Positions 1 to 64,000 of a stretch of 64,000 bases of DNA are shown in pieces. Both the position numbers and the translations under genes were made by a program. Each line of letters starts with the position of its first letter. Within the stretch, counting starts at the first letter, position 1. The stretch comes from a virus. The notes beneath the pieces were generated by a model that saw only the letters and a program-made list of their open reading frames with translations, did not search any database and was not told the DNA's origin. The DNA lies in the IMG/VR virus record IMGVR_UViG_3300031873_000003, positions 29,791 through 93,790 of that record. The stretch is one strand, 5' to 3'.

Positions 1-17
1 TAAAGGAGGCAATAATT

Positions 18-341
18 ATGGATAACGGGAATCAACAAAAAAGGCCAAATGCAACTCGACGAGCATTCTCTGAATATTTTAAACCCTCATTAACTAAAAC
101 CTCATCAGGAGCCGTGGATTATATTCCCCGGCCAATGAAGTCCCCAATCATTGCAAGAGAAGAGAGAGAAACTACTATTAGAGGAGGCGGGGAGCTGAAT
201 TTGTTGAAAAATAAGACACCATTATTCCCAAGGGCTAAAGGGGGGCCTGTTTCTCCTGGAAGATCCCTTATGAAAATGAAGGGTAGCGCATTGTCGGGGT
301 TCATGCCGGAAGCCAAGAAATTGAAGAAGGGGAGCAAATGA
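18..341 (+). CDS. hypothetical basic protein
   Basis: GGAGG RBS before the ATG; stop overlaps the next start (ATGA). Confidence 0.55.
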   Translation: MDNGNQQKRPNATRRAFSEYFKPSLTKTSSGAVDYIPRPMKSPIIAREERETTIRGGGELNLLKNKTPLFPRAKGGPVSPGRSLMKMKGSALSGFMPEAKKLKKGSK

Positions 342-694
342 CAGATAGCATTTCTGGGGGGATGGCGGTCGATATTTTGACCGGTAGGCCAAAGGGCGTC
401 TATCCTACGGAAAAAGATCGGTTACTGGAAGGGCAACTTGAGGTGGATGTCGCCACAGGTTTTGAGGCAGACCAGAAACTCAAGACAAGGGCCGGAAAAC
501 TATTCGTATCCCTGATTGACGCTTCCCTCCAGCGACGCATTGAAGAGTTGGTAAATGCCGATCCAGAGTCGATGGCCCTCCTTGGGTTACTATCGAAACT
601 TGGGCATGACATCCAAAAAGGAGAGGCGGCGGCCAAGAGGTTAACACGGATGAGATTGGGAAGGCAATCGAGAGAACTACCGAGTATAGAATAA
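338..694 (+). CDS. hypothetical protein upstream of scaffold
   Basis: 118-aa ORF translationally coupled to the previous gene. Confidence 0.65.
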   Translation: MTDSISGGMAVDILTGRPKGVYPTEKDRLLEGQLEVDVATGFEADQKLKTRAGKLFVSLIDASLQRRIEELVNADPESMALLGLLSKLGHDIQKGEAAAKRLTRMRLGRQSRELPSIE

Positions 695-802
695 TTCTGC
701 ATCCATTAAACGCCCCTGCTCTTAACGCAGATTCGGTGTTTTTGGAAATATAAGAAAGGCTTGGACCCCTACAAAAGGGATTCTCCAGGAGAGTGAAGAT
801 TA

Positions 803-1828
803 ATGGGAAGACAGGTTACGGCAAAAGAGTTGGATCTGGATGATGGGTACGAGGAAAGGGATGATGTCCCTGCTGGCGAGGGTCCCGATAAGGATTCACC
901 CGAAACCAAATTTAAGGGCGCACCCGATCATGGCGCAATAGGGGCAGAAGTAGTTGAAGAGGAAGTGGAAGAAGCAAAGGCACGGCAGAAAAAGGCTGAC
1001 AAAGACCGAGCGGCAGAGGAGTCAGAAAAAGTAGAGGGAGGGGAAAATGAAAAAGAACAACCCCTTCAATACAAAGACCAGGTCGCCGCTGAAAAGGCCG
1101 TCAGAGAAGCCAAAAGGAAGATGACGGAGGCCACCACAAAGGCTGCGAAGTTACAAAGCATTGTCACAGACCTTGAAAAACGTGTGCAAACAGCCTCCAG
1201 TGAAGCTCCCAATACGGCTCCTGCCGAAAACCCCTGGGATATGAAACGCCAGAAGGTTGCCGATGACACCATAACCAAGGCTGCGGCCATTGCGTCTCCC
1301 GCACCACCACAGGACAGGGATGATCCAGACTTCGACGCCAAGTGGACCGATTATCAAAAGAAGATGGGGGAATACAACGCAAAGGTAGCAAGAGCGTGGG
1401 CGGATGCGCAAACAGAGATTGCCAATCTTGCAATCGAAGAGCGTGAGGAAGCCAAAAAAAACAAAGAAACCGTTATCTTCGCTGTTGATAACGCACTTGA
1501 GGAAGCTGGACTAATCACCGACAAGTCGTCCCAGAAAGAGAAAGATAGCGTACTGAAACTCTTCTGGTCGATGTCGGGAGACGTATCAAAGTCTCTTCCA
1601 ATGGAAGACCAGATCAAACAGACCGCCGATCTGTGTAAGGATTTTGTTGATGAACTTAGAGGCAAAGAGAGGGAGCGTGTCAAGAAAGAGAAAATTAACC
1701 AGGACGATCTACAGGTCTTGGGACGTGGCTCCAGAGTAACCACCCAAAAACAACCGGAGATCACTCTAACCATAGGGGAAGCTCAAAGAGCAGTTATGGA
1801 AAGGAGAAGACTCCGCCGTAATCCATAA
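803..1828 (+). CDS. putative capsid scaffolding protein
   Basis: Acidic, coiled-coil-like 341-aa ORF directly upstream of the major capsid gene. Confidence 0.65.
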   Translation: MGRQVTAKELDLDDGYEERDDVPAGEGPDKDSPETKFKGAPDHGAIGAEVVEEEVEEAKARQKKADKDRAAEESEKVEGGENEKEQPLQYKDQVAAEKAVREAKRKMTEATTKAAKLQSIVTDLEKRVQTASSEAPNTAPAENPWDMKRQKVADDTITKAAAIASPAPPQDRDDPDFDAKWTDYQKKMGEYNAKVARAWADAQTEIANLAIEEREEAKKNKETVIFAVDNALEEAGLITDKSSQKEKDSVLKLFWSMSGDVSKSLPMEDQIKQTADLCKDFVDELRGKERERVKKEKINQDDLQVLGRGSRVTTQKQPEITLTIGEAQRAVMERRRLRRNP

Positions 1829-1841
1829 GGAGGAATATATC

Positions 1842-3349
1842 ATGGCAGAAATGACATGGGAATTTAGTGCACCATCAGGCGTCAATGTAGGCGCCATTAA
1901 GGAGTGATTCTTAATGCAAACCCAGAATTTGCTGGAAACACCGAGAATCCAACACTACTTGCCAGAAGGCAGTGAAAACGTGCTTGGTGCGGTCAATCAG
2001 CAGGCAGAACAACCCTTAGCGAATGCTATGCCAACTCTTTACGAAGAGGTAGGTTGTTCGGCCCCAGAGACTTACAATGGGCATCTCTTACGAGAGATGG
2101 TGATAAAGTCCGGCCCTCCGGCGACGGAAGGGATGAGCCGCTACAAAAATTCCGCTATAAGTTCGAAGCTCCGTGAACAGTCGATTGCCGAGTCCAAGTT
2201 CATGGATTTCGTCAGGACGGAACCGGGTTTCGGAAAAAAGCGCGGAGAATCTATCACCATTACACGGGCTGATATTTTGACACAGCCTACCAGCGCCACC
2301 CTCTCCGAACACGATCGGATTCCTGTGGACGACTTTTCTCTGTCTACCACAGCTATCACAGTGTCGGAGTATGGCCGAGCAGTAACATTTACTCACATGA
2401 GTCAATTGCTTTCAAGGTTTGACCCACAAGACCCGATCCAGAAGGCTTTGCGGAAACAGATGACCAAGGCGCTGGACAGGCTTGCGGCAACAACCATGAA
2501 GACGACCTACCTTATTTACGCTCCAACCTCATTGACGGGTGGAACGTTCATGGAGGACGGGACGATTGACACGGCGGCCTTAGTGAACGTCAACATCGAT
2601 CACCTTGGGGCCATCAGGGATGCCTTTGCGGACACCTACGTCGTAGACCCCTACGAGGGAGACGACTACATTGGGCTGCTCTCAACAAAGGCCCTCAGAG
2701 GAATCAAGTCTGACGAAAATTTTGAGACTTGGAAACAGTATCTCCGGGAAGGAGACACCCTGCACAATTCCGAGGTCGGAAAGGTTGAGTCTATTCGGTG
2801 TATCGAGATCAAGGATACCAGTTGCCTTGCCAACAACAAGGGAACGGGATCTGTTCTTGGAGAAGGGATCATCTTCGGAGATGACTTCTGCGCCATGATC
2901 GAGGCAGAAACGCCAGAGGTTAGGGTACAGGTCAACTTCGGACAAGATCATGGTAGAGTGAACTCAGCAGCCTGGTACGGTGTTGAACCCAACTACTTGA
3001 ATTAATTGGGGAATGGCACCATTAAGGAGCGATCTTTAATGAAAAACCCTGAATTTGCTGGAATAACCGAGAATCCGACACTACTCGCCAATGGCAGTGA
3101 AAATGTGTTCGGTGCGGTCAATCAGCAGACAGGACGATCCTTAGCGTCTTCAAACGCTTTGCCAACTCTTACCGAAAGAGGTAGATCGTCCGGTTTCAGA
3201 GGCCACCAAGGGGCATCTCCACAAGGAGATGATGGTATGGTCCATCCCACCGGCGACGGATGGGGAGCCAATGCGTAGGCTTAGGTTTAGTTTGGCCGTT
3301 GACTGCCACGGCAGGAAAAGTCCGAGGGGCGTTCATAAGTTCCTCGTGA
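1842..3349 (+). CDS. major capsid protein, spliced: join(1842..1882,2141..2983,3274..3349), 319 aa
   Basis: AGGAGG RBS before ATG 1842. Removing two group I introns gives one frame, MAEMTWEFSAPSGV-YKNSAISSKL...AWYGV-VGLGLVWPLTATAGKVRGAFISSS*. Capsid-like motifs GESITI, EYGRAV, EVGKVESIR. Confidence 0.85.
1883..2140 (+). ncRNA. group I intron 1 (258 nt, no ORF) in the major capsid gene
   Basis: 5' exon ends GGCGU and pairs with GCGCC 1891-1895 (U-G wobble, P1). UGUAG 1886-1890 pairs with 3' exon CUACA (P10). Core elements GAAUUUGCUGGAAA, AAUCAGCAGG, CAGAGACUUACA, GAUAAAGUCC. Terminal G at 2140. In-frame TGA at 1905 makes splicing necessary. Confidence 0.92.
2984..3273 (+). ncRNA. group I intron 2 (290 nt, no ORF) in the major capsid gene
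   Basis: Exon GGUGU pairs with GCACC 3016-3020. Same core as intron 1, with compensatory P7 changes (GGCCA 3201-3205 / UGGUC 3238-3242). Terminal G at 3273 restores the frame. Confidence 0.87.
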
Positions 3350-3365
3350 TAATTGAGGAATTTTA

Positions 3366-3498
3366 AGAATGATAGCGGCGGGAATCGCCGGTACTGCCAG
3401 TCGAGGCACTGTTAGTCGAGCCAGGGGGCGAAAACCCTCTGTCCTTGCCCGTGCCGTTGAAGCTGGAAGCCCCCGCCTTTAGGCGTGGGGTAATTCAC
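3366..3498 (+). mobile_element. orphan IS200/IS605 right end, TnpB omega-RNA-like scaffold (no tnpB)
   Basis: GCGGCGGGAATCGCCG...GAAGCTGGAAGCCCCCGCCTTTAGGCGTGGGGTAATTCAC; subterminal hairpin and TCAC terminus; left boundary approximate. Confidence 0.65.
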
Positions 3499-3598
3499 AT
3501 AGGGCAGGAACTGCCCAAATCAACGTTTGGGGAGAGGCGGTGTATCAATGCCCTTCAACGAACCAAGAAGCCCCGTCCGTAAGGGCGGGGTAGTTCAC
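3499..3598 (+). mobile_element. second orphan IS200/IS605 right end, omega-RNA-like scaffold in tandem
   Basis: AGGGCAGGAACTGCCC...AAGAAGCCCCGTCCGTAAGGGCGGGGTAGTTCAC. Confidence 0.65.
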
Positions 3599-3637
3599 AC
3601 AATCTTACGCTAAGGCGTAAAAAAGGAGGTAACAACG

Positions 3638-4087
3638 ATGGCTTACACAGATTCTAAGTGTTTATGTATTGGTGAAGGAGAAGCAACATCAGCTACTTTA
3701 GGTTTTGCCGCAAGTGCAACGGTTGTTTGCTTGGTGAGACAGCCCTGTACCCTTTATGCGGTTGGTGCTCTGGTCCGGGTAGTCATGGATACAAATGCCG
3801 CAGCCATAGTGGTGACTCGAAGAGTTATCCCGAATAGCGATGTCGGTGCAACGGCGGTGGCTACCGTTACCCTTCCAACCCTCACCGCTGCGGGGAAGAT
3901 TGTCTATAAGGGAGGTGTTAATCCGCAGACCGTCGCAAATCTTCTTCCTGTCAAGCTCAATGCTGGGGATGAATTAAAATTTGTTGCGGATGGTGGAGGA
4001 GGGTCTTATTACTGGAAGCCCTGGTTTGAGGCATATCCTCGACCAGAAACGATGGATAACAACACTGACTTTATTGAAAGTGCATAA
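3638..4087 (+). CDS. putative head decoration or minor capsid protein
   Basis: AGGAGG RBS; beta-strand-rich Ala/Val/Thr composition; follows the major capsid gene. Confidence 0.6.
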   Translation: MAYTDSKCLCIGEGEATSATLGFAASATVVCLVRQPCTLYAVGALVRVVMDTNAAAIVVTRRVIPNSDVGATAVATVTLPTLTAAGKIVYKGGVNPQTVANLLPVKLNAGDELKFVADGGGGSYYWKPWFEAYPRPETMDNNTDFIESA

Positions 4088-4210
4088 CCTAACCCGGGGA
4101 GGGAGCCTAGTCTCTCTCCCCGCAATGTCTCTGTAGGTATTCAACCCTCGCTCTAACTGGGGGATACCCCAAATACTAATGAGGGCAAGGGAAACTAATG
4201 GAGGTGAAAT

Positions 4211-5476
4211 ATGGGCAGTATCGTAGCAACAGACGTAACGATTACGGGGCACCTTAATCGCTTAGGCAGAAAGAAAATGTATGACGCAACCCTCACCTTT
4301 GGGGGTGGCGCACTTCAGTATCCTTATGGCGGGGTACCTCTTCCCCCGATAGGAAGATTCGGGATGCATTCTGCTCCTGAAATGGAAATTTCCCAGCCGG
4401 ACACATCAGGAATTATCTGGAAGTATGATCAGACAAACCACAAACTTAAGGCATATCATAGGGCGCCGGTGGTTGTGTTTGAAGAAGTGGTTACGTCGAC
4501 ACATGGAGTAACTTATTCAACCGGCACGACAAAATACCCTATGGCATGGCCTCTTTATGCCAGCAATGGGAACCAGGCTCTTGGGCTCTTGCCTGCCGGC
4601 CTCAATCCTGTGACCACAACGATTGCGATCAACATGTATTCGGCAACCCCGGGAACAAGAGCGTTGATCACATCGTTACATGCAACAGATCATTATGACA
4701 CCGTTACAATCAGTTACATCACTCAGGCATGGGCAGAAGTGTTTGAAAATCTGGTGGAAGCTGAGACCATGACTGCCGGTGCAACGACCACAAACGGGAT
4801 TACGCTTACTGCGGACGTGGGGACAACAGACCTCATTAGCTTTTTAACGCCTGGCCCATTTCTATGTGGCTTGATGGTCGGATTGAGCCGAGCTGGAACC
4901 GTAACCTGTCCAAAACCATTAGGTTTGTTACAGGTTGCTGCGGCAGGAGAATATGCACTTGACTTTACGGATGCAAACCCAGTTGCAACGACTATGGCAA
5001 GTCTCGCAAGCCAAGCATGGGATGCGGGAACGGCTATTATCAAATTTAACTACCTCAAAAAGCCCTCTTCAGGTTTTCTCTATGATAGGTTCGTAGAAGA
5101 AGAGGCCATTACGGCCAGTGGTCAGATAGCTACTCATGCGGCTGGGGGCGATGTTTTGCAGCCTCTCTTATGGGCAACCCCTGGGTTTATGCCTTCAGTG
5201 ACGGTTAGCACAACCTCCGCTACCTGGCCTATCGGTGGTACAGGCATGACAATAGGGACGACCGCACAATGGCAGCCAACAAATTTTTATCCGAAACAGA
5301 AATTAACGACGGCTGCAACATGGACTTCAGGGACAGGGGTCTTAGTAACCCTTGCAGTTAAACCCTCTTATATTTGGGGGATTCCAGAGGATATTGACGT
5401 TATCGTTCCCCTTGAGATGCCGCACGGAGTGAGATTGAAAAGTCGAAGTATCCGGGCACAGGTCTGGGGACAGTAA
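4211..5476 (+). CDS. putative virion structural or decoration protein
   Basis: GGAGG RBS; Thr/Ala/Gly-rich 421 aa; N-terminal YPYGGVPL...YDQTNHKLKAY motif typical of head-associated proteins. Confidence 0.6.
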   Translation: MGSIVATDVTITGHLNRLGRKKMYDATLTFGGGALQYPYGGVPLPPIGRFGMHSAPEMEISQPDTSGIIWKYDQTNHKLKAYHRAPVVVFEEVVTSTHGVTYSTGTTKYPMAWPLYASNGNQALGLLPAGLNPVTTTIAINMYSATPGTRALITSLHATDHYDTVTISYITQAWAEVFENLVEAETMTAGATTTNGITLTADVGTTDLISFLTPGPFLCGLMVGLSRAGTVTCPKPLGLLQVAAAGEYALDFTDANPVATTMASLASQAWDAGTAIIKFNYLKKPSSGFLYDRFVEEEAITASGQIATHAAGGDVLQPLLWATPGFMPSVTVSTTSATWPIGGTGMTIGTTAQWQPTNFYPKQKLTTAATWTSGTGVLVTLAVKPSYIWGIPEDIDVIVPLEMPHGVRLKSRSIRAQVWGQ

Positions 5477-5496
5477 TCAGATCGTTTATGATTATC

Positions 5497-5530
5497 GTGG
5501 GAGCCTCGTTTCTTGAGGCCCCCACTTTTC
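5497..5530 (+). terminator. probable intrinsic terminator
   Basis: GTGGGAGCCTC-loop-GAGGCCCCCAC followed by TTTT. Confidence 0.55.
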
Positions 5531-5554
5531 TAAAAAACAGAAAGGAGATCATAG

Positions 5555-6010
5555 ATGTTGCCACAACCAACAAGGACGGAAGGGTCGAGAAAGACGTTGA
5601 ATGGAAGGGAGGTTTGGACAAGGCATAATTTTACGACTGAGCAAGGCAATGTTTTAGAAACGATGGGTGGAGAATATATCCTCCCCAACGGGGAACCAGC
5701 GACAGATAGGGCTATCCTTGAGTTGCTTCCCGATCAGCATAAGCAAAAAGCTCTTGCGTGGTGGGACAGGATGTTTGGTGGAAGCCAGACACAGGAAAAA
5801 CCAGTCCATACGACAGAGTTTGTGCCGGAAACAGTTGAATCTCTGATGGCGCAAATGGCAATCATTCAGGAACGAATCGCTACGGTCCAGGGAGCAAAGG
5901 TTGCGAAGGACGTGGAGCCTGATGCTGACAAAGAACCCAAGAAGCCGCCGGTAAAGTCAAGAACCGAGAAGATACCCGATGTCCTTGCCCAGATGGGCAT
6001 AGCGAGGTGA
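5555..6010 (+). CDS. hypothetical protein
   Basis: AGGAG RBS, 151 aa. Confidence 0.6.
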   Translation: MLPQPTRTEGSRKTLNGREVWTRHNFTTEQGNVLETMGGEYILPNGEPATDRAILELLPDQHKQKALAWWDRMFGGSQTQEKPVHTTEFVPETVESLMAQMAIIQERIATVQGAKVAKDVEPDADKEPKKPPVKSRTEKIPDVLAQMGIAR

Positions 6011-6014
6011 ATGA

Positions 6015-6167
6015 GTGACCCAAACAGTTGCCGAAGGGACTACTGACCCCAACCCGGGGACAAGCAGCGTTACACATTGTCCGAAATGCGGAAATATCTT
6101 CATTATGGACGAAGATTTTGAGAATAAGTGTCCATTCTGCGGGTACTCGTTCGAGAATAAGGATTAG
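6015..6167 (+). CDS. small zinc-ribbon protein (50 aa, not in the ORF track)
   Basis: GAGGTG RBS, GTG start, CPKC...CPFC motifs. Confidence 0.5.
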   Translation: MTQTVAEGTTDPNPGTSSVTHCPKCGNIFIMDEDFENKCPFCGYSFENKD

Positions 6168-6174
6168 GATTGAA

Positions 6175-6399
6175 GTGTCGCCGAACGCATTCCCCTGATT
6201 TTAATCGGGGGTAAGTGAGGCACTTGACAAATTCAGGTAGGGCAGGATATGCCCTAATTAACGCCTGTGGAGAGACTCACCTCTGCTTTTCGATTTCGTC
6301 GAAAAGTAAGTGGACTCAAAGAAGCAGGAACCGTACTTGGAGGTTGCTAATGAGCAACCAACAAGGATGCCCCCGAATTCATTCGGGGGAGGATGTCAC
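6175..6399 (+). mobile_element. miniature non-autonomous IS200/IS605-family element with omega-RNA-like 3' part
   Basis: Left hairpin CCCCTGATTTTAATCGGGGG; scaffold AGGGCAGGATATGCCC..GCCTGTGGAG..GAAGCAGGAA; right hairpin CCCCCGAATTCATTCGGGGGAGGATGTCAC; left boundary approximate. Confidence 0.7.
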
Positions 6400-6434
6400 G
6401 TGGGAGGAAACTTAACAGAGGTGGAGAAGGTGTA

Positions 6435-7121
6435 ATGTGTGAATTAATAGTGAAGGCGGTAGATGCAACTCATCCAGACCCTGAGAAGGATAGAAGAGGA
6501 TGCTATAAAAGGGGATACCCTGTCGCAGTCTATCCTGATGGAACTAAGTGGGGAGCCTGTGAGTGTTTACCCAGGTTTGTCATTATCAAATTTCCTGGAG
6601 TTCCTGTAGATAATCCAATAGTGCAGAAATATACGAAACCTCATATTGAACCTTGTCAACAGACAAGAAGTTGGAATATTATCGAGTGGAATAGAGCTGT
6701 AGCAAGGAGTAAGTATCGGGAATTTTTATCCAAGCCTGTGGTTCTATCTACAGTGGATGAACCTTTTGAGAAAATAATTACTTTGGATCAATGGCAGGAA
6801 ATGCAGGATGAAAACGATTATTATCCATTTTTTGTAATGCCAACCATTGAAATCCTTATAGGAGAAATAACAGGAATAAAGTTGTCTGGAACTGTTCGTT
6901 TAGTTGAGCTACAGGGAGATATTAATACAACCATTATAAGGAGGCTTTGGCAAATACGTTGGGCGTCTTTGCCTCTTGTAGCAAGAAATAAGTTGGCATC
7001 GTTGGGAGAGTTAGTGATAAAGGTTGGTTTATATGGTGGCACGTATGATTACACTTGGGCACAGGTGAAAGGTTATTTCAGGAACCAGCAGACCAATCTG
7101 GATGAGACCGAGGACTTATAA
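6435..7121 (+). CDS. hypothetical virion-associated protein
   Basis: Likely start MCELIVKA after GGAG. The longer start in the ORF track lies inside the IS end. Confidence 0.6.
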   Translation: MCELIVKAVDATHPDPEKDRRGCYKRGYPVAVYPDGTKWGACECLPRFVIIKFPGVPVDNPIVQKYTKPHIEPCQQTRSWNIIEWNRAVARSKYREFLSKPVVLSTVDEPFEKIITLDQWQEMQDENDYYPFFVMPTIEILIGEITGIKLSGTVRLVELQGDINTTIIRRLWQIRWASLPLVARNKLASLGELVIKVGLYGGTYDYTWAQVKGYFRNQQTNLDETEDL

Positions 7122-10100
7122 ATGGCAACAGAAGTAACCCATATAGTTGACCCTGGAGAAGGTGCAGGACACGATTACCATTCCCTATCCTTATGGGAGG
7201 CTGGTGAAGTGGGCGACCTCACGGGCGTAAGGGATGAGATCGCTGTTGCCAAGTGCCGAGCTACAGATGGGGATGCGGATACGACTGCCGTAGTTCTTGA
7301 CGGTTGGATAACTTCCCCCACCCAGTATATCAAAATCTGGACTGATCCTGCGGAATCACATCGCCATGATGGGAAATGGAATACAAGTAAATATCGTCTA
7401 ACTGTTAGTGGTGCTTATACAATACAAAATAGTGAAAATTATACGAAAATAGATGGTATCCAATTTTCCGGGAATACGGGCGCCATATATAGGGGTTTGG
7501 CAATCGGTGCTCTTTCAAATTGTATATTAAATGGACTTAATACTAATAATCTTTCTGGTGTGTTACAAGAATCTGGAGGAGCGGTTACTTGTTGGAATGT
7601 TGTTGTTTTCAATTTGGGGACTGGTGCGAGTGGTTTTATTTCTTATACAAATGGTTCTAATTTTCGTAATTGTACTGCTTTTAATTGTGATAACGTAGGT
7701 ATCGAGAATGGTTATGCGGATGCTGTAGCAACAAATTGTGTGGCACTTACTTGTGGGTCTTGCTTTGATGGCGGTATTGTTGGAAATTATAATTGTTCCT
7801 CAGATACGACTGCTCCTGGGGCTAACTCTCTAAAAAGTAAGTCCGCAGCAAATAATTTTGTTGATATAGGTGCCGGAACAGAAGATTTGCATCTAAAACT
7901 TGGTGCAGATTGTATAGATACAGGAACTGATTTATCTGCTTATTTTACAACTGACATAGATGGTACGACCCGACCGACAGGAGCAAATACCTGGGACATC
8001 GGGGCGGATGAGTATGTAGCTGGTGCAGAATCCCTATCTCCATCTGCTAGTCCTAGTTTAAGTCCATCACCATCCTTATCTCCCAGTGCAAGTTTGTCTC
8101 CTTCCGAGTCGCCATCCCTATCCCCCAGTGCAAGCTTGTCTCCATCTGCCTCGCTTTCGTCTTCTCTTAGTCCTTCGACCTCACCGTCAAAAAGTCCATC
8201 TAAAAGTCCTTCGACCTCACCCTCCAGGAGTCCCTCCAAAAGTCCCTCCAGGAGTCCCAGCGCCAGCCCAAGCTTAAGTCCATCAGCGTCAGCGTCTCCG
8301 TCTTTATCACCATCTATTTCCCCAAGCATATCTCCTTCGGGATCTCCTTCGTTAAGTGCGAGTATAAGTCCAAGTGAGAGCCCGAGTTTGTCACCTTCGG
8401 CTTCGGTAAGCCCGTCTGTCAGTCCTTCAGTCAGTCCATCGGCATCTCCGTCAATGTCACCGAGTGTATCACCGTCGGCATCGCCTTCCGTATCGCCAAG
8501 CCTGAGTCCATCAGCTTCTATTAGCCCTTCGCTTAGTCCATCTGCGAGTCCCTCGGAGAGCCCAAGTGAATCACCGTCGTTGAGTCCTTCTGCTTCAGTT
8601 TCACCAAGCGAATTGCCATCTGTATCACCGAGTATTTCCCCTTCGGGATCACCAAGTGAAAGTCCAAGCCTGTCTCCAAGCGTAAGCCCATCGGAATCTT
8701 TTTCAGAAAGTCCCTCAGAGTCGCCATCCTTATTACCCTCGGCCTCTGTGAGTCCTTCTTTGTCCCCATCTGCAAGCGTGTCACCTTCCGAGTCACCATC
8801 GTTGAGTCCGAGCATCTCACCATCGGTATCTCCATCTGCATCCCCATCACTATCTCCATCAGCGAGTATAAGTCCGTCGGTATCTCCATCAGTTTCACCC
8901 AGCGAAAGTCCTTCATTAAGCCCATCGGCTTCCGTAAGTCCCTCGGTTTCACCTTCGTTATCACCTTCTATCAGTCCAAGCATTAGTCCAAGTCTATCAC
9001 CATCCGTTAGCCCAAGCAAAAGTCCTTCATTAAGCCCCAGCGCTTCACTATCTCCAAGTGTTTCACCAAGCGTCTCTCCATCAGTGAGTCCCAGTATTAG
9101 TCCTTCGGTAAGCCCCTCATTGTCTCCAAGTGCTTCGGTTTCACCGAGTATCAGTCCATCTCTATCGCCGAGCATAAGTCCGAGTGTTAGCCCAAGTGTT
9201 TCACCCAGTATATCACCGTCAATAAGCCCATCTGAATCACCATCGTTTTCTCCGTCAGTTTCGCCATCTGTATCGCCAAGCGTAAGTCCTTCAATCAGTC
9301 CAAGTTTATCACCGTCCCTGAGCCCATCAGTTTCACCATCGGTAAGTCCATCAATCAGTCCATCGGCGTCACCGTCCATGAGTCCGTCTTTAAGCCCCAG
9401 TGCTTCTGTCTCTCCATCAATGTCTCCCTCGGCTTCTCCGAGTTTATCTCCTTCTATTTCGCCATCGGTATCGCCAAGCGTAAGTCCTTCAATCAGTCCA
9501 TCGGTTAGCCCGTCTGTAAGTCCGAGCATTAGTCCATCATTAAGTCCCAGTTTAAGTCCTTCAAAGAGTCCAAGTTTAAGTCCCAGTGCATCATTAAGTC
9601 CCAGTTTAAGTCCGTCTTTATCACCTTCCGAGAGCCCTTCACTTTTACCATCGGCTTCGCTCTCCCCGAGCTTGTCACCGAGCGCCAGCCCAAGCGTATC
9701 ACCATCGGAATCTCCGAGCTTATCGCCCTCGGCTTCGGTAAGTCCTTCCATAAGCCCGAGTTTGTCGGCTTCTGAATCTCCCTCGGTATCCCCAAGCTTT
9801 AGTCCGAGTGAATCACCATCCCTGAGTCCATCCGTTAGTCTTTCAATCTCTCCGTCGATCAGCCCCTCGGTTAGTCCGAGCAAATCACCTTCGGTTTCAC
9901 CCTCTGAGAGTCCGAGTTTAAGTCCTTCCATTAGTCCATCTCTCAGCCCTTCAGCGAGCGTTTCACCATCGATTAGTCCATCCCTCTCCTTAAGTGAGTC
10001 ACCATCGGTAAGCTATAGCCTATCGCCCAGCGCAAGTCCGTCCCTTAGCCCATCGATCTCACCCTCGGAGAGTGCAAGCTTAAGTCCAAGTATCAGTCCT

Positions 10101-10229
10101 TCGGTCTCTCCTTCGGCATCCGAGAGTCCATCAAGGTCGCCCTCAATATCTCCTTCTATGTCTCCGTCTATTGAGGGCGCTATGCTTTTGCAAAATTTTC
10201 ATTACTACTATCAAAACATAGGGGCTTGA
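7122..10229 (+). CDS. beta-helix (pectin-lyase-like) domain protein with a ~700-aa SPSx repeat tract
   Basis: Asn/Cys-ladder N-terminal domain ending DIDGTTRP..WDIGADEY, followed by SPS[LVIAE] repeats. Confidence 0.8.
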   Translation: MATEVTHIVDPGEGAGHDYHSLSLWEAGEVGDLTGVRDEIAVAKCRATDGDADTTAVVLDGWITSPTQYIKIWTDPAESHRHDGKWNTSKYRLTVSGAYTIQNSENYTKIDGIQFSGNTGAIYRGLAIGALSNCILNGLNTNNLSGVLQESGGAVTCWNVVVFNLGTGASGFISYTNGSNFRNCTAFNCDNVGIENGYADAVATNCVALTCGSCFDGGIVGNYNCSSDTTAPGANSLKSKSAANNFVDIGAGTEDLHLKLGADCIDTGTDLSAYFTTDIDGTTRPTGANTWDIGADEYVAGAESLSPSASPSLSPSPSLSPSASLSPSESPSLSPSASLSPSASLSSSLSPSTSPSKSPSKSPSTSPSRSPSKSPSRSPSASPSLSPSASASPSLSPSISPSISPSGSPSLSASISPSESPSLSPSASVSPSVSPSVSPSASPSMSPSVSPSASPSVSPSLSPSASISPSLSPSASPSESPSESPSLSPSASVSPSELPSVSPSISPSGSPSESPSLSPSVSPSESFSESPSESPSLLPSASVSPSLSPSASVSPSESPSLSPSISPSVSPSASPSLSPSASISPSVSPSVSPSESPSLSPSASVSPSVSPSLSPSISPSISPSLSPSVSPSKSPSLSPSASLSPSVSPSVSPSVSPSISPSVSPSLSPSASVSPSISPSLSPSISPSVSPSVSPSISPSISPSESPSFSPSVSPSVSPSVSPSISPSLSPSLSPSVSPSVSPSISPSASPSMSPSLSPSASVSPSMSPSASPSLSPSISPSVSPSVSPSISPSVSPSVSPSISPSLSPSLSPSKSPSLSPSASLSPSLSPSLSPSESPSLLPSASLSPSLSPSASPSVSPSESPSLSPSASVSPSISPSLSASESPSVSPSFSPSESPSLSPSVSLSISPSISPSVSPSKSPSVSPSESPSLSPSISPSLSPSASVSPSISPSLSLSESPSVSYSLSPSASPSLSPSISPSESASLSPSISPSVSPSASESPSRSPSISPSMSPSIEGAMLLQNFHYYYQNIGA
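8031..10170 (+). repeat. coding tandem repeat, SPSx tetrapeptide (12-nt period, codon-degenerate)
   Basis: Direct translation; Ser encoded by both TCN and AGY. Confidence 0.95.
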
Positions 10230-10230
10230 T

Positions 10231-10932
10231 ATGTATGAACTAAAAACCAATACAGCAGTAAGAATACCGGTTGGGCCATTCGTTGACCCTACAGACGGTA
10301 AAACCGCAGAGACATCATTAGTTGTGACTGATATATCTGTCCAGCTTTATCAAACCAAGACAGACGGTACAGCCGTTGTTCGTGCTCAATTCGCCCCTAC
10401 CTCCTCTGGTGGTAATAATGACATGGCCTTAGTTGCAAGTTCAACCGACGGAATGTACGACTTGGAGTTGACGGCCAATCAACTTAATTGGCTTGGGAAT
10501 GGTCGAATCACGTTCTACGATATTGATGGAGCCTTGGTTCACTGGATAGATGTCCAAGTTGTAAATGCTGATTATTTTAATGGTAAGTATGGAACGTCGG
10601 GGGATATTTGGTCAAAGGTTTTACCTGGAACCTATGGAGCAACCGAGGCAGGACATATTTTGGCTGATATAAAAACAAAAACAGATACTATTGGGGGAGC
10701 GGGAGCCCTTGCCTGGACATACACTCTAACGGACGAAGGTACGGGAGACCCCATCGATGGCGCAGAGGTCTGGATAACCACGGATTCATTAGGATCAAAT
10801 ATTGTTGCGTCAGGGGTAACAAATACCTTTGGGGTCGTAAACTTTACATTGGATGCAGGAAGTTACTTTGTTTGGAGGAAAAAGGCAGGATGGAATTTTA
10901 GTCCAGAGCCGGATACCGAAATAGTTTCTTAA
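10231..10932 (+). CDS. putative virion protein with C-terminal Ig/carboxypeptidase-regulatory-like domain
   Basis: GDPIDGAEVWIT...GVTNTFGVVNFTLDAGSY pattern. Confidence 0.55.
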   Translation: MYELKTNTAVRIPVGPFVDPTDGKTAETSLVVTDISVQLYQTKTDGTAVVRAQFAPTSSGGNNDMALVASSTDGMYDLELTANQLNWLGNGRITFYDIDGALVHWIDVQVVNADYFNGKYGTSGDIWSKVLPGTYGATEAGHILADIKTKTDTIGGAGALAWTYTLTDEGTGDPIDGAEVWITTDSLGSNIVASGVTNTFGVVNFTLDAGSYFVWRKKAGWNFSPEPDTEIVS

Positions 10933-10942
10933 GGGGGGTTAA

Positions 10943-11968
10943 ATGGCTGGAACAGGCACAGGGAAAAGGGTAAGCGTGACTCCGGTTGCGGGGGTAACAA
11001 GTCCTCCGGCAGGAGCCATGAGTATCGGGGGAGATGGTGGCATCATTGACCTGGCAAGAAAGGCCATCCTTGATGATGACATTGAACCCTACTTATGGAG
11101 TGGGATTGAACTCATCCACTACTTGAACATTATTACCGAAGAGTTATACCGAGAAACGCTTCTAATTGAAGATCGCACCACAACCGCACTTACACAACTG
11201 AAACTCTTGAGCAATCTTAGCGACTATACCATTGACGATAGGGTATTGAACGTCAAGGAAGGCGCCAAGCTGTCCGAGAACACAAACGACAATTATGGCG
11301 TGCTAAAACGAACCTCCCAGGCTTATATGGATCAACTCAAGGCAACATGGCGAGAAATCACAGACATCGCTCCAACACGATTTATCCCTGATTGTGGTAG
11401 AGGGTCTTTGTCTATCTATCCCAAATTTGACGATGAGGGAGAAGTTGTTGGCGCATCAAACATTACTTTCACAGCAGCCACCAAGAAGATATCTAAGGTG
11501 GGAGAGGATTTTACCGCCCACTACGTGGTGGGAGACGAGATTAATGTTTCTGGAACAACCTACAACGACGGATATGTGACGGCAACATTAGTGAGTGCAA
11601 CGGAAATTACTGTTACAGAGACACTTGTTAATGAGACGCTTACCTCGGCAACCTTGCGGAAGGTTCGTGATACCCTTCTGATGGTAGTCAATCGCCTTCC
11701 TCTTACGCCATTTGTTGTTGCTGATATTACTGCTGTTACCGCTGTTTATCCTGAGATTAAGACCATGTATCATAGGGAGCTTCTTTACGGGATTGGGAGG
11801 GAAGCGTTTCAGAAAGAGGACACCCAAACCCTTGACCTGGCAGCGGCGGATCGAAACGGGAAGAGGTTTGAGGAATTCAAGGATAAAGTCAAGAGGAGCT
11901 TGGTGTTCCTAAATCGATCGGAAAGGCAGGGGAGTTCGGGGAGTTCGGGGATTTGGAAGAGTTATTGA
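10943..11968 (+). CDS. putative head-tail adaptor protein
   Basis: Helical N-terminal motif LWSGIELIHYLN, SIYPK, C-terminal YHRELLYG, as in podovirus adaptor proteins. Confidence 0.55.
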   Translation: MAGTGTGKRVSVTPVAGVTSPPAGAMSIGGDGGIIDLARKAILDDDIEPYLWSGIELIHYLNIITEELYRETLLIEDRTTTALTQLKLLSNLSDYTIDDRVLNVKEGAKLSENTNDNYGVLKRTSQAYMDQLKATWREITDIAPTRFIPDCGRGSLSIYPKFDDEGEVVGASNITFTAATKKISKVGEDFTAHYVVGDEINVSGTTYNDGYVTATLVSATEITVTETLVNETLTSATLRKVRDTLLMVVNRLPLTPFVVADITAVTAVYPEIKTMYHRELLYGIGREAFQKEDTQTLDLAAADRNGKRFEEFKDKVKRSLVFLNRSERQGSSGSSGIWKSY

Positions 11969-11983
11969 TCAAAAAGGCGTGAA

Positions 11984-12988
11984 ATGTCAAACATAACCAC
12001 GAGCGTGATTATACCGAGCAGAAATTGCAAGTATGTGTCCCGCACAATACAGGACGTTTTTGAAAAGGCAGGGGGACCGATAGAAGTGATTTGCCTCTTA
12101 GATGGGTACTATCCCGATCCTCCAATCAAGGATCATCCTAATTTAACGATAGTCCATAAACCAGAAGTCACGGGAATGAGAAAGAGCATTAACATGGGGG
12201 TTCAGCTTGCAAAAGGAAAATATATTTGCAAAATGGATGATCATACGATGGTCGGAGAGAACTTTGATAGGATTATCAGTGAGAGTATAGATGACGACTG
12301 GCTTGCTGTCCCGAGTCGATATTCACTCGATCCAGAGAAGTGGGAGAAGGGCAGAGGACCAACTGAATACCTATTCGTTACCTACCCATACAATCACGAC
12401 AATTTGTATGGAAATGGCCTCCACGGAAAGAAGTGGATCGGGGAAGATGGTATCGGAAAGAATATGGGCAAGACTGAGTTCTATTGGATGGAGGATCATC
12501 GAAAGGATAAACGGATTGACGATTTACAAACGTTCCAGGGCTCGTTTTGGGCAATGTCGAAAGAACACTATTTCAGGATCGGAATGTTGGACGAAAAACA
12601 TTGTGATTTGATGGAGAATGAACCGCAGGAGCTGGGGTTTAAAACTTTTTTGTCGGGGGGACGTTGTGTTTTGATAAAAGACGCCTGGCACGCCCATATG
12701 CACAAAAACGAGCGTGAGTTAGACAACAGGGGACGAAGCTGGAAACTTAGTTGGCAGGCCATGAGAGACACGGGAAGGTTTCAAACTTTTGTGTGGATGA
12801 ATAATCGCTGGGCCGGGGCAACTAAAAAGATTGAAGATTTTGTGGAGCATTTCTGGCCTATCCCTAGTTGGCCGTCGGACTGGATTTCGCAAAGGGATCA
12901 GTGGAACAAGGAACACCCAGAGATGAACACAAACTTCCGGATTTTTGACCCCGATGGGCATGACGGATTACCCCTTCGGGAAACATAG
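11984..12988 (+). CDS. glycosyltransferase family 2
   Basis: SVIIPSRN, EVICLLDG, AKGKYICKMDDH. Confidence 0.85.
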   Translation: MSNITTSVIIPSRNCKYVSRTIQDVFEKAGGPIEVICLLDGYYPDPPIKDHPNLTIVHKPEVTGMRKSINMGVQLAKGKYICKMDDHTMVGENFDRIISESIDDDWLAVPSRYSLDPEKWEKGRGPTEYLFVTYPYNHDNLYGNGLHGKKWIGEDGIGKNMGKTEFYWMEDHRKDKRIDDLQTFQGSFWAMSKEHYFRIGMLDEKHCDLMENEPQELGFKTFLSGGRCVLIKDAWHAHMHKNERELDNRGRSWKLSWQAMRDTGRFQTFVWMNNRWAGATKKIEDFVEHFWPIPSWPSDWISQRDQWNKEHPEMNTNFRIFDPDGHDGLPLRET

Positions 12989-13008
12989 AGGGGCGGCGGG
13001 AAACGAAA

Positions 13009-13770
13009 ATGCGTGAACTCATTACCCTAACGGGAAGCCGAGGTTTTCTTGGAACCGCCATCAGGAAGGACATCAAATATCCTTATAGTGAGGTCGATTA
13101 CCTTATCGGAAAAGACCATAAGGACGTCATCGGAAGAAAGGGAACGTTGATCTTTATGTCGTCATGGGTGGACCAGGGAGAGTCGATGGTGAACCCCGCA
13201 AAGTATATTCAAAATAATTTAGTTTACCTTGCGATGATACTGACCAACAATGCGTTCGATCAAGTGATCTTCCCCTCTTCCTGTATGGTCTACGACAAGG
13301 ACGGGAAATTGGAACCAAGCTCAGTGTATGGCTTTACGAAACTCGCTGGAGAGAAGTTGATTAAAATTTACTCTAAGAATTACTGGATATTGAGGATCGG
13401 GAACCCCTACGGGCCGAACGACCATCGATCGGTCTTTCGTGAACTGGCAAGATGCAAAAAAGAAGGGGATACGTTTATAATCTCTGGCGGAAAGATCGTT
13501 AGGGATTATTTTCCTGTTGCTCATATCGCAAAGCTTGTGAACAGGATATTGGACGGAGGTATCGAGCCAGGTATTTATAATGTTGGGTCTGGAAACCACG
13601 TCGTGACATCGGAATATTTAAAAATGTTTTGTGTGAACCATGCGATTAAGCATGTGGTGGTTGATGGGACGGGGACGCTTGCTTCCGGGTACGCAGCCAA
13701 GGATCACATGTTGGCCTGTAGGCAAAAGAAAATATCCGACAGAGAATGGAAGGATTACTATTTGGGATAG
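13009..13770 (+). CDS. NAD-dependent epimerase/dehydratase
   Basis: TGSRGFLG, SS..VY, YGFTK, NPYGP. Confidence 0.85.
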   Translation: MRELITLTGSRGFLGTAIRKDIKYPYSEVDYLIGKDHKDVIGRKGTLIFMSSWVDQGESMVNPAKYIQNNLVYLAMILTNNAFDQVIFPSSCMVYDKDGKLEPSSVYGFTKLAGEKLIKIYSKNYWILRIGNPYGPNDHRSVFRELARCKKEGDTFIISGGKIVRDYFPVAHIAKLVNRILDGGIEPGIYNVGSGNHVVTSEYLKMFCVNHAIKHVVVDGTGTLASGYAAKDHMLACRQKKISDREWKDYYLG

Positions 13771-13780
13771 GGGTATCATC

Positions 13781-14440
13781 GTGAGTGACATAACTCTTCT
13801 GTACTATACAGCAAACAGAATACCTGATCGCTTTGCGGTGAACGTCAGAAACCACTTGATTATAACGGCACAAGGGAAGCCTATTATCAGTATCTCCCAA
13901 CAACCTATCAATCTTGGAGAAAACATATGTGTTGGTGATATAGGATATACCGTTCCAAATGTCTATGCACAGATTTTGGTGGGAGCCAAGATGGCAAAAA
14001 CACAGTACGTTGCTTGTTGTGAAGACGATACCCTGTATGTCCCGGAGCATTTTGACTATATTCCGCCAGACGATACGTTTGGATACAATAAGAACAGGTG
14101 GAATCTTACCGAAAGCCATTTCTATTTACAGTCTCGAAGGTCAAACATGTGTGTATGCATAGTTCCAACCGAATCGATGATAAGGACGCTTGAGGAAAGG
14201 GTAACTAAGTTTGGTTCTGGAGGGCCTCCTCACCTTGGAGAACCTGGGAGACGTGAGAGAACGATGGGAATCAATACAGTAAAGGCTTGTAAGTTCAACA
14301 CTATTGATCCTGTGTTACAAATTAATCATGCCATATCCCTTGGTGGAATTCGGAGGCGGGCGAATTACAACGTAATCCAGGCAGAACATCCTGCGTGGGG
14401 GAAAGCCTCCGCTTTATGGGAAAAAATGGTGAATGGATAG
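13781..14440 (+). CDS. glycosyltransferase (GT-A fold)
   Basis: GTG start; YVACCEDDTLY acidic motif; paralogous to the C-terminal domain of 23113..25587. Confidence 0.7.
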   Translation: MSDITLLYYTANRIPDRFAVNVRNHLIITAQGKPIISISQQPINLGENICVGDIGYTVPNVYAQILVGAKMAKTQYVACCEDDTLYVPEHFDYIPPDDTFGYNKNRWNLTESHFYLQSRRSNMCVCIVPTESMIRTLEERVTKFGSGGPPHLGEPGRRERTMGINTVKACKFNTIDPVLQINHAISLGGIRRRANYNVIQAEHPAWGKASALWEKMVNG

Positions 14441-14723
14441 CAACGACTGGTTCAGTTGGAGCCCCGAAACAGAAGAGCGGATGAATTTTGTTGGTGGACG
14501 GTATACTGCCTGCGAAGTAATCAGGCAAGCATACCGTAGGATTCAAGACCCGGAAGTAAAGTTGATGTTAAGGATTGCTACAACGATGTGCAAGTCGATG
14601 GCAACAAGAATCACCAAATATGATGGGCGAAGGTGGGGAAAGGATATATACCCGCTTAATCCATACTTAAATAGAGAAACGGAAATGTTGGTGAAGGTTG
14701 ACATCCTCCCCCCACTAAAGTAG
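14433..14723 (+). CDS. small helical protein, paralog of 25577..25819; C-terminus altered by the IS insertion
   Basis: C(E/Q)xxRxxYxxxxDPE(V/I)KL motif shared with 25577; last codons come from the IS end. Confidence 0.65.
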   Translation: MDSNDWFSWSPETEERMNFVGGRYTACEVIRQAYRRIQDPEVKLMLRIATTMCKSMATRITKYDGRRWGKDIYPLNPYLNRETEMLVKVDILPPLK

Positions 14724-16032
14724 GGGGATTCCCAGAAAGGTTAAACAGAGTGCTTAACATTTCCAAGTTGGTTCACGTTTCTACGAGGTCTGCCTTTTCG
14801 AGCCGAAGCCCGAACTGGTCTTGTAACCTCTCCACGCGCTTTTACGGAGTGTCCCTCCGCATCACGGATATTTATCGCTGCGTTATCATCGCGGTCGTGG
14901 TGAGTCTTACACTCGGGGCAATACCACTCACGAATGCTCAAGGGAAGCGATTCCAGTATGTACCCGCAGACATTACAGCGTTTACTACTTGGGAAAAATG
15001 GATCGATAATCCGAAGATCCTTTTCGTACCAGTCGCATTTGTAGGTAAGCATTCCCCGAAACATGCCAAAGGCGGCATCGCCGATAACTCTTGCCAGTTT
15101 GTGATTTCTGACCATACCTCGAACATTCAGATCTTCGATTTGAATTACGTCAAAGCGACGAACCAAATCGGTGGTCACTTTGTAGAGGTGGTCTTTCCGC
15201 ATGTTAGCAATATGCTCTTGAAGACGAGCAACCTTGAGAATAGCCCGGCGCCGTCTACCGCTCCCCTTCTTCTTCTTGGCAAGCTTCCGCTGCAGCTTCT
15301 TCAGCTTCAGGAGATTCGTCCCAAGAGCCCTGGGGTTTGGGATTTGTTCGCCATTGGACAAGGTAGCCAGACGAGAAACGCCGAGGTCGATGCCGATTTT
15401 CAAGCCAGTCTTCGGAAGGGGCAGCCTCACTTCATCGAGGCAGAGAGTAACAAAGTATTTCCCACTTGGCAACTTGGTTATTGTCACCGTGGTGGGGATA
15501 CTCTGGAAACCTCTGCTCCAGTGAATGTCAAGTCTGCCAATGCCGGAGATGCTCAAATTGCGATTGGCAGCATCCCACTTGAACGCGCTTCGGGTGTACT
15601 CAGCGGTCTGCTTGCCTCGCTTCTTCTTGAATGTCGGATACTTCGCAGTCTTGTTCCAGAAGTTGATGTAAGCAGTCTGGAGATGCCGAAGCGCTTGCTG
15701 GGTCGGGACGCAAGAGATCTCGTTGAGCCATTCGGTTTCCGGTTGCCTTTTCAGTTCGGTGAGCATAGCGGAAGATTCGTTGTACCCAATGCTTCGGTTC
15801 TCTTTGAACCAAGCATCAGTACGGATGCGCAGAAAACGATTGAAGACGAACCGACAGGAACCGAAAATCCGAGAAAGGCTCTCGGCCTGTTGTTTTGTCG
15901 GGTAAACCCGGTATGTGTGTCTCATCTTCACAATACTATTGTATCTTGTGTAAATTCAGAAGTCAAACAAAAATAAAAGATGGCATTTCCTCCCCCGGCT
16001 AAAGTCGGGGGTATCCATGCCGAAAAATTCTC
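14698..16032 (-). mobile_element. tnpB-only IS605/IS1341-type element inserted after TTCAT
   Basis: Right end ...GGGGGAGGATGTCAA; left-end hairpin at about 15990-16012; the empty site reconstitutes ...GTGAAGG|ATGAAC. Confidence 0.8.
14741..15931 (-). CDS. tnpB: TnpB RNA-guided nuclease
   Basis: N-terminal YRVYPT motif; RuvC residues GIDLG, IEDL, DRDDNAA; CxxC..CxxC zinc finger; TTGACT-17-TACAAT promoter upstream. Confidence 0.95.
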   Translation of the reverse strand: MKMRHTYRVYPTKQQAESLSRIFGSCRFVFNRFLRIRTDAWFKENRSIGYNESSAMLTELKRQPETEWLNEISCVPTQQALRHLQTAYINFWNKTAKYPTFKKKRGKQTAEYTRSAFKWDAANRNLSISGIGRLDIHWSRGFQSIPTTVTITKLPSGKYFVTLCLDEVRLPLPKTGLKIGIDLGVSRLATLSNGEQIPNPRALGTNLLKLKKLQRKLAKKKKGSGRRRRAILKVARLQEHIANMRKDHLYKVTTDLVRRFDVIQIEDLNVRGMVRNHKLARVIGDAAFGMFRGMLTYKCDWYEKDLRIIDPFFPSSKRCNVCGYILESLPLSIREWYCPECKTHHDRDDNAAINIRDAEGHSVKARGEVTRPVRASARKGRPRRNVNQLGNVKHSV

Positions 16033-16782
16033 ATGAACCATCCAACCTGTGAAGTAATAACGATGTGGTATAACGATGTGTTTCTGGCGCCATTTTTCCT
16101 GAAACATTATTCGTATGCAGACCATATTCGAGTCATTATAGATGCGGATACAGATGATAAGGCAGAATGCGAGGCGCTTGTTCATCAGTATCCAAACGCA
16201 TCCGCAGAGTTCTTCAGTTTTCCTGATGGGTATAACGTAGATGTTCGGCAAAATTTAATCTTTTCCGCATGTAATGAATCTAAGGCTGACTGGGTGATTG
16301 TGCCAGATTCAGATGAGTTTATATTTTGTGGAGATATGCATCAGTTTCTATCATCTCAAACGGCAGACATAGTTGTTGTTAGGCTATACCAGGTTTTTAG
16401 GAATAGTTTAGACGCAGACCTTGATTTATCTCAACCAATAGAGGGTCAGCGTAGACATGGAGACCCAAATTATGTCAAGGGAAGAAACTCGCATGGAAGC
16501 AAACCAATCATCATAAGGACAGGCAAGAAGATACACCTTATGCCGGGAAATCATAATGTTTGGAATAAACATCGCTACACGGTAAGCAAAGATATTCTTA
16601 TTGGCCAGCACTGGCAAATGGCTGATCCTTGTTTTTGTGTTCCTCGAAGGCTGTCGAGGAGCAAGAGGTTAGGCGATGCAAGCCTCCCGACCGGATATGC
16701 TTTTCATGACCTTCATGTGACCGAAGAATATATTCTATCTCAATGTAATGCTCACTTAAACGATGGAGAATTGCCGGCTTGA
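16033..16782 (+). CDS. glycosyltransferase (GT2/GT92-like)
   Basis: FFLKHY, DWVIVPDSDEF, PGNH motifs. Confidence 0.8.
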   Translation: MNHPTCEVITMWYNDVFLAPFFLKHYSYADHIRVIIDADTDDKAECEALVHQYPNASAEFFSFPDGYNVDVRQNLIFSACNESKADWVIVPDSDEFIFCGDMHQFLSSQTADIVVVRLYQVFRNSLDADLDLSQPIEGQRRHGDPNYVKGRNSHGSKPIIIRTGKKIHLMPGNHNVWNKHRYTVSKDILIGQHWQMADPCFCVPRRLSRSKRLGDASLPTGYAFHDLHVTEEYILSQCNAHLNDGELPA

Positions 16783-17339
16783 AAGCAACAGACATACCTG
16801 GATGGATGGACGAAAAAGAGATTGAGTGGCTCGCAGAACAGGCCAAGCACCACAATCTTATCGTTGAAATCGGAACGTGGCTTGGAAGGTCTGCCTATGC
16901 GATGGGAGAAGTAACGCCAGGAAAAATTATCACTATTGATAGTTTTAAGATGGAGGGTGTTCCTCCGAAAAGGTGGCCAACGGCAATAGAGGCACACAAG
17001 GAAATGGAAACCGATCCGGATTGGATTTATCGCCGTTGCCTGGATAACCTTGATGAACTTATAACAAGCGGAAAGGTAGAGGTTATTCGGGGAGATAGCC
17101 TTAAGGTTATCAAGGATTTGGATGGTATAAAAGGTCAGGTGGACATGGTATTTATTGATGGAAGTCATGATTATGTTTCTGTTCAAGAGGATATCTATAA
17201 ATATCGGCCTTTACTAAAAAAGGGTGGGTTACTGTGCGGGCACGACTTGGCTCACCAGGTAAAAAAGGCGGTTAGTCGCTTAGTTCCTGACTATAAGTTA
17301 GTTGCAGGAACTTTGATCTGGGCAGCAATAGAGAGTTAA
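16779..17339 (+). CDS. class I SAM-dependent methyltransferase (Methyltransf_24-like)
   Basis: VEIGTWLGRS, FIDGSHDY, GGLLCGHD. Confidence 0.85.
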   Translation: MKATDIPGWMDEKEIEWLAEQAKHHNLIVEIGTWLGRSAYAMGEVTPGKIITIDSFKMEGVPPKRWPTAIEAHKEMETDPDWIYRRCLDNLDELITSGKVEVIRGDSLKVIKDLDGIKGQVDMVFIDGSHDYVSVQEDIYKYRPLLKKGGLLCGHDLAHQVKKAVSRLVPDYKLVAGTLIWAAIES

Positions 17340-17341
17340 GG

Positions 17342-17935
17342 GTGATGGGAACCGATAACGAGATACGTAATAGGTTTAGGGTTCGTTCTGGGGACACCCT
17401 TCCCCACAAGACACATAATTGCACCAGGGAAACCTTGGCTAAATTTATGGGAGATATGGCATTTCAAGCAGGGGCGGAAATAGGGGTTGCGAAGGGAGAC
17501 TTTTCTCTCGTTCTTTGTTCTTACATTCCCAATCTAAAACTGAAACTGATAGACCCCTGGGATACATTTGGAAGACGTACGACAAGGGAAAGTAACGAGA
17601 AGAACTTACAAAGGGCCATGAACAGACTGAAAGGGTTTCCAAATTGCGAATTTATACGGAAGGGCAGCTTGGATGCGGTCAAAGATGTTCCAGACAATTC
17701 CCTTGATTTTGTCTATATCGATGAGATGCATGAATTCGACCCTGTGATGATGGACTTGATCCAGTGGAGCCCAAAGGTAAGGTCTGGGGGGATTGTGTCT
17801 GGTCATGATTACTCGAATGTCTTCTATCAGTTTGGCGTAATACAAGCAGTGCATTCCTATACATACATACATAATATATATAATTGGTATATAACTTCAG
17901 ACGATGTACATCCGTCATTTTTTTGGGTAAAGTGA
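17342..17935 (+). CDS. class I SAM-dependent methyltransferase (Methyltransf_24-like)
   Basis: AEIGVAKG, DFVYID..H, GGIVSGHDY. Confidence 0.85.
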   Translation: MMGTDNEIRNRFRVRSGDTLPHKTHNCTRETLAKFMGDMAFQAGAEIGVAKGDFSLVLCSYIPNLKLKLIDPWDTFGRRTTRESNEKNLQRAMNRLKGFPNCEFIRKGSLDAVKDVPDNSLDFVYIDEMHEFDPVMMDLIQWSPKVRSGGIVSGHDYSNVFYQFGVIQAVHSYTYIHNIYNWYITSDDVHPSFFWVK

Positions 17936-17936
17936 A

Positions 17937-18662
17937 GTGATACTTGATATTTTAAGTGGCATGGTTAAACGGACGGACGTTGGGCTAACGGCGGCAGTGG
18001 CTATTTCAGGTGGAATAGATAGCGCCGTGATTCTTCATCATGTGGTGCATGACCTTATGGATGGGGATGGCTCTAAGGTTCATACGTTCACCGCTGTGTT
18101 TAAGAACAGTTCAGACGAAAGAGAGAAGGCCAAGAGGGTTGCTGAGTTTTATCATACTAACCATACAGAGGTTTTAATATCAAGAGAGCGTATGGCCTCA
18201 ATGTTTCCGGTAGCCCTTCAACATTATCCATTTCCAAGATTTAATATATGGCCGTGGATAGTAGTTGAGGCAGTGAAAGAAAATGGACTTGGATGTTTAT
18301 TTATTGCAGAAGGGGCAGACGAACTTTTTGGGTACTCCGATCGTTCATTTCTTGAGGGATGGGCGGGTCAATTGATATGGGTATGGCCTGCATGGGAGGA
18401 ACCATGCCGACACTATGACGTTAAGCTATTCGCACCCTTTATGGCTATACAGGACAGCCGGTTGCCAGTCATAGAGTTTTATAAACCACCTAACAAGGAA
18501 TTGTTAAGGCGGGAATATCAAGGAATACTTCCAGGATTTATTATAGCACAATCTTCTACTTCTCCGGCATTAGGATTCTATAAGATGATGGGGATGACCA
18601 GGGAACAGCTTCAGTTGGAAGCCTCAAAAGTATGGCATGAAGTACATATTAGAGCTAACTAA
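17937..18662 (+). CDS. asparagine-synthase C-terminal-like PP-loop ATPase
   Basis: SGGIDS, EGADELFGY, KELLR. Confidence 0.8.
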   Translation: MILDILSGMVKRTDVGLTAAVAISGGIDSAVILHHVVHDLMDGDGSKVHTFTAVFKNSSDEREKAKRVAEFYHTNHTEVLISRERMASMFPVALQHYPFPRFNIWPWIVVEAVKENGLGCLFIAEGADELFGYSDRSFLEGWAGQLIWVWPAWEEPCRHYDVKLFAPFMAIQDSRLPVIEFYKPPNKELLRREYQGILPGFIIAQSSTSPALGFYKMMGMTREQLQLEASKVWHEVHIRAN

Positions 18663-19284
18663 TGACTGTAATATAACTTGCAGCATGTGTCCACGGAACT
18701 ATATCGATATGGAAATTGGATATATGTCTATGGGGTTATGGAAAATGATGGTAGATAGGATGCCTCTTGGATCAACCGTGCTTCCGTTTTGGAGGGGGGA
18801 ATCAACCATGCACCCAGATTTCTGCGAGATGATCAGTTGTTTGAATGGGTGCAAGGTGGTGTTGGCTACCAATGGAATTATCACTGATAAAATTATTGAT
18901 GTACTACCATACATCGACGTTATCAATGTAAGTATTCATAATCAGGATTCATACACGGGATATGTAAGTCTAAGGGATCATGTAATCGGTTCAAAACCGA
19001 TTGTCATTGCATCAATGGTTGAAGGAGAAAGGCCGCTGGTCGAGAACCCAAGAATATATAAGAAGCATAGCGTTGATGGATCATGGGGAAAGGTGGAGGA
19101 AATACCTCTTGGCCTATCAAGGGGTAATTCGTGCTCAAGGCTGAACGAGACAGTATTATCATGGGATGGTAGGTCCTGCCGGTGTTGTTATGTGTGGGAT
19201 ACCTCCAAGACTAAACAGTTTAATTATCCTGACGAAACATGTAGCACATGCAACCAGTGGGCGGGCGGAGACCGAACGTTATGA
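18637..19284 (+). CDS. radical SAM protein with a short SPASM/twitch-like Cys tail
   Basis: CNITCSMC, GES..HP, TNG, C-terminal C..CC..CxxC. Confidence 0.8.
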   Translation: MKYILELTNDCNITCSMCPRNYIDMEIGYMSMGLWKMMVDRMPLGSTVLPFWRGESTMHPDFCEMISCLNGCKVVLATNGIITDKIIDVLPYIDVINVSIHNQDSYTGYVSLRDHVIGSKPIVIASMVEGERPLVENPRIYKKHSVDGSWGKVEEIPLGLSRGNSCSRLNETVLSWDGRSCRCCYVWDTSKTKQFNYPDETCSTCNQWAGGDRTL

Positions 19285-19970
19285 GCAGAATCGGAGCATT
19301 ACTTACGTCTATAGATGAACCACAACTCCAAAGATGCCTTACGTCTATAGGTTCCCAGGCAGTTCCATTTTCAGATTTTGTGCATATCAATAACGTAGTT
19401 CCTGCGTCTGCGGCACTTAACTTAGGGATTAGCAAGGTAAGTTCGGAATGGTTCATGTATATTGGGGGAGACTTCATTCTTCACCAAAACGCAGTAGAGG
19501 TTGCGCATGGATATATCGACCATGAGGGAAATGATCAAATATGTGGATATTGCTTCGGAATTTACGATACGTTCCTGCAATGCACCACCGGATATTGCAA
19601 TGTGTACCGTACCATAGTTTTTAAGCTTGAATTGGCTCGTGACACCCTGTATGACGATAGGCAACTTTCAGGGAGATTAAGAAGGAAGGGGTGGAAGTTT
19701 AGGAAACCCAAGGAAGTTCTTGCTACGCATTTTGATGATCCAAGCGAGTTTCAGGTATTCTGTAGATTTTTCTTTCATGCTAATAAGTTTAACGATGACA
19801 ACTCTTACGTCAGGGATAGAATGAACGAGTTACTGAAGGATACGGGAAATCCGTTGTATCAGGTTGGACTTGATGCCTTAAACTTTGCAAAGCTTAAACA
19901 TAATTATCCCGGAAGCCCTAATCTGGACTTTAATAAAAAGATGTTTGAGGAATTTAAAAGGAGGGATTAA
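19281..19970 (+). CDS. glycosyltransferase family 2-like
   Basis: RCLTSI..Q, ALNLGI, WFMYIGGDFIL. Confidence 0.7.
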   Translation: MSRIGALLTSIDEPQLQRCLTSIGSQAVPFSDFVHINNVVPASAALNLGISKVSSEWFMYIGGDFILHQNAVEVAHGYIDHEGNDQICGYCFGIYDTFLQCTTGYCNVYRTIVFKLELARDTLYDDRQLSGRLRRKGWKFRKPKEVLATHFDDPSEFQVFCRFFFHANKFNDDNSYVRDRMNELLKDTGNPLYQVGLDALNFAKLKHNYPGSPNLDFNKKMFEEFKRRD

Positions 19971-19977
19971 AGAGAAG

Positions 19978-20739
19978 TTGGCAGAGAAGAAAGTCTCAAT
20001 TGTCGTTGCAGTCTTGAACTCGCATATTATCGTTCTTAGGCAAATACGAGCGTGGAAATCTATGCATTTACCCGATGGCGTTGAGATCATTCTTGTTGAT
20101 GATGGAAGCAATCCACCTATTTTACATACAGCAGAGAGTACTGGACTTAGGAATTTAATTGTACTTGCAACTCACGACAAGAGGCCCTGGACGCAAGGAT
20201 TGGCGAGAAATATGGGGGCAGCAAAAGCACAAGGTGAATATCTATTTTTTACCGACATAGATCATATCATTACAAGAGAGGCAATAGATGATGTGCTTAA
20301 GTTTGATGGTAACAAGATGGTGTTTCCCAGGTACTTCGGGATACTTGATAGGAAGGGAAATATTATCAATGACGAAAAGTCACTGCTGGACTTTGGGCTT
20401 GATCCTGCAAGAGTGAGGACACATCGGGGACATCTATGCGGAGGGTTTCACGGAAACACCTACGCTATTCGGAAAAGTATTTTTGAAAAGATTGGTGGGT
20501 ACATACCTCGTTACTGCGAGTCGGGCTTCCATGTGGGAGGCAAACATCAATCGGAAGAGAGTAAGTTTAACAGTATGTATAGGAATTTTAAAGAGGAAGG
20601 ATTTATTCCAACCGAGACCATAGGTTCCAAGATTTATCATTATCCCGTAAGTAAATTCAGAACGGACGGAGACAATAATCCGTTTGGACTGTTCCATGAG
20701 CTGAGCTTGGAACAAGTTCCACAACCCAGGAAGTTATGA
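19978..20739 (+). CDS. glycosyltransferase family 2 (GT7 C-terminal-like); start uncertain
   Basis: EIILVDDGS, ARNMGA, LFFTDIDH, FEKIGGY. Confidence 0.85.
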   Translation: MAEKKVSIVVAVLNSHIIVLRQIRAWKSMHLPDGVEIILVDDGSNPPILHTAESTGLRNLIVLATHDKRPWTQGLARNMGAAKAQGEYLFFTDIDHIITREAIDDVLKFDGNKMVFPRYFGILDRKGNIINDEKSLLDFGLDPARVRTHRGHLCGGFHGNTYAIRKSIFEKIGGYIPRYCESGFHVGGKHQSEESKFNSMYRNFKEEGFIPTETIGSKIYHYPVSKFRTDGDNNPFGLFHELSLEQVPQPRKL

Positions 20740-21608
20740 AACTTCTACTTATTCGTTCGGCCAGTTGCAGTGGTCACTCCTACATGGTTCAGTGTTTGCA
20801 CTACATGACGGGAATCGAACCGACCGTAGTTCATATTGATAGTTGCCACACGATTGACTATGGCGAGCACGACTACCTTATTTATAATGCATTTTCTAAC
20901 GAGAGTTACGCACCGAAGTTTGACACCAAGATTATATATCCAGCCGATGAGCGATTCCATGCGTTCAAGGGCAAAAAGATATTGTTTGATACACACGACG
21001 AAGGAAATAGGGATGGGTTCGAGAGGATGAAGGGTTACGGCTACCCAAGGCTTAAGATAAATCCTGGATATGATTTCATGACTAAGTTCAACGTAGTGGC
21101 TGCAATACCATTTACGGCATACCATAGATTTTTCTTGAAGTCTCCTGTGCCCAAAACAATTCCCCTGCTCTATTGTGTCAATTGTAAGGGGATTACGTTT
21201 CCCCCCAACATAAGACCTACGGTATTCGAGAGACTAAAGCCGTTTAATCCATACACTACCAGAACATCCATGAACTATTATGCGGATACGCTAAAGACCG
21301 CAAAGATATCGGTAACTGTGCCGGGATATGGAACTGGATGTAAGTCCCATGTTGAGGCGTTAGCGGCAAGTACACTTCTTTTTTCGTATGATTCTATTAG
21401 CATGGTAAAGACCTTACCATTCGCAGACCTTGTTGATGGAAAGCATTACATTTCATTTAACCTTGATAATCTTGAGGAGAAATTATCCTTATGCTTATCT
21501 GACGATAAACTTGTGGAAGAGGTTAGCAGGGAGGGTCATTTGTGCTTTAGGTTGGGTTACGATCCCCGTCGGACGGGGGAGGAGATAGCAAGATGGTTCA
21601 GCTCATAG
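20736..21608 (+). CDS. GT-B-like glycosyltransferase (Glyco_trans_1_2-like)
   Basis: AKISVTVPGYG..HVEALA..DGKHYI C-terminal pattern. Confidence 0.65.
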   Translation: MKLLLIRSASCSGHSYMVQCLHYMTGIEPTVVHIDSCHTIDYGEHDYLIYNAFSNESYAPKFDTKIIYPADERFHAFKGKKILFDTHDEGNRDGFERMKGYGYPRLKINPGYDFMTKFNVVAAIPFTAYHRFFLKSPVPKTIPLLYCVNCKGITFPPNIRPTVFERLKPFNPYTTRTSMNYYADTLKTAKISVTVPGYGTGCKSHVEALAASTLLFSYDSISMVKTLPFADLVDGKHYISFNLDNLEEKLSLCLSDDKLVEEVSREGHLCFRLGYDPRRTGEEIARWFSS

Positions 21609-22354
21609 ACTGCTTTATGTTCTTTAATGAGATAGACCTGCTTGAAATAAGATTGAATTCTCTTGCTCCTTACGTCAATCGTTTCGTGCTGTGCGAGATG
21701 CCAATAACTCATAGCGGTAAACCAAAGCCTCTTTTTTTCCAGGACAATAAGGATAGGTTTAAGGATTTCAATATCACTTATCTGGTGGCGCCCCCCAGGG
21801 AAGGTAGTTCATGGAAATTGGAGCATTACCAGAGGGATTATTTGTTAAATGGAATTACAGACGTAGACCCAGATGATATTATGTTGATCTCAGACATGGA
21901 CGAGATTCCTGACATCAGCAAGTATCACCTCGGAGATGAGGGAGTCTTCAGGCAAAGCATGTATTACTACTACTTTAATGTCTATGTATCCGGAAGTTGG
22001 AAGGGGACGATTGCGAAAAAACGTAAAAGCTTTGCAAACTTTAATGACATAAGAAATCTTAGAAACAGAATGCCAACCATTGTTAAGCAGGGGGGATGGC
22101 ATTTTTCCACTATGGGAACCGCAGAGGACATTAAGTATAAGATTGAATCTTTCGCCCACATTGAACTGGATAAACCTGAATTCAAGTCCAGGATTGAAGA
22201 AAATAGAAAGAACTTGGTTGATCCTTATAATCGTGGTGCGCCAAATTGGGGCGAGAGAGGACTAAAATTGATAGTGCAGATGCCCAGTGGGCCGCAATGG
22301 TTATTAGAGAATAGGGAAAAATACGAACATTTATTTTGGAAGGGCGATGCATAG
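21593..22354 (+). CDS. GT17-like N-acetylglucosaminyltransferase
   Basis: DCFMFFNEIDLLEIRL, THSGKPKPL, SDMDEIP, GGWHFS. Confidence 0.85.
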   Translation: MVQLIDCFMFFNEIDLLEIRLNSLAPYVNRFVLCEMPITHSGKPKPLFFQDNKDRFKDFNITYLVAPPREGSSWKLEHYQRDYLLNGITDVDPDDIMLISDMDEIPDISKYHLGDEGVFRQSMYYYYFNVYVSGSWKGTIAKKRKSFANFNDIRNLRNRMPTIVKQGGWHFSTMGTAEDIKYKIESFAHIELDKPEFKSRIEENRKNLVDPYNRGAPNWGERGLKLIVQMPSGPQWLLENREKYEHLFWKGDA

Positions 22355-22820
22355 CAATAGCATTAAACTTATGCGTTGGTTTAGGGATAAGTATTTACAG
22401 GAGTTGAAAGGATGTACCGTGCTGGATATTGGGTCTAAGGTAGGCAGAACTTCAAGGAATGCTACGTACGGAGGTAGGGTATTTTTTCCCCCAGACTATA
22501 ATTATATTGGAATGGATGTTGTTCCGGGAAGAAACGTGACAATAGTGGGATACGATAATCTTCCAGTGTGTGAGGTGGTTGTCAGTGGGCAGGTTATGGA
22601 GCATGTGCAGAGGCCGTGGGAGTGGCTGAAGAATTTGGTGCAATATTACACAAAGTTTATCTGTGTTATTGCTCCGAATACTTGCCCGGAGCATAAGTTT
22701 CCTTTCGATACATATAGATATTTCACAGATGGAATGCGTGATTTATTTGAGTACGCAGGTATTCGAGAGATTGAAATCAGAATGAGTGGAAATGATACGA
22801 TAGGAGTTGGGGGGAAATAA
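22347..22820 (+). CDS. class I SAM-dependent methyltransferase
   Basis: VLDIGS, SGQVMEHV, HKFPFDTYRY. Confidence 0.8.
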   Translation: MHSNSIKLMRWFRDKYLQELKGCTVLDIGSKVGRTSRNATYGGRVFFPPDYNYIGMDVVPGRNVTIVGYDNLPVCEVVVSGQVMEHVQRPWEWLKNLVQYYTKFICVIAPNTCPEHKFPFDTYRYFTDGMRDLFEYAGIREIEIRMSGNDTIGVGGK

Positions 22821-22840
22821 TGCCAAACTTTACGGCAAGC

Positions 22841-23062
22841 TTAATTGCCCTTGGACAATACAACCCAGTCCGTTCCCGACATGTCTCCAGTAGAGATGAC
22901 CAGGGGGTGAAGACTTTGGTCTTTGGGCGTGAAAATGACAAGTTTTTCCTGGGACATGACCACATAGGTTCCGTCGTCGGGCCATTCAAGGCGTCTCAGT
23001 TTTTTCCCTTCGAGAAGACTCTCGGTACAATCGGGGAAATCCATGGTGTTTTCTTCGTTCAT
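22841..23062 (-). CDS. DUF2829 / Tad2-like small protein
   Basis: GGAGG RBS; MDF....LLEGKKLRRLEW....ISTGDMSGTDWVV matches the DUF2829 pattern. Confidence 0.65.
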   Translation of the reverse strand: MNEENTMDFPDCTESLLEGKKLRRLEWPDDGTYVVMSQEKLVIFTPKDQSLHPLVISTGDMSGTDWVVLSKGN

Positions 23063-23089
23063 TGTTGGCTGACCTCCTTTTTGGGCAAT

Positions 23090-23119
23090 ATTATACGCAA
23101 AGGCGTTGGTGAATGTCAA
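23090..23119 (-). promoter_or_regulatory. consensus sigma70 promoter for the antisense DUF2829-like gene
   Basis: TTGACA-N18-TATAAT on the - strand. Confidence 0.75.
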
Positions 23120-25587
23120 GAAAAATCGACTTAGCAAGGGGGTATATGTCTCAAAAATATAGTTTAAGCGTGTGCATTCCCGCAAGAAACGAACAATTTC
23201 TTTCCCTTACGGTTGATGATCTCTTGAAGAATATCCGAGGGAATACTGAAATCATCGTGATATGTGACGGGAACTATCCTGACCCTCCCATTAAGGATGA
23301 CCCAAGGGTAACGCTGATCTATCATAGCCAGTCTATTGGACAGAGAGCGGCATGTAATGAGGCGGCGAGGTATTCAAGGGCGAAATATCTGGCGAAGTGT
23401 GATAGCCACTGTTCCTTTGATGAAGGGTTTGATGTGAAGTTACTTGAAGATATGCAGGATGATTGGACGATGGTTCCGATCATGAAAAATTTATGGATTT
23501 ATGATTGGGTGTGCGAATCAGGCCACCGTAGGTACCAAGGTCCTTCTGGCCCCTGTACGGAATGTGGTAAACCAACTGTAAGAGATTTGAAGTGGATCGG
23601 GAAAAATAATCCACAGAGTACAGTATACTGCTTTGACCCCGAACCGCATTTCCAGTACGCAGTAGACTTTAAGAAACGGGATTGGTATCAAAAGTCTCTT
23701 AAAGAAACAGGGTTGACCGAGACAATGAGTTTACAGGGGTCTTTTTTCATGTTAACCCGACAGAAGTATTTTGAACTCAATATGAATGACGAGGAGTTCG
23801 AGAACTGGGGATCGCAAGGTTTAGAAGTGGCAATAAAAACATGGACTTCTGGGGGAAAGGTTATCTGTTCTCATAAGACATGGTATTCTCACTGCTTTCA
23901 CACGCAAGGGGGGGATTTCGGGTTTTCATGGCCTTGTTCTGGTAGACAGGTTGCCCGAACAAAGAGAAGGGCGAAACAAGTTTTCTTCAAACAAAAATGG
24001 GGACCACAGCAAAGATATCCCCTGAGCTGGCTTGTGGAACGATTTTGGCCTACTTCTTATTGGAAAGATGAGGATTTAAGGATTCTCAAGGCGACGGAGG
24101 CGACATTCTTTGACTTTGACCTTAAACTTTTCAGGGTTCCTGGCGTAGTTGGTTCTGTTCCAAGCCCGGTGACAGATCATACATCTTCTGTGTCCTCTCT
24201 TGTCGGGAGGAGGGAGCAAGTGCCCGTTTCTGCAATGAGTCAACCTGGTCTTCCAGGGGATAATCTTATCTCCGGGACCACGGTTCTCTCTGACGTTGGC
24301 ACGTCGCCTACGTTGACCGTCGGCAGCACAGATAGTACAGATACGAAAAGGAGGACTGTTGGGAAAGTGTCTCGTGGGGGGCAAGAGGTGTCCTCTGGGG
24401 CAGTGAGTTTTGGCACGGTTGACGGAAGAAACAGCATTGGAGGGACGGAGATTATCAATCTGCAAAGCCAATCTGAGATGGAAAGGACTACAACAAGCCC
24501 TATTATTACAGACAACATGATCAACAACGGGAATGCCAGTGGCGTAACCCATAGGGACGGGTCCGATAAGCCAGGCGAAAGTCAATCTGTGCATTCTGAA
24601 GGTGTGGTTGTGTCCGATAGAGTTGGCGAGACGTTTGAAGTTGCCAAGCCCATATCCATCCTTGTCGAGACTCCCCAGCCAGTTCCAGCACCCAGTGATA
24701 GGGTCAATCTCAATCTTGGAAAAAATTCTGTCGATGTCTCTTGCGGAAAGGGTGGGGATTATGAGAAAATTGGAATTAGACATGAATCCTCCCATAGTAA
24801 GGATTTGTGTTTAGGATTGGAACGGTGCGACGAACATCGTTCCATTCCGAATACTATACCACAAGCCGATAAATTACGCAAGTGTATAATATTTTACAGT
24901 GACAATGAATTAGATGAAACGATCTTCAAGGCAGTCCAGAAACAACTCCTTCGATCCCTCAATGGCAACGAACTCATTTCTGTCACTCTCAAGCCAATAG
25001 ACTTCGGCAAAAACATCGTCCTCCCCCTAAAACGTAGCCACCTTTCTATGGCACGTCAACAGCTTGCAGGGTTGGAGGCAAGTACAGCAGACATCATATT
25101 TTTCGCAGAGCACGATATTTTATATCCAAAAGAGCATTTTGATTTTACTCCCCCACGTAAAGATGTTTTTTATTACAATTTGAACTGGTACAAGGTTCGC
25201 ACCCAGGACGGCCAATCTCTTCACTTTACGGCCAAGCAAGTAAGTGGCCTATGCGCTTACCGAGACATCCTTCTCGACTACTACCGGAAGAGGGTTTCCA
25301 TGATCGAGAGTGGAGAGATTGGAGGGAGAAGGCATTTTGAGCCAGGAAGCAATCATTACAGGGATGCGTATGATAAGCTTACCAACCTTGGGTCTGATAC
25401 CTGGCGATCTTCCGTCCCTTACGTGGACATTAGGCACAAAGGAACTGTGACCAGGAATATCTTCGATCCCTCTGGTTATCGCAACACGATGAAGGATTGG
25501 ACAATGGTGGACGAGATACCTGGAGGGTGGGGAAAAACAAAAGGAAGATTTTGGGAGTTCTTGCAGGAGGCGGTCGATGCCATATAA
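23113..25587 (+). CDS. two-domain glycosyltransferase with a ~250-aa linker formed by an antisense HNH gene
   Basis: N-domain SVCIPARNE..KCDSH; C-domain IFFAEHDILY; the linker coincides with 24076..24783(-). Confidence 0.8.
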   Translation: MSRKIDLARGYMSQKYSLSVCIPARNEQFLSLTVDDLLKNIRGNTEIIVICDGNYPDPPIKDDPRVTLIYHSQSIGQRAACNEAARYSRAKYLAKCDSHCSFDEGFDVKLLEDMQDDWTMVPIMKNLWIYDWVCESGHRRYQGPSGPCTECGKPTVRDLKWIGKNNPQSTVYCFDPEPHFQYAVDFKKRDWYQKSLKETGLTETMSLQGSFFMLTRQKYFELNMNDEEFENWGSQGLEVAIKTWTSGGKVICSHKTWYSHCFHTQGGDFGFSWPCSGRQVARTKRRAKQVFFKQKWGPQQRYPLSWLVERFWPTSYWKDEDLRILKATEATFFDFDLKLFRVPGVVGSVPSPVTDHTSSVSSLVGRREQVPVSAMSQPGLPGDNLISGTTVLSDVGTSPTLTVGSTDSTDTKRRTVGKVSRGGQEVSSGAVSFGTVDGRNSIGGTEIINLQSQSEMERTTTSPIITDNMINNGNASGVTHRDGSDKPGESQSVHSEGVVVSDRVGETFEVAKPISILVETPQPVPAPSDRVNLNLGKNSVDVSCGKGGDYEKIGIRHESSHSKDLCLGLERCDEHRSIPNTIPQADKLRKCIIFYSDNELDETIFKAVQKQLLRSLNGNELISVTLKPIDFGKNIVLPLKRSHLSMARQQLAGLEASTADIIFFAEHDILYPKEHFDFTPPRKDVFYYNLNWYKVRTQDGQSLHFTAKQVSGLCAYRDILLDYYRKRVSMIESGEIGGRRHFEPGSNHYRDAYDKLTNLGSDTWRSSVPYVDIRHKGTVTRNIFDPSGYRNTMKDWTMVDEIPGGWGKTKGRFWEFLQEAVDAI
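24076..24783 (-). CDS. HNH homing endonuclease nested antisense in the glycosyltransferase
   Basis: GGAGG RBS; CWNWLG..DGYG..HR..DHVVCNNRACCSPFHL; two THCxxGH repeats. Confidence 0.85.
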   Translation of the reverse strand: MSNSNFLIIPTLSARDIDRIFSKIEIDPITGCWNWLGSLDKDGYGLGNFKRLANSIGHNHTFRMHRLTFAWLIGPVPMGYATGIPVVDHVVCNNRACCSPFHLRLALQIDNLRPSNAVSSVNRAKTHCPRGHLLPPTRHFPNSPPFRICTICAADGQRRRRANVRENRGPGDKIIPWKTRLTHCRNGHLLPPPDKRGHRRCMICHRAWNRTNYARNPEKFKVKVKECRLRRLENP

Positions 25588-25819
25588 AAAATACCCACCC
25601 GTAGATGAAGCGACGATGGACAGAAAAAGATTCGAGGGACATCATTCCGTGTGCCAGACCCTAAGAGATATTTATCATCTTACGGATGATCCGGAGATTA
25701 AGCTTAAGTGCAGGTTGGCGGTGGCAATGACGAAAGCTATGCACGAGCGCCTAAAATGGTACAAGGCAAAGAACCTTGCCGAAGCAGAAATAAGGGAGAA
25801 AAAGGATGCCTCAACTTAA
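25577..25819 (+). CDS. small helical protein, paralog of 14433..14723
   Basis: GGAGG RBS; shared DPExKL motif. Confidence 0.65.
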   Translation: MPYKKYPPVDEATMDRKRFEGHHSVCQTLRDIYHLTDDPEIKLKCRLAVAMTKAMHERLKWYKAKNLAEAEIREKKDAST

Positions 25820-26789
25820 CTTTGAATATAAAAACCTTATAGGCATTTCAAGGCAGAAGGATACCAACAGAATTCCGGTAGGATATGTTGCCTACGCCAT
25901 GAATGTTGATTCGGATGATGAAAAGAAACTTCGTAGACGCAGGGGTCTTACTTCTGTTTCCACGGTGAATACCCATAGCGTATGGTCAAACAGGGATATC
26001 TGTCTATGTGTCCAGGGAGGCGTCTTAAAAGAGGTAACAATTAACCTTGTTACCAACACAGCCACCTATGTTACCCTGTTATCTGGGGCGGGCGATACAC
26101 CCATGATCTTTCGGGAAGCGGGGGATATGGTCTTTTTTTCCAATAGCGACGTTTTTGGATATATCCGGGAACATGCGGTACATGGTATTTCAGAAGTTAG
26201 CGAGACCTTTAAGGTTCGGATGGTGGGAGGACACCTGATGGAATATTGGGATTCTCGCCTATGGGTATTTCAGGATAACATTCTGATTTATTCCGATGCC
26301 ACAGAACCAATGGTTAGAGACGAGAGGCATAACTTCGTGACGTTCAATGGCCGTGGAAGGATGCTTGAGGCCGTCAGGGACGGGATTTACGTGAGCGATA
26401 ACGAAAGGTGTGGTTTTCTTCAGGGAGGAGCGGGAGACCCTCCCAAGTTCAATTATACCGAGGTCTGTCCTTCTCCATGTATCGAAGGCATGGCAGTCTC
26501 AAGTGTTGAACAATTAGCAGGAATATCGGTTAAGGTGGTATTCTGGGTTACAGAGGAAGGTTGTTACATGGGACTGCCAGGGGGGCAAGTGAATAAGGTT
26601 ACGGGGGATCATTTTTACATTGAAGGGGCGTCAATAGGGAGGATGATGGTTTTGAATAGGTCTTTTCCGGATCATACAAGTATTGACCAGCTATTAGGGA
26701 CCTATGACTTATGGCCTGGCTATGGAGGAATGGAAATAGAGTTAGATGTTCCGGCGACGGACGTTGACGGTCGCATTACTGCGGCTTAA
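25806..26789 (+). CDS. putative tail nozzle or stabilisation protein
   Basis: AMNVD...LRRRRG N-terminus and beta-propeller-like composition. Confidence 0.5.
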   Translation: MPQLNFEYKNLIGISRQKDTNRIPVGYVAYAMNVDSDDEKKLRRRRGLTSVSTVNTHSVWSNRDICLCVQGGVLKEVTINLVTNTATYVTLLSGAGDTPMIFREAGDMVFFSNSDVFGYIREHAVHGISEVSETFKVRMVGGHLMEYWDSRLWVFQDNILIYSDATEPMVRDERHNFVTFNGRGRMLEAVRDGIYVSDNERCGFLQGGAGDPPKFNYTEVCPSPCIEGMAVSSVEQLAGISVKVVFWVTEEGCYMGLPGGQVNKVTGDHFYIEGASIGRMMVLNRSFPDHTSIDQLLGTYDLWPGYGGMEIELDVPATDVDGRITAA

Positions 26790-26827
26790 TCTTACGCTTT
26801 TGCGTAGAAGAAAGGGAGGAAAGGAAA

Positions 26828-27619
26828 ATGACGGTAAAATATTCGAGGGCTTTAATAAATTTGTTGGCTGATGGAAAGGGATTAAGGGAAATTTATGGAG
26901 ATTGCGTCTTAGATGTGTATTCTGGGACGGCTCCTACAAACCCGGAAGATGCGGCAACGGGAACAAAGCTTTGCAAGTTTACCTTGTCAAGTGCCGCCGT
27001 AGTAACTACTGACCGAGGCGTTCCGAGAGTCTACAAGCTTGTTCCTGCTACCGGTTCTACGCCGGGCAGCACCATTAAAGTTACCGTTACGGTGGAGGGA
27101 GTTGGTACCACACACATCTATACCATTTTGGCGGCTGACAGTACAGACCAGAAGGTTGCCGTGAAGGTGGCACAGATGTTAAACGATCTTCCTCAGATTC
27201 AGGCTATCTGTGAGGGAGACACAGTAAATATCTGGGCACAATGTAGGATTCCTGGTTTGGCATTGACGATTGCCGATGGAACCGGTACTTATGGAATCAA
27301 CTGCTCGGCAAAGGTGGCGGCGGTCGCCACAAACGCCCTCCAGTTTAGTGCGCCAACGGCAGGGGTTATTTCAAAACCAACGGCAGCTACCTGGACAGGA
27401 ACTAACCTTGCAACCGGAACGGCAGGATATTTTAGATTATGCCTTCCGGTAGACCCCGAAAGTGCGGGAACTCCAACCGCTGACACTGGTTACATCTACA
27501 AGAGAACTCAAGGAACGCTTGCGACGGTAGGAGGGGACGCACAGATTGATCCAACAACGGTGACATTGAGTGCAACGTCAACGGTTACATCGTTCAGCTT
27601 GACAGTACCGACGTCTTAG
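26828..27619 (+). CDS. putative tail structural protein
   Basis: YSGTAP..EDAATGTKL...TGTAGYFRL motif; Thr/Ala-rich. Confidence 0.55.
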   Translation: MTVKYSRALINLLADGKGLREIYGDCVLDVYSGTAPTNPEDAATGTKLCKFTLSSAAVVTTDRGVPRVYKLVPATGSTPGSTIKVTVTVEGVGTTHIYTILAADSTDQKVAVKVAQMLNDLPQIQAICEGDTVNIWAQCRIPGLALTIADGTGTYGINCSAKVAAVATNALQFSAPTAGVISKPTAATWTGTNLATGTAGYFRLCLPVDPESAGTPTADTGYIYKRTQGTLATVGGDAQIDPTTVTLSATSTVTSFSLTVPTS

Positions 27620-27664
27620 GACGTGTTTTTTAAAACCATTCTTGCTTTATAATAGAGGGAAACT

Positions 27665-30600
27665 ATGCCTGAATCTGCTTCGATGAGTCCGAGCGAATCG
27701 CCGAGCGAATCACCTTCGTTGAGTCCATCGGCCTCTGCATCACCATCGATTTCGCCGTCGCTCAGCCCGAGCGCAAGCGTCAGTCCATCGATTTCGCCTT
27801 CGAGATCACCCTCCGGGAGTCCTTCGGCGTCACCATCGTTAAGTCCGAGCGCAAGCATTTCGCCTTCGACGTCACCATCCAAAAGTCCGTCGGAGTCGCC
27901 ATCGAGAAGTCCATCCAAAAGTCCTTCTGGAAGTCCTTCAATGTCTCCAAGCGAAAGTCCCTCAAAATCGCCTTCGGCGTCACCATCCTTAAGTCCGTCA
28001 ACGTCACCATCGTTAAGCCCCAGCGCAAGCCTTTCTCCGTCCCTGAGTCCTTCGGCCAGCTTGTCGCCGAGTGCAAGCCCAAGCGTATCACCCAGCATGT
28101 CACCCTCTGCATCGCCATCGTTAAGTCCAAGTCCCGTGATAGATATTATTAAGGCTGGATGTTCGATAAGCAGCATAAGCTCAAATAATGGACGAAAACT
28201 TGTCCGAGATAGCACAGGAAGATTGCACGTTGTTTATCATAGGGTTGCAACTGTCTGGAATATTTATCATTCGTATTCGGATGACAGCGGACAAACATGG
28301 ACGGAAGAAGCGATTACAAGTGATGCATCGTACAACCAGTGGAGTCCATCCATAGCCATCGATAGTAGCAATCACTTGCATGTGGTATGGCATGGAACAT
28401 CTGTCTTATCCACCACTATTGACCAAATCAGATATTCTAAATACGAAGGTTCGTGGAGTACGCCGGTTGACTTAACCGGGGAAGTTTACACGCAGGCACT
28501 TCCTTCGATAGCCATTGATAGCGGTGATCATATACATGTGGTTTGGGAGGGAATGTCCTCCGTGTCCCCAAGTTACACTCAGGTTAGGTATTCTCAGTAC
28601 GAATCTTCCTGGAGTGCGCCTACCAACCTAACCAGCGGAAACCTCTGGAGGTGGAATCCCTCCGTAGCCATTGATAGTGGGAATAATTTGCATATTGTTT
28701 GGGGGGAAGGCCCCGATAGTCTTACCAGCCAAATAATGTATTCTAAGGGTGCGCCCTGGAGCCCCGTCCAGTTAAGCGATGGCAGTTATATGCAGGCTGA
28801 CGCCTCTATTGCCATCGATAGCAGTAATCATGTGCACGTTGTCTGGGAGGGTAGGTCTCCCGCTCTCCCGGACTATAATCAAATCAGGTATGCTAAATAT
28901 GAAGCTTCGTGGAGCACGGTTGTCGATTTAACTGGGACGAAGACCGTGGGTTATGATCAGCAAAGCCCTTCCATAGCGATCGATACCGGTGACCGGTTAC
29001 ATGTAGTGTGGTATGGCGCATCGGTGGTTTCTCCAAGCGCTTATCAAATCAGGCATACCAAATATGACGGTTCATGGAGTACGGACACTGACTTAACTAC
29101 TGATAGTGTGTCTCAATATTATCCTTCAACTCTATGGGCAAACAATATTTATTCGGTCAATGCACAGGGTTATTGTTTCGCCTACATGGATGACACAACC
29201 CTAACGTTTTATGCGAGCGACGAAATATCTTTCTATGGAATGGCTTCCCCCAGCTTATCGCCAAGCCTGAGCCCAAGCAAATCGCCAAGTCAATCTCCAT
29301 CACTCTCTTCTTCGGGCAGCCCAAGCTTAAGTCCGAGCCCGTCGCCATCGCTTTCACCCTCGGCCTCGGAAAGCCCTTCGGCGTCACCATCGTTGAGTCC
29401 AAGCGCAAGCCTATCTCCTTCGGCCTCTGTCAGTCCAAGCACATCACCCTCGCTATCTCCATCGGCCTCTATTAGCCCAAGCGAGTCACCGTCGAGAAGT
29501 CCCTCTAAATCACCTTCGGCGTCACCATCTATAAGCCCTTCGGCGTCACCATCGTTAAGTCCGAGCGCAAGCCTATCGCCTTCGGCCTCTGTCAGTCCAA
29601 GCGCATCTCCTTCGCTATCTGCAAGTTTGAGTCCATCGCCTTCGGCCTCTGTCAGTCCAAGCGCATCTCCTTCGGTGAGCCCAAGCCCAAGTGCGGGAAC
29701 CCTTATCTGTGATTTAGCCTTTGCTCTTAGCGTTCCGGCAATAGAGGTTAGCGGAAAAATCGCTGGCCCAGGGTTGATAGGACCATCGCTTGAATTACCG
29801 GCGATTGTGGTTTCAGGCAATATCGTTACCGGCGGGGCGTTTTCGGCAATCCTTGAGCTTGCACCTCATGCATCAGGAACTATTCGTGTTGGAGGGTTGT
29901 TTTCGGGGACAATCAATGTTCCCATTGAGGTATCAGGAACGATTTATAGTGGTGGCGGATTGGTTGCCTCGTTAATCCTTCCTGCGATACATGTTGATGG
30001 CCTCATTGCCAAAAACACGACTGGGTTTGAAATCACTGTTCCCGTGATAACCCTTTCGGGCACGATCATTACCGGAAGAGTGGTTAGTGGCGGAGTAAGC
30101 GTTCCTGCGATTAAGGTTCTGGCAACCATCGGCCATTATAATTCGCTGACATTTGACCTCGATTTGCCTGAGATAACTACCAACCTTTTTATTATGGGAG
30201 CGCAAAAGATCACGGTTCAAGGCGCTCCTCTTCGGAAGGCGTTCGTTGTTAATTTAGCTCATTTCGGGGTGACAGAATACTCTGGATACTCTTTCAATTC
30301 ATTTGCTAACTACCATTTTAGTAAAACCTACATAGGCGCCAGCGAAGAAGGTATTTTTGTGCTGGACGGGGATGACGACAATGGCGTTAGGATCAATGCT
30401 ACAATTCAACCAGGGAATGAAGACCTTTGGTCACAGACGATAAAGCGACTTAGGGAGGGTTTTGTAACGATGAGGGGTGGGCCAATTTCCATCGAACTGA
30501 TTCTTGACGAAGGAAGGTTAGACCCGGTGACGAGGGATTTAGAGTATGTCGAAAGTACGATTCATGAAGAGCGATTTAAAATATCACGGGGGTTGAAGAA

Positions 30601-30700
30601 TAGATTTTTTTCTGTGATTTTTAAAAACTTAGGTGGGAATGACTTTAGCCTTGAGTCTTTCCGATTTTTTTGCGATGAGATTCAAAGGAGAAAACGTTGA
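27665..30700 (+). CDS. virion protein with two SPSx tracts, a repeat beta-propeller (PSIAIDS..HVVW) and a tail-like C-terminus
   Basis: SPSx at about 27674-28135 and 29244-29693; five or six PSIAID repeats between them. Confidence 0.8.
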   Translation: MPESASMSPSESPSESPSLSPSASASPSISPSLSPSASVSPSISPSRSPSGSPSASPSLSPSASISPSTSPSKSPSESPSRSPSKSPSGSPSMSPSESPSKSPSASPSLSPSTSPSLSPSASLSPSLSPSASLSPSASPSVSPSMSPSASPSLSPSPVIDIIKAGCSISSISSNNGRKLVRDSTGRLHVVYHRVATVWNIYHSYSDDSGQTWTEEAITSDASYNQWSPSIAIDSSNHLHVVWHGTSVLSTTIDQIRYSKYEGSWSTPVDLTGEVYTQALPSIAIDSGDHIHVVWEGMSSVSPSYTQVRYSQYESSWSAPTNLTSGNLWRWNPSVAIDSGNNLHIVWGEGPDSLTSQIMYSKGAPWSPVQLSDGSYMQADASIAIDSSNHVHVVWEGRSPALPDYNQIRYAKYEASWSTVVDLTGTKTVGYDQQSPSIAIDTGDRLHVVWYGASVVSPSAYQIRHTKYDGSWSTDTDLTTDSVSQYYPSTLWANNIYSVNAQGYCFAYMDDTTLTFYASDEISFYGMASPSLSPSLSPSKSPSQSPSLSSSGSPSLSPSPSPSLSPSASESPSASPSLSPSASLSPSASVSPSTSPSLSPSASISPSESPSRSPSKSPSASPSISPSASPSLSPSASLSPSASVSPSASPSLSASLSPSPSASVSPSASPSVSPSPSAGTLICDLAFALSVPAIEVSGKIAGPGLIGPSLELPAIVVSGNIVTGGAFSAILELAPHASGTIRVGGLFSGTINVPIEVSGTIYSGGGLVASLILPAIHVDGLIAKNTTGFEITVPVITLSGTIITGRVVSGGVSVPAIKVLATIGHYNSLTFDLDLPEITTNLFIMGAQKITVQGAPLRKAFVVNLAHFGVTEYSGYSFNSFANYHFSKTYIGASEEGIFVLDGDDDNGVRINATIQPGNEDLWSQTIKRLREGFVTMRGGPISIELILDEGRLDPVTRDLEYVESTIHEERFKISRGLKNRFFSVIFKNLGGNDFSLESFRFFCDEIQRRKR

Positions 30701-30739
30701 CAGTGACTTTTTATAGAAACCATGTAAAGGAGAAACAAC

Positions 30740-31933
30740 ATGGCCTTCCCGACTAACTTAAGTTCCGCAATAGACAATGTCACAGAGATCGTAGCGGCAC
30801 ATCTGAACAACCTTGAGGTTAAGGTTGGAATAGATGGGTCGGCGGTCAACACTACCCTGGACTATCTGATCAAGAGTGCATCCAGCACTGACCCTGGGCA
30901 TAAACATCCGCAGGCTAAGATAACAGGGTTGACTACGGGAGATAGTCCTGTGTTTGGAACGGTTTACCTGTCAAATGTTGGTGATGGTCATGTTCCTTAT
31001 CAGAACAATGGAATGGCAGGGTTAGTGTCAGGTTCAATTCACACAGATGGGTCGAATGTTTTTATAGGTGATACACAGAATGCTAATACAACCCTTGGAC
31101 TAACAATCAATCAGGGAGCTAATGACGATCAGATATTGGCTCTCAAATCCAGTGATATTGCTCATACCGTTACAACTGACACCGAAGCAGATACCTTTGG
31201 ATATATTTCAAAGTATTCAGCTACCCTCGGTGGAGTTTTATTCCGAGGTCTCACGGATGCTGATGCGGCGGGAGCAATGGTCGTTGAGGGTATCATAGGG
31301 GCAACTGACCCAACGGATACGAATGCGGCCTTGATCCTGATTGGAAGTAAGCAGACGGGGACAACTACAGCAGCCTTGGCAGCAGCAGAGACGGTGTTAC
31401 AGGTTAAGAATAGGACTACTAATCTGGTAACTGTTTTGGGAAGCGGCAACGTCGGCATCGGGACGACGGGACCGAATGATAAATTAACCTTAGCTAATTC
31501 TTCTGCTAACAGCACGGGTATTCAGTTGCGTTCGAGCGTTTTGACCCCCAATGGTACTGACTATTCTGCGGGTAGAATTCTTGGAGGATTCAGAGGTGAA
31601 AGCGGGTATGATAATGGATATTTGGATTTACAATATCCTACCGCAGAAAACACTTTTACAACGGGGCTAAGGTTAATAAACGGCAAAGTCGGCATCGGGA
31701 CGACGGCACCACAGCAAGCATTACATGTGGTAGGCACTATCCTAGCAGATGGAGATGGTGGAGGATACGCTGGTACAACTGGATTTACTGATGTTGTAGA
31801 TATAGCGGCGAGGTCAACCGGAGTGGGAACGGTACTATTTGATGATGCAACAAATCGAAACAGTGCAGGGTTTATCAAGATATACATTGGGACCGTTCCT
31901 TATTTTTTACCTGCGTTTGCAGCTATAACCTAA
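30740..31933 (+). CDS. putative tail fibre
   Basis: GNVGIGTTGP and GKVGIGTTAP fibre repeats. Confidence 0.7.
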   Translation: MAFPTNLSSAIDNVTEIVAAHLNNLEVKVGIDGSAVNTTLDYLIKSASSTDPGHKHPQAKITGLTTGDSPVFGTVYLSNVGDGHVPYQNNGMAGLVSGSIHTDGSNVFIGDTQNANTTLGLTINQGANDDQILALKSSDIAHTVTTDTEADTFGYISKYSATLGGVLFRGLTDADAAGAMVVEGIIGATDPTDTNAALILIGSKQTGTTTAALAAAETVLQVKNRTTNLVTVLGSGNVGIGTTGPNDKLTLANSSANSTGIQLRSSVLTPNGTDYSAGRILGGFRGESGYDNGYLDLQYPTAENTFTTGLRLINGKVGIGTTAPQQALHVVGTILADGDGGGYAGTTGFTDVVDIAARSTGVGTVLFDDATNRNSAGFIKIYIGTVPYFLPAFAAIT

Positions 31934-31974
31934 ATGTAGTATACTTCAATGTATGCAACCATTTAGGAGGGACT

Positions 31975-32676
31975 ATGCCAGAGCGACTAAATAAAAGGAT
32001 TTGCGAGTTTTGCGGCAAGGAATATCAGACACACAACAGTACAAGAACGTGCTCTATAAAGTGTCGTGACCACTTAAAAACGCAGAACAGGATACAGCGA
32101 TCTGAAACTAAGGAATGCCCGATCTGCGGAGAGATAAGTAAGTTGCAGTGGATTGCTCACGGGATAAGTGTGTGCAGTTTGAGATGCAAACGAACAATTA
32201 ACTCAAGGGAATGGCGCAACCAACATGGCGGATCAGTTGATATTAGTAAACGTAGCACAATAAAGCCTTTTGTAACTTGTAAGGTGTGCGGGAAAATCGT
32301 TTTGGGTAAAAGCTACAAACAATTATATTGCAGTAGAGAGTGTAAAATAATTGGCGGACATCGAAACAAGAAAATGATAGTTGATAATAAAAGGGAGTCT
32401 ATAAAGACTTGCGAAATATGCGGCGTGTCTATTGATAAAATTCCAACTCCAAGAGAACTCAACTTCAGATCGTTTGGGCAAAGGGCGATGGATACTAAGG
32501 TGCAATTCGATCACATTGTTTGCCGAGTTGATAACGGACAAAACAACGACGAGAATCTTCGAGGTGTGTGTTGGATGTGTAACCACGTAAGGGGAACGAT
32601 GGACAAGAAGTTCGACAACGCCGTGGCAAAAGCGTCAATAGCGTTTTGGGCTGAGGTATTTGCTACAATTACCTAG
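31975..32676 (+). CDS. HNH endonuclease with multiple CxxC zinc motifs
   Basis: FDHIV...NLRGVCWMCNHVRG; AGGAGG RBS. Confidence 0.8.
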   Translation: MPERLNKRICEFCGKEYQTHNSTRTCSIKCRDHLKTQNRIQRSETKECPICGEISKLQWIAHGISVCSLRCKRTINSREWRNQHGGSVDISKRSTIKPFVTCKVCGKIVLGKSYKQLYCSRECKIIGGHRNKKMIVDNKRESIKTCEICGVSIDKIPTPRELNFRSFGQRAMDTKVQFDHIVCRVDNGQNNDENLRGVCWMCNHVRGTMDKKFDNAVAKASIAFWAEVFATIT

Positions 32677-32684
32677 GAGGATCA

Positions 32685-33050
32685 ATGGACATAAAACGTA
32701 ATCCCGCTGGATTAGGATGGATGGTAAGGTACGATAATGGAACGTATACAATATTTTACACACAAAAGGAGGCAGTGAAATGTATGGCAAAAATTGATAC
32801 AGTAAAAGCGATCATCAATGCAGTTAAAAGTCTGGCAACAGCAACCGATCAAGCAACAGATTTAGTCAGCGAATACTGGGATGTTGGAACATTCGTTGAC
32901 GAGGATGTAGCAGCGTTGGGCATCACTGCTGCACAGCTTACATCCTGCATTACGTTATTAGAGCAGGTAGATAAACTCATGACGAACCAAGAGACAAGCC
33001 TATCTATGTATAGAACTACCCTGAATCAAGTTCGAAGGGTTGCAACGTAA
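32685..33050 (+). CDS. hypothetical tail-associated protein (alternative start MAKID at about 32784)
   Basis: RBS before both candidate starts. Confidence 0.5.
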   Translation: MDIKRNPAGLGWMVRYDNGTYTIFYTQKEAVKCMAKIDTVKAIINAVKSLATATDQATDLVSEYWDVGTFVDEDVAALGITAAQLTSCITLLEQVDKLMTNQETSLSMYRTTLNQVRRVAT

Positions 33051-33124
33051 ATTATAGAATATACGTTGCTTACGATACAACGAACTGGAGACCGATTAAC
33101 TAAGTAAATAAGAAGGGAGATCCC

Positions 33125-33439
33125 ATGAAGATTAATTTTAGTCAAGCGTTAAAGGCGTTGGATGGAACACCAATCTCAAGACTTGACGGAAAGGGAGAAT
33201 TTACCCTCAAGTTTGTTTCCCAGGAAGCGTTACTTTTATCCTTTCAGGACGAACAGGGGTTGGGGGGAGAAGAGAAAACCAGGAGGTGGGTTTTGGCTAC
33301 GATGATTGAGGCAAACCCAGAGAAAATTGATTTAACCTCGGAGCAGATAGCGTTGATTAAGAAACTTATTGGCAAGGCTTATGGGCCGCTTATCGTTGGT
33401 CAGGCATGGGAGTTGTTGGAGGCGGGAGTCACTGGTTAG
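33125..33439 (+). CDS. small tail-fibre-associated protein
   Basis: MKINFSQALKALDG..DLTSEQIALIKKLIGK pattern; follows the fibre genes. Confidence 0.5.
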   Translation: MKINFSQALKALDGTPISRLDGKGEFTLKFVSQEALLLSFQDEQGLGGEEKTRRWVLATMIEANPEKIDLTSEQIALIKKLIGKAYGPLIVGQAWELLEAGVTG

Positions 33440-33452
33440 GGGGAACTGAACT

Positions 33453-35660
33453 TTGGCCGACATCATAAAGTATGGAACTGGAATTCTATATGGTACGGGT
33501 CATCTATATGGAGAATATATTCCCTCGGCCTCGATATCTCCGAGCCTTTCGCCCTCTAAGGGTCCTTCGGTTTCTCCATCCCTAAGTCCTTCGGCTTCTA
33601 TAAGTCCTTCGTTATCTCCATCAGTCTCACCTTCAATCAGTCCTTCGGTCTCACCTTCGGTCTCACCCTCTTTAAGCCCATCTGTTAGTCCAAGTTTATC
33701 ACCGTCGGCCAGTCCATCCTTGAGTCCATCATTGAGTCCTTCTGCTTCCTTGAGTCCCAGTCTAAGTCCGTCTAAATCTCCTTCTGTATCACCCTCGGTA
33801 TCACCTTCACTATCACCCTCTCTTAGTCCGAGTGAATCTCCGAGTCTCTCTCCTTCGGCCTCATTATCTCCATCATTGAGTCCGTCTGTTTCACCGTCCG
33901 TTAGCCCATCGATTTCACCGAGCCTATCACCGAGTTTATCTCCGTCGGAAAGTCCGAGTCTTTCACCCTCTGCGAGTTTAAGCCCATCTGAAAGTCCGTC
34001 ACTTAGTCCAAGTGTATCGCCTTCTTTTTCGCCATCGATGAGTCCGTCTTTATCACCTTCGGAGAGCCCTTCGTTAAGTCCAAGTGCTTCGCTCTCTCCG
34101 AGCCTGTCACCAAGCAAATCTCCAAGTCTGTCACCATCGGCTTCGCTCTCACCCAGCTTGTCACCGAGCGAAAGTCCTTCTGCCAGTCCTTCTGTAGGCA
34201 GTTTTTCCTTATCTCCAAGTGCATCGCCTTCACTTTCTCCCTCTGCGAGCCTGAGTCCATCCATTTCTCCAAGTGAATCCTTGAGCCTTAGTCCGAGTGC
34301 CAGTCCAAGCGTATCGCCTTCGGCATCACCGAGCCTTAGTCCGAGCGAATCTCTATCCATAAGTCCATCTCTTAGTCCTTCAATCTCTCCATCAATCAGC
34401 CCTTCGGTTAGTCCAAGTAAATCGCCTTCGTTAAGCCCATCTGAGAGTCCAAGTGTAAGTCCGAGTCTGTCACCGAGCGTCAGTCCGTCAATATCTCCGA
34501 GTTTATCGCCCTCCCTGAGCCCTTCGGAAAGCCCGAGTGAATCACCTTCAATCAGCCCATCGGCAAGTCTTTCGCCGAGCCTTAGCCCCAGCGGGTCGCC
34601 AAGTCTTTCCCCAAGCGTCTCTATCTCACCGAGTATGTCTCCGAGTGCCTCTCCATCCATTAGTCCTTCAAAGAGTCCCTCGGAGTCACCCTCGATGTCT
34701 GCTTCGGTAAGCCCGTCTTTATCCCCATCAGTCTCCGAATCTCCATCGGTTTCTCCATCGGTATCACCTTCGGCATCACCCAGCCTTAGTCCAAGTGAGT
34801 TAGCGTCCTTATCTCCATCGGAGAGTCCCAGTAAATCACCAAGCTTGTCTCCGAGTATTTCACCCTCGGGATCACCGAGCTTAAGTGTGAGCGAATCACC
34901 TTCAGAGAGTCCAAGCCTATCAGCCTCTCTGTCTCCAAGTGAATCTCCCTCGGAATCTAAGAGTCTGAGCGCATCAGAAAGTCCGTCAGAATCACCAAGC
35001 GTTAGTCCATCGGTTAGTCCATCTTTATCGCCGTCAATGTCGCCTTCCAAGAGTGAAAGCGAATCACCAAGCCTTTCGCCTTCGGAAAGTCCTTCGAGGT
35101 CGCCCTCGTTAAGTCCCTCGGCGAGTCCGTCGATATCTCCATCACTTTCCCTTAGTCTTTCGCCTTCGGAAAGTCCATCGGTTTCTCCAAGCGTTAGTCC
35201 CTCAGCGAGTCCGTCGATGTCTCCATCGATATCTCCAAGCGTGAGTCCCTCGTTCAGTCCTTCGGCCAGCTTATCTCCATCCGAAGAACCGATCGAGCTT
35301 CCTCCTCTTTTTTCGCCAGAATTATACTATAAGAAATTAAAGATGGTTCGTTCTTCAATAACGCCCGATGGTGATTTTTTATATAAAACAATGAAAATGG
35401 TTGTTCCTCCCCTGCTTAGCCTAGAGGGTGGGTTTGGGTATCAAAACCTCAAAACGGTTATTCCACCTTCGTTAAGTCCGGAAGGTGATTTTTCATATAA
35501 GACAATGAAAATGGTTGTTCCTCCCCTGCTTAGCCCAGAGGGTGGGTTTGGGTATCACAAGACAAGGATGATCAGCAAGACAGGATTGCCGGAAGGTGGT
35601 TTTATGTATAAGAAATTGAAGATGATAATTCCTCCATCACCAAGTGCAGAGGCAGGTTAG
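33453..35660 (+). CDS. SPSx-repeat protein with a short YG-rich N-terminus and C-terminal PEGxFxYK repeats
   Basis: TTG start; SPSx tract at about 33522-35282. Confidence 0.75.
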
Positions 35661-35691
35661 ATTGAAGAAAACGACAGAAGAAGAACTCAAT

Positions 35692-37827
35692 ATGTGGAGA
35701 TACGGATATCCGTCCACTGCCGTATCTTGGAACCTAAACGGCGATGTGACCTCTTGCCAGGCGTATGTAGGAGAAGCCGCAAACCTTCTCTATGGCCTCA
35801 AGAACAGGATGAAGTTGGGTGGGTTAAAGTCCCTGCAAACATATCGCAACTACCCTGATGGGACAACGATTATTGCAAGATCGGTATTTGGGATGGATTA
35901 TATTGAGATTATATCAGGAAAGGCCATTGCTCCTTCATGCAAGATAAGATTGTATGATGACAATTATATGTTGCTTCACCTTGGAGCCCCAAGGGTAGTT
36001 CCTCCTATGAAGTGGTACGAGTTGGACGTTGGACAGGAGGAACACCACAAAGAGTTGAGGGTTTACGATAAAACATCCAAAACGTTGAGCATCAAGAATC
36101 CAGAGGGTGAGGAGGAGGTTGAGGGTTATGATTACATCAAAACCTATTACTCATGGACAACCATAGATTGTGCAGCTTGTAGTCCATTGACCCTTACCGT
36201 TGCCCAGGGAGATGATTCATGGGTGCTTACTGGAAGTTCTCCGAACCGACCATTCTGGTATAAATCAGAGAACGATAATGGAACATTGATCTACAACTAC
36301 AATGGTATCATGGTGCCTCACCACATGGGGTATGATTGGACAGACCCTGTTGTTCCACCGAACCCGTTGAACCATACGATCTATAGTTTTTCTGGCTGTC
36401 AGGCAGAGATACTTGAGATAAGCGTATACAAAGATGGAGTGGATTCCGGCAAGACAACCTTCTTCATGTCCGATGAGAGAGGAAGTTATTTCGTCTGGAA
36501 AGCCTATACCGAGTGGACAAATAATGGCCCAAGGGGCATGTTTGGTATCCCTATCGTCTTCTCTCGCACAGGGCTTGGCTACATGTTGATGAAGGGATTT
36601 ATTACAAACCAGGGAATTGTGCTCTGTGAAAGCGACCCAACTATCATCAAGGTGGACTGTTGCGAAAAGACTGCTGACGAGAGAGCGGTCATCATGTACT
36701 GGGAATCGTTAGGTGGACATGAGGTTACGGGTCCAACCTGCGTAGACCAGCCGTTTATGTTCATGGGAAACATGAAGGTTTGCGAAGTTCCCCCAGAAGT
36801 TGCTGGTTGGTATGCCAGGTTTTGTGTAGGCTTTGCAGGTAAACGTGGGAATAATATGTATTACTACATGTTCCCAGAAACCAAGGGTAGCTGTCTACCG
36901 CTCACCTGGACATGGGATAACCCTTTCTTTGAGGTTCTTCCAGCGATACCGAACGGAGAGACGGCAGCCATCCACTTAGCAGAAGGTTGTGTTGACCCAG
37001 AAACAGCTCCCAAGACAATGGGAGGGTGTGAGACTAACGTTATCGTAACTGTCAAGGATAGATGTAGGGTGGAAAGAGACCTCGCTGGTCTACCTGGTAC
37101 TGACGAAACTGAAGGAATGGATCAGACGAAATTCCTTTCGTGTTGTGAAATTGTAGAACTAAATCCATTCTCTATAGGATATACAACATTATCACCAGGT
37201 CTTAGCGTAGAACAAATGCTAAACACAAACAATGGATGTGTTCCGGTGACATGGTCTTTTACTGGGAATGGTTCATTGAAACAGGGAGCAGAGTTACCAT
37301 ACGTTCCGACGAGAACTGATGTTGCATATTATACGTCACCAGACTCTAACCCAGGTTGCGAAAATGTTGACACAGTCACGGCAACTGATTGTTGTGGAAG
37401 ATCAGCTACGATAGAGTTTACGGTAACCGCTAATACGGCAGGATCAATATGCCTGTCAACGCTAAGTGTTTTTCCTGGAGCGTGTGCCCCTTATTGGGGC
37501 ACCTATATGTGCTATACTTCATGGTCCGCAACCGAAACGGTTTGGGATTGTGCGGGCAACGAGACTCATTCGCACAGCGATAGTGGTGCAGGTTATGGTG
37601 CGTATTGCTATGAAGGTGCGGGAACTGACCCTAGAAATTATTTGTGCGAAGGGTGTGGTAGCTGTGTTGTGACCATGATGGAGATGTTTTGGAATCAGGG
37701 AACAGTATACCGATGTTGGGCCAAGGGGCAGCCTGTACCATGGAATGTAGTAGGAGACCAGCGGTCCGCTGCCCAAATCGCAGCAGGTTGTTGTCCAATA
37801 AATCCATTGACTGGTCTACCATTTTAG
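35692..37827 (+). CDS. large Cys-rich virion or tail-tip-like protein; start uncertain (35644 or 35692)
   Basis: Long ORF with many CC pairs and aromatic residues. Confidence 0.6.
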   Translation: MWRYGYPSTAVSWNLNGDVTSCQAYVGEAANLLYGLKNRMKLGGLKSLQTYRNYPDGTTIIARSVFGMDYIEIISGKAIAPSCKIRLYDDNYMLLHLGAPRVVPPMKWYELDVGQEEHHKELRVYDKTSKTLSIKNPEGEEEVEGYDYIKTYYSWTTIDCAACSPLTLTVAQGDDSWVLTGSSPNRPFWYKSENDNGTLIYNYNGIMVPHHMGYDWTDPVVPPNPLNHTIYSFSGCQAEILEISVYKDGVDSGKTTFFMSDERGSYFVWKAYTEWTNNGPRGMFGIPIVFSRTGLGYMLMKGFITNQGIVLCESDPTIIKVDCCEKTADERAVIMYWESLGGHEVTGPTCVDQPFMFMGNMKVCEVPPEVAGWYARFCVGFAGKRGNNMYYYMFPETKGSCLPLTWTWDNPFFEVLPAIPNGETAAIHLAEGCVDPETAPKTMGGCETNVIVTVKDRCRVERDLAGLPGTDETEGMDQTKFLSCCEIVELNPFSIGYTTLSPGLSVEQMLNTNNGCVPVTWSFTGNGSLKQGAELPYVPTRTDVAYYTSPDSNPGCENVDTVTATDCCGRSATIEFTVTANTAGSICLSTLSVFPGACAPYWGTYMCYTSWSATETVWDCAGNETHSHSDSGAGYGAYCYEGAGTDPRNYLCEGCGSCVVTMMEMFWNQGTVYRCWAKGQPVPWNVVGDQRSAAQIAAGCCPINPLTGLPF

Positions 37828-37837
37828 GAGAAATGTT

Positions 37838-38317
37838 ATGGCATTTGATCCAGAGGTTCACCAAGCCAAGCAGATACTAATCAGGTGTGGTCGGGCACTA
37901 CGTGAATGTAAGGGGCTTCCACCAGAGAATAATATCACTATCCTATACGAAGAAGCTTCCATAGCTCTTGGAATACCTTTGCTCGAAACAACTACTGCCG
38001 ACGCAGGACGTATTCCTCCTGTACACGAAATGAAGACAATAGACGGCACCAAGTTCCTTGTCCCCCGCAAGGACTGTCCCTCCTGTGGTGGCAAGGAAAC
38101 CATGATCCTTGGGCCACTATGTGGCAGTTGTGTAGATGCTAAGGACGAGGATGGTAAACGTAAGTACCATACCATGTGGCAGTGCACAGAGTGTAAGGTA
38201 AAGGACAGGTCGGAAAAGTTCTTCGCACAATGGATGACAGAGTTAGGGGTAGAGATGCCAACGGGAACGAAGGAACAGTTAGGGATTCGCACGTTTACCG
38301 ACACCGGGTTAAAATAG
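37838..38317 (+). CDS. zinc-finger protein
   Basis: CPSC, CGSC, CTEC; AGGAG RBS. Confidence 0.6.
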   Translation: MAFDPEVHQAKQILIRCGRALRECKGLPPENNITILYEEASIALGIPLLETTTADAGRIPPVHEMKTIDGTKFLVPRKDCPSCGGKETMILGPLCGSCVDAKDEDGKRKYHTMWQCTECKVKDRSEKFFAQWMTELGVEMPTGTKEQLGIRTFTDTGLK

Positions 38318-38329
38318 AGGGAGGTTGAT

Positions 38330-39964
38330 ATGGCTATTCCAATTTATGATATAAGCAGGGCTGCGATAACGGAGGTTCAGAGTCAGTTCGACTTAGCGAG
38401 AGATTATGCGACAGAGGCAAAAACTGATGCGGATACGTTACTTACCTCTCTCTCCGTCTTAGCAGAATCAATCCATGCAATCGACAGTAGTGTCGGTATA
38501 GACGATGTGGATTCTTCCGTTACGTCTTTTGTGGGAACCGCTCCTACCCCTCCCGACCCTACAATGACCATCCCCGATCTTCCGACAAAGACTACCAGCA
38601 GTCTCGTTCTGGAACCCATCAGCCCAACAATGAGTCCAGGGACTATCCCTGGAAAACCAACCGTTGTAATTGATGCAGGGTCTCTCACCGTAAGCTGGAA
38701 CCCCGGCGCCTCTCTTCCGTCCTTGGGAGATATCAGTATTGACACGGGTGGTTCTCCTGTAATAGATGTTTCGACCAACGTATCTCCGATTAATCCGGCG
38801 GGAGCATCTTATGACTCTCCGTTATTGACAGCCCTCAAGACAAGGCTGTTGGCCGATGTTCAGACGGACATAGATAGGCCGTCGGTTGAAGTAGCAAAGT
38901 GGGACAGGGCCAGGGCCAGAGACTTATTGACTCATCAAGCCAGTCTGGACACGATCCGGGGAGATTGGTCAAAGAGTGGACTTCCCTTGCCGGACGGAGC
39001 ATTAACGGCAGGCATTGAATCTGAGAACGTAAGATACTCAAATACATACGATGATAGAAGTGGGCAGATTGCGATTGAAGAGGCGAACCTCGCCATACAG
39101 GTCAGGCAGTCGGCTATTGCGCAGGCAGTTCAAACGGAAAATATCCTTATGACCTTTGCCAATACTGTGCAGGAAAGGATATTCCAAGCATCACGAGCTA
39201 CGGTTGAAGCCGAAATCCAGGTTATTAATGCTGTTATGATGAAGTATCGCATTATGACCGATATTTACCAAGCAGTTTCAAACATAAGGATAGCAAAGAG
39301 CAGGGCCGAGGTTGACGCTTATTCTGCTGGCGCAGGCGTGTATAAGGCGGCCGTTGACGCAGAGGCGGCCAGATGGAACGCTGAGGCCAATATTTACCAG
39401 ACCAAAGCAAGCGTTGAAATTGCGGAAGGAAAAGGTGCTATAGATATTTATGGGTCAGAAGTGCAAGCGTACAAGGCAAACGTTGATGCGGAGGCAGCCA
39501 GGGTTAACGCCGAAGTTAATGTATATCAGGCATTGTCAAGCGTTCAGATAGCAGAGGCTAAGTCATTGGTAGACACCTACGTAGCAGAAGTGCAAGCGTA
39601 CAAGGCAAACGTTGATGCGGAGGCAGCCAGGGTGGATGCCTTAGCTAAGCTTTTTAGCTCAGAAGTGGAGGGATATAAGGCTGATGCGTCGGTATATCAG
39701 GCCGTAAGTGGTGTTGAAATTGAAATTATCAAAAACAAGACAGCGCTCTCCATATCAAGAGCAAACCTTGAAATGAAGGAAGCCGAGATTCAGATTGCGC
39801 AATACCAGGCTTTGACTAATTTAAAAATTGAGGCCATGAAGGCTATGGGCAGTATGGTTGCCCAGCAAATAGCTGGCGCATTGTCGAGCATCCATGCGAC
39901 CGCAAGTATGGACCGTAAAGATGGGGTTGATTACAACTATAATGTAAGCGAAACACTTGAATAA
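38330..39964 (+). CDS. putative internal virion or ejection protein (Ala-rich helical repeats)
   Basis: Repeated YKAxVDAEAAR; exact DNA repeat at about 39457-39503 and 39586-39632. Confidence 0.55.
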   Translation: MAIPIYDISRAAITEVQSQFDLARDYATEAKTDADTLLTSLSVLAESIHAIDSSVGIDDVDSSVTSFVGTAPTPPDPTMTIPDLPTKTTSSLVLEPISPTMSPGTIPGKPTVVIDAGSLTVSWNPGASLPSLGDISIDTGGSPVIDVSTNVSPINPAGASYDSPLLTALKTRLLADVQTDIDRPSVEVAKWDRARARDLLTHQASLDTIRGDWSKSGLPLPDGALTAGIESENVRYSNTYDDRSGQIAIEEANLAIQVRQSAIAQAVQTENILMTFANTVQERIFQASRATVEAEIQVINAVMMKYRIMTDIYQAVSNIRIAKSRAEVDAYSAGAGVYKAAVDAEAARWNAEANIYQTKASVEIAEGKGAIDIYGSEVQAYKANVDAEAARVNAEVNVYQALSSVQIAEAKSLVDTYVAEVQAYKANVDAEAARVDALAKLFSSEVEGYKADASVYQAVSGVEIEIIKNKTALSISRANLEMKEAEIQIAQYQALTNLKIEAMKAMGSMVAQQIAGALSSIHATASMDRKDGVDYNYNVSETLE

Positions 39965-42900
39965 TGAGGAGGAGAAAAATGGAACTTTCGAATGATTGGC
40001 ACAAGAGAACAAATAAAAGACTCTTTGATATCCTTGGGGATATCCTAAAAGATTCGCAACCACCGAGGCCGACCTTACCACCTAAACCAGGGTTGCCACA
40101 AAGATCGGGGGTTCCATCAAGACCTTCGCATGGATATGCGATAGCAGAGAAGGCCCCAGAGATCGTGACTGCTCCTGGCGCATATTTCCCGGCTAAAAAG
40201 GGGGAGGTTATACCGCTTGTGCCAAGACAGGCCGGAGGAAATGTTGATCCAAACCTTTTCCAGAATAAGATGACCTTCGAGGGGATGGGTTCGATGGATG
40301 ACGCACAGTCTCGACGCATACAGTCGATAACCCAAGACATAGAAAGGAACAGAAATATACCAACTCCTCCCCCACCCGTTGCACCGGTTACGCCTCCCCC
40401 ACCCGTTTCGCAACCAGTTGCATCTCCTCCTGTTACTCCGCAAGCGGCCCCCGCTCAACCCTTAACATGGTATCAACAGAGAACTCAGGCGAACCTTCCT
40501 GAGAATAAACCGTTGAACTCCTATTCTCCGCAACAGTTTGTAATGCAGGCGCCTAAACAGTTTAAATATAAAAGTGGGGGGTCAGGGTTTGAGAGTGATC
40601 AGAGGGCGGCATACGATAAACAGAACAAACCCTATTTTGATATGATAAACCGAATAGGACAACCCCAGGCGGATACCCCGTTGATTCCGAGACAGGCCGG
40701 AGGAGGCGTTGATCCTTCGATCCCAGAAGGAGAGTTAAATCGGTTAAAGGCATTGGCGGCCCAACAGAACAGACAGAACGTGGCTCCATCGGTTCCAGAA
40801 CCAACGGAAGCCGACAGGTTTCTTCAGCGCCCTACGCCAACAACGGAAAACACTGCATTACCAAAAGAAGCGTTAAGCAGCCATTACCCAGCTCCACGGG
40901 GGAGGCGTTGGTATATTGAAGCTAGGGACCCTAATGGTATGCGAGAGGCAACATACCAAGGGTCGAGAACTCTCCCTACGCCAACAACGGAAAACACTGC
41001 ATTACCACGAATTGACGTGACAGAGCTGGAGCGAAGGGTTAAGGCTTTGCCTCAAGGAGCTACTGGAAATTGGGGGGAGACAGGGGAACAAGAAATGCTA
41101 AGCAGTCATGCTCCAATGGAAGTTAGGGACCCTAATGGTATGCGAGAGGCAACATACCAAGGGTCGAGAACTCTCCCTGCGCCAACAACGGCAAGTTCCG
41201 AAAAAATATTTGACCGGGGAACAGGCATCGAAGATTGGTCTATTAAAAAAGAAGTCCTACCTTCAGGGAAAACACAGTATACAATTCCGGGCACTCAAGG
41301 AACCGCAACGGTAAGCCCGGAAGAAGGGAAACCACCTCCAGGCAAGCCTTTGGGTGGTTATGCTCCTAAGATAGAGGGTGGAACCCTTTCCGTGATTCCT
41401 ACGAGAGAAACAGGGGCCTCTGATACAGGACAACCGGCGGCGAGTCGCAAGGCATGGGATTTCCCTGAATATTATGATAAAATTTCAGCAGATCGTGCTA
41501 AGTGGACAGCTCCCGGATATTACGAGAAAGCGTTGGCCGAGAGGAGGGCGCAACCCGGTGGGGAGAATGTGATTGGCATTACCCCTGGATACGAACAGGC
41601 AGAGAGAGAACGTTATCTGGCCGAGAACCCTGAAGCCAGAGAGAAAAAGTATAGAGAGGCGATGGTAGAACAGGCAAGGGAAGCCAACAAACCCATGATG
41701 GACGCCTACATGAAGATGATCGAGCAGAACCAGAATATCATCAATGGGAACTACGGAAACGTCATGATGAGCAAAAGGGCTAAAAGAGAAGCCCGGAATG
41801 CGGCGATCGGTAACGTTGCGCATCTCCAAGATGGACTTGCACAGTTGATGAGCGGCAATACGGGAATGGCGTCAGGGATGTATGGCGCAGATTCAAGGGT
41901 TGAGGCTTCCGAAGCGAGAGGTGCAAGGGGGGCCGGAAGGAATGAGTGGGTTGATTGGGGACATGGGCAAAAGATGAACACAAGGACGGGTCAGGTGGCG
42001 GGGATTCCGGTAAAGCCGGATGAGAAATCCCCTACCGAATTAGGACTGATTCAGGAGGCCAGCAAGGTAGGTCCTGACGGGAAACCAACTGAGGGAGCAA
42101 AGGAAGCCCAAAGGGTATTGGACAAACAAAAACAACACAAAATAGACATTGCAAGTCGTGGGATAATCCCTATGATTGGTGATATTGGGCGTGCTGTTCC
42201 GGGAGAAAAAAATGAAAAAGCACTGGAAGGGCTTGATCAGGGAGCACAGGAAATGGTCAGAAAGATTGTGAATTACGATTGGAAACTTCCGAGTGGCAAT
42301 GTCTTAAGGGAACCTTATTGGCAAAACATTCTATCACGGGCAGCCTCGTATGATCCCAGTTTTAGTGAGAGAGAATTTGATGTTAGAAAAAAATTGAGGA
42401 TTGACTTTACTTCGGGAAATGCTTCAAAAAATATTAGATCTTTAAACACCGCAGTATACCATATAAACACTTTAAAAAGAGCGGCTAAAGATCTTAATAA
42501 TGCTCCAGTTCAATTATGGAACAAAATAGCCAATGCCAGTCTCAATGCAGTAGGAGACCCAAGGGTTGTTGCTTTTAATAATGCGGCTACGGCTGTGGCC
42601 GGGGAACTGGCAAATGTGTTTAAGAATACAACCGGTACAGATCAGGAGATTAAGGCTTGGCGGGAGAACCAGAATTCATCTCAATCTCCAAAACAGATAA
42701 ACGCTGGCATCGACACGGTTATTGAACTGTTAGGAGGACGAGTTGGGTCAGTACGGTCTCAATATGAAACTGGGATGGGAAAACCAAAAGATTTTAGGTT
42801 TTTTTCCCCCGAGTCCCGTAAAATCCTTGAGGGCATTGGGATTGATGTGAATACATTGGATCCGGTGGGTGGAACCTCCATGGGAGGAAATAAACCAGCT

Positions 42901-43008
42901 ATCGAAAGTTTAGGAGGAAATCCCCAAGAGAAGCAGGGCAATGTTCAAGAAACTCCGATAGAGAAAATATGGAAAAAGAACCCTGATGGAGTTTGGGTAC
43001 AGGAGTAA
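39964..43008 (+). CDS. putative internal virion or ejection protein
   Basis: Pro/Gln-rich N-half, helical C-half; position in the late operon. Confidence 0.55.
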   Translation: MRRRKMELSNDWHKRTNKRLFDILGDILKDSQPPRPTLPPKPGLPQRSGVPSRPSHGYAIAEKAPEIVTAPGAYFPAKKGEVIPLVPRQAGGNVDPNLFQNKMTFEGMGSMDDAQSRRIQSITQDIERNRNIPTPPPPVAPVTPPPPVSQPVASPPVTPQAAPAQPLTWYQQRTQANLPENKPLNSYSPQQFVMQAPKQFKYKSGGSGFESDQRAAYDKQNKPYFDMINRIGQPQADTPLIPRQAGGGVDPSIPEGELNRLKALAAQQNRQNVAPSVPEPTEADRFLQRPTPTTENTALPKEALSSHYPAPRGRRWYIEARDPNGMREATYQGSRTLPTPTTENTALPRIDVTELERRVKALPQGATGNWGETGEQEMLSSHAPMEVRDPNGMREATYQGSRTLPAPTTASSEKIFDRGTGIEDWSIKKEVLPSGKTQYTIPGTQGTATVSPEEGKPPPGKPLGGYAPKIEGGTLSVIPTRETGASDTGQPAASRKAWDFPEYYDKISADRAKWTAPGYYEKALAERRAQPGGENVIGITPGYEQAERERYLAENPEAREKKYREAMVEQAREANKPMMDAYMKMIEQNQNIINGNYGNVMMSKRAKREARNAAIGNVAHLQDGLAQLMSGNTGMASGMYGADSRVEASEARGARGAGRNEWVDWGHGQKMNTRTGQVAGIPVKPDEKSPTELGLIQEASKVGPDGKPTEGAKEAQRVLDKQKQHKIDIASRGIIPMIGDIGRAVPGEKNEKALEGLDQGAQEMVRKIVNYDWKLPSGNVLREPYWQNILSRAASYDPSFSEREFDVRKKLRIDFTSGNASKNIRSLNTAVYHINTLKRAAKDLNNAPVQLWNKIANASLNAVGDPRVVAFNNAATAVAGELANVFKNTTGTDQEIKAWRENQNSSQSPKQINAGIDTVIELLGGRVGSVRSQYETGMGKPKDFRFFSPESRKILEGIGIDVNTLDPVGGTSMGGNKPAIESLGGNPQEKQGNVQETPIEKIWKKNPDGVWVQE

Positions 43009-43011
43009 ATT

Positions 43012-44754
43012 ATGGCAACTCAATATGTTGAAGATCCCGAAACAAAGCAGAGGATACCTTTTCAATGGGATAACCCTAATCCCCCTACGTCTGTAGACAT
43101 TGAGTCTCTATTGAGTGCGACGAAGGGGAATCAACCCAAACCAGAAAGTCCATTTCCCTCGATCCCTCAAGTACCAAATAAATCCATTAGCGGATTTATC
43201 GGTAACGTAGGAACGAATGTTGCCGATATTGCAAAAGGTGTTGCTACGGCAGTTACCCATCCGATCCAAACAGTCAAGAACGTGGCTTCGGGCGCAAGTG
43301 ACATCATGTATGGAGCAGCCGAAAAAATCGCAGGGGCTCCTCCTGGGTCAGAAGAACAAGCAATGTTTGAACAGGTCTCAAAGCCATTTGTTGATGCCTA
43401 TAAAAATCCATCCAAAATACCAGGGATGGTTTTTGATTACCTTTACGAGAAGCCGGTAGATGCTGCAATGTTAGTTTCTGGGGGAGCTGGCTTGGTTGGG
43501 AAGGCCGCAAAAATGGGGGGGTTAGCTAAGACAGCAAGGGTGTTGGAAACAACGGCAAAAGTTACCGATCCTCTATTTCTTCCCACAAAGGTTGTAAAAC
43601 CAGTAATTGGTGCAGTTGGTAAGGTGGCGAAGGAAACTACTGGAGCACTTACCGGAGGAGGCCCGGGATTTATTGAGGAGATGAAACTGGGGGGTGCTGC
43701 AGCGGATAAAGTAATGAGAGGGAATGTGACAGGAGAACAGGTCGTAAAACATGCGAAGGATGCTTTTAAGTCAATGTACAATATGATGCGTGACGAATAT
43801 TTAGTAAAATTAGATAAAATAAGAGTAAATCCTAAAGCATTAAAAAGTGTGCAAGATGATTTAGTAAATACCCTAAAGACAATAAGTGATGATGATCATT
43901 TTGGTGTGGGTGTGTCTATTCATCCAGTAACCGGAGAACCGATTATTAATTTCAGAACAGGTGCGAGTCCATACGGTGGGACGGGAAGTACAATTACGGA
44001 ACATCAACGTGCGGTTCGTAACGCAATCAAAGACGTAATCCAGTGGCAAGACAATAGTGCAAAGGGGTTAGATGTCCTTAAAAAGAGGTTAGGTGATTTT
44101 GTCGATCAGACCGGACAAAGAACTCCAGCAAGAAGTTTTATTACCCAATTAAGAAATAATCTCAGTGATGGATTAAAAAATGCCATACCAGAATACGAAG
44201 CCATGACAAAGCCTTATCATGATTCCATAAATTTGCTTAAAGATATTGAAAGTAACCTTATGATCAGAAAAGAGGGGATGAGTGGTCGTATAACGGCAGA
44301 CCAAACACTGAGAAGGTTGTCGTCTTCTCTTCGAGAAGGCTTTGAAATGAGGAAAACTTTATTGAGGACATTGGGAAATAAATCTGGAATGGATATACCC
44401 GGTGAAGTAGCTGGCTATATTGCTACTCAATGGATACCAAGAGGAATAATTGGAAAAGGTTTAGCTGCTGGCAATATTTATGCGCTTCACTTTTTGAACC
44501 CGAAGTTATGGCCTATATTAGCCGCAAGTTCTCCGAGGATTGTTGGGGAATTTCTAAGCGCATATGGGAAAGCAAGGAAACTGGCTGAACCTGTTACGAA
44601 GGTAATTTCGAAGGTGGCCAAAAATGCAACGAAACCTGAAGTTTTAGCTCCCGTAAGCCTTGCCGGAAGGATAAGGCCACCGGCAACCCACTACGAAGGA
44701 GAACCAATGAAACCAGAGACACCAATTGACCCGTGGAACTACGAAGGAGACTAA
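43012..44754 (+). CDS. putative ejection or DNA-transfer protein
   Basis: Gly/Ala-rich hydrophobic segments; ASSPRIVGE motif. Confidence 0.55.
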   Translation: MATQYVEDPETKQRIPFQWDNPNPPTSVDIESLLSATKGNQPKPESPFPSIPQVPNKSISGFIGNVGTNVADIAKGVATAVTHPIQTVKNVASGASDIMYGAAEKIAGAPPGSEEQAMFEQVSKPFVDAYKNPSKIPGMVFDYLYEKPVDAAMLVSGGAGLVGKAAKMGGLAKTARVLETTAKVTDPLFLPTKVVKPVIGAVGKVAKETTGALTGGGPGFIEEMKLGGAAADKVMRGNVTGEQVVKHAKDAFKSMYNMMRDEYLVKLDKIRVNPKALKSVQDDLVNTLKTISDDDHFGVGVSIHPVTGEPIINFRTGASPYGGTGSTITEHQRAVRNAIKDVIQWQDNSAKGLDVLKKRLGDFVDQTGQRTPARSFITQLRNNLSDGLKNAIPEYEAMTKPYHDSINLLKDIESNLMIRKEGMSGRITADQTLRRLSSSLREGFEMRKTLLRTLGNKSGMDIPGEVAGYIATQWIPRGIIGKGLAAGNIYALHFLNPKLWPILAASSPRIVGEFLSAYGKARKLAEPVTKVISKVAKNATKPEVLAPVSLAGRIRPPATHYEGEPMKPETPIDPWNYEGD

Positions 44755-44757
44755 CTG

Positions 44758-47700
44758 ATGGCCTATAATGTTAATCAAGCGTTAAGGGATGGTTTGTCGG
44801 AAGAAGAGATAGCAAAGCACCTTGCCACGACCCGAAATTACAGGTTTGATGATGCAATTAAGGCAGGTTACTCCCACAAAGAGATTATCGACCACCTGGC
44901 TCCCCAAAAACCGATTGGCCAGAAGCCGACAACACCACCTCCACCATCGCTCGACGTTGCTCCGCCACCGCCGGAACCTGTTGTCCAAAAGCCTACCCCA
45001 TTACCACCGGAACCTAATGCGCCCACCGAAGCTCCTACAACAGGGGTTTATCCGGATTATGTCGGAGAACTTTTTGGGAGAAAACCGATCCCTGATGTTG
45101 AACCTATAAAGCAAGACGTTACCCCTTTGGTTGCGCCTCCAGAAAAAACCCCGCAACCTCCAGCGCTGGGGGGGATTTTACCCCCTGGTTTTGGCGGAAT
45201 GGATGTGATGAGGCATAGGCCGGTGGCACGCCCGGTTCAACCATCGGCTGATTTAACGCAAATGCGTCAAGAACCTCCCCCGTCTAATGTGCCGATAGAA
45301 CGTCCATCTCTACCTCCCGCCGAACCTTTTGCACAGGAGGGCGAACCCACGGTAGTTCCAGAACCCGAACGTGCAAGACAACTTGCATTGGCAGAGGAGG
45401 CTAAGGCGACCGCCCCCGTGATCAGTACCCTAAAGGATCAGGCGGCCCTTGAACGACCTCGTGGATGGACAGAGTTAAGTCTGCCAGAAACTCTCGGAAG
45501 GCTTGGGGTTGGTAGTCCATTTGGAGTTAAGCCTACGCCTAAAAAGCCATTAAGCCCAGAAGAATTAGGGGTAAGAGGGGCAAGGGATACCAATATTCTT
45601 GCTATAAGCAAAAACACAGATCTTTCTCCTTCATTTATAGAGCAAAATTATGATGCCATCACAAAAGAGTTGGGTGTCAGAAATATACAAACAACAGGAG
45701 AACTTTTAGGTTCGTTAATGACTGCCGCCATTGGTGTAGGATTGATAGCAACCCCCATTCCTACCATGACGGGCATTGCAACCGTCATGGGAATAAAGGA
45801 GGCTGAAAGCCTTGCTACCCAATTCTTGATGGGTGAAAAGCCTAAACTTCTTGCCGGTAGGGAATTAAAGGAGTATCTTGGCCCCCTGGAAGAACACGAC
45901 CAAACAACGGTAGATGCCTTAGAATTTGTATTGCCTGGTTTGCTTGGCGCTAAGGTAATGAGCACCACCAAGCATAAGTTGAGTGGTGTTCTCAGTAGAA
46001 AAATAATTCATGAAGCATGGGAAAGAGCTTTAAAAACTGAGTATGGGAAGAAACTTCTTGATTATAAGGGAACATACAAGTGGGAACCTGGAGCAGAGGG
46101 CGCACCACCAGAAATTAAAGTTATAGACCCTGCTGGATTCATCAAAAGACCAGATACACCTGTTGGCCCAAAACCCACGGTCGCAGAGGTTGTAGGCAGC
46201 GACATCCCCTCACCAGGGGGTCGTCCTGTTGCATCTAAACCCATCCCCTCATCAGGATACCCTCAACTTGAATCCAGACCCTTCATGCCTCCATCGATGC
46301 AAGGGACGTCACTTCAATCAGGATACCCTCAACTTGAACCCAGACCCTCTCAGGTAGCGAAGGCTCAACCCGAGGTAGTTGGAACAACAATACCGGGGGG
46401 GGGTGTGCCAGTAACGTCTGTTACCCCACAACCTAAACCCCCCATTGTAACGCCTCAGACGATACCCACTGAAGTAGTCTCCCCTCCTGTGGCTCCTCCG
46501 CAACCTATCCCACAGATGATGGGAATAGGTCAAGATATGGAAATTCCGAAGCCGAAGATGATATGGGAAGAAGTTCCCATTGATGATGAGTCCTTATCGT
46601 TACAGGTTCCCCCGACAGCACAACATCTCGAGGAAATGCCGGAAGAATACCCAGATATCAAGGCCGCAGCATTAGAACAGGACGGAAAGGTCTACACAGA
46701 TCATACTCATGTTGGTATCCTGGTGGAAAACAACTTAGACCCAGAAAAGGTAACTCCTGGGTTCGTTACTACGGACGGAAAGTTTATAGAACAATACCCA
46801 GACGATAATCGTGGCCTTCCTTCTGCCCTAACCGAACCCCTGCCTACAGAAGAAGTCTCAAAAGAGGCTATGCCGGTGGAGGAAGCACCCACAGAACAAG
46901 TATATCCACCACCAGAAACCATAACGGCACCACCCGAGGCGTTACTCCTCCCCGAAGAAAAAGTCTTGCCAGAACCACTGCCAGTAGCCGAAACAGGGGT
47001 AGAAAAGCCTCTTGTTCGTGCTATCCCCGACCTGAAGTCCCCGGAAGCGACGTTGGGAGGAAAGCAGATAACATTTAAGGAGAACAAAGAAGGCGGAGGC
47101 AAGATTATATCAGTTGACGGTAAAGACGTTGGCACGGTTATGCTTGGTGAAAAATCTGCCGACAGAATGAAATTAGAATGGATAATGCTGGACAAGGATC
47201 AGCGAGGACAAAAGACTGGGATTAATGTTTTGAATAAAATCTTCTCTGATAACCCAGACATCAATTTCATAGAGGGTGGAGCAATGCCTGGGGATATCGG
47301 ATACTGGAAGAAGATCGGAGCCCATACCGACGGCGAGAGTTTTGCCATAACCAGGCAGCAGGTTTCAAATGCCTTGGAGGCCCCCGACCTGGAGTTGGAT
47401 AAGGAGGTAGCGCAGGGAGGTAAACCAAAAAACATAGACGAAGCCGTCGGGAAAGAGATGGAAGTTTTTGCCACCAACGATTTCTTGTCGTCTATTCGTG
47501 AAGAAATTGCTCAAGGGAAACGTAACGAAGCCATTGGTCGGTGGAGGTCTTCATTTACGAACCATGCAGAAATGATCGCTTCAAACGATATAGTAAGAAA
47601 TGACTACCAGAAATTAGGGGAACTCGTTGACAGTGGTAAACTAACCATAGAACGGGCGATCCAGATGGTTGATGATGCGGTAAACGCCGGTCTTGTTGAT

Positions 47701-50700
47701 GCCAAAAACGGAGAGTATATAAAGAAGAATATTGCCCCCCTGGCGGGAGAGGCCGTAGAAACCCCGAAGCCCGTAGGTGGAAAAATTCCGATTGATGCAG
47801 ACGAGAATGAACTTGTTGATATGGATGGAGTTCCTATGGATGTTAATCCAGATGGAACGATTACCATCTATCACCGTACCTCACCCGAGAAAGCAGAACA
47901 GGTTAGAAAAACTGGTAAGTTTTTATCCCTTGAAAATACAGACGAAACTTTCTTTTCTAACAAACTCGAAGGGCAGGCAGAAGGTTACGGAGATGCTGTT
48001 GTTGCCGTAAAGGTAAAACCTTCCGACGTAAGACTCAATGATGCTTTCCATAATGGCGAAATCCATGTAGCCGTATCTAACAAAAGATTGTCCAAGAAAA
48101 ACATCCTCCCTAACCTCACCCCCCCGGCGGGAGAGGCCAGGGTATCTACAGAAGTACCTGCCAAACCATCCCCCGAACCCCAGAAGGGGGAGGTAGTCCC
48201 CCTCCCCCCAACGTTACCTCCTGGCCATCAGGTGGTTCCCGCAGTTTCCAAAAAAACCAAAAAAGTAACGGTTAATGATAAGGCCAAGGAATTTTATCAA
48301 CCCGGAAATATTGTCTATTCTGGTTACTGGAAAACATACGATAAAGTCTTGCAGATCAAGGGTACACCCGGAGAACCAAATTGGAAAGTTGAGGTTCAGC
48401 AGGTTGACAAAGATGGTAATCCAACCCCTGGGGTAAAACCAAGATGGCATAGCACATTACCGAGCAAGGGAGATAGGGTTGAGAAAGTATTTGAGACAAA
48501 GCCTATTGTTACTCCTCCCGGCCATACCCAAGTCGAGCAGCCAGAGAAGACCGTTGATGTCCAGATACCTGGGTTCAAGGCAGAAGAACCAAAACCTGAA
48601 CCGAAGAAAATTGAACCAGTGGTTGAAGAAGTTCCTGCTATTGCTGAAGGTGAATCCAAACCCCTGAAATGGGCAGACCTCCCCGAAGGAGTCCAGAAGA
48701 ACATCCCAAAGGAACTGACCGATCTCCGAACCGAACCATACTTTGGAACTCAGATTATCAAGGGTGAGAAAAAGCAGACATACGGCGAAGCAATGGGTAC
48801 TCACACCTATGATGCCAAAACGGGTGAAGAACTTTACCAATATGACTTAAACAGGATAGAAGAAAAGGTTGCGGCAGAAAAGCGTTATGAGGCCGATAAA
48901 GCCAAAATAGCTGGACTCCCCGATGTCGAGGGCAAGAAAGTAGAACCCGCCAAAACCGTAGAAGTGAAGACCCAGAAGGACCAGAAGAAGTACCTCATCG
49001 ATGCCATTGACGAGGCGATCAAGCAGGCCCCCGATAAAGAGATAAAACCTGCCTTGTTGAAGATTCCCGATACAGACAAGCCCATTATGGAGAAAACCCC
49101 CCATGTCATTATTGAAGTGCCCGGAGATGGGATATTCAGGGTAATCAACTCCAAGCAGGCATTGCAGGGGTTTAAGAAGGTAGCAGAAGAAAGATTTCCC
49201 GGAACCAAGGCGGATATTCTTCCCCCAAGTTTAAAGAAACCCTCAATGCCGAGCGAAAAGCCTACCGGGCGCCGGATATCTCCGAAGCAAGGGTCGGCTT
49301 ATGAGTATATTACAGAATATAGCCCGAAGAGGGTAAGCGAGGCCGATTATGCCACCGATCAAAGCGCACTGGTTGGAGAAGGATGGTTTAGTAATGGCCA
49401 GTATATGGTTAAAGGAGAACCTCCTACTGGGTATGGTAAGAAAGCCACAAACAAAAAGATGACAGAATTAACCAAGAAACACATCAAACAAGTTACTCCA
49501 TCCTTAAAAGGTATGTCCCCAGCAACCCATGTGGCCGAGTTCCATGTGATGGATTCCAGTATAAATTCAGGACTTGCGGTTAATGATAAAGGATTTTCCT
49601 ACTTTAACCCAGCCCTAATGGATGTGGTCAGGAAGTATTACCCGGATTCGACACTTTACATCGCTGACGAGCAAACTCCAATGGCTTTCGTGAAGGACAA
49701 GAAAGTTGTGGCAGTTCTTATGCCGATGCGAGGGGGTCCTACGGGAGAACTTATAGACAAGTATTTTGCAGACCAAGGGATTAAGGTTCCGTGGGAGAAA
49801 GAGGTGGTGAAGGAAGAAGTTAAGACCGAGGCACCTACTAAAACTAAAGAACCATGGGAAACGGCTCTGGAAAGATTATCGAATTTGAAACATACGGAAA
49901 TTAGCGATAGTGCCTATCATGGATCATCAAAAGAAATAGCAAGGGTACTTGTTGATTCAGGAATACCCTTGGATAAAATTGCAGAACATCTCAATACTCT
50001 TGAGGTTGCGAGAAAAGAACATGCCATTAATCCAAAATTGGTAAAAACAGATTACACTGTAAATGACATTGAGAACTTTATCAAAGAATATCAGAAGACT
50101 CCCGACTACGACGCCTTGTTTAAGCGTTTCAAGAACCAGACCTCAAACCAAGCCATAGACTATTTCGAAGTGGAAGGCCACAAAATTTTCAAGGTTGAAG
50201 AGGTTGAATTGCCCAAGGGACTGGGTGGAACCGGACTTGGATTTACAAACGATGCAGAAGGCAATATTTATTTGAGGAAGGATCTGAGCAGGCAAGGGTT
50301 TGAGAAGGCTCTCGATCATGAGTTGAGGCATCATAAAGAAAAGGGTTGGGAAGAAACAGTCAATCTGGCCGATATGATCGAGGCCCCCGAGACGAAAGTT
50401 GGGGTTCCCGAGAAATCCTACACTCTTGATAATCCCCCAAAACTCAACGAAAAGGTAATTTGGAGAGACCGAGAGGGAGTTGTTGATTCTGCTCCAAGTT
50501 ACGCCCAGGGAACGATACGAATTTTGGACCCAATACAGGGTAGAACTACGGTAAATATTTCAGACCTTAGACCGGCTTCTTCCGAGACTAAACCCATATC
50601 AGAACCCTCCCCGGAGTCCATCGAAGGGAAGAAACCCTGGGGGATGACCGCTGATGAATATGTGGTACAAAAGAATATTCCTGAATCAGCAGAGATTTTC

Positions 50701-51366
50701 TATAAAACTGCACAAAGTAGGAAAGCACTTAAAGAACATGAACAAACCGTTAAGCAAGCCCTCCTCTCCGGCGACCTGACCCCAGCCGAATATTCCAGAC
50801 TTCACGAGAAGGACTACGGGAAGTTGGAGGAGTTTACCCCGGGGTTTGAAAAGCAAGTTGAGGAAGCACCGAAAAAAATCAATGCCAAAACGCTGACAGA
50901 AGAGATCAAGTCAGAGCCAGATTATGTTTACCACGCAACCAACGAAGAAAGACTGTCTGAAATAGCGGATACTGGAAAATTACGAACACACAAACCAGGC
51001 GAATTTACCGATCAGAATGTATGGCCTGATGGTTCTACAAAAAAACGTGCTTATTTCAGTGATAAGGCCGATATCGTTTGGCAGTTTGCACCAGAGGAAG
51101 GTAGACCAGTTGTAATTAGGACAAAGGGTAAAGGATTATTGAAAGAATCTACCGGAGATGTTTATAGTAACAAACCAATCTCTGTGGACACATTAGAATA
51201 TCTTGGAGAGGATGATAATTGGCATCCAGTCTCAGGTTTAAAAACATCATTGTCCCAAGTGGTGGAAGAGTTTGCGCCAGAACTGCAATCAATTGCGAAA
51301 GGGGAAGGGGAGAAAAAGAAGGATGGTTCACGACCATCGTACCTACCCCCAGGTTTCGGTGGATGA
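44758..51366 (+). CDS. giant multidomain (polyvalent-like) virion protein
   Basis: 2202 aa; YHRT and YHAT motifs, GNAT-like QRGQKTG, HELRH zincin-like motif, AVLMPMR motif. Confidence 0.65.
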   Translation: MAYNVNQALRDGLSEEEIAKHLATTRNYRFDDAIKAGYSHKEIIDHLAPQKPIGQKPTTPPPPSLDVAPPPPEPVVQKPTPLPPEPNAPTEAPTTGVYPDYVGELFGRKPIPDVEPIKQDVTPLVAPPEKTPQPPALGGILPPGFGGMDVMRHRPVARPVQPSADLTQMRQEPPPSNVPIERPSLPPAEPFAQEGEPTVVPEPERARQLALAEEAKATAPVISTLKDQAALERPRGWTELSLPETLGRLGVGSPFGVKPTPKKPLSPEELGVRGARDTNILAISKNTDLSPSFIEQNYDAITKELGVRNIQTTGELLGSLMTAAIGVGLIATPIPTMTGIATVMGIKEAESLATQFLMGEKPKLLAGRELKEYLGPLEEHDQTTVDALEFVLPGLLGAKVMSTTKHKLSGVLSRKIIHEAWERALKTEYGKKLLDYKGTYKWEPGAEGAPPEIKVIDPAGFIKRPDTPVGPKPTVAEVVGSDIPSPGGRPVASKPIPSSGYPQLESRPFMPPSMQGTSLQSGYPQLEPRPSQVAKAQPEVVGTTIPGGGVPVTSVTPQPKPPIVTPQTIPTEVVSPPVAPPQPIPQMMGIGQDMEIPKPKMIWEEVPIDDESLSLQVPPTAQHLEEMPEEYPDIKAAALEQDGKVYTDHTHVGILVENNLDPEKVTPGFVTTDGKFIEQYPDDNRGLPSALTEPLPTEEVSKEAMPVEEAPTEQVYPPPETITAPPEALLLPEEKVLPEPLPVAETGVEKPLVRAIPDLKSPEATLGGKQITFKENKEGGGKIISVDGKDVGTVMLGEKSADRMKLEWIMLDKDQRGQKTGINVLNKIFSDNPDINFIEGGAMPGDIGYWKKIGAHTDGESFAITRQQVSNALEAPDLELDKEVAQGGKPKNIDEAVGKEMEVFATNDFLSSIREEIAQGKRNEAIGRWRSSFTNHAEMIASNDIVRNDYQKLGELVDSGKLTIERAIQMVDDAVNAGLVDAKNGEYIKKNIAPLAGEAVETPKPVGGKIPIDADENELVDMDGVPMDVNPDGTITIYHRTSPEKAEQVRKTGKFLSLENTDETFFSNKLEGQAEGYGDAVVAVKVKPSDVRLNDAFHNGEIHVAVSNKRLSKKNILPNLTPPAGEARVSTEVPAKPSPEPQKGEVVPLPPTLPPGHQVVPAVSKKTKKVTVNDKAKEFYQPGNIVYSGYWKTYDKVLQIKGTPGEPNWKVEVQQVDKDGNPTPGVKPRWHSTLPSKGDRVEKVFETKPIVTPPGHTQVEQPEKTVDVQIPGFKAEEPKPEPKKIEPVVEEVPAIAEGESKPLKWADLPEGVQKNIPKELTDLRTEPYFGTQIIKGEKKQTYGEAMGTHTYDAKTGEELYQYDLNRIEEKVAAEKRYEADKAKIAGLPDVEGKKVEPAKTVEVKTQKDQKKYLIDAIDEAIKQAPDKEIKPALLKIPDTDKPIMEKTPHVIIEVPGDGIFRVINSKQALQGFKKVAEERFPGTKADILPPSLKKPSMPSEKPTGRRISPKQGSAYEYITEYSPKRVSEADYATDQSALVGEGWFSNGQYMVKGEPPTGYGKKATNKKMTELTKKHIKQVTPSLKGMSPATHVAEFHVMDSSINSGLAVNDKGFSYFNPALMDVVRKYYPDSTLYIADEQTPMAFVKDKKVVAVLMPMRGGPTGELIDKYFADQGIKVPWEKEVVKEEVKTEAPTKTKEPWETALERLSNLKHTEISDSAYHGSSKEIARVLVDSGIPLDKIAEHLNTLEVARKEHAINPKLVKTDYTVNDIENFIKEYQKTPDYDALFKRFKNQTSNQAIDYFEVEGHKIFKVEEVELPKGLGGTGLGFTNDAEGNIYLRKDLSRQGFEKALDHELRHHKEKGWEETVNLADMIEAPETKVGVPEKSYTLDNPPKLNEKVIWRDREGVVDSAPSYAQGTIRILDPIQGRTTVNISDLRPASSETKPISEPSPESIEGKKPWGMTADEYVVQKNIPESAEIFYKTAQSRKALKEHEQTVKQALLSGDLTPAEYSRLHEKDYGKLEEFTPGFEKQVEEAPKKINAKTLTEEIKSEPDYVYHATNEERLSEIADTGKLRTHKPGEFTDQNVWPDGSTKKRAYFSDKADIVWQFAPEEGRPVVIRTKGKGLLKESTGDVYSNKPISVDTLEYLGEDDNWHPVSGLKTSLSQVVEEFAPELQSIAKGEGEKKKDGSRPSYLPPGFGG

Positions 51367-51380
51367 AAGAAGGGAGCGCT

Positions 51381-51605
51381 GTCAACTACCGCCAGCTAAA
51401 GCAGGCGGCTTGTAATTCCAAATTTCGTGCCACAACACGCCTTGCGGAATGGACTACAATTCGGTTATTGACTGAACCGACATCTTTATTGTGGTTAAAT
51501 ATATTATAGCTAACGTTGGCTATAAAGTCAATAGAATTTTTTAAGAAAGGAGAGCAGGCGATTCCTCTGTCAGCTAAAGCAGACAGTATCCTCGCCCAAT
51601 ACAAT
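51381..51605 (-). mobile_element. miniature non-autonomous IS200/IS605 element (225 bp) with internal promoter
   Basis: Ends on the + strand read GTCAACTACCGCCAGCTAAAGCAGGCGGCTTG and GCGATTCCTCTGTCAGCTAAAGCAGACAGTATCCTCGCC; flanked by ATGAA; TTGACT-17-TATAAT on the - strand. Confidence 0.75.
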
Positions 51606-51893
51606 ATGAAGAAAGATATTATCCAAACTTTTATCGCTATTTGTGCTATAGTTGGAATTGTCCTGGGAGCTATCACCTATTTTGCCACAGCAGAGGATGT
51701 TAAGCTTATAGAAAAGCGTTTAGATTTGAAAATCCTTTGGGATCGTTACCAAATCAAACAGCAACGCATAGACCTCATTAAGGATCGGTTTGAGGGCAGG
51801 AAGATGGATAAGACTATAGCAGAAGAAATCAAAAACCTGGAGAAAGAAAAGGTTAGCATCGACCAGGAAATCAAAAACATAGAGAAAAAATAA
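51606..51893 (+). CDS. membrane-anchored coiled-coil protein (lysis region)
   Basis: MKKDIIQTF start, one TM segment. Confidence 0.6.
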   Translation: MKKDIIQTFIAICAIVGIVLGAITYFATAEDVKLIEKRLDLKILWDRYQIKQQRIDLIKDRFEGRKMDKTIAEEIKNLEKEKVSIDQEIKNIEKK

Positions 51894-51912
51894 TTGGCAC
51901 AAGGAGTCTCTA

Positions 51913-52308
51913 ATGGGAACCGCAGAACATGCAGGCATTTACGTTAATCTGTTTATTGCTATTGGTTGTGCAATATGGGTTTTACTTTCAGCCCTAATTG
52001 TTTATATTTGGCAAGCTCAAAAGACCCAATACAAAGAGGCATTAGATGTTGTTTTGTTACGAGTTACAGCATTGGAGCGAACTGGAACCATAGCCATCGC
52101 TAAATTAGCTGAAAATCCGATAATGAGTATAGAGTCTCATACATCAATTTGCACTAAAAATACTAATGACGTGACCACACATTTCGCTTATAGTCTGGAT
52201 GGTGCGATGAAGCTATTGACTCAGCGAATTGATTTAGTTGAAGTGAATATTGGATTAAAAATTGAAAGAGCTATTCTACAATCTTTCAGGAATGGAAAAA
52301 CAGTTTGA
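51913..52308 (+). CDS. membrane protein
   Basis: AGGAG RBS; N-terminal TM helix. Confidence 0.55.
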   Translation: MGTAEHAGIYVNLFIAIGCAIWVLLSALIVYIWQAQKTQYKEALDVVLLRVTALERTGTIAIAKLAENPIMSIESHTSICTKNTNDVTTHFAYSLDGAMKLLTQRIDLVEVNIGLKIERAILQSFRNGKTV

Positions 52309-52343
52309 AAATCCGTTAGAAACAAAAAGAACTGGAGGGCACG

Positions 52344-52784
52344 GTGAGCAAAAATAATGCAAAAATAGAGATGTTATCATACCTTACAGTCGTTCTTTTT
52401 TCCATCTTTGCGGTAGTGGTTATCCTAATTGCAGTTGCCATGTTATACCCTTACAAGACGATAGAGTTCCATAACAGTCCTTTCCCCGTGATGAACAACC
52501 CCGTGAAACGTGGCGAACCAATACGCCTTGATGTTTTCTACACGAGATATACAGACCTCCCCTGCACGGCTGTTGCTCGCTTCACTAATGGGATAACCTA
52601 CAGTTATCCTGCTCAGATATTCCATAAAAAACCAGGTTCTTATAAGGGCATATCAACAAGTTTTATTGTTCCAACCACTCTCCCACCCGGAAAATATATC
52701 ATGGAGGTCTGCTTTAGTTACGAACCTAATCCGATAAGAACTATAATTAAGTACGCCAAAACACAGGAGATCACGGTTGAGTGA
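52344..52784 (+). CDS. membrane-anchored Ig-like protein
   Basis: TM helix, then VPTTLPPGKY..YEPNPIR. Confidence 0.55.
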   Translation: MSKNNAKIEMLSYLTVVLFSIFAVVVILIAVAMLYPYKTIEFHNSPFPVMNNPVKRGEPIRLDVFYTRYTDLPCTAVARFTNGITYSYPAQIFHKKPGSYKGISTSFIVPTTLPPGKYIMEVCFSYEPNPIRTIIKYAKTQEITVE

Positions 52785-52979
52785 CTTGGAAGCAAGGCAG
52801 GTTGTCGAGGAAACCAAAAAAGGATTGACGGAAAGGCTTAAAAACATTAAAATTAGGCAGGAATCCGATGAGTCAAAACTATAAATGGCAATTTTGTATT
52901 TCAACGACAGCCCATAATCCTCTTAGGATTGTGATAACGAATCAATACAGCCCTCTTTTCACCTACGATAAGTTTCGTA

Positions 52980-53186
52980 TTGAAACAACCGGGGGGAATT
53001 ACCTTGAACCACAGAACTCCGACCGAACATGCAATTGCGGAGATTAGGAACGCAGCAGTCTGTTTGATTGCCATACTGAGAAAGTATGATATGCAGCGAA
53101 AAACGTTAGTTTCCGTGTGGTACGAGGTTGGGGAAGAAACAAAAAGGATTGAGAAGGCGAGGGAGGTATTAAAGGTATCTTTGTGA
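52980..53186 (+). CDS. hypothetical protein
   Basis: Stop overlaps the next start. Confidence 0.35.
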   Translation: MKQPGGITLNHRTPTEHAIAEIRNAAVCLIAILRKYDMQRKTLVSVWYEVGEETKRIEKAREVLKVSL

Positions 53187-53785
53187 CAGAAACTAAAGAA
53201 AAAATAGGTGTAATTTTTCTCCATGGAAGTTTTGGGACGGCTGGAGGCCCAGTTCTTATCCTTTCCCAACTCAGATTTCTAACATCAAGGGGATATTTTG
53301 TTAAAATTGTTGAGTATAGAAATCCACCTAATTTATTAGATGACGTAGAACAGGTGAAGATTAAGCGTCAGGAATTGATTGATGAGGGATGTATAAATAT
53401 AATTCCATACGGGAATTCAAGGGGATGTTGGCCTGCTTTTTGGTCTATGATACTCCATCCTGAGTTGTTTGCGGGAATCATAGCCGTAGCAGGCCCAACC
53501 AACTTAGTAACCTTAAAAGCAATCCCAGGGGGATACTCCAATTATTTTATCTTTAAGTATGACAAAAAAGAATCCTCCCCCGTAAATTATGGGTCAATCT
53601 TAGGACGAAAACCGCTCCTTTTAATCTACGGAAAGGCGGACAAAATAGTCCCTATAACTCAAGGCATAGAGATTTCCATGATTGTTAAGAGTTCAAAATT
53701 CTATGGAATCAACGCAGGCCATGAGGTGAATTCCCATCCCTATACTCAAGCTGCGATACTAAATTTCTTGAAAGGGATTTATTGA
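53183..53785 (+). CDS. alpha/beta hydrolase
   Basis: FLHG, GNSRG nucleophile elbow, D..VP, AGH. Confidence 0.8.
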   Translation: MTETKEKIGVIFLHGSFGTAGGPVLILSQLRFLTSRGYFVKIVEYRNPPNLLDDVEQVKIKRQELIDEGCINIIPYGNSRGCWPAFWSMILHPELFAGIIAVAGPTNLVTLKAIPGGYSNYFIFKYDKKESSPVNYGSILGRKPLLLIYGKADKIVPITQGIEISMIVKSSKFYGINAGHEVNSHPYTQAAILNFLKGIY

Positions 53786-54147
53786 TGGGAAATATAACCG
53801 AACATTTCGATAGGAGTGAGTTTGCATGTCACTGCAATTGTGGATTCAACCAGATTAATATCGGGTTAGTTCATCGTTTGCAGGCAGTCAGGGATATTTT
53901 TAACATTCCCATCATCATTCTTTCAGGGTGTAGGTGCAGAAATCATAATACCATAGTTGGGGGGGAACCTGATTCTTACCACATGAATGGAGATGCGGCA
54001 GACTGGACGGTTAAAAACCGTCGATCTACGTTCCAGGATATCTCTGGGATAGCGGAGGCCCTTTTCCATTGGTCGGGAGGGTTTCATTACTACCCAAAGA
54101 AAAATTTCATTCATTGTGATTTAGGGAACCGGAGGAGATGGGTTTGA
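53782..54147 (+). CDS. endolysin, peptidase M15A family
   Basis: EFACHC, SGCRC..HN..VGG..SYHMNGDAAD, FIHCD. Confidence 0.88.
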   Translation: MMGNITEHFDRSEFACHCNCGFNQINIGLVHRLQAVRDIFNIPIIILSGCRCRNHNTIVGGEPDSYHMNGDAADWTVKNRRSTFQDISGIAEALFHWSGGFHYYPKKNFIHCDLGNRRRWV

Positions 54148-54178
54148 CGCACTGTCTGTCTATCACGGAAGGATAATC

Positions 54179-54457
54179 TTGGACGCTGCATTACTAAAAA
54201 TACAAGAGCTTTACGATATCGGATGGCAATTAGGATTTTCCACAGAGGGAGCTATCCTTATGATTGGCGACAGTAATTGTTCCTATGTCAAAGAGTATGA
54301 TCCAAAGGATGGTCATGGTTGTTCGGAGGTGGTTGTTCCCATAGGGGATTTTTGGGACTTAGACGATCTAATGGAAATAGCTTACCCTAAATGCAAGTGG
54401 TTAGTGAAAGGAGGTGGAGACAGTGTGGACAAAACTTTGGACTGTAAAAACGAGTGA
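54179..54457 (+). CDS. hypothetical protein
   Basis: TTG-start ORF within the lysis module. Confidence 0.35.
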   Translation: MDAALLKIQELYDIGWQLGFSTEGAILMIGDSNCSYVKEYDPKDGHGCSEVVVPIGDFWDLDDLMEIAYPKCKWLVKGGGDSVDKTLDCKNE

Positions 54458-54644
54458 TTTTTTACGAGGTTTAGTTGTGGCGGTTGCTACTGCGCCCTTA
54501 ACTATCATCTATCAATCAGTGATGTTAGGATCGTTGACGTTTGATTGGAAGGCAATCATTACCACAGGATTAGCAGGCGGAATCGCTTATCTTTTGAAAA
54601 ACATGGTAACAGGGGTAGGAGGAAATATCCTAACAAATAAGTAG
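54414..54644 (+). CDS. putative holin
   Basis: Two TM segments, DFLRGL..FDWKAI..YLLKN; next to the endolysin. Confidence 0.65.
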   Translation: METVWTKLWTVKTSDFLRGLVVAVATAPLTIIYQSVMLGSLTFDWKAIITTGLAGGIAYLLKNMVTGVGGNILTNK

Positions 54645-54656
54645 AAAGGAGGGAAA

Positions 54657-54995
54657 ATGAAACAAATTGCGTTGATGGTATTGGCTATGGTGTTAATTTT
54701 TGCAGCAGTAGCACATTGTAATCCTTTTGTGGTTTGTGATCCCCAGGCAGGAGTCCAATACTATAAGGTTACTGGGCCAGCATGGACTACATCTCCTGTA
54801 ACTGCACAGGCCGATGGATCAATCAAGATGGATGTTGCAACCTCAACGGTGGGGGTTAACTCCCTGACCTTTGCAGCTTGTAGAGGTGATGCTATCTGGG
54901 GGGAGGCTTGTAGTGCTACAGTCCCTTTTTCGTTCGCACGGCCTGTTGCAGTAGTGACACCCACACTACCTGCAAATATACGACTAACCCCATAG
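54657..54995 (+). CDS. secreted small protein (signal peptide, FN3-like)
   Basis: Signal peptide followed by PFVVCDP. Confidence 0.55.
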   Translation: MKQIALMVLAMVLIFAAVAHCNPFVVCDPQAGVQYYKVTGPAWTTSPVTAQADGSIKMDVATSTVGVNSLTFAACRGDAIWGEACSATVPFSFARPVAVVTPTLPANIRLTP

Positions 54996-55139
54996 TCTAT
55001 TGGTGGTGGAAGTTGTGGTGTCGGTAGAAAGGAGATGACTTATGAGTGGTATGACAATCCCCTGGTGGATAAAGGTCGTTGTTATTATTATACAAATTAA
55101 AGAAAAGATCGCAAAATTATTCAAGAAAGGAGAAAAGAA

Positions 55140-55538
55140 ATGCGACAACCAACAAGACGTAGATCAACCCAATGGGCCACTGGCTCCGTCATTCTAATCC
55201 TGATCGTTCTATTGCTCACCGGATGCTCTACACTACAAAAAAAATGGGATGGTGCAACCGAGGATGAGAGAGCAAGGATCGTTCTAAGCCAAAGTCAAAA
55301 GTCCCTGGCCACCCTGTTCTCGGCAGGGCAGGCATTCGTTGACCTCAAACCTGAGTATAAAAACGATTGGCAGACCAAGTTTAAGCCTGCCTTTAGTGTA
55401 GTAAATAAGGTTTTGGCTGACCTGATCGCCAAGGGCAAGAGGGGCGAGAAATTAACCTATGTTGATGTAACAGCGGCGGTTGGAAGTAAACTCGATGAGT
55501 TGCAGAAACTTCTTATCGCCTGGGGTGTTAAACTCTAA
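55140..55538 (+). CDS. lipoprotein (possible spanin or accessory lysis protein)
   Basis: Lipobox LLTGC. Confidence 0.6.
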   Translation: MRQPTRRRSTQWATGSVILILIVLLLTGCSTLQKKWDGATEDERARIVLSQSQKSLATLFSAGQAFVDLKPEYKNDWQTKFKPAFSVVNKVLADLIAKGKRGEKLTYVDVTAAVGSKLDELQKLLIAWGVKL

Positions 55539-55555
55539 AGAAAGGAGTGTGACAA

Positions 55556-55729
55556 ATGGATCCTATCACTATTACCACAACGGCATTAGCGTTGGTTCAG
55601 TTTATCATCAAGTATGGGCCTGCTGCATACGAGCAACTAGTTGATTTGTTTGGTGATTCTATCCCAACGTATGGGGAGCTGGCTGCCGAAAATGCTGAAT
55701 TGCAGGCATTGATTGAGGCGGGGAAATAA
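55556..55729 (+). CDS. small hydrophobic protein (57 aa, not in the ORF track)
   Basis: AGGAG RBS; MDPITITTTALALVQF... Confidence 0.55.
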   Translation: MDPITITTTALALVQFIIKYGPAAYEQLVDLFGDSIPTYGELAAENAELQALIEAGK

Positions 55730-55733
55730 AAGT

Positions 55734-55791
55734 GAAAGAACGGCAGGCCAGATAGGAAGTGAACTGGCCTTTCGGTGATTCCGTTCCTTTC
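55734..55791. terminator. hairpin at the convergence of the late and early operons
   Basis: GAAAGAACGG...CCGTTCCTTTC inverted repeat between convergent genes. Confidence 0.45.
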
Positions 55792-55831
55792 TAATGGGTA
55801 ATATGATAACCATCCTTTTTTAACGGTCATA

Positions 55832-56017
55832 TTATTCACTCCTTTCAATAGAGTTGGTTGCTTCTGTCGTTGTGCTATTGTTTGTCGATTGCAAAATCTG
55901 GATAATCTCCACTAAAGAGTAAAAAATATAATCTTCTTTACTCACCGCCCTAATTGCACCTTTTGGATGAAAAATCTTTTCGTATTCTTCCTTCATTTCT
56001 AAAATTTTCTGTACCAT
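55832..56017 (-). CDS. hypothetical protein
   Basis: GGAG-like RBS before MVQKILEMK. Confidence 0.4.
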   Translation of the reverse strand: MVQKILEMKEEYEKIFHPKGAIRAVSKEDYIFYSLVEIIQILQSTNNSTTTEATNSIERSE

Positions 56018-56424
56018 TTTGTCTTCCTTCCTCAATAGCATGATTTTTCCAATACATCCCCACAAAATATGCAGCGATAATCCAATATACACCAGTAGGT
56101 TACGCCTATCGGGAAATGTTCATGCCAATCCTTGCAATGGCAGTCAAGGTGAACCCACATTGCTTCTCACTCCTTCTTTTGACTATCGAATCCTACACAA
56201 TAAAATCTTTTGGCATTTTGCCGTGCCAAAAAATATCACCGTTCCAACTGTTTTTAACAAAATTAAGCACATCATCGGTGAGTATAGTCAAGGTGCCACA
56301 GTTCGCTCCCGGTGGATCGAAAACGTCGAATTTTACATGTCTCGGATTCCAGTCGATGCAGTGTATTTTATAAATTTTTGGCGAAGAAAACCCCTGAGTC
56401 TTTAGCTCAGGGGATGAATTCGTT

Positions 56425-57605
56425 TCATACATAAAAACCTCCGTAATTATAAAACCTATCTATGTTTTCTATTCTGACAGTTCTGTTCTTTCCCTGATAA
56501 TCATTATAAGCAACTCTTGTTCCTAAATTCTGACATCCTTTAGAAACGAATGGTTGACCATCTATATAAATCAAATCCTTATTTTGAACCTTGTATTTTT
56601 GTTTTCTTATGGAAGGCTTAAAACCTATCCTGTTTAACTGTAAGGCTCTATTATTTCTTCTTTTTTGTGTCCACCTTACTTCTTTACATCTTTCTTGAAC
56701 TGTTCCGTTACCTATTACAAAAGCATCATTAGTATGAGATTTTTCAAGGTTTAGTTCGTTTCTTTTTACTTTAGTTTCATATCCATAAGTTACTGCTGTT
56801 GGATACAATTCCTGTGTTCTTCGGACTACTTCTTTCCTGATTATATTCATCATTGTTGCATCTTTGTATTGCTTATTTTTTGTCAAAAGATGATGCAAGT
56901 TCTTTTTATGTAGTCTTTCATGACATTTCTCATGTAAAAGAGCTAAATTATCAGGTTTATCAGTTCCTTTAGGTTTTGGAATTATATGATGCAATCTAAA
57001 ACCATTACCTTTACTTGATTCCTTGCCGCATAGCTGGCATTTTCCATGTTCTCTTGTTGTCACATAAGCCTTTACATTTTCATAACCATAAAGAATTCCT
57101 TGTTGATATTCTTTTCCCGATATTTCCGGATTTAAAATTTTCTGAATATCAAACTTTCCCGATTCCACACAAACTCTTGATACAGGAACATATTTAGAAA
57201 TCTTATCAAGAATCCCTATATGAGAATCAATCTTATGCTGTACTGATGGAGCAAATATGAATCCTTTTCTGTTGTCGAATCTTGGTTCTCTGTACCATAA
57301 TCTGTTTCTTCTATTTCTTCGATACATAGCTCTTTCTTCAATCTTGTCACTTACATCGGTTCTTAATTTTACTTCAATTCTTACTATTTCTCTCTTTTCC
57401 GTTCTTACTGATACACCTGCATATTCGTAGCCTGTATCTAAACTAAAAATAATCTCTTGTGTCTTTTCTTCACAGCTAAAATTAAGCTGGATAACAAACG
57501 GAAATCTTTTAATTACTGTAGCCTTACCCGATTTTACCATACGTTTGCTCTTAGCATAAGAACAAGGCATCAAAGGTTTACCTTCCTTTGAAAGGACAAG
57601 TACAA
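56425..57605 (-). CDS. iscB: IscB RNA-guided nuclease; true start near VLVLSKEGKPLMP, not 57780
   Basis: PLMP motif, RuvC-I LDTG, RRNRR bridge helix, RuvC-II E, HNH (HHII..N..H), RuvC-III HTNDA. Confidence 0.92.
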
Positions 57606-57865
57606 GTGCTTGTATTGAGCGTCCTACTTGTTGGACTTGATTCTCTTCGGGATTGATTAATACTGGCTGTATGCTCTTATCACTAAGAATTTCTTCTTTG
57701 TTTAGACAAGAACTCTCAGAGCAGAGAACTAGAGAAGTATTCTCTGGTGAATTCTTTAGCCTTATATTAATCTTCTGCATAGTTTCCTAAGCTCCCTAAT
57801 CAACTCTTTTCATCGTTGTACGTCACCGTACAAGCCCCTTGGTCTTTAGCCAAGGGGTAGTTGAC
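57606..57865 (-). ncRNA. IscB omega-RNA scaffold
   Basis: Structured region between the element end and the PLMP motif. Confidence 0.7.
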
Positions 57866-58166
57866 ACTCGTTGGATTGAATAAGATCAACCTCCAATTTT
57901 TCTTTCTCTACTTTTTCTTTTTTCTCAATATTAGGATAACTTCTAAATCCCAGTCTAAACGAGAACTCGACCTTTTCATCTTCCCCTAGAGAATCCCACT
58001 GATTGTATCCATCAGCTATATCATTCCATTCTTTCATAATTTCAATATAGTTCATGGTTTCTCCCTCCTTGTCGAGCAAGCGGTCAATAGCCAGCATTTC
58101 CAGTCGTGTTCGATATTACCACTCTTCCCTATCTGGCCACAGGTGTTGTATTGACCGCCGCTCAGG

Positions 58167-58458
58167 TTACTCTCCCTTATTCTCTCTTAAACATTTAGGA
58201 CAATATAAACAATCCTCAAACTTTGCCAATGGTAACATCTCTCCGCATCCGTCGCACCCCTGTTCTCGATAATTATCTGTGCCGCAGCACTCAGTCTCGA
58301 CTCTCCAGTCGATCACCCCCCCGAAATCGTCCCCGAACGAGTAATCGACGGCCTCAAGTTGGGTAGGTGCAAAGTGATCCAAACAGATCACTATTTTCCC
58401 AGCCTGGTCTTGTGCTGTCTTTTTCGATCCTCTATAAACTGTGCCGACCGCTACCATG
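58167..58458 (-). CDS. zinc-binding hypothetical protein
   Basis: GGAGG RBS; CDGC, CPKC. Confidence 0.5.
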
Positions 58459-58683
58459 TTTTTCCTCTGCCTCCTCCAAAAAAAACGCATCAAATGGGAT
58501 GTTGTGTGCATTCACTATTTTTAAGAGACTTGACACAGTTGGAACCTGTGCGCCGCCTTCCCATTGCTGGACAAGTTGTTTTGAAACCGTTACCATCCCG
58601 CACAGGGATAGCGCAAACTGTTCTAGGGTTAGGGATCGAGCCAATCGGATTCTCCGTATGGAACCTGGATCAAATTTTATCAT
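58432..58683 (-). CDS. XRE-family HTH regulator
   Basis: IRRIRLARSLTLEQFA..VSKQLVQQWEGG..P. Confidence 0.8.
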   Translation of the reverse strand: MIKFDPGSIRRIRLARSLTLEQFALSLCGMVTVSKQLVQQWEGGAQVPTVSSLLKIVNAHNIPFDAFFLEEAEEKHGSGRHSL

Positions 58684-58832
58684 TCAAGCCCCCGGCCAGT
58701 TATTTCTTTGTAATGGAACAACTCTTTTTGGATTTCCTTTGCCAGATTGTAAGCCTCTTTTGCTGTAAGAATATCGTCCACCGTAACATTGATCCCTTCC
58801 TCTGTTGCCCAAACTACGAATTTTTTAGGCAT
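58680..58832 (-). CDS. hypothetical protein
   Basis: AGGAG RBS before MPKKFVV. Confidence 0.4.
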   Translation of the reverse strand: MPKKFVVWATEEGINVTVDDILTAKEAYNLAKEIQKELFHYKEITGRGLE

Positions 58833-58845
58833 TTGGTCTCCTTGT

Positions 58846-59259
58846 TTAGACTCCAAACCCTTTGACATTTGCCTCTAATTCCTCAACTCTTTCCACCAAT
58901 ATCCTTTTACACTCACAACTATGTCGCTCTGAATCAACCAGGGCAGCCTCTAACTCTACAATCCTTGCCACTAACATCTTTTTATGCTCATGACAACACC
59001 ACTCAGGATCAACCAGGTTAGTCTCTAACTCCTTAATTCGGAATAAAAGCTCTACGATATTATCCTCTAACTCCAGGATTCTTTTGCCCTGGCTATTCAT
59101 TGTTTCGGCATGAGCCTCTCTGGATATGTCGAGCAATTCCTGTAACCCTTCAACTCTTTTGGCCAGACGGCAGGTCAAACAAGTACCATCCGGTTCCAAG
59201 TTATTCCAGCAGACCTCACAAATTGTGCTAGCAACTACGCCCATCACTTCCAAACCCAT
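58846..59259 (-). CDS. coiled-coil protein with RIxELE repeats
   Basis: Translation; RBS present. Confidence 0.5.
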   Translation of the reverse strand: MGLEVMGVVASTICEVCWNNLEPDGTCLTCRLAKRVEGLQELLDISREAHAETMNSQGKRILELEDNIVELLFRIKELETNLVDPEWCCHEHKKMLVARIVELEAALVDSERHSCECKRILVERVEELEANVKGFGV

Positions 59260-59609
59260 CGCCCTCCCTTCCTTTCACCCTTCAAGATAAGATCATCGAT
59301 GCGTCGTCTTGTCACCCGAAGTTCTTCCTCCAATTCCACGATTCTGATCCTTGCCTCGATTAGCAGTTTTGATAGGCGTGACCTTTCAGCCTCACCATCC
59401 CTGATATTTTCTTCATAGCCATCTATCAATGATTCAAACTCATCCCTGGGCCACGAGGCTGTGCCTCCAGTTTTGATATACTTTCTCCAGGTATCCCATA
59501 ACTTCATGATTCCATCCCTGCCATGTTTATTTCCGAAGTGAACTGGACGGCAATCCTCCCAGGTCGGTTCTTGAAACCCTTCAACGATTTTCTCGGTTGC
59601 CCTTTTCAT
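59244..59609 (-). CDS. hypothetical protein
   Basis: GGAGG RBS; RIVELEE. Confidence 0.5.
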   Translation of the reverse strand: MKRATEKIVEGFQEPTWEDCRPVHFGNKHGRDGIMKLWDTWRKYIKTGGTASWPRDEFESLIDGYEENIRDGEAERSRLSKLLIEARIRIVELEEELRVTRRRIDDLILKGERKGGRWVWK

Positions 59610-59683
59610 AATTCCTCCAGGCGGATTCTGTAAAAATCGACTATAAGCCGTGCTATACAGAATTTTTTCTGTATAATCAATTG

Positions 59684-60196
59684 TTATACAGCACGGGAAA
59701 TAACGGCAGATGAAGTCAGATGATGCCTCATCCGTGCCCCCAAAATCCTATCAGCATATTTTTCCAGCGTGCGACTATGCTGTTGACACGCCACATGGTT
59801 AAAATCTTTTCCGTCGGTGTGGATACGAAAATAACAGCGGCGAGACTTACAGAAAAGACATTGGTTATTAAAACGTATAACAACCGCATCGACCCGATGC
59901 GGAATAGACTTTTGCTTTTTCATATTACCTCCTTGCCCGCACAGGTCATGCGGAATGTTGGCGGTATCGGTGAACGGCCTGTCCACGCTCGGCCGTTGCG
60001 GTTGCAGCGGGTGGTTGAACGTCAGCACGCTCCACCACATCCGCCCGGTCAGCAGGACGCGCAGCCGTTCTCGCCACGTCAGCGCCCAGCAGGAAATCAC
60101 CATGCCGTCTTCCGTCTTGTGGACCGGCAGGGGCAGGTATTCCGGCTGGTCCTTCGCGTACACGCAGTTCTGTTCTGGGAACTCAATCGGTTTCAT
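59684..60196 (-). CDS. two cassette genes fused in frame through an attC site (second start at 59923)
   Basis: GGAGG RBS before both 60196 and 59923. Confidence 0.6.
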   Translation of the reverse strand: MKPIEFPEQNCVYAKDQPEYLPLPVHKTEDGMVISCWALTWRERLRVLLTGRMWWSVLTFNHPLQPQRPSVDRPFTDTANIPHDLCGQGGNMKKQKSIPHRVDAVVIRFNNQCLFCKSRRCYFRIHTDGKDFNHVACQQHSRTLEKYADRILGARMRHHLTSSAVISRAV

Positions 60197-60295
60197 TCTT
60201 CAACCTCCGTTGTTCTGTTTTCAACCCCGGTTGATGGCACCCGCCAACAACCGAATGCAGGCTACTCCGCTTCGCTCCGAGCCTGATTCGGAGCG

Positions 60296-60559
60296 TTATA
60301 CGGAAACATTAATTGGCGTTATCGCCAGCCCAACGTGGTTTTGCTGTAACCCCGAAAAGTCAGACATAACGTAGTTGATCCGATATTCGGGTATTGGAGA
60401 AGTTATTTTGTAGGCATCGTAGTCCCCATCCTCTATGGGAAGAAATCTAATTGTATCGCCTACTTGGAAATCACGGTCGTTTTTCCGGATCTCAAAGGTT
60501 TTCCCCCCTTCGAGAATGTGGCATAAATAACATTGTTTTATTTTTAGTTGATGCAGCAT
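60296..60559 (-). CDS. DUF3850 / ASCH-like protein
   Basis: HQLKI..G.KTFEIRKNDRDFQVGD. Confidence 0.8.
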   Translation of the reverse strand: MLHQLKIKQCYLCHILEGGKTFEIRKNDRDFQVGDTIRFLPIEDGDYDAYKITSPIPEYRINYVMSDFSGLQQNHVGLAITPINVSV

Positions 60560-60635
60560 ATGTACCTCCAATATAATTAAGAAAATGGATAACAAGTCAC
60601 TCCAGCGGACGGTCAAGGCGCCGCTGACCTCTACG

Positions 60636-60833
60636 TTATCTCCATACAATTCCAGTTCCACAACAGGTTCGACATGTTTCAAATTCTATTGTTGAGCTTG
60701 CCCATTGACCGGTAACTTGGGAATAAAACCCTTGTGACACTAATCCATTGCCCGAACATATCGGACAACGATGAGGCATTTCAGAAATAACCACCGGCTG
60801 CACTTGAGCCGGAATAGCTCTTTTAGATTTCAT
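60636..60833 (-). CDS. small DnaJ-type zinc-finger protein
   Basis: CPICSGNG..CRTCCGTG. Confidence 0.65.
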   Translation of the reverse strand: MKSKRAIPAQVQPVVISEMPHRCPICSGNGLVSQGFYSQVTGQWASSTIEFETCRTCCGTGIVWR

Positions 60834-60930
60834 GTTTTCTCCTTGTCCGGCAACGGTGTCGTATCACCAGCTATACAGATGTTTAGTATTGCTATACGGA
60901 TGAAATAGGTTCGGTGGAATCACATACGGC

Positions 60931-61128
60931 CTATTTCTGGTCATGTTCAGTTATCGGCCACCGGTACGGCCCATGAGTGATCGTAGCCCCGAGAATCCCC
61001 TTCTTGTGACCGAGCTTCGCCGTTTTCCACACCGGACCGCTTGGAGTTTGCACAATAGAGGAGACAGTGCATCTCTTGTGACGGTTTCTTGCCTCTCGCT
61101 CACGTTTCCCGGCTCGGTTTGCACTCAT
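60931..61128 (-). CDS. small basic hypothetical protein
   Basis: 65-aa ORF within the array. Confidence 0.4.
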   Translation of the reverse strand: MSANRAGKREREARNRHKRCTVSSIVQTPSGPVWKTAKLGHKKGILGATITHGPYRWPITEHDQK

Positions 61129-61229
61129 GTTTTAGCGGGTTACCTCATATACCTACTAATGACCAATTCCGTATAACAAGTCATTCGACCGGATGCCCAA
61201 AAGCGCCGGTCAATTCAATCGTTCTTTTA

Positions 61230-61352
61230 CGGTGGTCGGATGCTATCCCGACTGAGTGCTGCCGATTCTACGGCTCGTTTGCTCATCAGCAATAGTTATT
61301 CGGTTGAGCTTGCCCGAAAGGACTATGCGTGTCTGCTTTCCACGCCGCACCG
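61230..61352 (-). ncRNA. tRNA-like structured RNA filling an ORF-less cassette
   Basis: Closing stem CGGTG/CACCG; D-arm-like GCGTG-GAAAGCAGA-CACGC; T-arm-like GTCGG-GATAGCAT-CCGAC. Confidence 0.5.
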
Positions 61353-61404
61353 TAAAAGAACAAATCACTAGAGCCGAACTGTAACCAGTCGGCTCACTTC
61401 TGCG

Positions 61405-61611
61405 TTATCCTGCGCCCAATATGGCCTTTACTTTCGGCCCCCATTTCTGCATTACATCAAAACACTCAGACCCGAATGTGTGCGGGTCCTCTCCGTATAG
61501 CCTCAACGCCATAACCATAGCATCGGCTTCAAGTTCTCGAACATCAGAAACAAGATAAAATTCCTCTTCGACATTACTGCTCCCCGGCAACTTACGAATA
61601 TGAACATCCAT
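61405..61611 (-). CDS. cassette hypothetical protein
   Basis: GGAGGAG RBS; stop codon lies in the attC core. Confidence 0.55.
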   Translation of the reverse strand: MDVHIRKLPGSSNVEEEFYLVSDVRELEADAMVMALRLYGEDPHTFGSECFDVMQKWGPKVKAILGAG

Positions 61612-61684
61612 TTCACTCCTCCTCATAATGATGCGGATAACCGTTCACTCCAGCGGACGCCCAGGAGCGCCGCTGACCTCTGCG

Positions 61685-62182
61685 TTAGACGGTTTTCAAT
61701 ATAAGAGTGCATTCACCATGATACCATTTGCTAAAATGAAACGTTCCTACGGAAAACCCGAACGGGAACCCCACAATACTTCCAGATCCGTAGACCACCA
61801 AACCCCTTATCCCTCCATAATCGTTTATCATTTTCATAATTTTCTGTCGTTGAAATACCTTATTTGTCGGAAGGATGTAAGCTATCTCCGTAGCCAACTC
61901 GAAATTATGTTGCAACCAAAGCTCAAAACAAGAATAAGGAGGGTTTCCGATAATCCAATCAACTTTTTTATCGTAGTCAAAGAAGTTTCTACCAGCTTCA
62001 ATTTCGCACCAATCGGAGCCTTCAGGCAGGTGTCGATAAAATGCCCCATCGCCTCGACAAGGATCAAGGCAAAGACCGGATGGCTGTAACCATTGAATGA
62101 TCTCCTGTGCAACATTGTCTGGTGTGTAAACAATGTCTTTCTCAAGCGGTGGTCTCTCTATGAGTTCTAATTGATGAATCAT
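61685..62182 (-). CDS. N6-adenine DNA methyltransferase-like protein
   Basis: YTP, LDPCRGDG, IIGNPPYS. Confidence 0.8.
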   Translation of the reverse strand: MIHQLELIERPPLEKDIVYTPDNVAQEIIQWLQPSGLCLDPCRGDGAFYRHLPEGSDWCEIEAGRNFFDYDKKVDWIIGNPPYSCFELWLQHNFELATEIAYILPTNKVFQRQKIMKMINDYGGIRGLVVYGSGSIVGFPFGFSVGTFHFSKWYHGECTLILKTV

Positions 62183-62250
62183 AAAAAATAGCGTCTAACA
62201 AGGCGCTCCACCGGATTGCCAATAAACCTGGCAACCGGTGAGCTTAGTCG

Positions 62251-62490
62251 TTATGCGACTTCAATTGGCTCTGGGACTGGAAATGCTACAAATTTCGATG
62301 AAATCCCATGTCCACAAACTACTTCATATACTCTTGTTTCACCCTTCATTTTTGTCAGTGAACTGCAAACAATCAAGGTTCCTTCTCCTCCTTCTACTCC
62401 TTGAATACGCCATGGAACTATATATTCTTTTCCATTACAATCACAACCCGTTTTCTTACAAATACTGCATCGTGTTATTCGCTCTCTCAT
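62251..62490 (-). CDS. cassette hypothetical protein
   Basis: GGAGG RBS; stop codon lies in the attC core. Confidence 0.55.
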   Translation of the reverse strand: MRERITRCSICKKTGCDCNGKEYIVPWRIQGVEGGEGTLIVCSSLTKMKGETRVYEVVCGHGISSKFVAFPVPEPIEVA

Positions 62491-62571
62491 CTTTCACCTC
62501 CAATTATAAATTAGAAAATCGCATAACAAATCATTCGACCGGACGCTCAAGGGCGCCGGTCAACTTAGTCG

Positions 62572-62748
62572 TTATGCTTCTTCCCAAACCACCCTACCGT
62601 CAAAACTACCGTCTTTGTGTAATCTGATCACAGTTACGGAAACCCCGATATCCATATCATCACAGAAAACATCTATGACTTGGCCAATCTTTAGGTTCTC
62701 TGGCATCCCTTTATCTACCAATTCACATAAAAACATCTCGCTAATCAT
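62572..62748 (-). CDS. cassette hypothetical protein (58 aa, not in the ORF track)
   Basis: AAGGA RBS; MISEMFLCEL...VVWEEA*; stop codon lies in the attC core. Confidence 0.55.
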   Translation of the reverse strand: MISEMFLCELVDKGMPENLKIGQVIDVFCDDMDIGVSVTVIRLHKDGSFDGRVVWEEA

Positions 62749-62817
62749 AACAAAATCCTTAATTTACAGCATAACCAATCACTCCAGCGGACGGTCAAGG
62801 CGCCGCTTAGTTTTACG

Positions 62818-63135
62818 TTATACCCCAACAAAATCCTCACACGTGTCAGCCCTATCAAAAACTTTTCGATGTGCTAGTTTTAGTTTTTCCCAGAAAGTTT
62901 TCCTACCAAATTCGTTTTTTTCCTGGGCTGTTACAAATTCTTGAGGATAGATAGAAAAAATATGCTCTCCCCCTTTTTCCAATATCCAATGTCCCATAGG
63001 ATTCCCAGACTGATCAACCCCTGGATTACACCGGATAGTGTTTTTGGAAATATTCACCTTGCAATGTAAACAATCCTTACATGATTTGAACCTCCCCACG
63101 GCTAAAGCCGGGGGATTCCTGTTAATTAAGGACAT
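62818..63135 (-). CDS. Cys-containing hypothetical protein; N-terminus supplied by the IS right end
   Basis: CKDCLHC; stop codon lies in the attC core. Confidence 0.45.
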   Translation of the reverse strand: MSLINRNPPALAVGRFKSCKDCLHCKVNISKNTIRCNPGVDQSGNPMGHWILEKGGEHIFSIYPQEFVTAQEKNEFGRKTFWEKLKLAHRKVFDRADTCEDFVGV

Positions 63136-63966
63136 TGCTGACCTCCTTGTGGCTCGTTCCAAGCCCGAAATTAAGAATTACTTGGGCAGCATTAATGTCT
63201 CTGTCCAAGATGGAGCCACACTCCTTACATTCCCAATTTCGTACCTTAAGCCCACTCAATCCTGTAGGTCCAGTTAAGTTACTTGTTCTCATTGTTTCCT
63301 GCTAAAGCATGGACCATGCCGTCTATCAGTGCTTGTAATTCGCACAATGTAGCGGTTCCCTTCATGCGATTAGCACGATGGCTGAGAACCCATACATTGC
63401 CTTTTACATACCCCTTTGTAGGGATTATCCTGTCCAAAGACGGACTGTTCGGGGAAGGTTTATTTTTTCCTACAATAAGAGGCAAACGAAGAACGGGGCA
63501 CATTGTGGGAATAACTATGTCCGAAACAGACAAGTCAAAGGGCAAGTGCAATTCTCTTGCTCTGCGTCTTGCATGTTTCCACAATCCATATTCTGGCGTT
63601 CCACACTTGCCGTGTAAAGTAACTCTCGTTTTGAATTTCTCGTGACTCATACAGCCACAACTCAGAGTTGCCTTTCTGCGTAGGTTGCCGCCAGAAGTCC
63701 TAGTTTCTTTTCCACAATCGCAACGACACCGCCAACGAGCTTGACCATCGGACAAATTCATATCACGGGCTAAGACGACAAGACGCCCAAACCGCTGACC
63801 CGTCAAATCTTTCAGACTACTCATATTGCGTTTTTCCTCCGTCCCTAGCATTGAGTTCGATTTTCCTCAAGCCCCAGTTGTAGATAGATGCCAAGTGGAC
63901 AAGCCAACGAGACAGGTCAACTTCTTGTCCCTTGGTCAGCTTGAGTTTGAGGGTTCGGACGATCAC
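63086..63966 (-). pseudogene. tnpB: tnpB remnant: N-terminal (63817..63966) and C-terminal (63122..63277) fragments plus IS right end, flanking an HNH gene
   Basis: VIVRTLKLKLTKGQE..WL..L.SIYNWGLRKIEL and LTGPTGLSGLKVRNWECKECGSILDRDINAAQVIL; right end GGAATCCCCCGGCTTTAGCCGTGGGGAGGTTCAA. Confidence 0.8.
63279..63824 (-). CDS. HNH-type homing endonuclease
   Basis: DLTGQRFGRLVV..WRCRCDCG..SCGC; SLDRIIPTKGYVKGNVWVLSHRANRMKG. Confidence 0.85.
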   Translation of the reverse strand: MSSLKDLTGQRFGRLVVLARDMNLSDGQARWRCRCDCGKETRTSGGNLRRKATLSCGCMSHEKFKTRVTLHGKCGTPEYGLWKHARRRARELHLPFDLSVSDIVIPTMCPVLRLPLIVGKNKPSPNSPSLDRIIPTKGYVKGNVWVLSHRANRMKGTATLCELQALIDGMVHALAGNNENK

Positions 63967-64000
63967 TTCTTTCGTCTCTTCTCGTTGAGTTGCTTCATCC

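Follow-up and report, generated by a model that had tools for sequence, protein, structure and literature searches.

How does a phage make its major capsid protein from a gene whose reading frame is closed shortly after its start and again close to its end? The locus that raises this question lies in a window of 64,000 nt that forms the right-hand part of an uncultured-phage record of 93,790 nt in IMG/VR, and all positions given without a contig name refer to this window. The major capsid gene (1842-3349, plus strand) comprises three exons and two inserts. Its start codon, ATG 1842, follows a strong Shine-Dalgarno sequence (AAGGAGG, 1827-1833, plus strand), and the frame opened by this ATG runs through 13 codons of exon 1 before meeting an in-frame TGA (1905-1907) in the first insert. 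The frame of exon 2 likewise continues into the second insert and ends there at TAA 3003-3005. A sequence-only reading of this DNA had proposed that the gene is split by two sibling group I introns lacking endonuclease genes, a proposal that is borne out by the homology of the inserts, their Rfam matches, their intact base pairing, and intron-less relatives. We consider it very probable that the capsid gene is split by two homologous endonuclease-less group I introns of a mobile family, both of which are spliced. This explanation brings together the anatomy of the inserts, their junctions, the covariation of exon and guide, presence and absence among relatives, and a shared exon flank.

The three exons are all found on the plus strand. 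Exon 1 (1842-1882, 41 nt) consists of 13 codons plus 2 nt and aligns with the N-termini of the homologues P0001-P0008, while exon 2 (2141-2983, 843 nt) encodes the body of an N4-gp56-family capsid protein. Exon 3 (3274-3349, 76 nt) supplies the last base of a split Val codon and 24 codons, aligns with the C-termini of intron-less homologues, and ends the gene with a TGA at 3347-3349. Joined, the exons amount to 41 + 843 + 76 = 960 nt and 319 aa, and the eight closest full-length homologues (P0001-P0008), which are intron-less, are all exactly 319 aa long. The database search returned 307 capsid homologues, nearly all of 313-321 aa, with the nearest 87-90% identical. Against the 319-aa homologues, at 87-90% identity, the protein alignment runs free of gaps over both joins, SAPSGV↓YKN and AAWYGV↓VGLGLVWP (arrows mark the joins), as expected by the earlier reading. 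Several homologues carry the JGI name “N4-gp56 family major capsid protein”. Moreover, the residues encoded by 2142-2981 match Pfam PF25209 (Phage_capsid_4) with 27.6 bits against a cut-off of 27, and the capsid matches phrog_1357 (major head protein) in PHROG at 3.6e-9. The top match among GenBank phages is just 27% identical. By homology, the predicted 319-aa product is an N4-gp56-family major capsid protein. The completeness of the phage genome is rated at 100%, and a functional capsid gene is therefore to be expected.

Relatives of this phage hold the same gene in uninterrupted form. In nine related viral contigs (L001-L008 and L010), the DNA is continuous at both sites, and in L011 and L036 it is continuous at site 2; intron-less alleles number nine or more. 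The boundaries of the inserts are exact to the nucleotide, because a U was required before each insert and a G at its end. The terminal Gs were placed by requiring the ligated exons to equal the intron-less sequence.

Intron 1 (1883-2140, plus strand, 258 nt, group I, no endonuclease gene) begins within a 5-bp P1 (1878-1882/1891-1895), which ends in the wobble pair U1882-G1891 at the splice site. Its guide (1886-1890) pairs with 2141-2145 at the start of exon 2, thereby forming a perfect P10 of 5 bp. P2 (1897-1903/1908-1914) is followed by P3 (1921-1924/2078-2081), P4 (1930-1935/1997-2002), P5 (1940-1943/1990-1993), and P5a (1949-1963/1968-1987). P6 and P6a (2003-2014/2052-2063) enclose hairpins at 2018-2027 and 2035-2048, and the core is completed by P7 (2069-2073/2106-2110), P8 (2083-2088/2093-2098), and P9 (2114-2120/2125-2132), ahead of the terminal G2140.

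The sibling intron 2 (2984-3273, plus strand, 290 nt, group I, again without an endonuclease gene) repeats this architecture. Its 5-bp P1 (2979-2983/3016-3020) places the wobble pair U2983-G3016 at the splice site and is capped by an enlarged loop of 32 nt, which carries a 24-nt insertion. The remaining helices are P2 (3022-3028/3033-3039), P3 (3047-3050/3210-3213), P4 (3056-3061/3122-3127), P5 (3066-3069/3115-3118), P5a (3075-3089/3093-3112), P6 and P6a (3128-3139/3184-3195), P7 (3201-3205/3238-3242), P8 (3215-3220/3225-3230), and P9 (3246-3252/3257-3264), with G3273 as the terminal G. Read directly, P10 of intron 2 is only 3 bp long, and it is 3 bp in all three introns found at site 2. Both copies contain the P4-P6 and P3-P8 domains and the P3/P7 pseudoknot, and further details include a GNRA loop on P2, an A-rich bulge in P5a, a three-way junction in P6, and a GCGA loop on P9. 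The features named by the sequence-only reading, namely P1 with a U-G pair at the splice site, the conserved core, the terminal G, and the perfect P10 of intron 1, are thus all in place.

A search with group I models, which the earlier reading had suggested, succeeded in part. In a permissive scan of 2 kb (1700-3700), both introns match Rfam RF00028 (Intron_gpI) over their full length, intron 1 with 42.1 bits (E 7.5e-9) and intron 2 with 26.6 bits (E 3.3e-4), but both scores lie under the curated gathering threshold of 50 bits for this family, a database cut-off rather than a biological criterion. The default Rfam scan missed both introns because they score below these 50 bits: over the whole window, the search at the gathering threshold returned no intron, with a HEARO RNA as the sole match. 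A search of the whole genome with RF00028 gave no match, even at E ≤ 1.

Comparison of the two copies bears on the structure itself. Intron 1 and intron 2 have a mean column identity of 83% (MAFFT) and are 76.6% identical over 244 core positions. In a P1-P10 structure built by hand, all 77 pairs are standard in both copies; between them, 62 pairs are identical, 11 differ at both bases and yet stay paired, 4 differ at a single base (G-C to G-U), and no pair is lost. Shifting the 3′ partners by 1-3 columns leaves only 34-47% paired, a contrast that is inflated by having built the structure from the same intron sequences. Adding two more site-2 introns, those of L029 and L035, gives 99.3% of cells paired and 11 compensatory pairs among these four close copies. 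All four share the first G-C pair of P7, which is probably the G-binding pair. Run without the hand structure, RNAalifold recovers P2, P4, P5, P5a, P6, P7, P8, and P9; it gives P7 and omits P3 because the two helices cross. Further, the minimum-energy fold of the intron 2 sequence taken singly reproduces P1, P2, P3, P4, P5, P6, P8, and P9 (z = −2.6). We identify both inserts from these features as group I introns without an endonuclease gene, and they are probably catalytic and may be autonomous from protein helpers.

The insertion sites are closely matched to the introns that occupy them. Both introns follow GGYGU and interrupt a Gly-Val codon pair between the second and third bases of Val, in the same phase, and the motif GGYGUC occurs twice in the joined coding sequence, precisely at the two intron sites. 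This agrees with what had been noted from the sequence, as does the retuning of the guides, with U-A in P1 of intron 2 where intron 1 has C-G. The position concerned is the third base of the Gly codon, which is synonymous and variable among the phages, and its partner in the guide changes in step with it. Thus, GGCGU is paired with the guide GCGCC at window site 1 and at site 2 of L029 (C-G), GGUGU with GCACC at window site 2 (U-A), and GGGGU with GCCC at site 2 of L035 (G-C). The P10 guide is also site-specific, with five perfect pairs at site 1 and a 3-bp helix at site 2. Such site-matched guides form the pattern that selection for splicing would predict, and a guide that tracks a synonymous codon position through three Watson-Crick states cleanly marks selection on P1 in vivo.

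Splicing would accordingly follow the usual group I route. In the late pre-mRNA, each intron would fold into the usual P1-P9 ribozyme, and free guanosine would attack just behind the wobble-paired U that closes the upstream exon (U1882 or U2983). The exon released in this way would in turn attack, with its free end, behind the terminal G (G2140 or G3273) that closes the intron, and the ligated message would be translated into the 319-aa capsid protein. On unspliced RNA, ribosomes would halt early, at TGA 1905-1907 or at TAA 3003-3005, so that the full capsid protein should need both splicing events.

For gene callers, the real 319-aa capsid is hidden, and a chimeric 363-aa frame or truncated proteins are reported instead. 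The 363-aa frame (1914-3005, plus strand), which is spurious, leads from an ATG in P2 of intron 1 into exon 2 in frame and 22 nt into intron 2, and it contains the region's sole capsid-like protein. Calls of this type, either truncated or mis-extended, stand in the database for relatives as P0009 and P0011, and the earlier expectation that automated annotation would mis-call the gene thus proved right. Capsid-based searches and phage taxonomy are skewed on genomes with such split capsid genes. We also considered a conserved peptide encoded by the introns, as both are open from an internal ATG. This candidate was rejected because indels shift the frames between copies and the frame in L029 ends early; the open frames are regarded as non-coding, with a phase that is not conserved.

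Where do the introns come from? A covariance model, R1, was built from both window introns and searched across the genome and its relatives. In the whole genome, R1 finds just these two copies, both in one gene, and intron 1 gave no DNA match in a blastn search of GenBank phages. In L009 (same contig as L033; capsid 89% identical), the same ribozyme occupies site 1 as an intron of 661 nt, whose P6 holds a 198-aa frame (L009:1870-2466) on the same strand, starting inside P2. This frame has no Pfam match and resembles the single-motif LAGLIDADG enzymes I-MsoI (E 3.8e-6), I-CvuI, and I-CreI. The genome of the window phage contains no homologue of this endonuclease. The ribosome-binding site and ATG of the L009 endonuclease gene are retained in P2 of all four copies without the gene, which suggests that the window introns have lost it, provided that the direction of gain and loss is read correctly. 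They would have shed the coding body of the endonuclease while keeping its ribosome-binding site and ATG in P2.

Related introns also occur in other relatives. At site 2, introns without an endonuclease gene score 293 bits (L029) and 283 bits (L035) with R1. Site 1 is empty in L029, and six codons upstream lies an unrelated group I intron with a LAGLIDADG frame of its own (L029:208-825), which reaches 21.6 bits for LAGLIDADG_3, under the cut-off of 22.5, and matches I-CvuI at 9.6e-4. Three distant capsids (30-47% identity) carry endonuclease-bearing relatives of the intron, 2 nt from site 1 in L028 and about 20 codons downstream of site 1, an approximate position, in L026 and L027. Additionally, a related ribozyme occurs in an AAA-ATPase gene (L017) and another near the end of a further capsid-like gene (L018/L022), after ...ERYG. 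Equivalence of this last position with site 2 is only a lead, as the capsids are too divergent in BLAST for the two sites to be equated. For the intron of L025/L015/L024, no coding junction could be reconstructed. A mobile intron family would colonise this capsid family repeatedly, in keeping with the presence and absence of introns among relatives at both sites. The resulting allele series (empty; site 1 with and without the endonuclease gene; site 2 without it; a third site with an unrelated intron) is a compact natural set in which the choice of new sites by group I introns, and their adaptation to them, can be studied.

The relatives also speak to the origin of the pair. Intron 2 shares 93% identity with the intron of L035 and 88.5% with that of L029, compared with 77% for intron 1; the siblings therefore split before the phages exchanged or inherited the site-2 intron. 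The exons tell of the site-2 introns as well. Exon 2 of the window is the most divergent of the set (78% identity to L035, at most 80% nucleotide identity, on a long branch), whereas exon 3 is 83% identical to L035 and only 53-62% identical to the intron-less alleles. Moreover, all three alleles with a site-2 intron agree in the 12 nt that directly follow site 2, and every intron-less allele differs from them there. Judged by these identities and by the exon 3 shared with L035, the pair is not a recent duplication within this genome, and the recent intragenic spread put forward by the sequence-only reading is not upheld. The tract formed by intron 2 and its exon 3 flank is of the co-conversion type; the recent movement was therefore by DNA recombination, through which intron 2 entered or persisted, bringing the neighbouring exon 3 along.

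An origin of the pair entirely at the DNA level has, in our estimate, close to an even chance. Here, a LAGLIDADG or free-standing enzyme acting in trans would have cut site 2, or recombination during co-infection would have delivered the intron, and the endonuclease gene would later have been lost. The endonuclease-bearing allele at site 1 in L009 provides a suitable source, and the common exon 3 and 12 nt past site 2, unlike those of intron-less alleles, are what such a transfer leaves behind. The ribosome-binding site and ATG retained in the four copies agree with a lost gene, but they sit in the P2 stem and may serve RNA structure alone. Against this route, the genome lacks a homologue of the L009 endonuclease, and the two target sites are dissimilar beyond 5 nt. 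The genome does encode four free-standing HNH-domain frames; the earlier suggestion of an HNH enzyme acting in trans nevertheless finds no support, because the endonuclease linked to the introns of relatives is an intron-encoded LAGLIDADG protein of the I-MsoI/I-CreI type and nothing ties the HNH frames to the introns. One of these HNH frames is an IscB, which adjoins the HEARO RNA.

Alternatively, the pair may have begun at the RNA level, a route we hold to be possible but rather unlikely: an excised intron would have reverse-spliced at a second GGCGU↓C in the capsid mRNA, followed by reverse transcription and recombination. This alternative concerns how the pair arose and leaves the identity of the elements untouched. 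Sites 1 and 2 share only GGNGU, with flanks identical at 6-10 of 30 positions, about the random level, which suits an insertion directed by the guide. The intron of L029 looks intermediate. At site 2 it has the target GGCGU↓C as at site 1 and a guide as in intron 1, with the P10 guide alone differing; its P6 shares 89% identity with P6 of intron 1, and its 3′ half resembles intron 2. The absence of the endonuclease gene from the site-2 copies also favours an RNA route. In contrast, the present spread at site 2 shows a co-converted exon flank, the signature of DNA-level transfer, and the 5-nt match is weak evidence because a guide co-evolves with whatever exon it occupies. LAGLIDADG enzymes accept degenerate targets, and ectopic cleavage by such an enzyme is therefore an alternative. 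For the original jump, guide-directed reverse splicing fits the data without being proved by them, and ectopic endonuclease cleavage is equally open. Tentatively, the site pair and the L029 intermediate may record a reverse-splicing transposition within one mRNA, with DNA-level spread later; if true, introns would have at least five insertion points in this capsid family, making it a hot-spot.

Whatever their origin, the introns could act as a regulatory gate, in which splicing efficiency times or throttles capsid production through GTP level or translation-splicing coupling, or in which skipping of exon 2 gives alternative products. The full-length product does need removal of both introns, the two lie in the same phase so that an exon 2 skip stays in frame (117 nt), and for Twort orf142, skipping of the exon between two similar introns is on record (PMC10136302, PMC11878797). 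We nevertheless judge such a gate improbable. One or both introns are absent from most close relatives, in which the gene is otherwise the same, and they are therefore dispensable; further, their presence/absence pattern is that of selfish elements, and no sensor element was found.

That the inserts are inactive relics, another type of insertion, or inteins, leaving a capsid gene that is broken or expressed in pieces, is highly improbable: the Rfam scores under the gathering threshold would allow it, but 26 paired positions are substituted without breaking a pair, changes in the guide track those in the exon, the genome is rated complete, neither terminal inverted repeats nor target duplications are present, and the 5′ ends and sizes do not fit group II introns. 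An intein or read-through is excluded by the in-frame stops (TGA 1905-1907 and TAA 3003-3005) that interrupt the exon frames, and the 290 nt of intron 2 are not a multiple of 3. Group II introns have a GUGYG 5′ end, an AY 3′ end, and six domains, and are longer than about 400 nt. Both inserts have unfit 5′ ends, end in G, and measure only 258 and 290 nt, and the Rfam scan of 1700-3700 returned no group II family.

Two spliced group I introns in one capsid gene, our preferred reading, would have close precedents. Group I introns in capsid genes and sibling introns in one phage structural gene are already published, and the general picture of phage introns is left unchanged by this case. What it adds is two siblings in one capsid gene, an exon-guide covariation with three states, an exon flank that was co-converted, and a capsid family with several insertion points.

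The nearest precedent for two siblings in one gene is orf142, the tail tube gene of Staphylococcus phage Twort, which contains three group I introns, the second and third highly similar (Landthaler & Shub, 1999, via PMC10136302 and PMC11878797). In both cases, at least two group I introns interrupt a late structural gene, two of them are close siblings that lack an endonuclease gene, and exon skipping is possible. They differ in the host gene, here a capsid rather than a tail tube gene, in the lineage, here a 94-kb uncultured phage, and in the exon between the introns, which is 843 nt here and 23 nt in orf142. They also differ in that splicing in the present case is predicted from the sequence.

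Mycobacteriophage LittleE has an intron in its major capsid gene, and BAKA and Optimus a related one in a tail gene (Pope et al, 2013, PMC3706429). Like the introns described here, that of LittleE is of the group I type, follows an exon that ends in U, and itself ends in G; it was found by comparison with intron-less relatives. The LittleE intron carries a LAGLIDADG-like frame, and its sibling at a second structural-gene site in BAKA/Optimus has no endonuclease gene; these siblings are in different genes of different phages, whereas ours are in one gene of one phage (PMC3706429). LittleE has its endonuclease frame on the opposite strand, whereas that of L009 is on the same strand and starts inside P2. 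Splicing was proven by RT-PCR and N-terminal sequencing for LittleE (PMC3706429), whereas here it is predicted from the DNA.

Tailed phages of Firmicutes likewise have group I introns in late or structural genes, on record for the major head gene of lactococcal phage Tuc2009 (cited in PMC3706429) and for late genes of Lactobacillus phage JCL1032 (cited in PMC6669764). In these phages, each gene holds one intron. Metagenomic Jug phages carry about 18 short group I introns per genome (PMC12880540), compared with two here, both in one gene. Their introns resemble ours in being short (about 200-300 nt) and endonuclease-less, in splitting essential genes of uncultured phages, and in having been found through covariance models and intron-less homologues. 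Among the genes reported as split there are terL, nrdD, and DNA polymerase (PMC12880540), whereas here the gene that is split encodes the capsid.

The N4-gp56-family capsid genes are an intron hot-spot that extends beyond sites 1 and 2, the insertion points of the two capsid introns in the window. In the related viral contig L029 (Ga0315276_10177051), the capsid gene has a third site that follows codon 8 (W-E|F) and is occupied by an intron at about 152–821; site 2 of this gene also carries an intron, but site 1 is empty. The third-site intron has a group I core (Rfam, 25 bits), is unrelated to the window introns, and encodes its own LAGLIDADG frame (208–825). Moreover, endonuclease-bearing relatives of the window ribozyme reside in three capsid genes with 30–47% identity to the window capsid, namely in contigs L026 (9100–9830), L027 (6360–7105, minus strand), and L028 (1403–2086, minus strand). 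The L028 intron lies 2 nt from site 1, and those of L026 and L027 are positioned about 20 codons downstream of it.

Ribozymes of the window type that lack endonuclease genes occur in three contexts besides these capsid sites. One is located within an AAA-ATPase gene (L017, 5037–5279, minus strand), a second just 3′ of a GIY-YIG endonuclease gene (L025, 2488–2725; likewise in L015 and L024), and a third close to the C-terminal end of a distant Phage_capsid_4-like gene, following …ERYG (L018, 10985–11260; likewise in L022).

The database capsid calls P0009 (273 aa) and P0011 (304 aa) diverge immediately past AAWYGV, the residues preceding the site 2 join. The frame of P0009 continues into a site 2 intron of the type found in phage contig L035, while P0011 (NCBI, 50,952-nt contig) probably contains a different insert at this position.

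The two introns of the window capsid gene share phase 2, and their guides resemble each other. A splice from the 5′ site of intron 1 to the 3′ site of intron 2 would therefore leave out exon 2 with the frame preserved (117 nt, 38 aa). Such skipping is conceivable by precedent of orf142, the tail tube gene of Staphylococcus phage Twort.

The phage genome further harbors an RNA-guided nuclease element (window 56425–57865, minus strand), identified by Pfam and Rfam matches. It consists of an IscB-type gene encoding 451 aa (RRXRR, 1e-53; HNH, 5.7e-10) and, directly upstream, a HEARO/omega RNA (57635–57865; RF02033, 108 bits). Three additional HNH-domain frames, at 779–892 (minus strand), 14103–14231 (plus strand), and 62287–62376 (plus strand; window 32497–32586) in whole-record coordinates, may represent free-standing homing endonucleases.

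The spacer following the capsid stop codon (window 3350–3637) is ~190 nt longer than in relatives and contains a pair of GC-rich hairpins, with GGGGTARTTCACA after each of them (3487–3499 and 3587–3599). The sole other near-copy of this 13-mer in the window forms the 5′ terminus of the HEARO RNA (57854–57866). Further, the spacer stretch 3492–3536 recurs at 6230–6274 with 80% identity. The hairpins and repeats may be remnants of IscB-element ends.

Follow-up and report, generated by a model that had tools for sequence, protein, structure and literature searches.

The window considered here, i.e. the whole 64,000-nt stretch of DNA that was analysed, corresponds to positions 29,791 to 93,790 of record IMGVR_UViG_3300031873_000003, a complete phage genome of 94 kb whose host is probably an ultra-small bacterium (Patescibacteria). 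Three late genes on the + strand, here termed A, B and C, encode extended tracts of a Ser-Pro-Ser-x (SPSx) tetrapeptide. Translation of the three ORFs and location of the tracts by script placed a tract of 157 SPSx units in gene A (aa 299-1021, nt 8016-10184), two tracts in gene B (aa 1-162, nt 27665-28150; aa 522-681, nt 29228-29707) and one in gene C (aa 22-618, nt 33516-35306), all on the + strand. A fifth tract of 180 aa was observed in a 234-aa protein encoded directly 3' of the portal gene, 1.2 kb upstream of the window (L002:12908-13612), and the genome-wide total is approximately 1,800 residues in four late proteins.

The window tracts together comprise 1,642 residues, with a Ser content of 48-49% and a Pro content of 21-23%, while the x position is aliphatic in 75% of cases (L 26%, A 19%, V 16%, I 11% and M 3%), with E (12%) and K (5%) accounting for most of the remainder. 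A degenerate five-unit SPSx DNA pattern applied to the whole genome produced 156 matches on the + strand, none on the - strand and none in a reversed control. Since the window tracts draw on the full set of six Ser and four Pro codons, and since DNA-level repeats identified by Tandem Repeats Finder are limited to short patches of at most 155 nt, the repeat is maintained at the protein level. The sequence-only reading, which had described four such tracts in three late genes, amounting to some 1600 residues of which roughly half were serine and conserved as protein despite varied codons, is thereby substantiated.

The possibility that the tracts represent untranslated or misframed simple-sequence DNA, or an assembly error, was considered, as long open frames also extend across them on the opposite strand and a public gene caller yielded only a 246-aa product at the gene B end. 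However, the tract frames continue without a stop codon into the beta-helix, propeller and conserved core regions described below, gene B is preceded by a good ribosome-binding site (GAGGG) and a TATAAT box upstream, and the codons are diverse with few repeats at the DNA level. The same architecture moreover recurs across hundreds of independent assemblies. Such an artefact is therefore highly improbable, having effectively been refuted already by the comparative data.

Gene A (7122..10229, +) encodes an N-terminal right-handed beta-helix domain (aa 1-298), the 723-aa SPSx tract and a 15-aa C-terminal tail. The presence of the beta-helix, proposed from the sequence alone, is upheld by 200 homologs, several of which carry PF13229, although SPSx was found in only 2/120 and no gene A homolog was detected in the close relatives examined. 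Gene B (27665..30700, +) consists of the first SPSx tract, a BNR-like propeller (aa 163-521), the second SPSx tract and a conserved structural core (aa 684-1011); the propeller, claimed alongside the beta-helix, is more weakly supported. Gene C (33453..35660, +) specifies a 21-aa N-terminus, a 597-aa SPSx tract and a C-terminal region of five 'EGGF.Y' repeats of approximately 20 aa, a block in common with a 312-aa, SPSx-free protein of a relative that lacks the glycosyltransferase (GT) genes.

The gene B core matches phrog_26502, annotated as 'virion structural protein' (E 2e-13), and occurs as a stand-alone 309-aa protein in approximately 40 relatives. Its AlphaFold2 model was poor (pLDDT 46) and Foldseek matches to podovirus nozzle proteins reached a TM score of at most 0.26; these matches and an Atlas link to Phage_stabilise point only weakly towards a podovirus nozzle or hub protein. 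No other long fused gene B cores were identified in a database that omits the 1011-aa ORF of this genome itself. Gene B alone is tied to a structural protein, through its C-terminal core, and its presumed membership of the virion is based on the single PHROG name, synteny and these weak nozzle or hub leads. No structural homolog was found for the products of gene A, gene C or the post-portal gene, and we infer their location in the virion. When ten N-terminal domains taken from SPSx proteins of complete phages were scanned against PHROG, most returned no match, and three of the ten matched virion-structural, baseplate or tail-fibre families weakly.

Between the tracts, the cluster at 11984-25587 shares its strand with the structural genes on either side of it (10943-11968 and 25806-30700). 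The GT module lies within the late operon, in which genes overlap. Seven GT genes with eight GT domains and one weak eighth gene were recognised, together with two clear and one weak methyltransferase, an epimerase-like, an Asn-synthase-like and a weak radical-SAM protein, in good agreement with the approximately eight GT genes plus tailoring enzymes initially counted in this interval. The first gene (11984..12988, +) encodes a core-module GT-A glycosyltransferase with a DDH (DxH) motif, paralogous over its full length (28% identity) to the GT27-like enzyme discussed below. It is followed by an NAD-dependent epimerase/dehydratase-like gene (13009..13770, +), for which the family match is confined to the C-terminal two thirds, and by a second core-module member (13775..14440, +) without a Pfam match. 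The latter is a GT-A fold glycosyltransferase with a conserved AEDD (DxD) motif, the AlphaFold2 model of which (pLDDT 94) returned AvpGT, TarP and SpsA as top Foldseek matches, and it is paralogous to the C-terminal domain of the 23113-25587 product.

The central portion of the cluster contains a GT2-like gene (16033..16782, +; Glyco_tranf_2_4 match under the curated cut-off) and two Methyltransf_24 genes (16779-17339 and 17342-17935, +), the second of which is a core-module member and likely a sugar O-methyltransferase. Two candidate glycan-tailoring genes come next: 17937-18662 (+) encodes an asparagine-synthase-like PP-loop enzyme, and the product of 18637-19284 (+) weakly resembles radical-SAM proteins. 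The genes at 19248-19970 and 19885-20739 (+) both code for GT2 glycosyltransferases, 20736..21608 (+) for a protein with a faint GT4-like match, 21593-22354 (+) for a glycosyltransferase of family GT17 and 22347-22820 (+) for a protein with weak similarity to methyltransferases. They are followed by the two-domain GT (23113..25587, +), in which an N-terminal GT27-like domain is joined to a C-terminal domain that has the GT-A fold seen in the 13775-14440 family. Between these two domains lies an in-frame insert of approximately 180 aa, which carries an HNH ORF (24076-24795, minus strand) and is absent from relatives. A TnpB gene (IS605 OrfB / Cas12f-like; 14741..15931, minus strand) represents a mobile-element insertion that lies outside the pathway, and the + strand ORF at 14750-15976 was discarded as spurious, the real gene being the minus-strand tnpB. 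None of the GTs possesses a membrane segment, which would be in line with phage proteins being modified in the cytoplasm ahead of assembly.

A profile of the core GT, built from 10 homologs, was compared with solved structures. The 14 best matches were all GT27 polypeptide GalNAc-transferases (best E 4.8e-12), the alignments spanning both catalytic half-motifs, even though identity to GT27 is low and Pfam places the core GT only in the generic GT2 family. The Asp and His of the DxH metal motif (D88 and H90) are invariant in the 10 homologs, reading DSH in the window enzyme and aligning to DAHC of 1XHB. Equally invariant are W223, G224, Q226, G227 and E229 of the Gal/GalNAc-T motif and the downstream H251, and the WGxQGxE and His segments align to WGGENLE and GHVFR of 1XHB. 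The N-terminal domain of the 23113-25587 product displays DSH, WGxQGxE and the His as well as a Zn-ribbon insert.

The likeness to the GT27 enzymes (e.g. PDB 1XHB and 2FFU), which start mucin-type O-glycosylation, encompasses the GT-A domain, DxH, a WGGE-like motif and the downstream His, and extends to dense Ser/Pro-rich tracts as substrate, which for the phage enzyme is a proposal. GT27 enzymes prefer a Pro close to the acceptor residue, and the SPSx repeat supplies such a Pro. In contrast to GT27, the phage enzyme contains a Zn-ribbon insert, frequently occurs in fusion with a second GT-A domain, and lacks the ricin-type (R-type) lectin domain, the type II membrane anchor and the Golgi setting: no lectin family was detected in Pfam, the C-terminal half being a second GT-A domain or missing, and the lack of a hydrophobic segment implies a phage or bacterial cytoplasmic setting. 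That the GT27-like enzyme acts on a polypeptide acceptor is suggested by its co-occurrence with SPSx tracts.

Comparison with close relatives revealed that tracts and cluster are present or absent jointly. In four relatives (L003 to L006) nothing separates the homologs of 10943-11968 and 25806-26789, and hence the whole GT cluster is missing; in three of these (L004 to L006) the gene B core is present without SPSx. Neither a GT2 match nor an SPSx pattern match was obtained in G003 (145 kb, 100% complete) or G004 (88 kb, 94% complete). Conversely, the GT-bearing L007 and L136 encode an SPSx ortholog of the post-portal protein, and in both a 135-aa SPSx tract is joined in frame exactly at the native N-terminus of the gene B core. 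Phylogenies built on three proteins in common did not settle whether the GT-bearing relatives form one clade, nor did a tree of six relatives settle the number of gain or loss events.

Whether SPSx proteins and GT clusters co-occur in phages had been put forward as a check of the sequence-only reading; examined in both directions and with controls, the association was strong. Viral loci were collected by DNA pattern alone, using a four-unit SPSx pattern, and classified as period-4 SPSx where tracts were at least 60 aa in length. The core GT was present within the locus in 11/17 period-4 SPSx loci versus 0/87 (SP)n or other loci (Fisher p = 5.5e-11). Four further loci became positive once the whole record was searched, the four GT-negative SPSx records are fragments (10-38% complete), and all SPSx-bearing records with a completeness of at least 90% possess the core GT. 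In the reverse direction, the core GT is encoded by 380 IMG/VR contigs, and among the best 80 of these SPSx tracts were found in 22/22 fully flanked and 40/58 truncated loci, nearly always on the same strand, compared with 1/80 in a reversed-sequence control. The carriers include 14 records that are at least 98% complete, six of them with terminal repeats; in seven of the 14 the large terminase is of the Terminase_6N type, which differs from that of this phage. The module carriers are real phages and unrelated. Searches of 50,697 deposited phage genomes with the cluster (megablast) and the core GT (tblastn) gave no match, and the core GT occurs in no cultured phage of INPHARED. Single-protein IMG/VR scans with the gene B core and 13640-14440 returned nothing, alignment-based scans being needed.

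Since repeats and enzymes have been gained and lost together across phages, the SPSx tracts are very probably the targets of the GTs, and the proposal that they are acceptors for the neighbouring enzymes is well supported by this co-occurrence combined with the homology of the core GT to mucin-type initiators. Ser/Pro-rich linkers are nevertheless common and do not require modification, and polysaccharides are the usual product of GT2-type enzymes. The tracts could accordingly be plain, unmodified flexible linkers, with the GTs directed at a host envelope polymer, a small molecule or phage DNA. This explanation is rather improbable in view of the two-way linkage, which is specific to period-4 SPSx (the GT in none of the 87 (SP)n loci, SPSx in all 22 fully flanked GT loci), and of the joint presence or absence of tracts and cluster in close relatives. 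It is further weakened by the closest solved relatives of the core GT, which are protein Ser/Thr O-glycosyltransferases, and by the soluble nature of the GTs, as membrane segments are usual in polysaccharide synthases.

The same module was encountered in Patescibacteria chromosomes, in a cellular context within genomes of approximately 0.9 Mb, an occurrence that had not been foreseen from the phage sequence. There it lies between housekeeping genes, with TatC and RibD_C among its neighbours, and adjoins SPSx giants without signal peptides; the module was found in the genomes of 117 species in the collections searched. Given this chromosomal distribution the SPSx/GT module is not a phage invention, and its location among housekeeping genes indicates that a cellular role exists. 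The terminase of this phage was not found in five module-bearing Patescibacteria genomes, which constitutes a weak negative.

These observations would also fit a scenario in which the SPSx proteins and the GTs serve to alter or decorate the surface of the infected Patescibacteria cell, for example to promote attachment to the cell's partner organism or to exclude other phages, rather than being built into the virion. In keeping with this, genes A and C and the post-portal gene encode products devoid of structural homologs, and GT and lectin genes of Patescibacteria phages have been interpreted as host-surface auxiliary genes (PMC12911398). On the other hand, two GT-bearing phages carry SPSx fused in frame to a family-conserved structural protein, and the module is embedded in the late operon among overlapping genes on the same strand. 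No signal peptide was detected at the start of any SPSx protein, phage or cellular, a hydrophobic leader and an LPXTG end both being absent; since the GTs are likewise soluble, no export route is evident. Remodelling of the host surface is hence considered unlikely, albeit less so than the plain-linker explanation.

Taken together, the data favour, as the somewhat more probable interpretation, a dedicated protein O-glycosylation module inside the late operon of a tailed phage, with SPSx stalks as acceptors. In the first step, soluble DxH GT-A enzymes (the N-terminal domain of the 23113-25587 product and its paralog, 11984-12988) would act in the cytoplasm, placing the first sugar on serine hydroxyls within the (Ser-Pro-Ser-aliphatic)n tracts. 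The glycan may then be extended by the other GT-A, GT2 and GT17 enzymes and modified by Methyltransf_24 and further tailoring enzymes, and the tracts would form stalks or brushes that are long, stiffened and resistant to proteases. A gene B stalk would link the structural core to the BNR-like propeller, leaving a free 162-residue brush, and in gene A a 723-residue stalk would bear the beta-helix domain. The glycosylation itself, its sugars and its biological role, be it adhesion, reach or shielding, are what we infer from these gene products. The original proposal is thus partly supported: the tracts, the GT cluster and the gene A beta-helix are confirmed, the link between tracts and GTs is well supported, and the gene B propeller stands less firmly. 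More tentatively, it is plausible, though somewhat less likely than not, that Patescibacteria phages and cells alike run mucin-type O-glycosylation on kilo-residue (Ser-Pro-Ser-x)n tracts by means of soluble prokaryotic relatives of animal GT27 enzymes, the phages thereby clothing virion proteins in brushes or stalks that carry receptor-binding domains.

Several known systems resemble this arrangement. The serine-rich repeat glycoproteins (SRRPs) of Gram-positive bacteria (Fap1, GspB and SraP, with gtf and accessory-Sec loci) share very long Ser-rich short repeats encoded beside dedicated cytoplasmic GTs, with glycosylation before assembly or export and a binding domain on a stalk, the last two being proposed here from the genes. 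They differ in their SxSx dipeptide repeat, as opposed to a tetrapeptide, in possessing a long signal peptide, an LPXTG anchor and accessory Sec (SecA2/SecY2) export, the last apparently absent here, and in their Gram-positive bacterial rather than phage or Patescibacterium carriers. An enzyme of the SRRP GtfA/GtfB type was rejected, as PF00534 scored only 12 bits, below the cut-off, in the 20736-21608 product. Capsids or fibrils are glycosylated in chloroviruses and mimiviruses. Virion glycosylation by phage-encoded GTs in mycobacteriophages is mentioned in two papers (PMC11256854, PMC12363180). In these three systems virus-encoded GTs adjoin structural genes and structural proteins are the proposed targets, and the cluster at 11984-25587 likewise sits within or beside the structural module; yet they modify short capsid or tail regions or giant-virus fibrils, whereas hundreds of acceptor residues and a GT27-like enzyme are predicted here. 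The extensins and arabinogalactan proteins of plants and algae, with their Ser-Pro / Ser-Hyp repeats, also form Ser/Pro stalks that are rigid once glycosylated, but they need a prolyl 4-hydroxylase and differ in motif and GT families. Extensin-type Hyp glycosylation was rejected because the genome contains no prolyl hydroxylase (PF13640).

No paper describing an SPSx plus GT module was found in the literature, and the module, which probably serves protein O-glycosylation, is real and apparently undescribed. To our knowledge, protein glycosylation of phage particles is restricted to few cases, none with dedicated mucin-like acceptor tracts. If correct, the more tentative reading would constitute the first mucin-like coat on a bacteriophage and may point to a prokaryotic or viral reservoir of the animal mucin-initiating enzyme family. 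The favoured interpretation, if it holds, would define a module that is widespread in both the viral and the cellular collections searched. It would provide a testable acceptor for the prokaryotic GT27-like enzymes, account for many 'orphan' GT/methyltransferase clusters of Patescibacteria and their phages that are now read as host-surface auxiliary, and suggest how phages of episymbiotic, S-layer-coated ultra-small bacteria present binding domains. Public gene callers under-call SPSx ORFs, and protein databases consequently under-represent them.

The best-supported reading of the sequence data is that the glycosyltransferase (GT) cluster at 11984-25587 constitutes a predicted dedicated cytoplasmic Ser-O-glycosylation module, with runs of Ser-Pro-Ser-x repeats (SPSx tracts) as its putative acceptors; the tracts of this phage would then form stalks or brushes on late proteins. 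Translation and scanning of the three SPSx-bearing ORFs, all on the + strand, confirmed all four tract positions proposed by the sequence-only reading, namely aa 299-1021 of gene A (7122-10229), aa 1-162 and aa 522-681 of gene B (27665-30700) and aa 22-618 of gene C (33453-35660). Together these comprise 1,642 residues and 351 exact SPSx units, with 48-49% Ser and 21-23% Pro, matching the earlier estimate of about 1600 residues, roughly half of them serine. The codons are indeed highly varied, as that reading had also claimed, with all six Ser codons in use, and Tandem Repeats Finder detected short patches only, indicating that the SPSx period is kept at the protein level. In 75% of units position x is occupied by an aliphatic residue (L, A, V, I, M), E and K being the next most frequent, and we infer that in an extended chain the serines would line one face, with the proline and the aliphatic residue facing the opposite way.

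A fifth tract, of 180 aa, is located just upstream of the window in the protein following the portal gene (L002:12908-13612, where L002 is the upstream part of the same genome), which is 234 aa long and consists of a 53-aa head and the tract. It is directly preceded by a 285-aa protein with a weak DUF642-like match, the pair occupying L002:12026-13612 (genome 27026-28612, + strand). Gene B starts with the SPSx repeat itself, downstream of a GAGGG ribosome-binding site and a TATAAT box, and gene C ends in five EGGF.Y repeats. The only gene B product in the public protein collection is one of 246 aa from its end (29963-30700, P0127), the full 1011 aa being absent; SPSx ORFs are apparently split or missed by gene callers, which would lead to under-detection in protein-database searches.

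Pfam analysis of the cluster identified GT2 genes at 11984, 19248, 19885 and 23113, a GT17 gene at 21593 and a weak GT2-like gene at 16033, all on the + strand. The protein encoded by 13775-14440 has neither a Pfam nor a PDB sequence match, and its predicted model (pLDDT 94) has a GT-A glycosyltransferase fold with a conserved AEDD motif, the best Foldseek matches being AvpGT, TarP and SpsA. Since the C-terminal domain of 23113-25587 is a paralog of this protein, the cluster holds seven genes with eight GT domains, to which a faint GT4-like signal at 20736-21608 can be added, in agreement with the approximately eight GT genes and tailoring enzymes initially proposed. The latter include two Methyltransf_24 genes and a third, weaker methyltransferase, an epimerase-like protein, an Asn-synthase-like PP-loop enzyme and a weak radical-SAM match (Pfam). 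No membrane segments were found in any cluster GT. A TnpB/IS605 OrfB gene (Cas12f-like; 14741-15931, - strand) is inserted in the middle of the cluster, and a 408-aa + strand ORF at 14750-15976 was rejected as spurious because TnpB is encoded there on the minus strand.

The N-terminal domain of 23113-25587 represents the GT27-like core enzyme, in which a ten-homolog alignment revealed an invariant D-x-H, W-G-x-Q-G-x-E, a later His and a CxxC...CxxC insert. When its profile was compared with all solved structures, the 14 best matches were polypeptide GalNAc-transferases, with 1XHB the closest (E 4.8e-12), followed by T2, T4, T7, T9 and T10, and two stretches align, one over the half with DxH and one over that with the Gal/GalNAc-T motif. 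A DDH-bearing, full-length paralog (28% identical) is encoded by 11984-12988. Judged from these motifs and profiles, the core enzyme resembles mucin-type initiators; however, GT27 polypeptide GalNAc-transferases have a lectin domain and a membrane anchor, whereas the phage enzyme has neither and was therefore rejected as a true GT27 member. Between its two GT domains lies an in-frame insert of ~180 aa (about 24100-24650), where an antisense HNH-like ORF is found (24076-24795, - strand; weak HNH_3 match). The domains are contiguous in the homologs of two GT-bearing relatives (L007 and L136), which indicates that the insert is recent.

A scan with the phrog_399 structural protein (10943-11968, + strand) retrieved five related viral contigs. 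In the GT-less relatives L003-L006 its homolog directly abuts that of 25806-26789, and the entire 13.6-kb cluster is thus missing; SPSx tracts are absent from all four, and the gene B homolog, where present (L004-L006), consists of the C-terminal core only. Whole-record searches of two GT-less relatives, G003 (145 kb, 100% complete) and G004 (88 kb, 94% complete), yielded no GT2 match and no match to the SPSx DNA pattern, which has 156 matches in the genome of this phage. In L007 a GT cluster occupies the corresponding site, and the post-portal SPSx protein has an ortholog whose N-terminus is 76% identical; its 285-aa neighbour also occurs in L007, and both proteins are absent from L003. In L136, a fragment, a 135-aa SPSx tract is fused to the core precisely at the latter's native N-terminus, and ~40 further core homologs are stand-alone proteins of ~309 aa. 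Three states therefore occur in the phage lineage: neither cluster nor tract; a small cluster with SPSx joined to the core; and, in the present phage, an SPSx-propeller-SPSx-core protein together with genes A and C. Trees of three shared proteins are compatible with one or several gain/loss events. The block 6393-10932, comprising gene A and its neighbours 6393-7121 and 10231-10932 (a weak CarboxypepD_reg-like domain occurs in the latter), is framed by the homologs of 5555-6010 and 10943-11968 and has a counterpart in none of the five relatives.

At least one SPSx late protein, that of gene B, is built on a conserved structural protein. This bears on the main rival explanation, according to which the products of the module have the host cell surface as their target, the role assumed in the literature for sugar and lectin genes carried by Patescibacteria phages (PMC12911398): the in-frame joining of SPSx to a structural core argues against such a role, although the argument covers gene B and not genes A and C. 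Literature searches found no paper on a module of the SPSx or GT27-like kind in phages or CPR bacteria.

The co-occurrence of SPSx proteins and GT clusters, which the sequence-only reading had put forward as a check, was assessed in both directions and was observed in each. A search with a degenerate DNA pattern representing four SPSx units identified at least 119 viral loci, the majority encoding (SP)n dipeptides. Homologs of the GT core (two DxH paralogs, the new GT-A family and Methyltransf_24) lie within a few kb of 11 of the 17 period-4 SPSx loci (tract of at least 60 aa), as against 0/87 of the (SP)n or other loci (Fisher p = 5.5e-11), and the 11 have no structural gene in common with this phage. 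Whole-record searches rendered four more SPSx loci GT-positive, shorter-tract ones included, the four remaining GT-negative records being fragments (10-38% complete). Conversely, relatives of the GT27-like enzyme are encoded by 380 IMG/VR contigs, and among the best 80 of these, the GT is accompanied by SPSx tracts, nearly always on its own strand, in 22/22 with full 10-kb flanks and in 40/58 truncated ones, compared to 1/80 in a reversed-sequence control. Fourteen of these GT-bearing records are at least 98% complete, six of which have terminal repeats and seven a Terminase_6N large terminase unlike that of this phage, indicating that the GT/SPSx carriers are real, unrelated tailed phages. 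The SPSx protein of such phages typically starts with a globular domain of 160-390 aa, continues into a long tract and closes with a short tail that is often repetitive; a few of these N-terminal domains weakly match virion-structural or baseplate PHROGs.

A cellular search employing one genome per species located the GT27-like enzyme on 117 contigs. Nearly all of them belong to Patescibacteria (Woesebacteria, Saccharibacteria, WWE3, Levybacteria, Parcubacteria and others) and a few to DPANN archaea; a downstream same-strand SPSx tract is present in 21 of the 26 fully flanked loci. On one 938-kb chromosome (L285), ~15 GT and methyltransferase genes accompany a 2,372-aa SPSx protein, the module having a methyltransferase-like neighbour (3-dmu-9_3-mt) at one end, and TatC and RibD_C at the other. 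Homologs of the gene A beta-helix domain are mostly from Patescibacteria and only 2/120 carry SPSx; the tract is therefore an add-on that tracks the GT module and not the attached domain. No signal peptide was found at the start of the SPSx proteins, cellular or viral. Among the C-terminal tails of the chromosomal SPSx giants of Patescibacteria (L285:17980-18252, L275, L221, L228, L232 and L255) is a common domain of ~60 aa with the motif IPSWN..GRP....G..GFN.ET..LE...G..W; other tails consist of short tandem motifs (KTVNGL, YKYTDRGT) akin to the gene C repeats. Such tails may serve in anchoring or binding.

The window makes up the right-hand 64 kb of one viral record of 93,790 bp, which is classed as linear and whose ends (1-149 and 93642-93790) repeat each other over ~149 bp. 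This overlap indicates that the phage genome is complete or nearly so, and the repeated ends probably reflect circular assembly or a terminal repeat. No tRNA genes were found in a tRNA search, nor was a similar genome found among deposited phage genomes searched with the region. Every late gene is on the + strand, the order commencing with the small terminase, large terminase, portal, 285-aa protein and 234-aa SPSx protein; the major capsid protein is encoded by 1914-3005, and the GT cluster is followed by gene B, an HNH gene, gene C and large tail-type proteins, one of 2,202 aa. Alignments of relatives to the capsid ORF span only residues 77-357. The large terminase (L002:6056-8728) contains a LAGLIDADG homing-endonuclease (intein-like) insert at aa 275-346, and together with the HNH genes 31975-32676 and 24076-24795 and TnpB this gives the late operon an unusually high load of selfish elements.

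Follow-up and report, generated by a model that had tools for sequence, protein, structure and literature searches.

To our knowledge, homing endonucleases have been thought to survive in essential or conserved genes only by means of introns, inteins, or gene splitting. Inteins and group I introns with homing endonucleases carry the endonuclease at a fixed site in a conserved gene and self-splice. For gene splitting, Friedrich and colleagues reportedly described in 2007 the insertion of mobE into nrdA of Aeromonas phage Aeh1, in which the host gene is said to be split into pieces that are separately translated and then reassemble. A further arrangement is known from mycobacteriophage DNA methylases, i.e., the ShiLan "hidden HNH" insertions, in which the HNH gene lies inside the host ORF on the same strand but in the third frame and for which a leaderless start has been proposed (Arsenault, Gosselin & Gogarten 2025, PMC11855218; Gosselin et al. 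2023, PMC9957025).

Here, we describe an HNH gene nested in a glycosyltransferase (GT) gene in a 64,000-nucleotide stretch of viral DNA (IMG/VR record IMGVR_UViG_3300031873_000003, positions 29,791 to 93,790; referred to here as the window, in whose positions all coordinates are given). The locus occupies the same niche as endonuclease-bearing introns and inteins, whereas searches found no ribozyme or Hint signature in it and its endonuclease is encoded on the other strand. As in the mobE/nrdA case, a conserved gene has received a free-standing endonuclease gene with neither intron nor intein, and host function reportedly survives in Aeh1; however, the nrdA gene is reported to be broken, whereas the GT frame of the window is continuous.

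The ShiLan insertions are the closest published case. The two systems have several features in common: a phage ORF harbors an HNH gene and stays free of host-frame stops throughout the insert, signatures of introns or inteins are lacking, the peptide read in the host frame has no predicted fold (a loose loop in the case of ShiLan), and the distribution is patchy and homing-like. The same-strand, shifted frame of ShiLan was not found in the window, in which the HNH gene runs antisense to its host with the codons in register and appears to have its own promoter. The host gene also differs (a GT rather than a methylase), and in the GT family there are two insertion sites, double occupancy, and a stop avoidance that we quantified. 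The words "antisense," "reverse," "complement," and "opposite strand" are all absent from the text of the ShiLan paper, and our literature search found no paper on an antisense form of a nested HNH gene.

RESULTS

The host gene and its two domains

The host gene is a plus-strand ORF (23113..25587) of 824 amino acids (aa) that contains no stop and is unbroken across the cassette described below. Its N-terminal part (23113..24075; aa 1 to 321) is a polypeptide-GalNAc-transferase-like GT-A catalytic domain with a Cys4 ribbon. This domain matched the Pfam GT2 profile over aa 19 to 121 (E value, 3.4e-14), was modeled by AF2 with a pLDDT of >90 across aa 13 to 335, and resembled GalNAc-T2 (Foldseek E value, 1.4e-15) and GalNAc-T1 (VIA Z score, 26.1; rmsd, 2.5; 266 residues). 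Residues D97 and H99, which form the Asp/His metal motif, are invariant, so that the profile match, the GT-A fold, and the conserved motif all occur in this domain.

The C-terminal domain (24880..25584; aa 590 to 824) has a GT-A-like nucleotide-sugar-transferase fold, also modeled with a pLDDT of >90, and was matched by VIA to IspD (Z score, 12.3) and to a P. gingivalis GT (Z score, 11.0). Both GT domains aligned with the chondroitin polymerase K4CP (VIA Z score, 17.6). Pfam and PHROG searches with the C domain returned no family match, and a tblastn search with the GT against cultured-phage records returned no match. Related phages often encode the N and C domains as separate genes, including stand-alone C-domain paralogues, and such genes are also present in the window (11984..12988 and 13640..14440). 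Serine-/proline-rich repeat proteins, which are candidate acceptors, are encoded near the GT gene.

The nested HNH gene and its cassette

A minus-strand ORF (24076..24795) lies entirely within the GT ORF. Translated from its first ATG (24795), it would encode 239 aa; the ATG at 24783 matches the start of the relatives in the alignment and defines an HNH endonuclease gene of 235 aa plus a stop (24076..24783, minus strand), with the ATG at 24795 as an alternative. The two frames are codon-aligned, i.e., the HNH codons are exactly opposite the GT codons. Accordingly placed are the plus-strand codons CAT (24793-24795), which is the antisense of an HNH ATG, and TTA (24076-24078; Leu322 of the GT), which is the antisense of the HNH TAA.

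The HNH product matched PHROG 826 (E value, 8.6e-35) and, by tblastn, annotated phage HNH endonucleases; the match to Pfam HNH_3 was weak and below the Pfam cutoff (E value, 0.008). Every column that is invariant across 24 aligned HNH proteins is retained, including H89, N111, and the cysteines C92/C97, C128, and C149/C152 (window HNH numbering), which places the protein by sequence in the HNH (beta-beta-alpha-Me) class. The AF2 model (mean pLDDT, 76.8) had I-HmuI as its top Foldseek match, which was weak (E value, 0.023; probability, 0.82), and a search of PDB sequences with the HNH profile returned no match. Two features set the window HNH apart from its relatives, namely, a duplication of the zinc-ribbon module and an insertion of 8 residues. 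Free-standing phage HNH genes (PHROG 826; I-HmuI type) belong to the same family and share the CWNW N-terminal module, the HNH core, and the Cys4 ribbon.

Together with its 5' untranslated region (UTR) and promoter, the HNH ORF forms a minus-strand cassette of approximately 792 nt, or 264 GT codons (24076..~24867). The boundaries were set by GT-frame alignment with insert-free relatives (P0001, P0004, and P0007) and with the related cassette of locus L170. Because aa 322 to 336 look similar to the linker in insert-free P0001, we asked whether the HNH tail might overlap native GT sequence; this segment is more likely part of the cassette, because free-standing relatives share the same HNH tail.

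A Shine-Dalgarno (SD)-like GGGAGGA (24787..24793, minus strand) precedes the ATG at 24783 by 3 nt, a short spacing that counts against the reading proposed below; equivalents (GGGAGG, GGAGG, and AAGGAA) are located 5 to 7 nt before the start in the related loci L108, L170, and L171. Upstream, at the start of the predicted HNH transcript, there is a 5'-UTR hairpin (24814..24848, minus strand) indicated by folding and covariation. The 101-nt hairpin region has a folding energy of -27.7 kcal/mol (z score, -2.2), and the window, L170, L171, and L108 share a consensus helix in which 9 of 18 pairs are changed on both sides. Farther upstream is an extended -10-like box, TGTGGTATAGT (TG-n-TATAGT; 24853..24863, minus strand), with counterparts in L170 (TGTGTTATAGT), L171 (TGTGTTATGAT), and L108 (TGGTATAAT). 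A sigma-70 consensus scan of the minus strand from 23900 to 25100 found no full -35/-10 pair, which likewise counts against that reading, and we presume this box to be the HNH promoter because of its extended -10 form and its conservation. The cassette brings its own putative expression signals, which are conserved across loci. A promoter-plus-leaderless-ATG design is common to the nested HNH genes and the free-standing genes L172, L173, and L175.

The preliminary description, made from the sequence alone, had read this region as a 235-aa HNH gene with a ribosome-binding site, an upstream hairpin, and an extended -10-like box, nested antisense between two GT domains in a plus frame without a stop. 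Each of these elements is present, and the assignment of the HNH gene is now backed by its family match; the second GT domain stands at the level of the fold (Z scores of 11 to 12), whereas at the level of the family only the N domain is assigned (GT2).

Comparison with insert-free relatives

Relatives without the insert are shorter, single fused proteins of 550 to 633 aa (e.g., L001, 572 aa; L003, 585 aa; P0001, 633 aa) that align on both sides of the insert, which locates the cassette in the interdomain linker. The window GT retains 104 of the 120 residues that are conserved in these relatives, equally well upstream and downstream of the insert; in the C domain, 29 of 32 are retained, as in the insert-free alleles. 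Between the insert-bearing L002 and the empty L003, dN/dS was 0.07 (0.04 downstream of the insert). In the GT frame, AF2 gave the insert (aa 336 to 584) a pLDDT of approximately 33 without any secondary structure, which predicts a disordered linker.

Occupied and empty alleles therefore coexist in this family, as in the pairs L002/L003 and window/P0001. Across loci, HNH identity did not track GT identity (r = 0.15), which fits a mobile element whose history is decoupled from that of the host gene.

Recurrence at two insertion sites

The closest relatives of the window HNH in metagenomes and IMG/VR are also nested: in approximately 22 distinct relatives, the HNH gene is antisense to a member of this GT family, with the codons of the two in register. 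Insertions were found at two sites, of which the first interrupts the catalytic N domain and the second falls in the interdomain linker. At the N-domain site (core position ~185), the GT frame was open in all 17 distinct cases. At the linker site, it was open through to the C domain in the window, L170, L171, and L123b, whereas L112 and L126b have GT-frame stops inside the HNH gene and the N-domain-only gene of L108 reads across the HNH gene and then ends. Both sites are occupied in L123, an 895-aa GT that carries two nested HNH genes. At the protein level, a homologous GT-frame insert was found in 15 further protein-cluster representatives. Nine loci (L127, L130, and L140 and, from IMG/VR, L190, L197, L232, L234, L243, and L244) were not counted as nested because their antisense ORFs, mostly in GC-rich DNA, were barely longer than the HNH gene and had no GT match.

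Judged from these frames, continuity appears to be obligatory where the insert interrupts the N domain but less stringent at the linker site of the window, because all N-domain cases are open whereas the linker site has exceptions and the two domains also occur as separate genes. The broken or truncated linker cases (L112, L126b, and L108) may approach a split state like that of mobE/nrdA.

The same GT linker also receives endonucleases of another kind. At the protein level, P0014, P0024, and P0087 have in-frame, sense-strand GIY-YIG/NUMOD3 domains at this landing site, with the host ORF unbroken as in the window; in these cases, the endonuclease is an internal domain in the host frame, whereas that of the window is on the antisense strand.

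Stop avoidance and selection on the two strands

In the codon-aligned antisense register, TTA and CTA (Leu) and TCA (Ser) are the only codons that give stops on the host strand, and this is the only antisense frame that can always be made stop-free through synonymous changes alone. None of these codons occurs among the 19 Leu and 11 Ser codons of the window HNH gene (30 codons at risk; 31 if the stop-to-stop frame is counted). The probability of this zero by chance was approximately 6e-5 under the codon usage of the phage and 3e-4 under that of the GT flanks.

Among the pooled nested HNH genes, TTA and CTA made up 3 of 238 Leu codons and TCA made up 1 of 171 Ser codons, compared with 196 of 461 and 73 of 391, respectively, in the flanking GT sequence. 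Four antisense-stop codons were thus observed versus approximately 124 expected, and all four belong to the two linker-site genes whose GT frame is interrupted. In 41 free-standing relatives, which are intergenic, TTA, CTA, and TCA were present in ordinary numbers: they accounted for 2.4% of codons and at least one was present in 38 genes. The closest of these relatives (L172, L173, and L175) had 5, 3, and 2, respectively. This codon usage shows selection against antisense stops in the nested genes.

Pairwise differences at HNH codon positions 1, 2, and 3 were 0.29, 0.18, and 0.49, respectively, and synonymous sites in the family are near saturation. Differing sites amounted to 35% for the HNH protein versus 57% for the GT-frame peptide. 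These substitution patterns indicate that purifying selection acts on the HNH frame and that the GT-frame insert evolves fast.

DISCUSSION

We propose, with a probability of roughly 0.75, that the GT is translated straight through an antisense, codon-aligned HNH cassette. A compact homing-endonuclease cassette, in which a 235-codon ORF is preceded by an extended -10 promoter, a hairpin in the 5' UTR, and an SD sequence, would have inserted backwards into the GT interdomain linker and would occupy the sole register that places the HNH codons exactly opposite the host codons. Because TTA, CTA, and TCA all have synonyms, selection could keep the host frame open with the HNH protein unchanged, and the host codons opposite the HNH start and stop would specify His and Leu. 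The 824-aa GT would then carry approximately 264 residues of antisense HNH as a disordered tether between two folded domains, and the HNH protein would be made from its own antisense transcript. Under this model, the read-through GT would be made and active, the HNH gene would be expressed, and its product would home by cutting insert-free alleles; the words "homing" and "made harmless," as used in the preliminary description, belong to this conditional part of the model. A disordered insert of 264 residues could lower the stability of the GT.

Ribosomes that start at 23113 must make a fused protein, because the GT frame of the window has no stop. This bears on a different and, in our view, unlikely reading, namely, that the gene is functionally split into an N-domain product with a junk tail and a C domain that is separately initiated or encoded. 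The open frame at this site would then be the legacy of a cassette already purged of antisense stops elsewhere or would be kept only against polar effects on downstream late genes. Consistent with such a split, stand-alone N and C genes are found in the window and in many related phages, the frame is interrupted in L112 and L126b, L108 has only the N domain across the HNH gene, and in-frame TTG codons are present at 24805 and 24817. However, a search of the window found no convincing separate start for the C domain; the two TTG codons have a poor SD context. At the same site, the frames of L170, L171, and L123b are likewise open to the C domain; the window HNH gene has none of the risky Leu/Ser codons despite the near-saturation of synonymous sites; and the C domain is as conserved as in the insert-free alleles. 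Two observations had been named beforehand as counting against read-through. Stops in the plus frame of homologs were found, at the linker site only; as for a C domain with its own start, separate C genes exist in relatives and the window has no convincing start. Because of the broken linker cases, the truncated L108 gene, and the separate N and C genes, a continuous polypeptide may not be strictly required at the site of the window, and the stop-free state may be partly inherited from the history of the cassette.

The remaining explanations are much less probable than a split. Splicing by an unrecognized device, either a novel ribozyme acting on the mRNA or a noncanonical intein-like reaction of the protein, seems very improbable, even though the cassettes resemble introns and inteins in their discrete recurrent sites and patchy distribution, protein splicing likewise needs an open frame, and a true Hint/LAGLIDADG intein is present in the same GT family (P0048). 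An Rfam search of both strands from 23000 to 25700 (E value, ≤1) returned no family match, and the purged stops argue against RNA splicing, which needs no open frame. In the plus frame, Pfam found GT2 only and no Hint/intein domain. The junction peptides of 17 cassettes had no conserved Cys, Ser, or Thr at the first insert residue and no intein terminal residues, and we rejected the intein reading on these grounds; the GT-frame dipeptide "HN" simply mirrors the HNH ATG on the other strand, and Gly and approximately 13 more insert residues come after it. Moreover, substitutions accumulate faster in the GT-frame peptide than in the HNH frame, and no fold is predicted for this peptide. About equally improbable is a dead relic, i.e., an unexpressed or inactive HNH gene that persists only as a GT spacer. 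The unusual 8-residue insertion, the duplicated zinc ribbon, and the subthreshold HNH_3 match fit a relic, but a pure spacer would soon lose its minus-strand ORF, whereas this ORF is intact with all invariant columns kept, its promoter, hairpin, and SD sequence are conserved with L170, L171, and L108, and substitutions across the family indicate purifying selection on the HNH frame. An antisense frame that is stop-free by mere coincidence has almost no probability left. The codon-aligned antisense frame is generally the most stop-poor alternative frame, and the three codons are likewise missing from 3 of the 41 free-standing controls, of which two are GC-rich; nevertheless, the P value for the window alone is low, the same pattern recurs in approximately 20 divergent cassettes, and conserved GT sequence continues in the same frame on either side of the cassette. 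The free-standing controls and the pooled codon counts contradict coincidence.

Read-through of a codon-aligned cassette therefore remains our preferred reading. Much of what the preliminary description had proposed agrees with the analysis: searches of RNA families, protein domains, and junction residues likewise found no intron or intein motifs; the low pLDDT, the predicted disorder, and the open frame across divergent homologs fit an antisense strand that serves as an interdomain linker; and the lack of splicing signals in these searches, together with the purging of stops in relatives, favors dual coding on opposite strands as an alternative to splicing. The two comparisons that it had suggested, an alignment with GT homologs lacking the insert and an examination of stop avoidance across homologs, yielded single fused proteins and an HNH gene that shuns exactly the three antisense-stop codons, respectively.

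We consider it fairly probable, though less so than read-through at this locus, that homing endonuclease genes have, in addition to introns and inteins, a general third way into coding genes, namely, codon-aligned antisense nesting, with a disordered host-frame product and an element-borne promoter. If so, the genetic code would let an element erase every host-frame stop synonymously, at a cost to the element of synonymous codons only, and the host would tolerate the element as a disordered loop or linker; the element's own promoter would often give a leaderless mRNA. The locus and its approximately 20 relatives would represent a fourth arrangement, with the same codons specifying one protein on each strand. 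For the evolution of overlapping genes, they would provide a clear-cut case, repeated across loci, of both strands being under selection, and the contrast between the two sites would be a built-in test of the need for translation through the insert. For annotation, nested minus-strand genes are routinely discarded, and long "linkers" are misread as low-complexity sequence. For engineering, the cassettes would point to permissive insertion sites in GT-A enzymes and to compact promoter-plus-leaderless designs. In the virion-glycosylation enzyme that bears this layout, the frame appears to be strict in the catalytic domain and looser at the linker; the host would gain a floppy loop, and such inserts could over time supply new interdomain linkers.

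An HNH gene nested antisense in a glycosyltransferase gene

The ORF listing of the window places a minus-strand ORF (24076..24795) wholly within the plus-strand ORF 23113..25587 (824 aa), which encodes a two-domain glycosyltransferase (GT). The window is phage-like, with long ORFs nearly all on the plus strand, and the assembly consists of a single contig of 93,790 bases. The minus-strand product is a true HNH endonuclease (PHROG 826; E, 8.6e-35) that, in tblastn, also hit HNH endonucleases annotated in many phages; its match to Pfam HNH_3 was weak. Alignment with relatives set the start at the ATG at 24783, in agreement with the 235-aa length in the preliminary description. The RBS (GGGAGGA, 24787-24793), the upstream hairpin (24814-24848; sequence and folding), and the extended -10-like box TGTGGTATAGT (24853-24863) reported there are likewise present, all on the minus strand. 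The two genes are codon-aligned: in the GT frame, the HNH ATG reads as His and the HNH TAA as Leu322.

The predicted structure of the HNH frame had a mean pLDDT of 76.8, and its best structural match, I-HmuI, was weak. The protein contains a zinc-ribbon module (THC..GH.LP...C..C) twice (aa ~126-152 and ~186-210), as well as an insertion of 8 residues. It is similar to L170-type cassettes in its first half and to the L172/L123b type in its C-terminal part. It looks like a duplication or recombinant.

Insert-free relatives and the host protein

A search of 1.84 billion representatives returned 1,466 GT relatives. As the preliminary description had proposed, we aligned the GT to homologs lacking the insert: this form is one protein of about 550-595 aa with both domains (e.g., L001, 572 aa; L003, 585 aa). 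The cassette (the HNH gene with its 5' UTR and promoter) is an insertion into a normally continuous gene, with bounds at 24076..~24867 (about 792 nt) in the GT frame. The nearest GT relative, P0001, has no insert; its two domains share 73% and 62% identity with those of the window GT. Its linker (residues 340-389) is ~50 aa longer than in other insert-free GTs, and the start of this linker is weakly similar to window aa 322-336, the GT-frame reading of the cassette edge. A decayed cassette may have left this stretch behind, or the similarity may be coincidental.

In the AlphaFold model, GT residues 13-335 and 585-824 had pLDDT values of >90, and residues 336-584 averaged about 33 without secondary structure. 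In structure searches, the N domain resembled polypeptide GalNAc-transferases (Foldseek E, 1.4e-15; VIA Z, 26.1). The C domain had no family in Pfam or PHROG and shows a GT-A-like fold (VIA Z, 11-12); in VIA, both halves also aligned to two-domain polymerases, K4CP among them. The dN/dS ratio between the insert-bearing L002 and the empty L003 was 0.07 (0.04 downstream of the insert), and insert-bearing alleles kept 83-93% of the residues conserved in insert-free GTs, with no drop after the insert. The GT itself thus remains constrained.

The GT cluster (19885..25587), which includes a GT17-like gene (21593..22354), a methyltransferase-like gene (22347..22820), and the GalNAc-T-like GT (23113..25587, plus strand), adjoins large virion-like ORFs full of Ser- and Pro-rich repeats (27665..30700, 7122..10229, and 33453..35660). 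This proximity suggests that structural proteins of the phage receive mucin-type O-glycosylation.

Recurrence in the GT family

The key result is the recurrence of this layout. With alignments of the HNH as queries, we searched IMG/VR and metagenome contigs, and the nearest relatives of the window HNH were almost all nested in the same GT family. L002, a near relative of L003, carries a 159-aa HNH (43% identical to that of the window), also antisense and codon-aligned, in an unbroken GT of 764 aa; its site differs from that of the window, lying inside the N domain immediately before the conserved ETMSIQGSCF motif. In this survey, which is biased towards loci found via HNH, 17 distinct cassettes occupied the N-domain site (core position ~185), with the GT frame open in 17/17. 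At the interdomain linker, the frame was open to the C domain in the window, L170, L171, and L123b. In L123, a GT of 895 aa, both sites are occupied, each by a nested HNH gene. At the protein level, 15 further cluster representatives contained a homologous GT-frame insert at either site.

Other elements were also observed in this family: a Hint/LAGLIDADG intein at core position ~127 (P0048), and GIY-YIG plus NUMOD3 endonuclease domains on the sense strand, in frame, at the interdomain linker (P0014, P0024, and P0087). Mobile elements seem to use the linker as a general landing site.

Stop avoidance and selection on the two frames

In the aligned antisense register, host-frame stops come only from the HNH codons TTA, CTA, and TCA. 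The pooled nested HNHs used TTA or CTA for 3 of 238 Leu codons and TCA for 1 of 171 Ser codons, compared with 196/461 and 73/391 in the flanking GT sequence of the same loci (4 risky codons observed vs about 124 expected). For the window HNH alone, the probability of their absence was about 6e-5 to 3e-4. Among free-standing relatives, these codons made up 2.4% of codons, with at least one in 38 of 41; the three most like the nested clade (L172, L173, and L175) had 5, 3, and 2. The stop-codon avoidance across homologs that the preliminary description had proposed to test was observed, and the depletion indicates that host-frame stops are purged by selection. Dynamic programming showed that synonymous changes alone always suffice to clear stops from the aligned frame, which explains why every nested case is in this register; the other two antisense frames had on average 1.9 and 0.6 forced stops per gene.

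Pairwise differences among nested HNHs were 0.29, 0.18, and 0.49 at HNH codon positions 1, 2, and 3, and protein differences affected 35% of HNH sites and 57% of sites in the GT-frame peptide. By these values, the HNH frame is under ordinary purifying selection, and the main constraint on the insert peptide is to stay open.

One further HNH, in L127 (83..760; E, 2e-25 to that of the window), has none of the three codons in 226 codons, yet the antisense ORF that covers it is only 239 aa long and does not match the GT. This HNH may represent a cassette released from a coding context not long ago. The window also has very long antisense ORFs in plus-strand genes: 7940..9931 (663 aa), 33500..35050 (516 aa), and 14741..15931 (396 aa), all on the minus strand. 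The first two are out of the aligned register because their host genes carry 109 and 84 TTA/CTA/TCA codons. They are probably by-products of repeat composition and not nested genes.

Splicing or a split gene

The cassette could instead be removed by splicing, or the two GT domains could be made separately. Splicing is unlikely, because Rfam gave no match at E <= 1 over 23000-25700 on either strand, the plus frame has no Hint domain, and the junction peptides lack intein residues, as initially noted; moreover, RNA splicing would need no open frame. The "HN" read in the GT frame simply arises from the opposite strand of the HNH start.

As for separate translation, the preliminary description had singled out a C domain with its own start, together with stops in homologs, as the pattern contrary to its reading. 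In the window, no internal start was convincing for the C domain; stops do occur at the linker site, with the GT frame broken by one TCA in L112 and by three risky codons in L126b. L108 has a gene for the N domain alone, whose frame runs through the HNH and ends 75 nt beyond it; next come a gene for an epimerase and one for the C domain by itself. A fused polypeptide at the linker site is probably favored, not obligatory, because the frame is not always kept there and stand-alone N and C paralogs of the GT are common. The window itself has a stand-alone N-domain paralog (11984..12988; GT2; E, 2e-13) and a C-domain paralog (13640..14440), so each half can evidently occur as a protein of its own.

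Expression signals of the cassettes

In the N-domain-site cassettes (L084, L107, and L111-L126), a conserved TTGTCA is followed by a 17-nt spacer, the box TGcTACACT, and, after 6 nt, the ATG; the nearest free-standing relatives (L172 and L173) share the TTGTCA/TGcTACACT design. This sigma-70-like promoter is expected to give a leaderless mRNA, given that only 6 nt separate the end of the TGcTACACT box from the start codon of the HNH. These cassettes add only ~15 nt past the HNH stop and ~39 nt before the start. Window-type cassettes (the window, L170, L171, and L108) have the extended -10 box, a 5' hairpin, and a Shine-Dalgarno sequence, with hairpin pairing kept via compensatory changes in 9 of 18 pairs. 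In the GT frame, all of these signals are at the same time sense codons. The cassettes carry their own expression signals, from which the HNH would be expressed.

Relation to known systems

The nearest published case is the "hidden HNH" of ShiLan in mycobacteriophage methylases (PMC11855218). As in the window, the host frame is unbroken, with no intron or intein; the ShiLan HNH, however, is encoded in the third frame of the host gene's own strand (PMC11855218), whereas that of the window is antisense. The antisense arrangement is not mentioned in that paper (PMC11855218), and full-text literature searches found no paper describing it. New in this case are the host gene family, the two sites of differing stringency, the double occupancy, and the promoter anatomy.

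Follow-up and report, generated by a model that had tools for sequence, protein, structure and literature searches.

A probable integrase-less, integron-type cassette array with genes opposite to attC polarity in an uncultured phage

Integron biology hinges on the orientation of gene cassettes: by selecting the strand, IntI lands promoterless genes correctly behind Pc. Inverted cassettes, in which the gene is antisense to attC, occur in sedentary chromosomal integrons (e.g., the toxin–antitoxin cassettes of the Vibrio cholerae array), where they make up a minority, dispersed among canonically arranged cassettes, and have promoters of their own. In virulent phages, clusters of attC sites with methyltransferase cargo have been published, and these sites were recombined with attI1 by IntI1 (Qi et al., 2023; PMC9892861). 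Like the array described here, such phage CALINs comprise attC clusters without intI, AAC and GTT cores, and small, mostly unknown genes together with orphan DNA methyltransferases. A second likeness is to the PeSL cassettes of T4-type phages, in which short repeated stem-loops flank small novel ORFs in hyperplastic regions with modular gain and loss (PMC2839356, PMC4122927).

The locus studied here lies at 59.7–62.8 kb of a 64,000-nt window (the whole stretch of DNA analyzed, positions 29,791 to 93,790 of IMG/VR record IMGVR_UViG_3300031873_000003). The record is a 93,790 bp (∼94 kb) uncultured phage, in which about eight small accessory genes are arranged as integron-type cassettes. Taken as a whole, the region is best explained as a genuine integron-type array without an integrase (CALIN), located among the accessory genes of a tailed phage, with a probability of roughly 0.7. 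It contained 7–8 attC sites within 2.6 kb, and a CALIN is defined by at least two attC sites close together with no integrase nearby. A complete integron would have intI, attI and Pc beside the array; no intI was found in the whole record, which extends what an earlier sequence-only reading had claimed for the window.

That reading had counted about ten attC-like sites, of which seven proved firm and one probable, while one or two are doubtful and two lacked support from the covariance model R1 (Table 1). Each of the eight firm or probable sites separates two neighboring small phage genes. The site at 59875–59963 is counted as doubtful because it had no R1 match and was atypical, with spacers of 2–3 nt and a 48-nt loop containing the RBS and start codon of the gene at 59684–59923; the probable site at 60242–60301, also unmatched by R1, had AAC/GTT cores, 4–5 nt spacers and one extra (bulged) base on its 5′ arm. 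At 60834–60930, another doubtful proposal, no recognizable site was found. R1 was built from 73 bacterial attC sites (alignment A2) as a proxy for the curated attC models (IntegronFinder attC_4, HattCI). It matched seven sites in 60587–62823, all on the + strand (22.8–54.9 bits, E 6.5e-13 to 1.7e-3), with training sites picked by a motif taken from this phage, so that the model is not independent of the site family. On the – strand of the array it gave no match at E ≤ 10. The model is family-specific, since it missed the divergent attC sites of phage TJE1.

Table 1. Sites and genes of the array, by position in the window. Cores are written with a slash at the crossover point; bits and E values of attC sites are those of R1.
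Feature	Position	Strand	Observations
Left boundary, 43-nt palindrome-containing junction element CCGTGCTATACAGAATTTTTTCTGTATAATCAATT	59642–59689	+	Ends in core G/TTATAC at 59683
Open frame, 170 aa	59684–60196	–	No family match
Doubtful attC-like site	59875–59963	+	GTATAAC...GTTGGCG; cores exact, chain-paired with 59683 and 60242
Probable attC, divergent sequence	60242–60301	+	CGCCAAC...GTTATAC; DNA fold -12.6 kcal/mol, z -2.3
Cassette gene, DUF3850/ASCH-like, 87 aa	60296–60559	–	PF12961 E 1.2e-18; phrog_986 E 2.2e-19; TAA = TTA of core 60295; RBS GGAGG
attC	60587–60641	+	53.7 bits, E 1.5e-12
Cassette gene, 65 aa	60636–60833	–	Weak CxxCxGxG-like match; stop in core 60635
Small gene, 65 aa	60931–61128	–	No family
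attC	61171–61227	+	42.8 bits, E 2.3e-9
183-bp cassette	61222–61404		No convincing gene, only a 41-aa GTG frame
attC, weakest R1 match	61355–61410	+	22.8 bits, E 1.7e-3; fold z -3.5
Cassette gene, 68 aa	61405–61611	–	No family; stop in core 61404
attC	61635–61690	+	50.1 bits, E 1.6e-11; interior 33/33 identical to Syntrophales MAG site (L036)
Cassette gene, DNA methyltransferase-like, 165 aa	61685–62182	–	phrog_799 E 1.2e-25; weak N6_Mtase; stop in core 61684
attC	62193–62256	+	46 bits, E 2.6e-10; fold z -4.2
Cassette gene, 79 aa	62251–62490	–	No family
attC, best R1 match	62521–62577	+	54.9 bits, E 6.5e-13; fold z -4.7
Cassette gene, 58 aa	62572–62748	–	No family; stop in core 62571
attC, last one detected	62769–62823	+	47.7 bits, E 8.3e-11
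Gene, 105 aa	62818–63135	–	Stop in core 62817

The AAC and GTT triplets of the R″ and R′ heptamers were invariant in all eight aligned array sites and in all 73 bacterial sites of alignment A2. The inner repeats were of attC type (ACT-C-CAGCGG-A-CG against CG-CCGCTG-A..), with the extrahelical bases confined to one arm and separated by a 6-bp stem, and with spacers of ∼5 nt; a bulged T was visible in DNA folds of the – strand. In sequence and structure, the eight hairpin-forming sites are homologous to a widespread class of bacterial attC. The 14 core heptamers previously reported were all exact: GTTATAC 59683/GTATAAC 59875, GTTGGCG 59957/CGCCAAC 60242, GTTCTTT 61221/AAAGAAC 61355, GTTATCC 61404/GGATAAC 61635, GTTAGAC 61684/GTCTAAC 62193, GTTATGC 62250/GCATAAC 62521 and GTTATGC 62571/GCATAAC 62769. 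The array had 13 pairs of GTTNNNN and its reverse complement 100–700 nt apart in 3.3 kb, about five times the density elsewhere in the window (2.6 per 3.3 kb).

All plausible ORFs of the array were on the – strand, as had been claimed, and the TAA stop was the complement of the TTA in G/TTA at six of the seven firm sites and at cores 60295 and 59683. The frame at 59684–60196 may comprise two genes (starts at 60196 and, with AAGGAGG, at 59923) read through the stop-less core GTTGGCG at 59957; the stop of the gene at 59684–59923 is the TTA of core 59683. Regarding cargo, the DUF3850 protein and the methylase were borne out by family matches, whereas the proposed zinc fingers rest on weak or visual CxxC evidence. 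The gene at 62251–62490 had one relative, 85% identical, among 5.8 billion proteins. Past the gene at 62818–63135 no attC was detected. Two further sites occur ∼70 kb from the array, at record positions 16951 and 18590; they are on the – strand, where genes run +, so that polarity again follows the genes.

In a cassette array each R′ contributes its last six bases to the following cassette, where they pair with the R″. Across the viral arrays, R′ of one site was perfectly complementary to R″ of the next in 21 of 30 neighboring pairs, against 9% of random pairs, and within this window 5 of 6 consecutive pairs were perfect. The two boxes of a single site were perfectly complementary in just 3 of 46 cases; at 61171–61227, for instance, they were unpaired (GTATAAC vs GTTCTTT) and the fold consisted of the inner stem only. 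Related phages showed cassette turnover. Four contigs (L141, L009, L142, and L143) had backbones 99.8–99.9% identical and yet different cassettes, and this phage's own relatives (L139, L225, and L226) shared the flank gene and junction element with it while every cassette differed. The junction element at 59642–59689 was 95–98% conserved in L139/L015, L225, and L226, with homology ending at GTTA, and its position is where attI would be expected if + is the top strand. As the cassette reading had anticipated, gain, loss and replacement of cassettes broke at the G/TT core in six of the eight junctions examined, which began or ended at GTTA beside unrelated flanks, one of them without an attC on one side. 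The other two lay inside a site, one past L″ of the a2 attC and one in L′ of the terminal site, suggesting homologous recombination or gene conversion, because a pure G/TT crossover gives no such junction. One cassette (c92) occurred in two contexts with its attC interior retained and showing compensatory changes, and some units were bounded by a promoter-like element ending in GTTA instead of an attC.

These observations bear on the alternative that survives best, namely that the repeats derive from attC but now merely serve as short homologous linkers, by which phage or host homologous recombination shuffles genes without an integrase, as in the PeSL cassettes of T4-type phages. Such shuffling is documented (PMC2839356), and it would account for the two junctions within the conserved L″ or L′, the identical 13-mer and 9-mer in the arms of many sites, and the promoter-like junction elements duplicated around one unit. 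We consider it unlikely as the whole explanation, since exchange driven by homology neither requires nor keeps pairing of the variable R-box bases across the gene rather than within the hairpin, and since six junctions fell at GTTA between non-homologous flanks, including the one lacking an attC on one side. The extra-base geometry and the 6-bp spacing were also conserved. The hairpins, which lie between co-oriented genes and would be transcribed, are each followed after 9–31 nt by an RBS and start codon, and could instead be RNA elements of an operon transcript (processing sites, attenuators or translation coupling) with an incidental likeness to attC. This is very improbable: the outer stem was unpaired within its own hairpin in four of eight sites, own-box pairing was as rare as given above, no site was called a terminator or had a U tract, no Rfam family matched, and the interiors are identical to those of bacterial attC sites adjoining intI.

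Those bacterial sites belong to chromosomal integrons with the same attC class, in a Syntrophales MAG (L036), Smithella (L063) and Gammaproteobacteria (L074/L032). They share with the phage array the arms ACTCCAGCGGACG ... CGCCGCTGA, the extra bases and the spacers, and the interior of one Syntrophales site was identical over 33/33 nt to window positions 61647–61679. The bacterial integrons have an IntI homologue within 8 kb, whereas the phage record has none. They also differ in layout, with ORFs on the attC top strand and TAA inside R″ (15/46), not R′ as in the phage, and near-identical sites stood directly after forward ORFs in the Syntrophales and Smithella loci. Counted over the class, ORFs at bacterial sites were forward-only in 37 cases, reverse-only in 5, both in 9 and absent in 29, whereas at viral sites 36 were reverse-only, 2 forward-only, 2 both and 8 none; in 27 of 40 viral cases TAA was exactly at G/TTA. 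The inverted layout, with genes on the bottom strand, attC before the gene and the stop at the crossover, was found in this phage and 15 other viral contigs of the class. An ORF on the attC top strand, upstream of attC, is typical of cassettes but lies outside the definition of attC or CALIN; here ORFs are on the bottom strand and attC is upstream of the gene.

Four polarity tests agree in indicating that + is the attC top strand, opposite to the genes, as the sequence-only reading had it: the arm that bears the extra bases (that of AAC), the homology to the aadA1 attC, the placement of intI in bacterial loci, and where crossovers lie in related phages. On the + strand of the array sites, AAC shares its arm with the two extra bases, C and A, which are separated by 6 bp. 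The same arrangement occurs on the aadA1 coding strand in the attC of plasmid R100, and it follows the published rule, which places the extra bases of the top strand on the same arm as AAC and separates them by a 6-bp stem (PMC5027507). Ten bacterial loci contained an IntI homologue (33–55% identity to IntI1); in seven of them, intI was upstream of and divergent from the strand bearing the pattern, and six junctions in related phages mapped to the R′ end of the + strand. The opposite assignment, with – as the true top strand and an ordinary canonical array, has some appeal, as in gene sense the units read as GTTAxxx, short leader, ORF, TAA inside xxxTAAC and palindrome, and a crossover at the R″ end would fit two junctions. 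It has little chance of being correct given those six junctions, the + strand restriction of both R1 scores and extra bases on the AAC arm, and bacterial sites of the same sequence that come after forward ORFs, downstream of a divergent intI. That the array belongs to a bacterial integron, brought in by an assembly error or a wrongly called provirus boundary, is the least credible alternative, as the record, although a linear metagenome contig whose window ends 1.2 kb past the last site, has 56 kb of co-linear phage genes left of the array (with a capsid match, PF25209, and a tape-measure-like protein among them), a CheckV completeness of 100% with no integrase, and more sites 70 kb off, and the identical flank-plus-array junction recurs in independent contigs.

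Profiles TIGR02249, PF00589, PF00239, and PF01797 gave no match in the whole 93,790-bp record, i.e., no tyrosine, serine or HUH recombinase, and PF00589 gave none in five other attC-bearing viral contigs. Because the record lacks these recombinases, we infer that a host IntI may act in trans. A borrowed host integrase, as had been proposed together with the cassette reading, fits the absence of a phage recombinase, the occurrence of the same attC class beside IntI homologues in bacterial MAGs, and the 33-nt Syntrophales identity; that one identity also gives Syntrophales/Smithella-like bacteria as a lead to the host. IntI is known to insert cassettes at genomic GWT sites (10.1101/2022.09.11.507474).

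The strand recombined by integron integrases, the bottom one (extra G and T opposite its AAC), is the phage coding strand. Read with the genes, the mobile unit thus runs from the attC interior through GTTAxxx, a short leader carrying the RBS and the ORF to TAA. The crossover falls directly after the stop codon (TAA/C = G/TTA), the mirror image of a bacterial cassette, where attC comes after the gene. If the array works with a borrowed integrase, host IntI, produced when the phage infects an integron-bearing host, would excise and insert units by attC × attC and attC × GTT recombination, with extra exchange from short-homology recombination between conserved arms, and the array would provide accessory genes, the orphan methyltransferase and the DUF3850 protein for example, with a plug-in bay. 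As to the origin of the inversion, TAAC at a stop may offer a harmless GTTA target on the opposite strand, where attC would land antisense after phage stops, a suggestion that we hold tentatively; excision between two such stop-adjacent attC sites would then yield a mirror cassette from a phage gene. It is conceivable, though we would not favor it over its negation, that phages keep their own pool of mirror-image cassettes, new ones arising as attC lands on the GTTA of TAA+C at phage gene ends.

Near-identical attC sites in a large family of phage arrays, with every gene reversed, imply that the same machinery serves a second, differently organized gene pool. If such a mirror-cassette pool exists, it would use the hosts' IntI, so that two gene pools would run on one machinery without functional mixing, with the prediction that a phage cassette is not expressed within a bacterial integron, nor a bacterial one within a phage. 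It would explain the single-gene swapping of accessory genes, probably for counter-defence, in integrase-less virulent phages, and offer a concrete route for the unsolved question of cassette birth. Units with attC upstream of the gene and a stop codon at the crossover would be natural material for studying cassette origin, and integron annotation pipelines that assume ORF and attC on one strand will misdescribe inverted phage arrays.

Among the known systems, REP/RAYT or IS200/IS605-type elements would have an HUH Y1 transposase, for which the record had no PF01797 match. PeSLs are promoter–terminator motifs swapped by homologous recombination, whereas the sites described here are attC homologues with R-box pairing across genes; promoter-like sites were not enriched in the array (6 vs 6.7 expected) and no attC was called a terminator. 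Phage CALINs themselves are already known, but those of Qi et al. (2023) were described with the typical bacterial structure, whereas this array is inverted. Their phage TJE1, re-examined here, is canonical, since its published bottom strands are on – and its genes on +. Systematic inversion is not described in that study (PMC9892861), the one published paper on phage integron sites. In contrast to sedentary integrons with their scattered inverted cassettes, this array is inverted in its entirety, as is the family of phage arrays as a whole, and both follow the direction of phage transcription.

The window covers bases 29791-93790 of an IMG/VR virus record of 93,790 bp, which was 100% complete according to CheckV. 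The first 56 kb of the window was filled by structural genes on the + strand, among them a tape-measure-like protein and a match to a capsid family (PF25209), while every plausible gene past 56.4 kb in the window lay on the - strand. Within this accessory region, bracketed by two endonuclease genes, positions 59683-62823 contained single small genes set apart by short imperfect palindromes ending in xxxxAAC ... GTTxxxx. In this phage, the stretch is an integron array that lacks an integrase and is laid out in mirror image. The DUF3850 and methylase cargo proposed from the sequence was recovered by family matches; seven other small array proteins had no family match, and a search of 5.8 billion clusters gave one relative of the 79-aa cassette protein. 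Outside the array, the 56-aa gene with a zinc-ribbon domain had its TAA within a GTTAATT box, beside a short GC hairpin (63092-63120).

Features of the accessory region and cassette array, in window coordinates
Feature	Position	Remarks
RRXRR+HNH endonuclease, 451 aa	56425-57780	one bracket of the accessory region
Xre-type HTH protein	58432-58683	
DUF3850/ASCH-like protein	60296-60559	
Methyltransferase-like protein	61685-62182	
R1-matched attC sites, + strand	62521, 60587, 61635, 62769, 62193, 61171, 61355	in descending score, from 54.9 bits (62521) to 22.8 bits (61355)
56-aa protein	63122-63292	PF07282, Cas12f1-like TNB zinc-ribbon domain, E 1.4e-7
HNH/endonuclease VII-like protein, 190 aa	63279-63851	other bracket of the accessory region

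All 14 core heptamers listed in the sequence-only reading were present at exactly the positions it gave, and reverse-complement heptamer pairs were ∼5 times denser in the array than in the remaining window. Three sites have an inner motif (ACTCCAGCGGACG, 6-10 nt, CGCCGCT) that also occurred in 15 other viral contigs and at >120 bacterial loci, in genomes and MAGs of many phyla; ten of these bacterial loci had an IntI1 homologue (33-55% identity) within 8 kb. A covariance model (R1), comprising the R, L and inner stems and two bulges, was built from an alignment of 73 bacterial sites (A2). Seven window sites matched R1 (E 6.5e-13 to 1.7e-3); every match was on the + strand, and the - strand of the window gave none at E<=10. 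An nhmmer search based on A2 recovered four of the seven, a lower sensitivity. DNA folds of the sites had z-scores of -1.8 to -4.7. The site at 60242-60301 was too divergent for R1, yet folded into the same hairpin type with one bulge. Of the "about ten" attC-like sites first counted, the seven R1 matches are firm and 60242 is probable; 59875-59963, with its short spacers and an RBS and start codon inside the loop, and 60834-60930 were not supported. R1 had no matches on phage TJE1, which carries a cluster of attC sites without an integron integrase (CALIN), and is therefore unfit to survey other attC families.

Other readings of the palindromes were rejected: none was terminator-like, and the record had neither the HUH transposase of a REP/RAYT system nor a serine recombinase. 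No Rfam family matched the sites; an snR46 match at 63396-63591 was below the gathering score and was regarded as chance. A plain AAC...GTT hairpin scan of the window and genome was abandoned as unspecific.

The top strand of an attC site carries its extrahelical bases on the same arm as AAC, the bottom strand opposite AAC; those of the bottom strand are usually G and T, with a 6-bp stem from the first to the last (PMC5027507). On the + strand of the window, the AAC-side arm ACT-C-CAGCGG-A-CG pairs with CG-CCGCTG-A.., placing the extra bases on the AAC arm and making + the top strand. The aadA1 attC of plasmid R100, on the coding strand directly 3' of aadA1, has a comparable AAC arm (GTT-C-AAGCCG-A-CG). 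At seven of ten bacterial loci, an IntI homologue lay upstream of, and divergent from, the motif strand, which is the canonical geometry, and crossover positions in related phages were also consistent with + as the top strand. The polarity first proposed is therefore upheld by four concurring lines. GC skew and top-versus-bottom fold energies fit it weakly, are confounded by region-wide strand bias and were given no weight.

IntI-built arrays assign the variable bases of each R' to the following cassette, whose R'' they complement. Such pairing was perfect across five consecutive steps (61171, 61355, 61635, 62193, 62521 and 62769), and in four of eight hairpins the outer boxes could not pair with each other. 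Among neighbouring sites in all viral arrays, 21 of 30 pairs matched perfectly at the four variable positions, vs. 9% of random pairs, and the two boxes of a single site were perfect in 3 of 46. The reverse-complement pairing of opening GTT and closing AAC cores thus stands as a cassette signature. The R-box pairing across genes and not within sites argues strongly for units that would once have been circular, and against a role as RNA hairpins.

All array genes were on the - strand, as originally described, and the TAA of the right-hand gene was the complement of TTA in G|TTA, inside the R' core, at six of seven firm sites, as well as at 60295 and 59683. Among bacterial sites (ORFs >=50 aa), 37 had a forward ORF ending at R'', 5 a reverse ORF ending at R', 9 both and 29 neither, TAA inside xxxTAAC being the commonest forward stop (15/46). 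Viral R1 sites were reverse-only in 36 cases, forward-only in 2, both in 2 and neither in 8, and G|TTA was the exact position of TAA in 27 of 40 viral cases. One site in a Syntrophales MAG had an interior identical (33/33) to window 61647-61679; a forward ORF of 160 aa ended 13 nt before it, an IntI homologue was 4.5 kb away, and a site in a Smithella MAG was similarly arranged. Two further R1 matches in the phage, at genome positions 16951 and 18590, were on the - strand, where local genes are on +. Since these sites flip along with the genes, attC polarity follows gene direction, not the genome axis. Adjoining the first of them (16951-17009, -) was an AT-rich gene for a 64-aa membrane-like protein (genome 17021-17215), flanked by GTTAGAA and TTCTAAC; a hairpin at genome 17210 had no R1 match. 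Read in gene sense, a unit opens with a GTTAxxx box and an RBS-containing leader of 9-31 nt, followed by an ORF and by TAA in xxxTAAC, and so looks canonical, differing from a canonical cassette only by the flipped site interior. The inversion in phage arrays is real and systematic. In 80 viral contigs encoding IntI homologues, intI geometry was mostly canonical but ORF orientation was mixed (12 forward, 8 reverse, 8 both and 17 none); this DNA is GC-rich and prone to spurious ORFs.

Four related contigs (L141, L009, L142, and L143) shared backbones 99.8-99.9% identical over 6-9.5 kb and differed in the cassettes between the same flanks, from two cassettes in one to at least six units in another. 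In four units, similarity began at GTTA beside unrelated left flanks, one left neighbour being without any attC, and in two units similarity ended at GTTA. All six GTTA junctions fell where bottom-strand cleavage would put them, at the R' end of the top strand, and the attC interior of cassette c92 was preserved across two contexts, a change in its stem being compensatory. Breakpoints coincided with G|TT at these six junctions and lay inside sites at two others: one cassette had two attC versions that diverged past L'', and one terminal array site was a hybrid broken within L'. These two indicate that homologous exchange or gene conversion between conserved arms is also at work. Further loci (L139/L015, L225, L224, and L226) shared with the studied phage the neighbouring 121-aa gene (78-88% identity) and a 43-nt palindrome-containing element ending in GTTA, beyond which all cassettes differed.

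Several local features of these relatives stood out. One attC (L007 13089-13170; L009, reverse, 6469-6550) differed at four of five spacer nucleotides (CAGAC vs. AAGGC) and was otherwise identical, in backbones 99.8% identical; this unpaired spacer is a puzzling mutation or conversion hotspot. At about 10645-10662 of L142 (reverse), just 2 nt separated an R''-like box from an R' box in the junction CATGAAC-AC-GTTATCT, the structure that deletion of a complete attC interior would leave. The closest relative, L225, had two attC sites (6841-6922 and 7233-7288, locus coordinates) and extra small genes across the 121-aa flank gene, and the variable zone thus exceeds the window array. The studied phage had different genes and no detected attC at the corresponding 58369-58829, and the breakpoint (58368/58369) was within a gene.

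The 43-nt element (59642-59689) marked the array boundary, combining a 9-bp inverted repeat (TATACAGAA TTTT TTCTGTATA) with a TATAAT box and the terminal GTTA. It was a conserved island amid variable DNA on either side (L139, L225, and L226), and a half-copy occurred within the L225 array; it could be attI-like or a promoter-carrying recombination site. In the L007/L013 lineage, an analogous 'TTGTTAATCAATGGTTA' element bounded a mobile gene and was duplicated around it. An unbroken 170-aa frame (59684-60196) crossed the core GTTGGCG at 59957, which lacks TTA and hence a stop, and ran on into the next gene, with its own AAGGAGG and ATG at 59923; two cassette ORFs may have been fused in frame. 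Two unrelated cassettes had similar leaders, ATTTTCT(T)AATT(T)ATA(A)TTGGAGGT, from R'' box to start codon (60564-60586 and 62491-62520), and locus L002 carried the same leader-plus-attC module, so that attC and translation leader may travel as a single 5' module. Positions 60778-60844, with the RBS region and opening codons of a 65-aa gene, were 89-91% identical to stretches of L011 and L001, and the rest of the gene was not; this may be a 5' module common to these loci.

The absence of intI noted for the window extended to the whole record, which had no integron integrase, other tyrosine recombinase, serine recombinase or HUH transposase, and five other attC-bearing viral contigs (48-66 kb) had no PF00589. 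Because the record is without a recombinase, we infer that a host IntI acting in trans is the most economical explanation, one that agrees with phage attC sites being IntI1 substrates (PMC9892861) and with cassette insertion by IntI at double-stranded genomic GWT sites (10.1101/2022.09.11.507474). For the inversion, we propose that a stop codon followed by C would, read on the other strand, present a GTTA target at a place where insertion harms no gene. Circles bearing attC and landing there would put the site in antisense polarity and the crossover precisely at the stop codon, and later excision between two such sites would give the observed unit. Such an event could have left the 183-bp cassette without a gene at 61222-61404 as its remnant; the probability of this origin is put at about one in three. 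Alternatively, selection may keep phage and bacterial cassettes mutually silent, or the bottom strand may be exposed on the non-template strand during transcription.

As a whole, the sequence-only observation was borne out and its interpretation supported, apart from the label "early" and the loan of an integrase, which is unproven. Seventeen CALINs have been reported in 10,705 phage genomes, virulent phages included, with methyltransferase cargo noted, IntI1 activity demonstrated and the layout called typical (Qi et al., 2023; PMC9892861). The literature searched contained no description of inverted phage arrays. The polarity of TJE1, derived from published primer sequences, was canonical, its published bottom strands being opposite its genes, whereas the array of the phage studied here is inverted.
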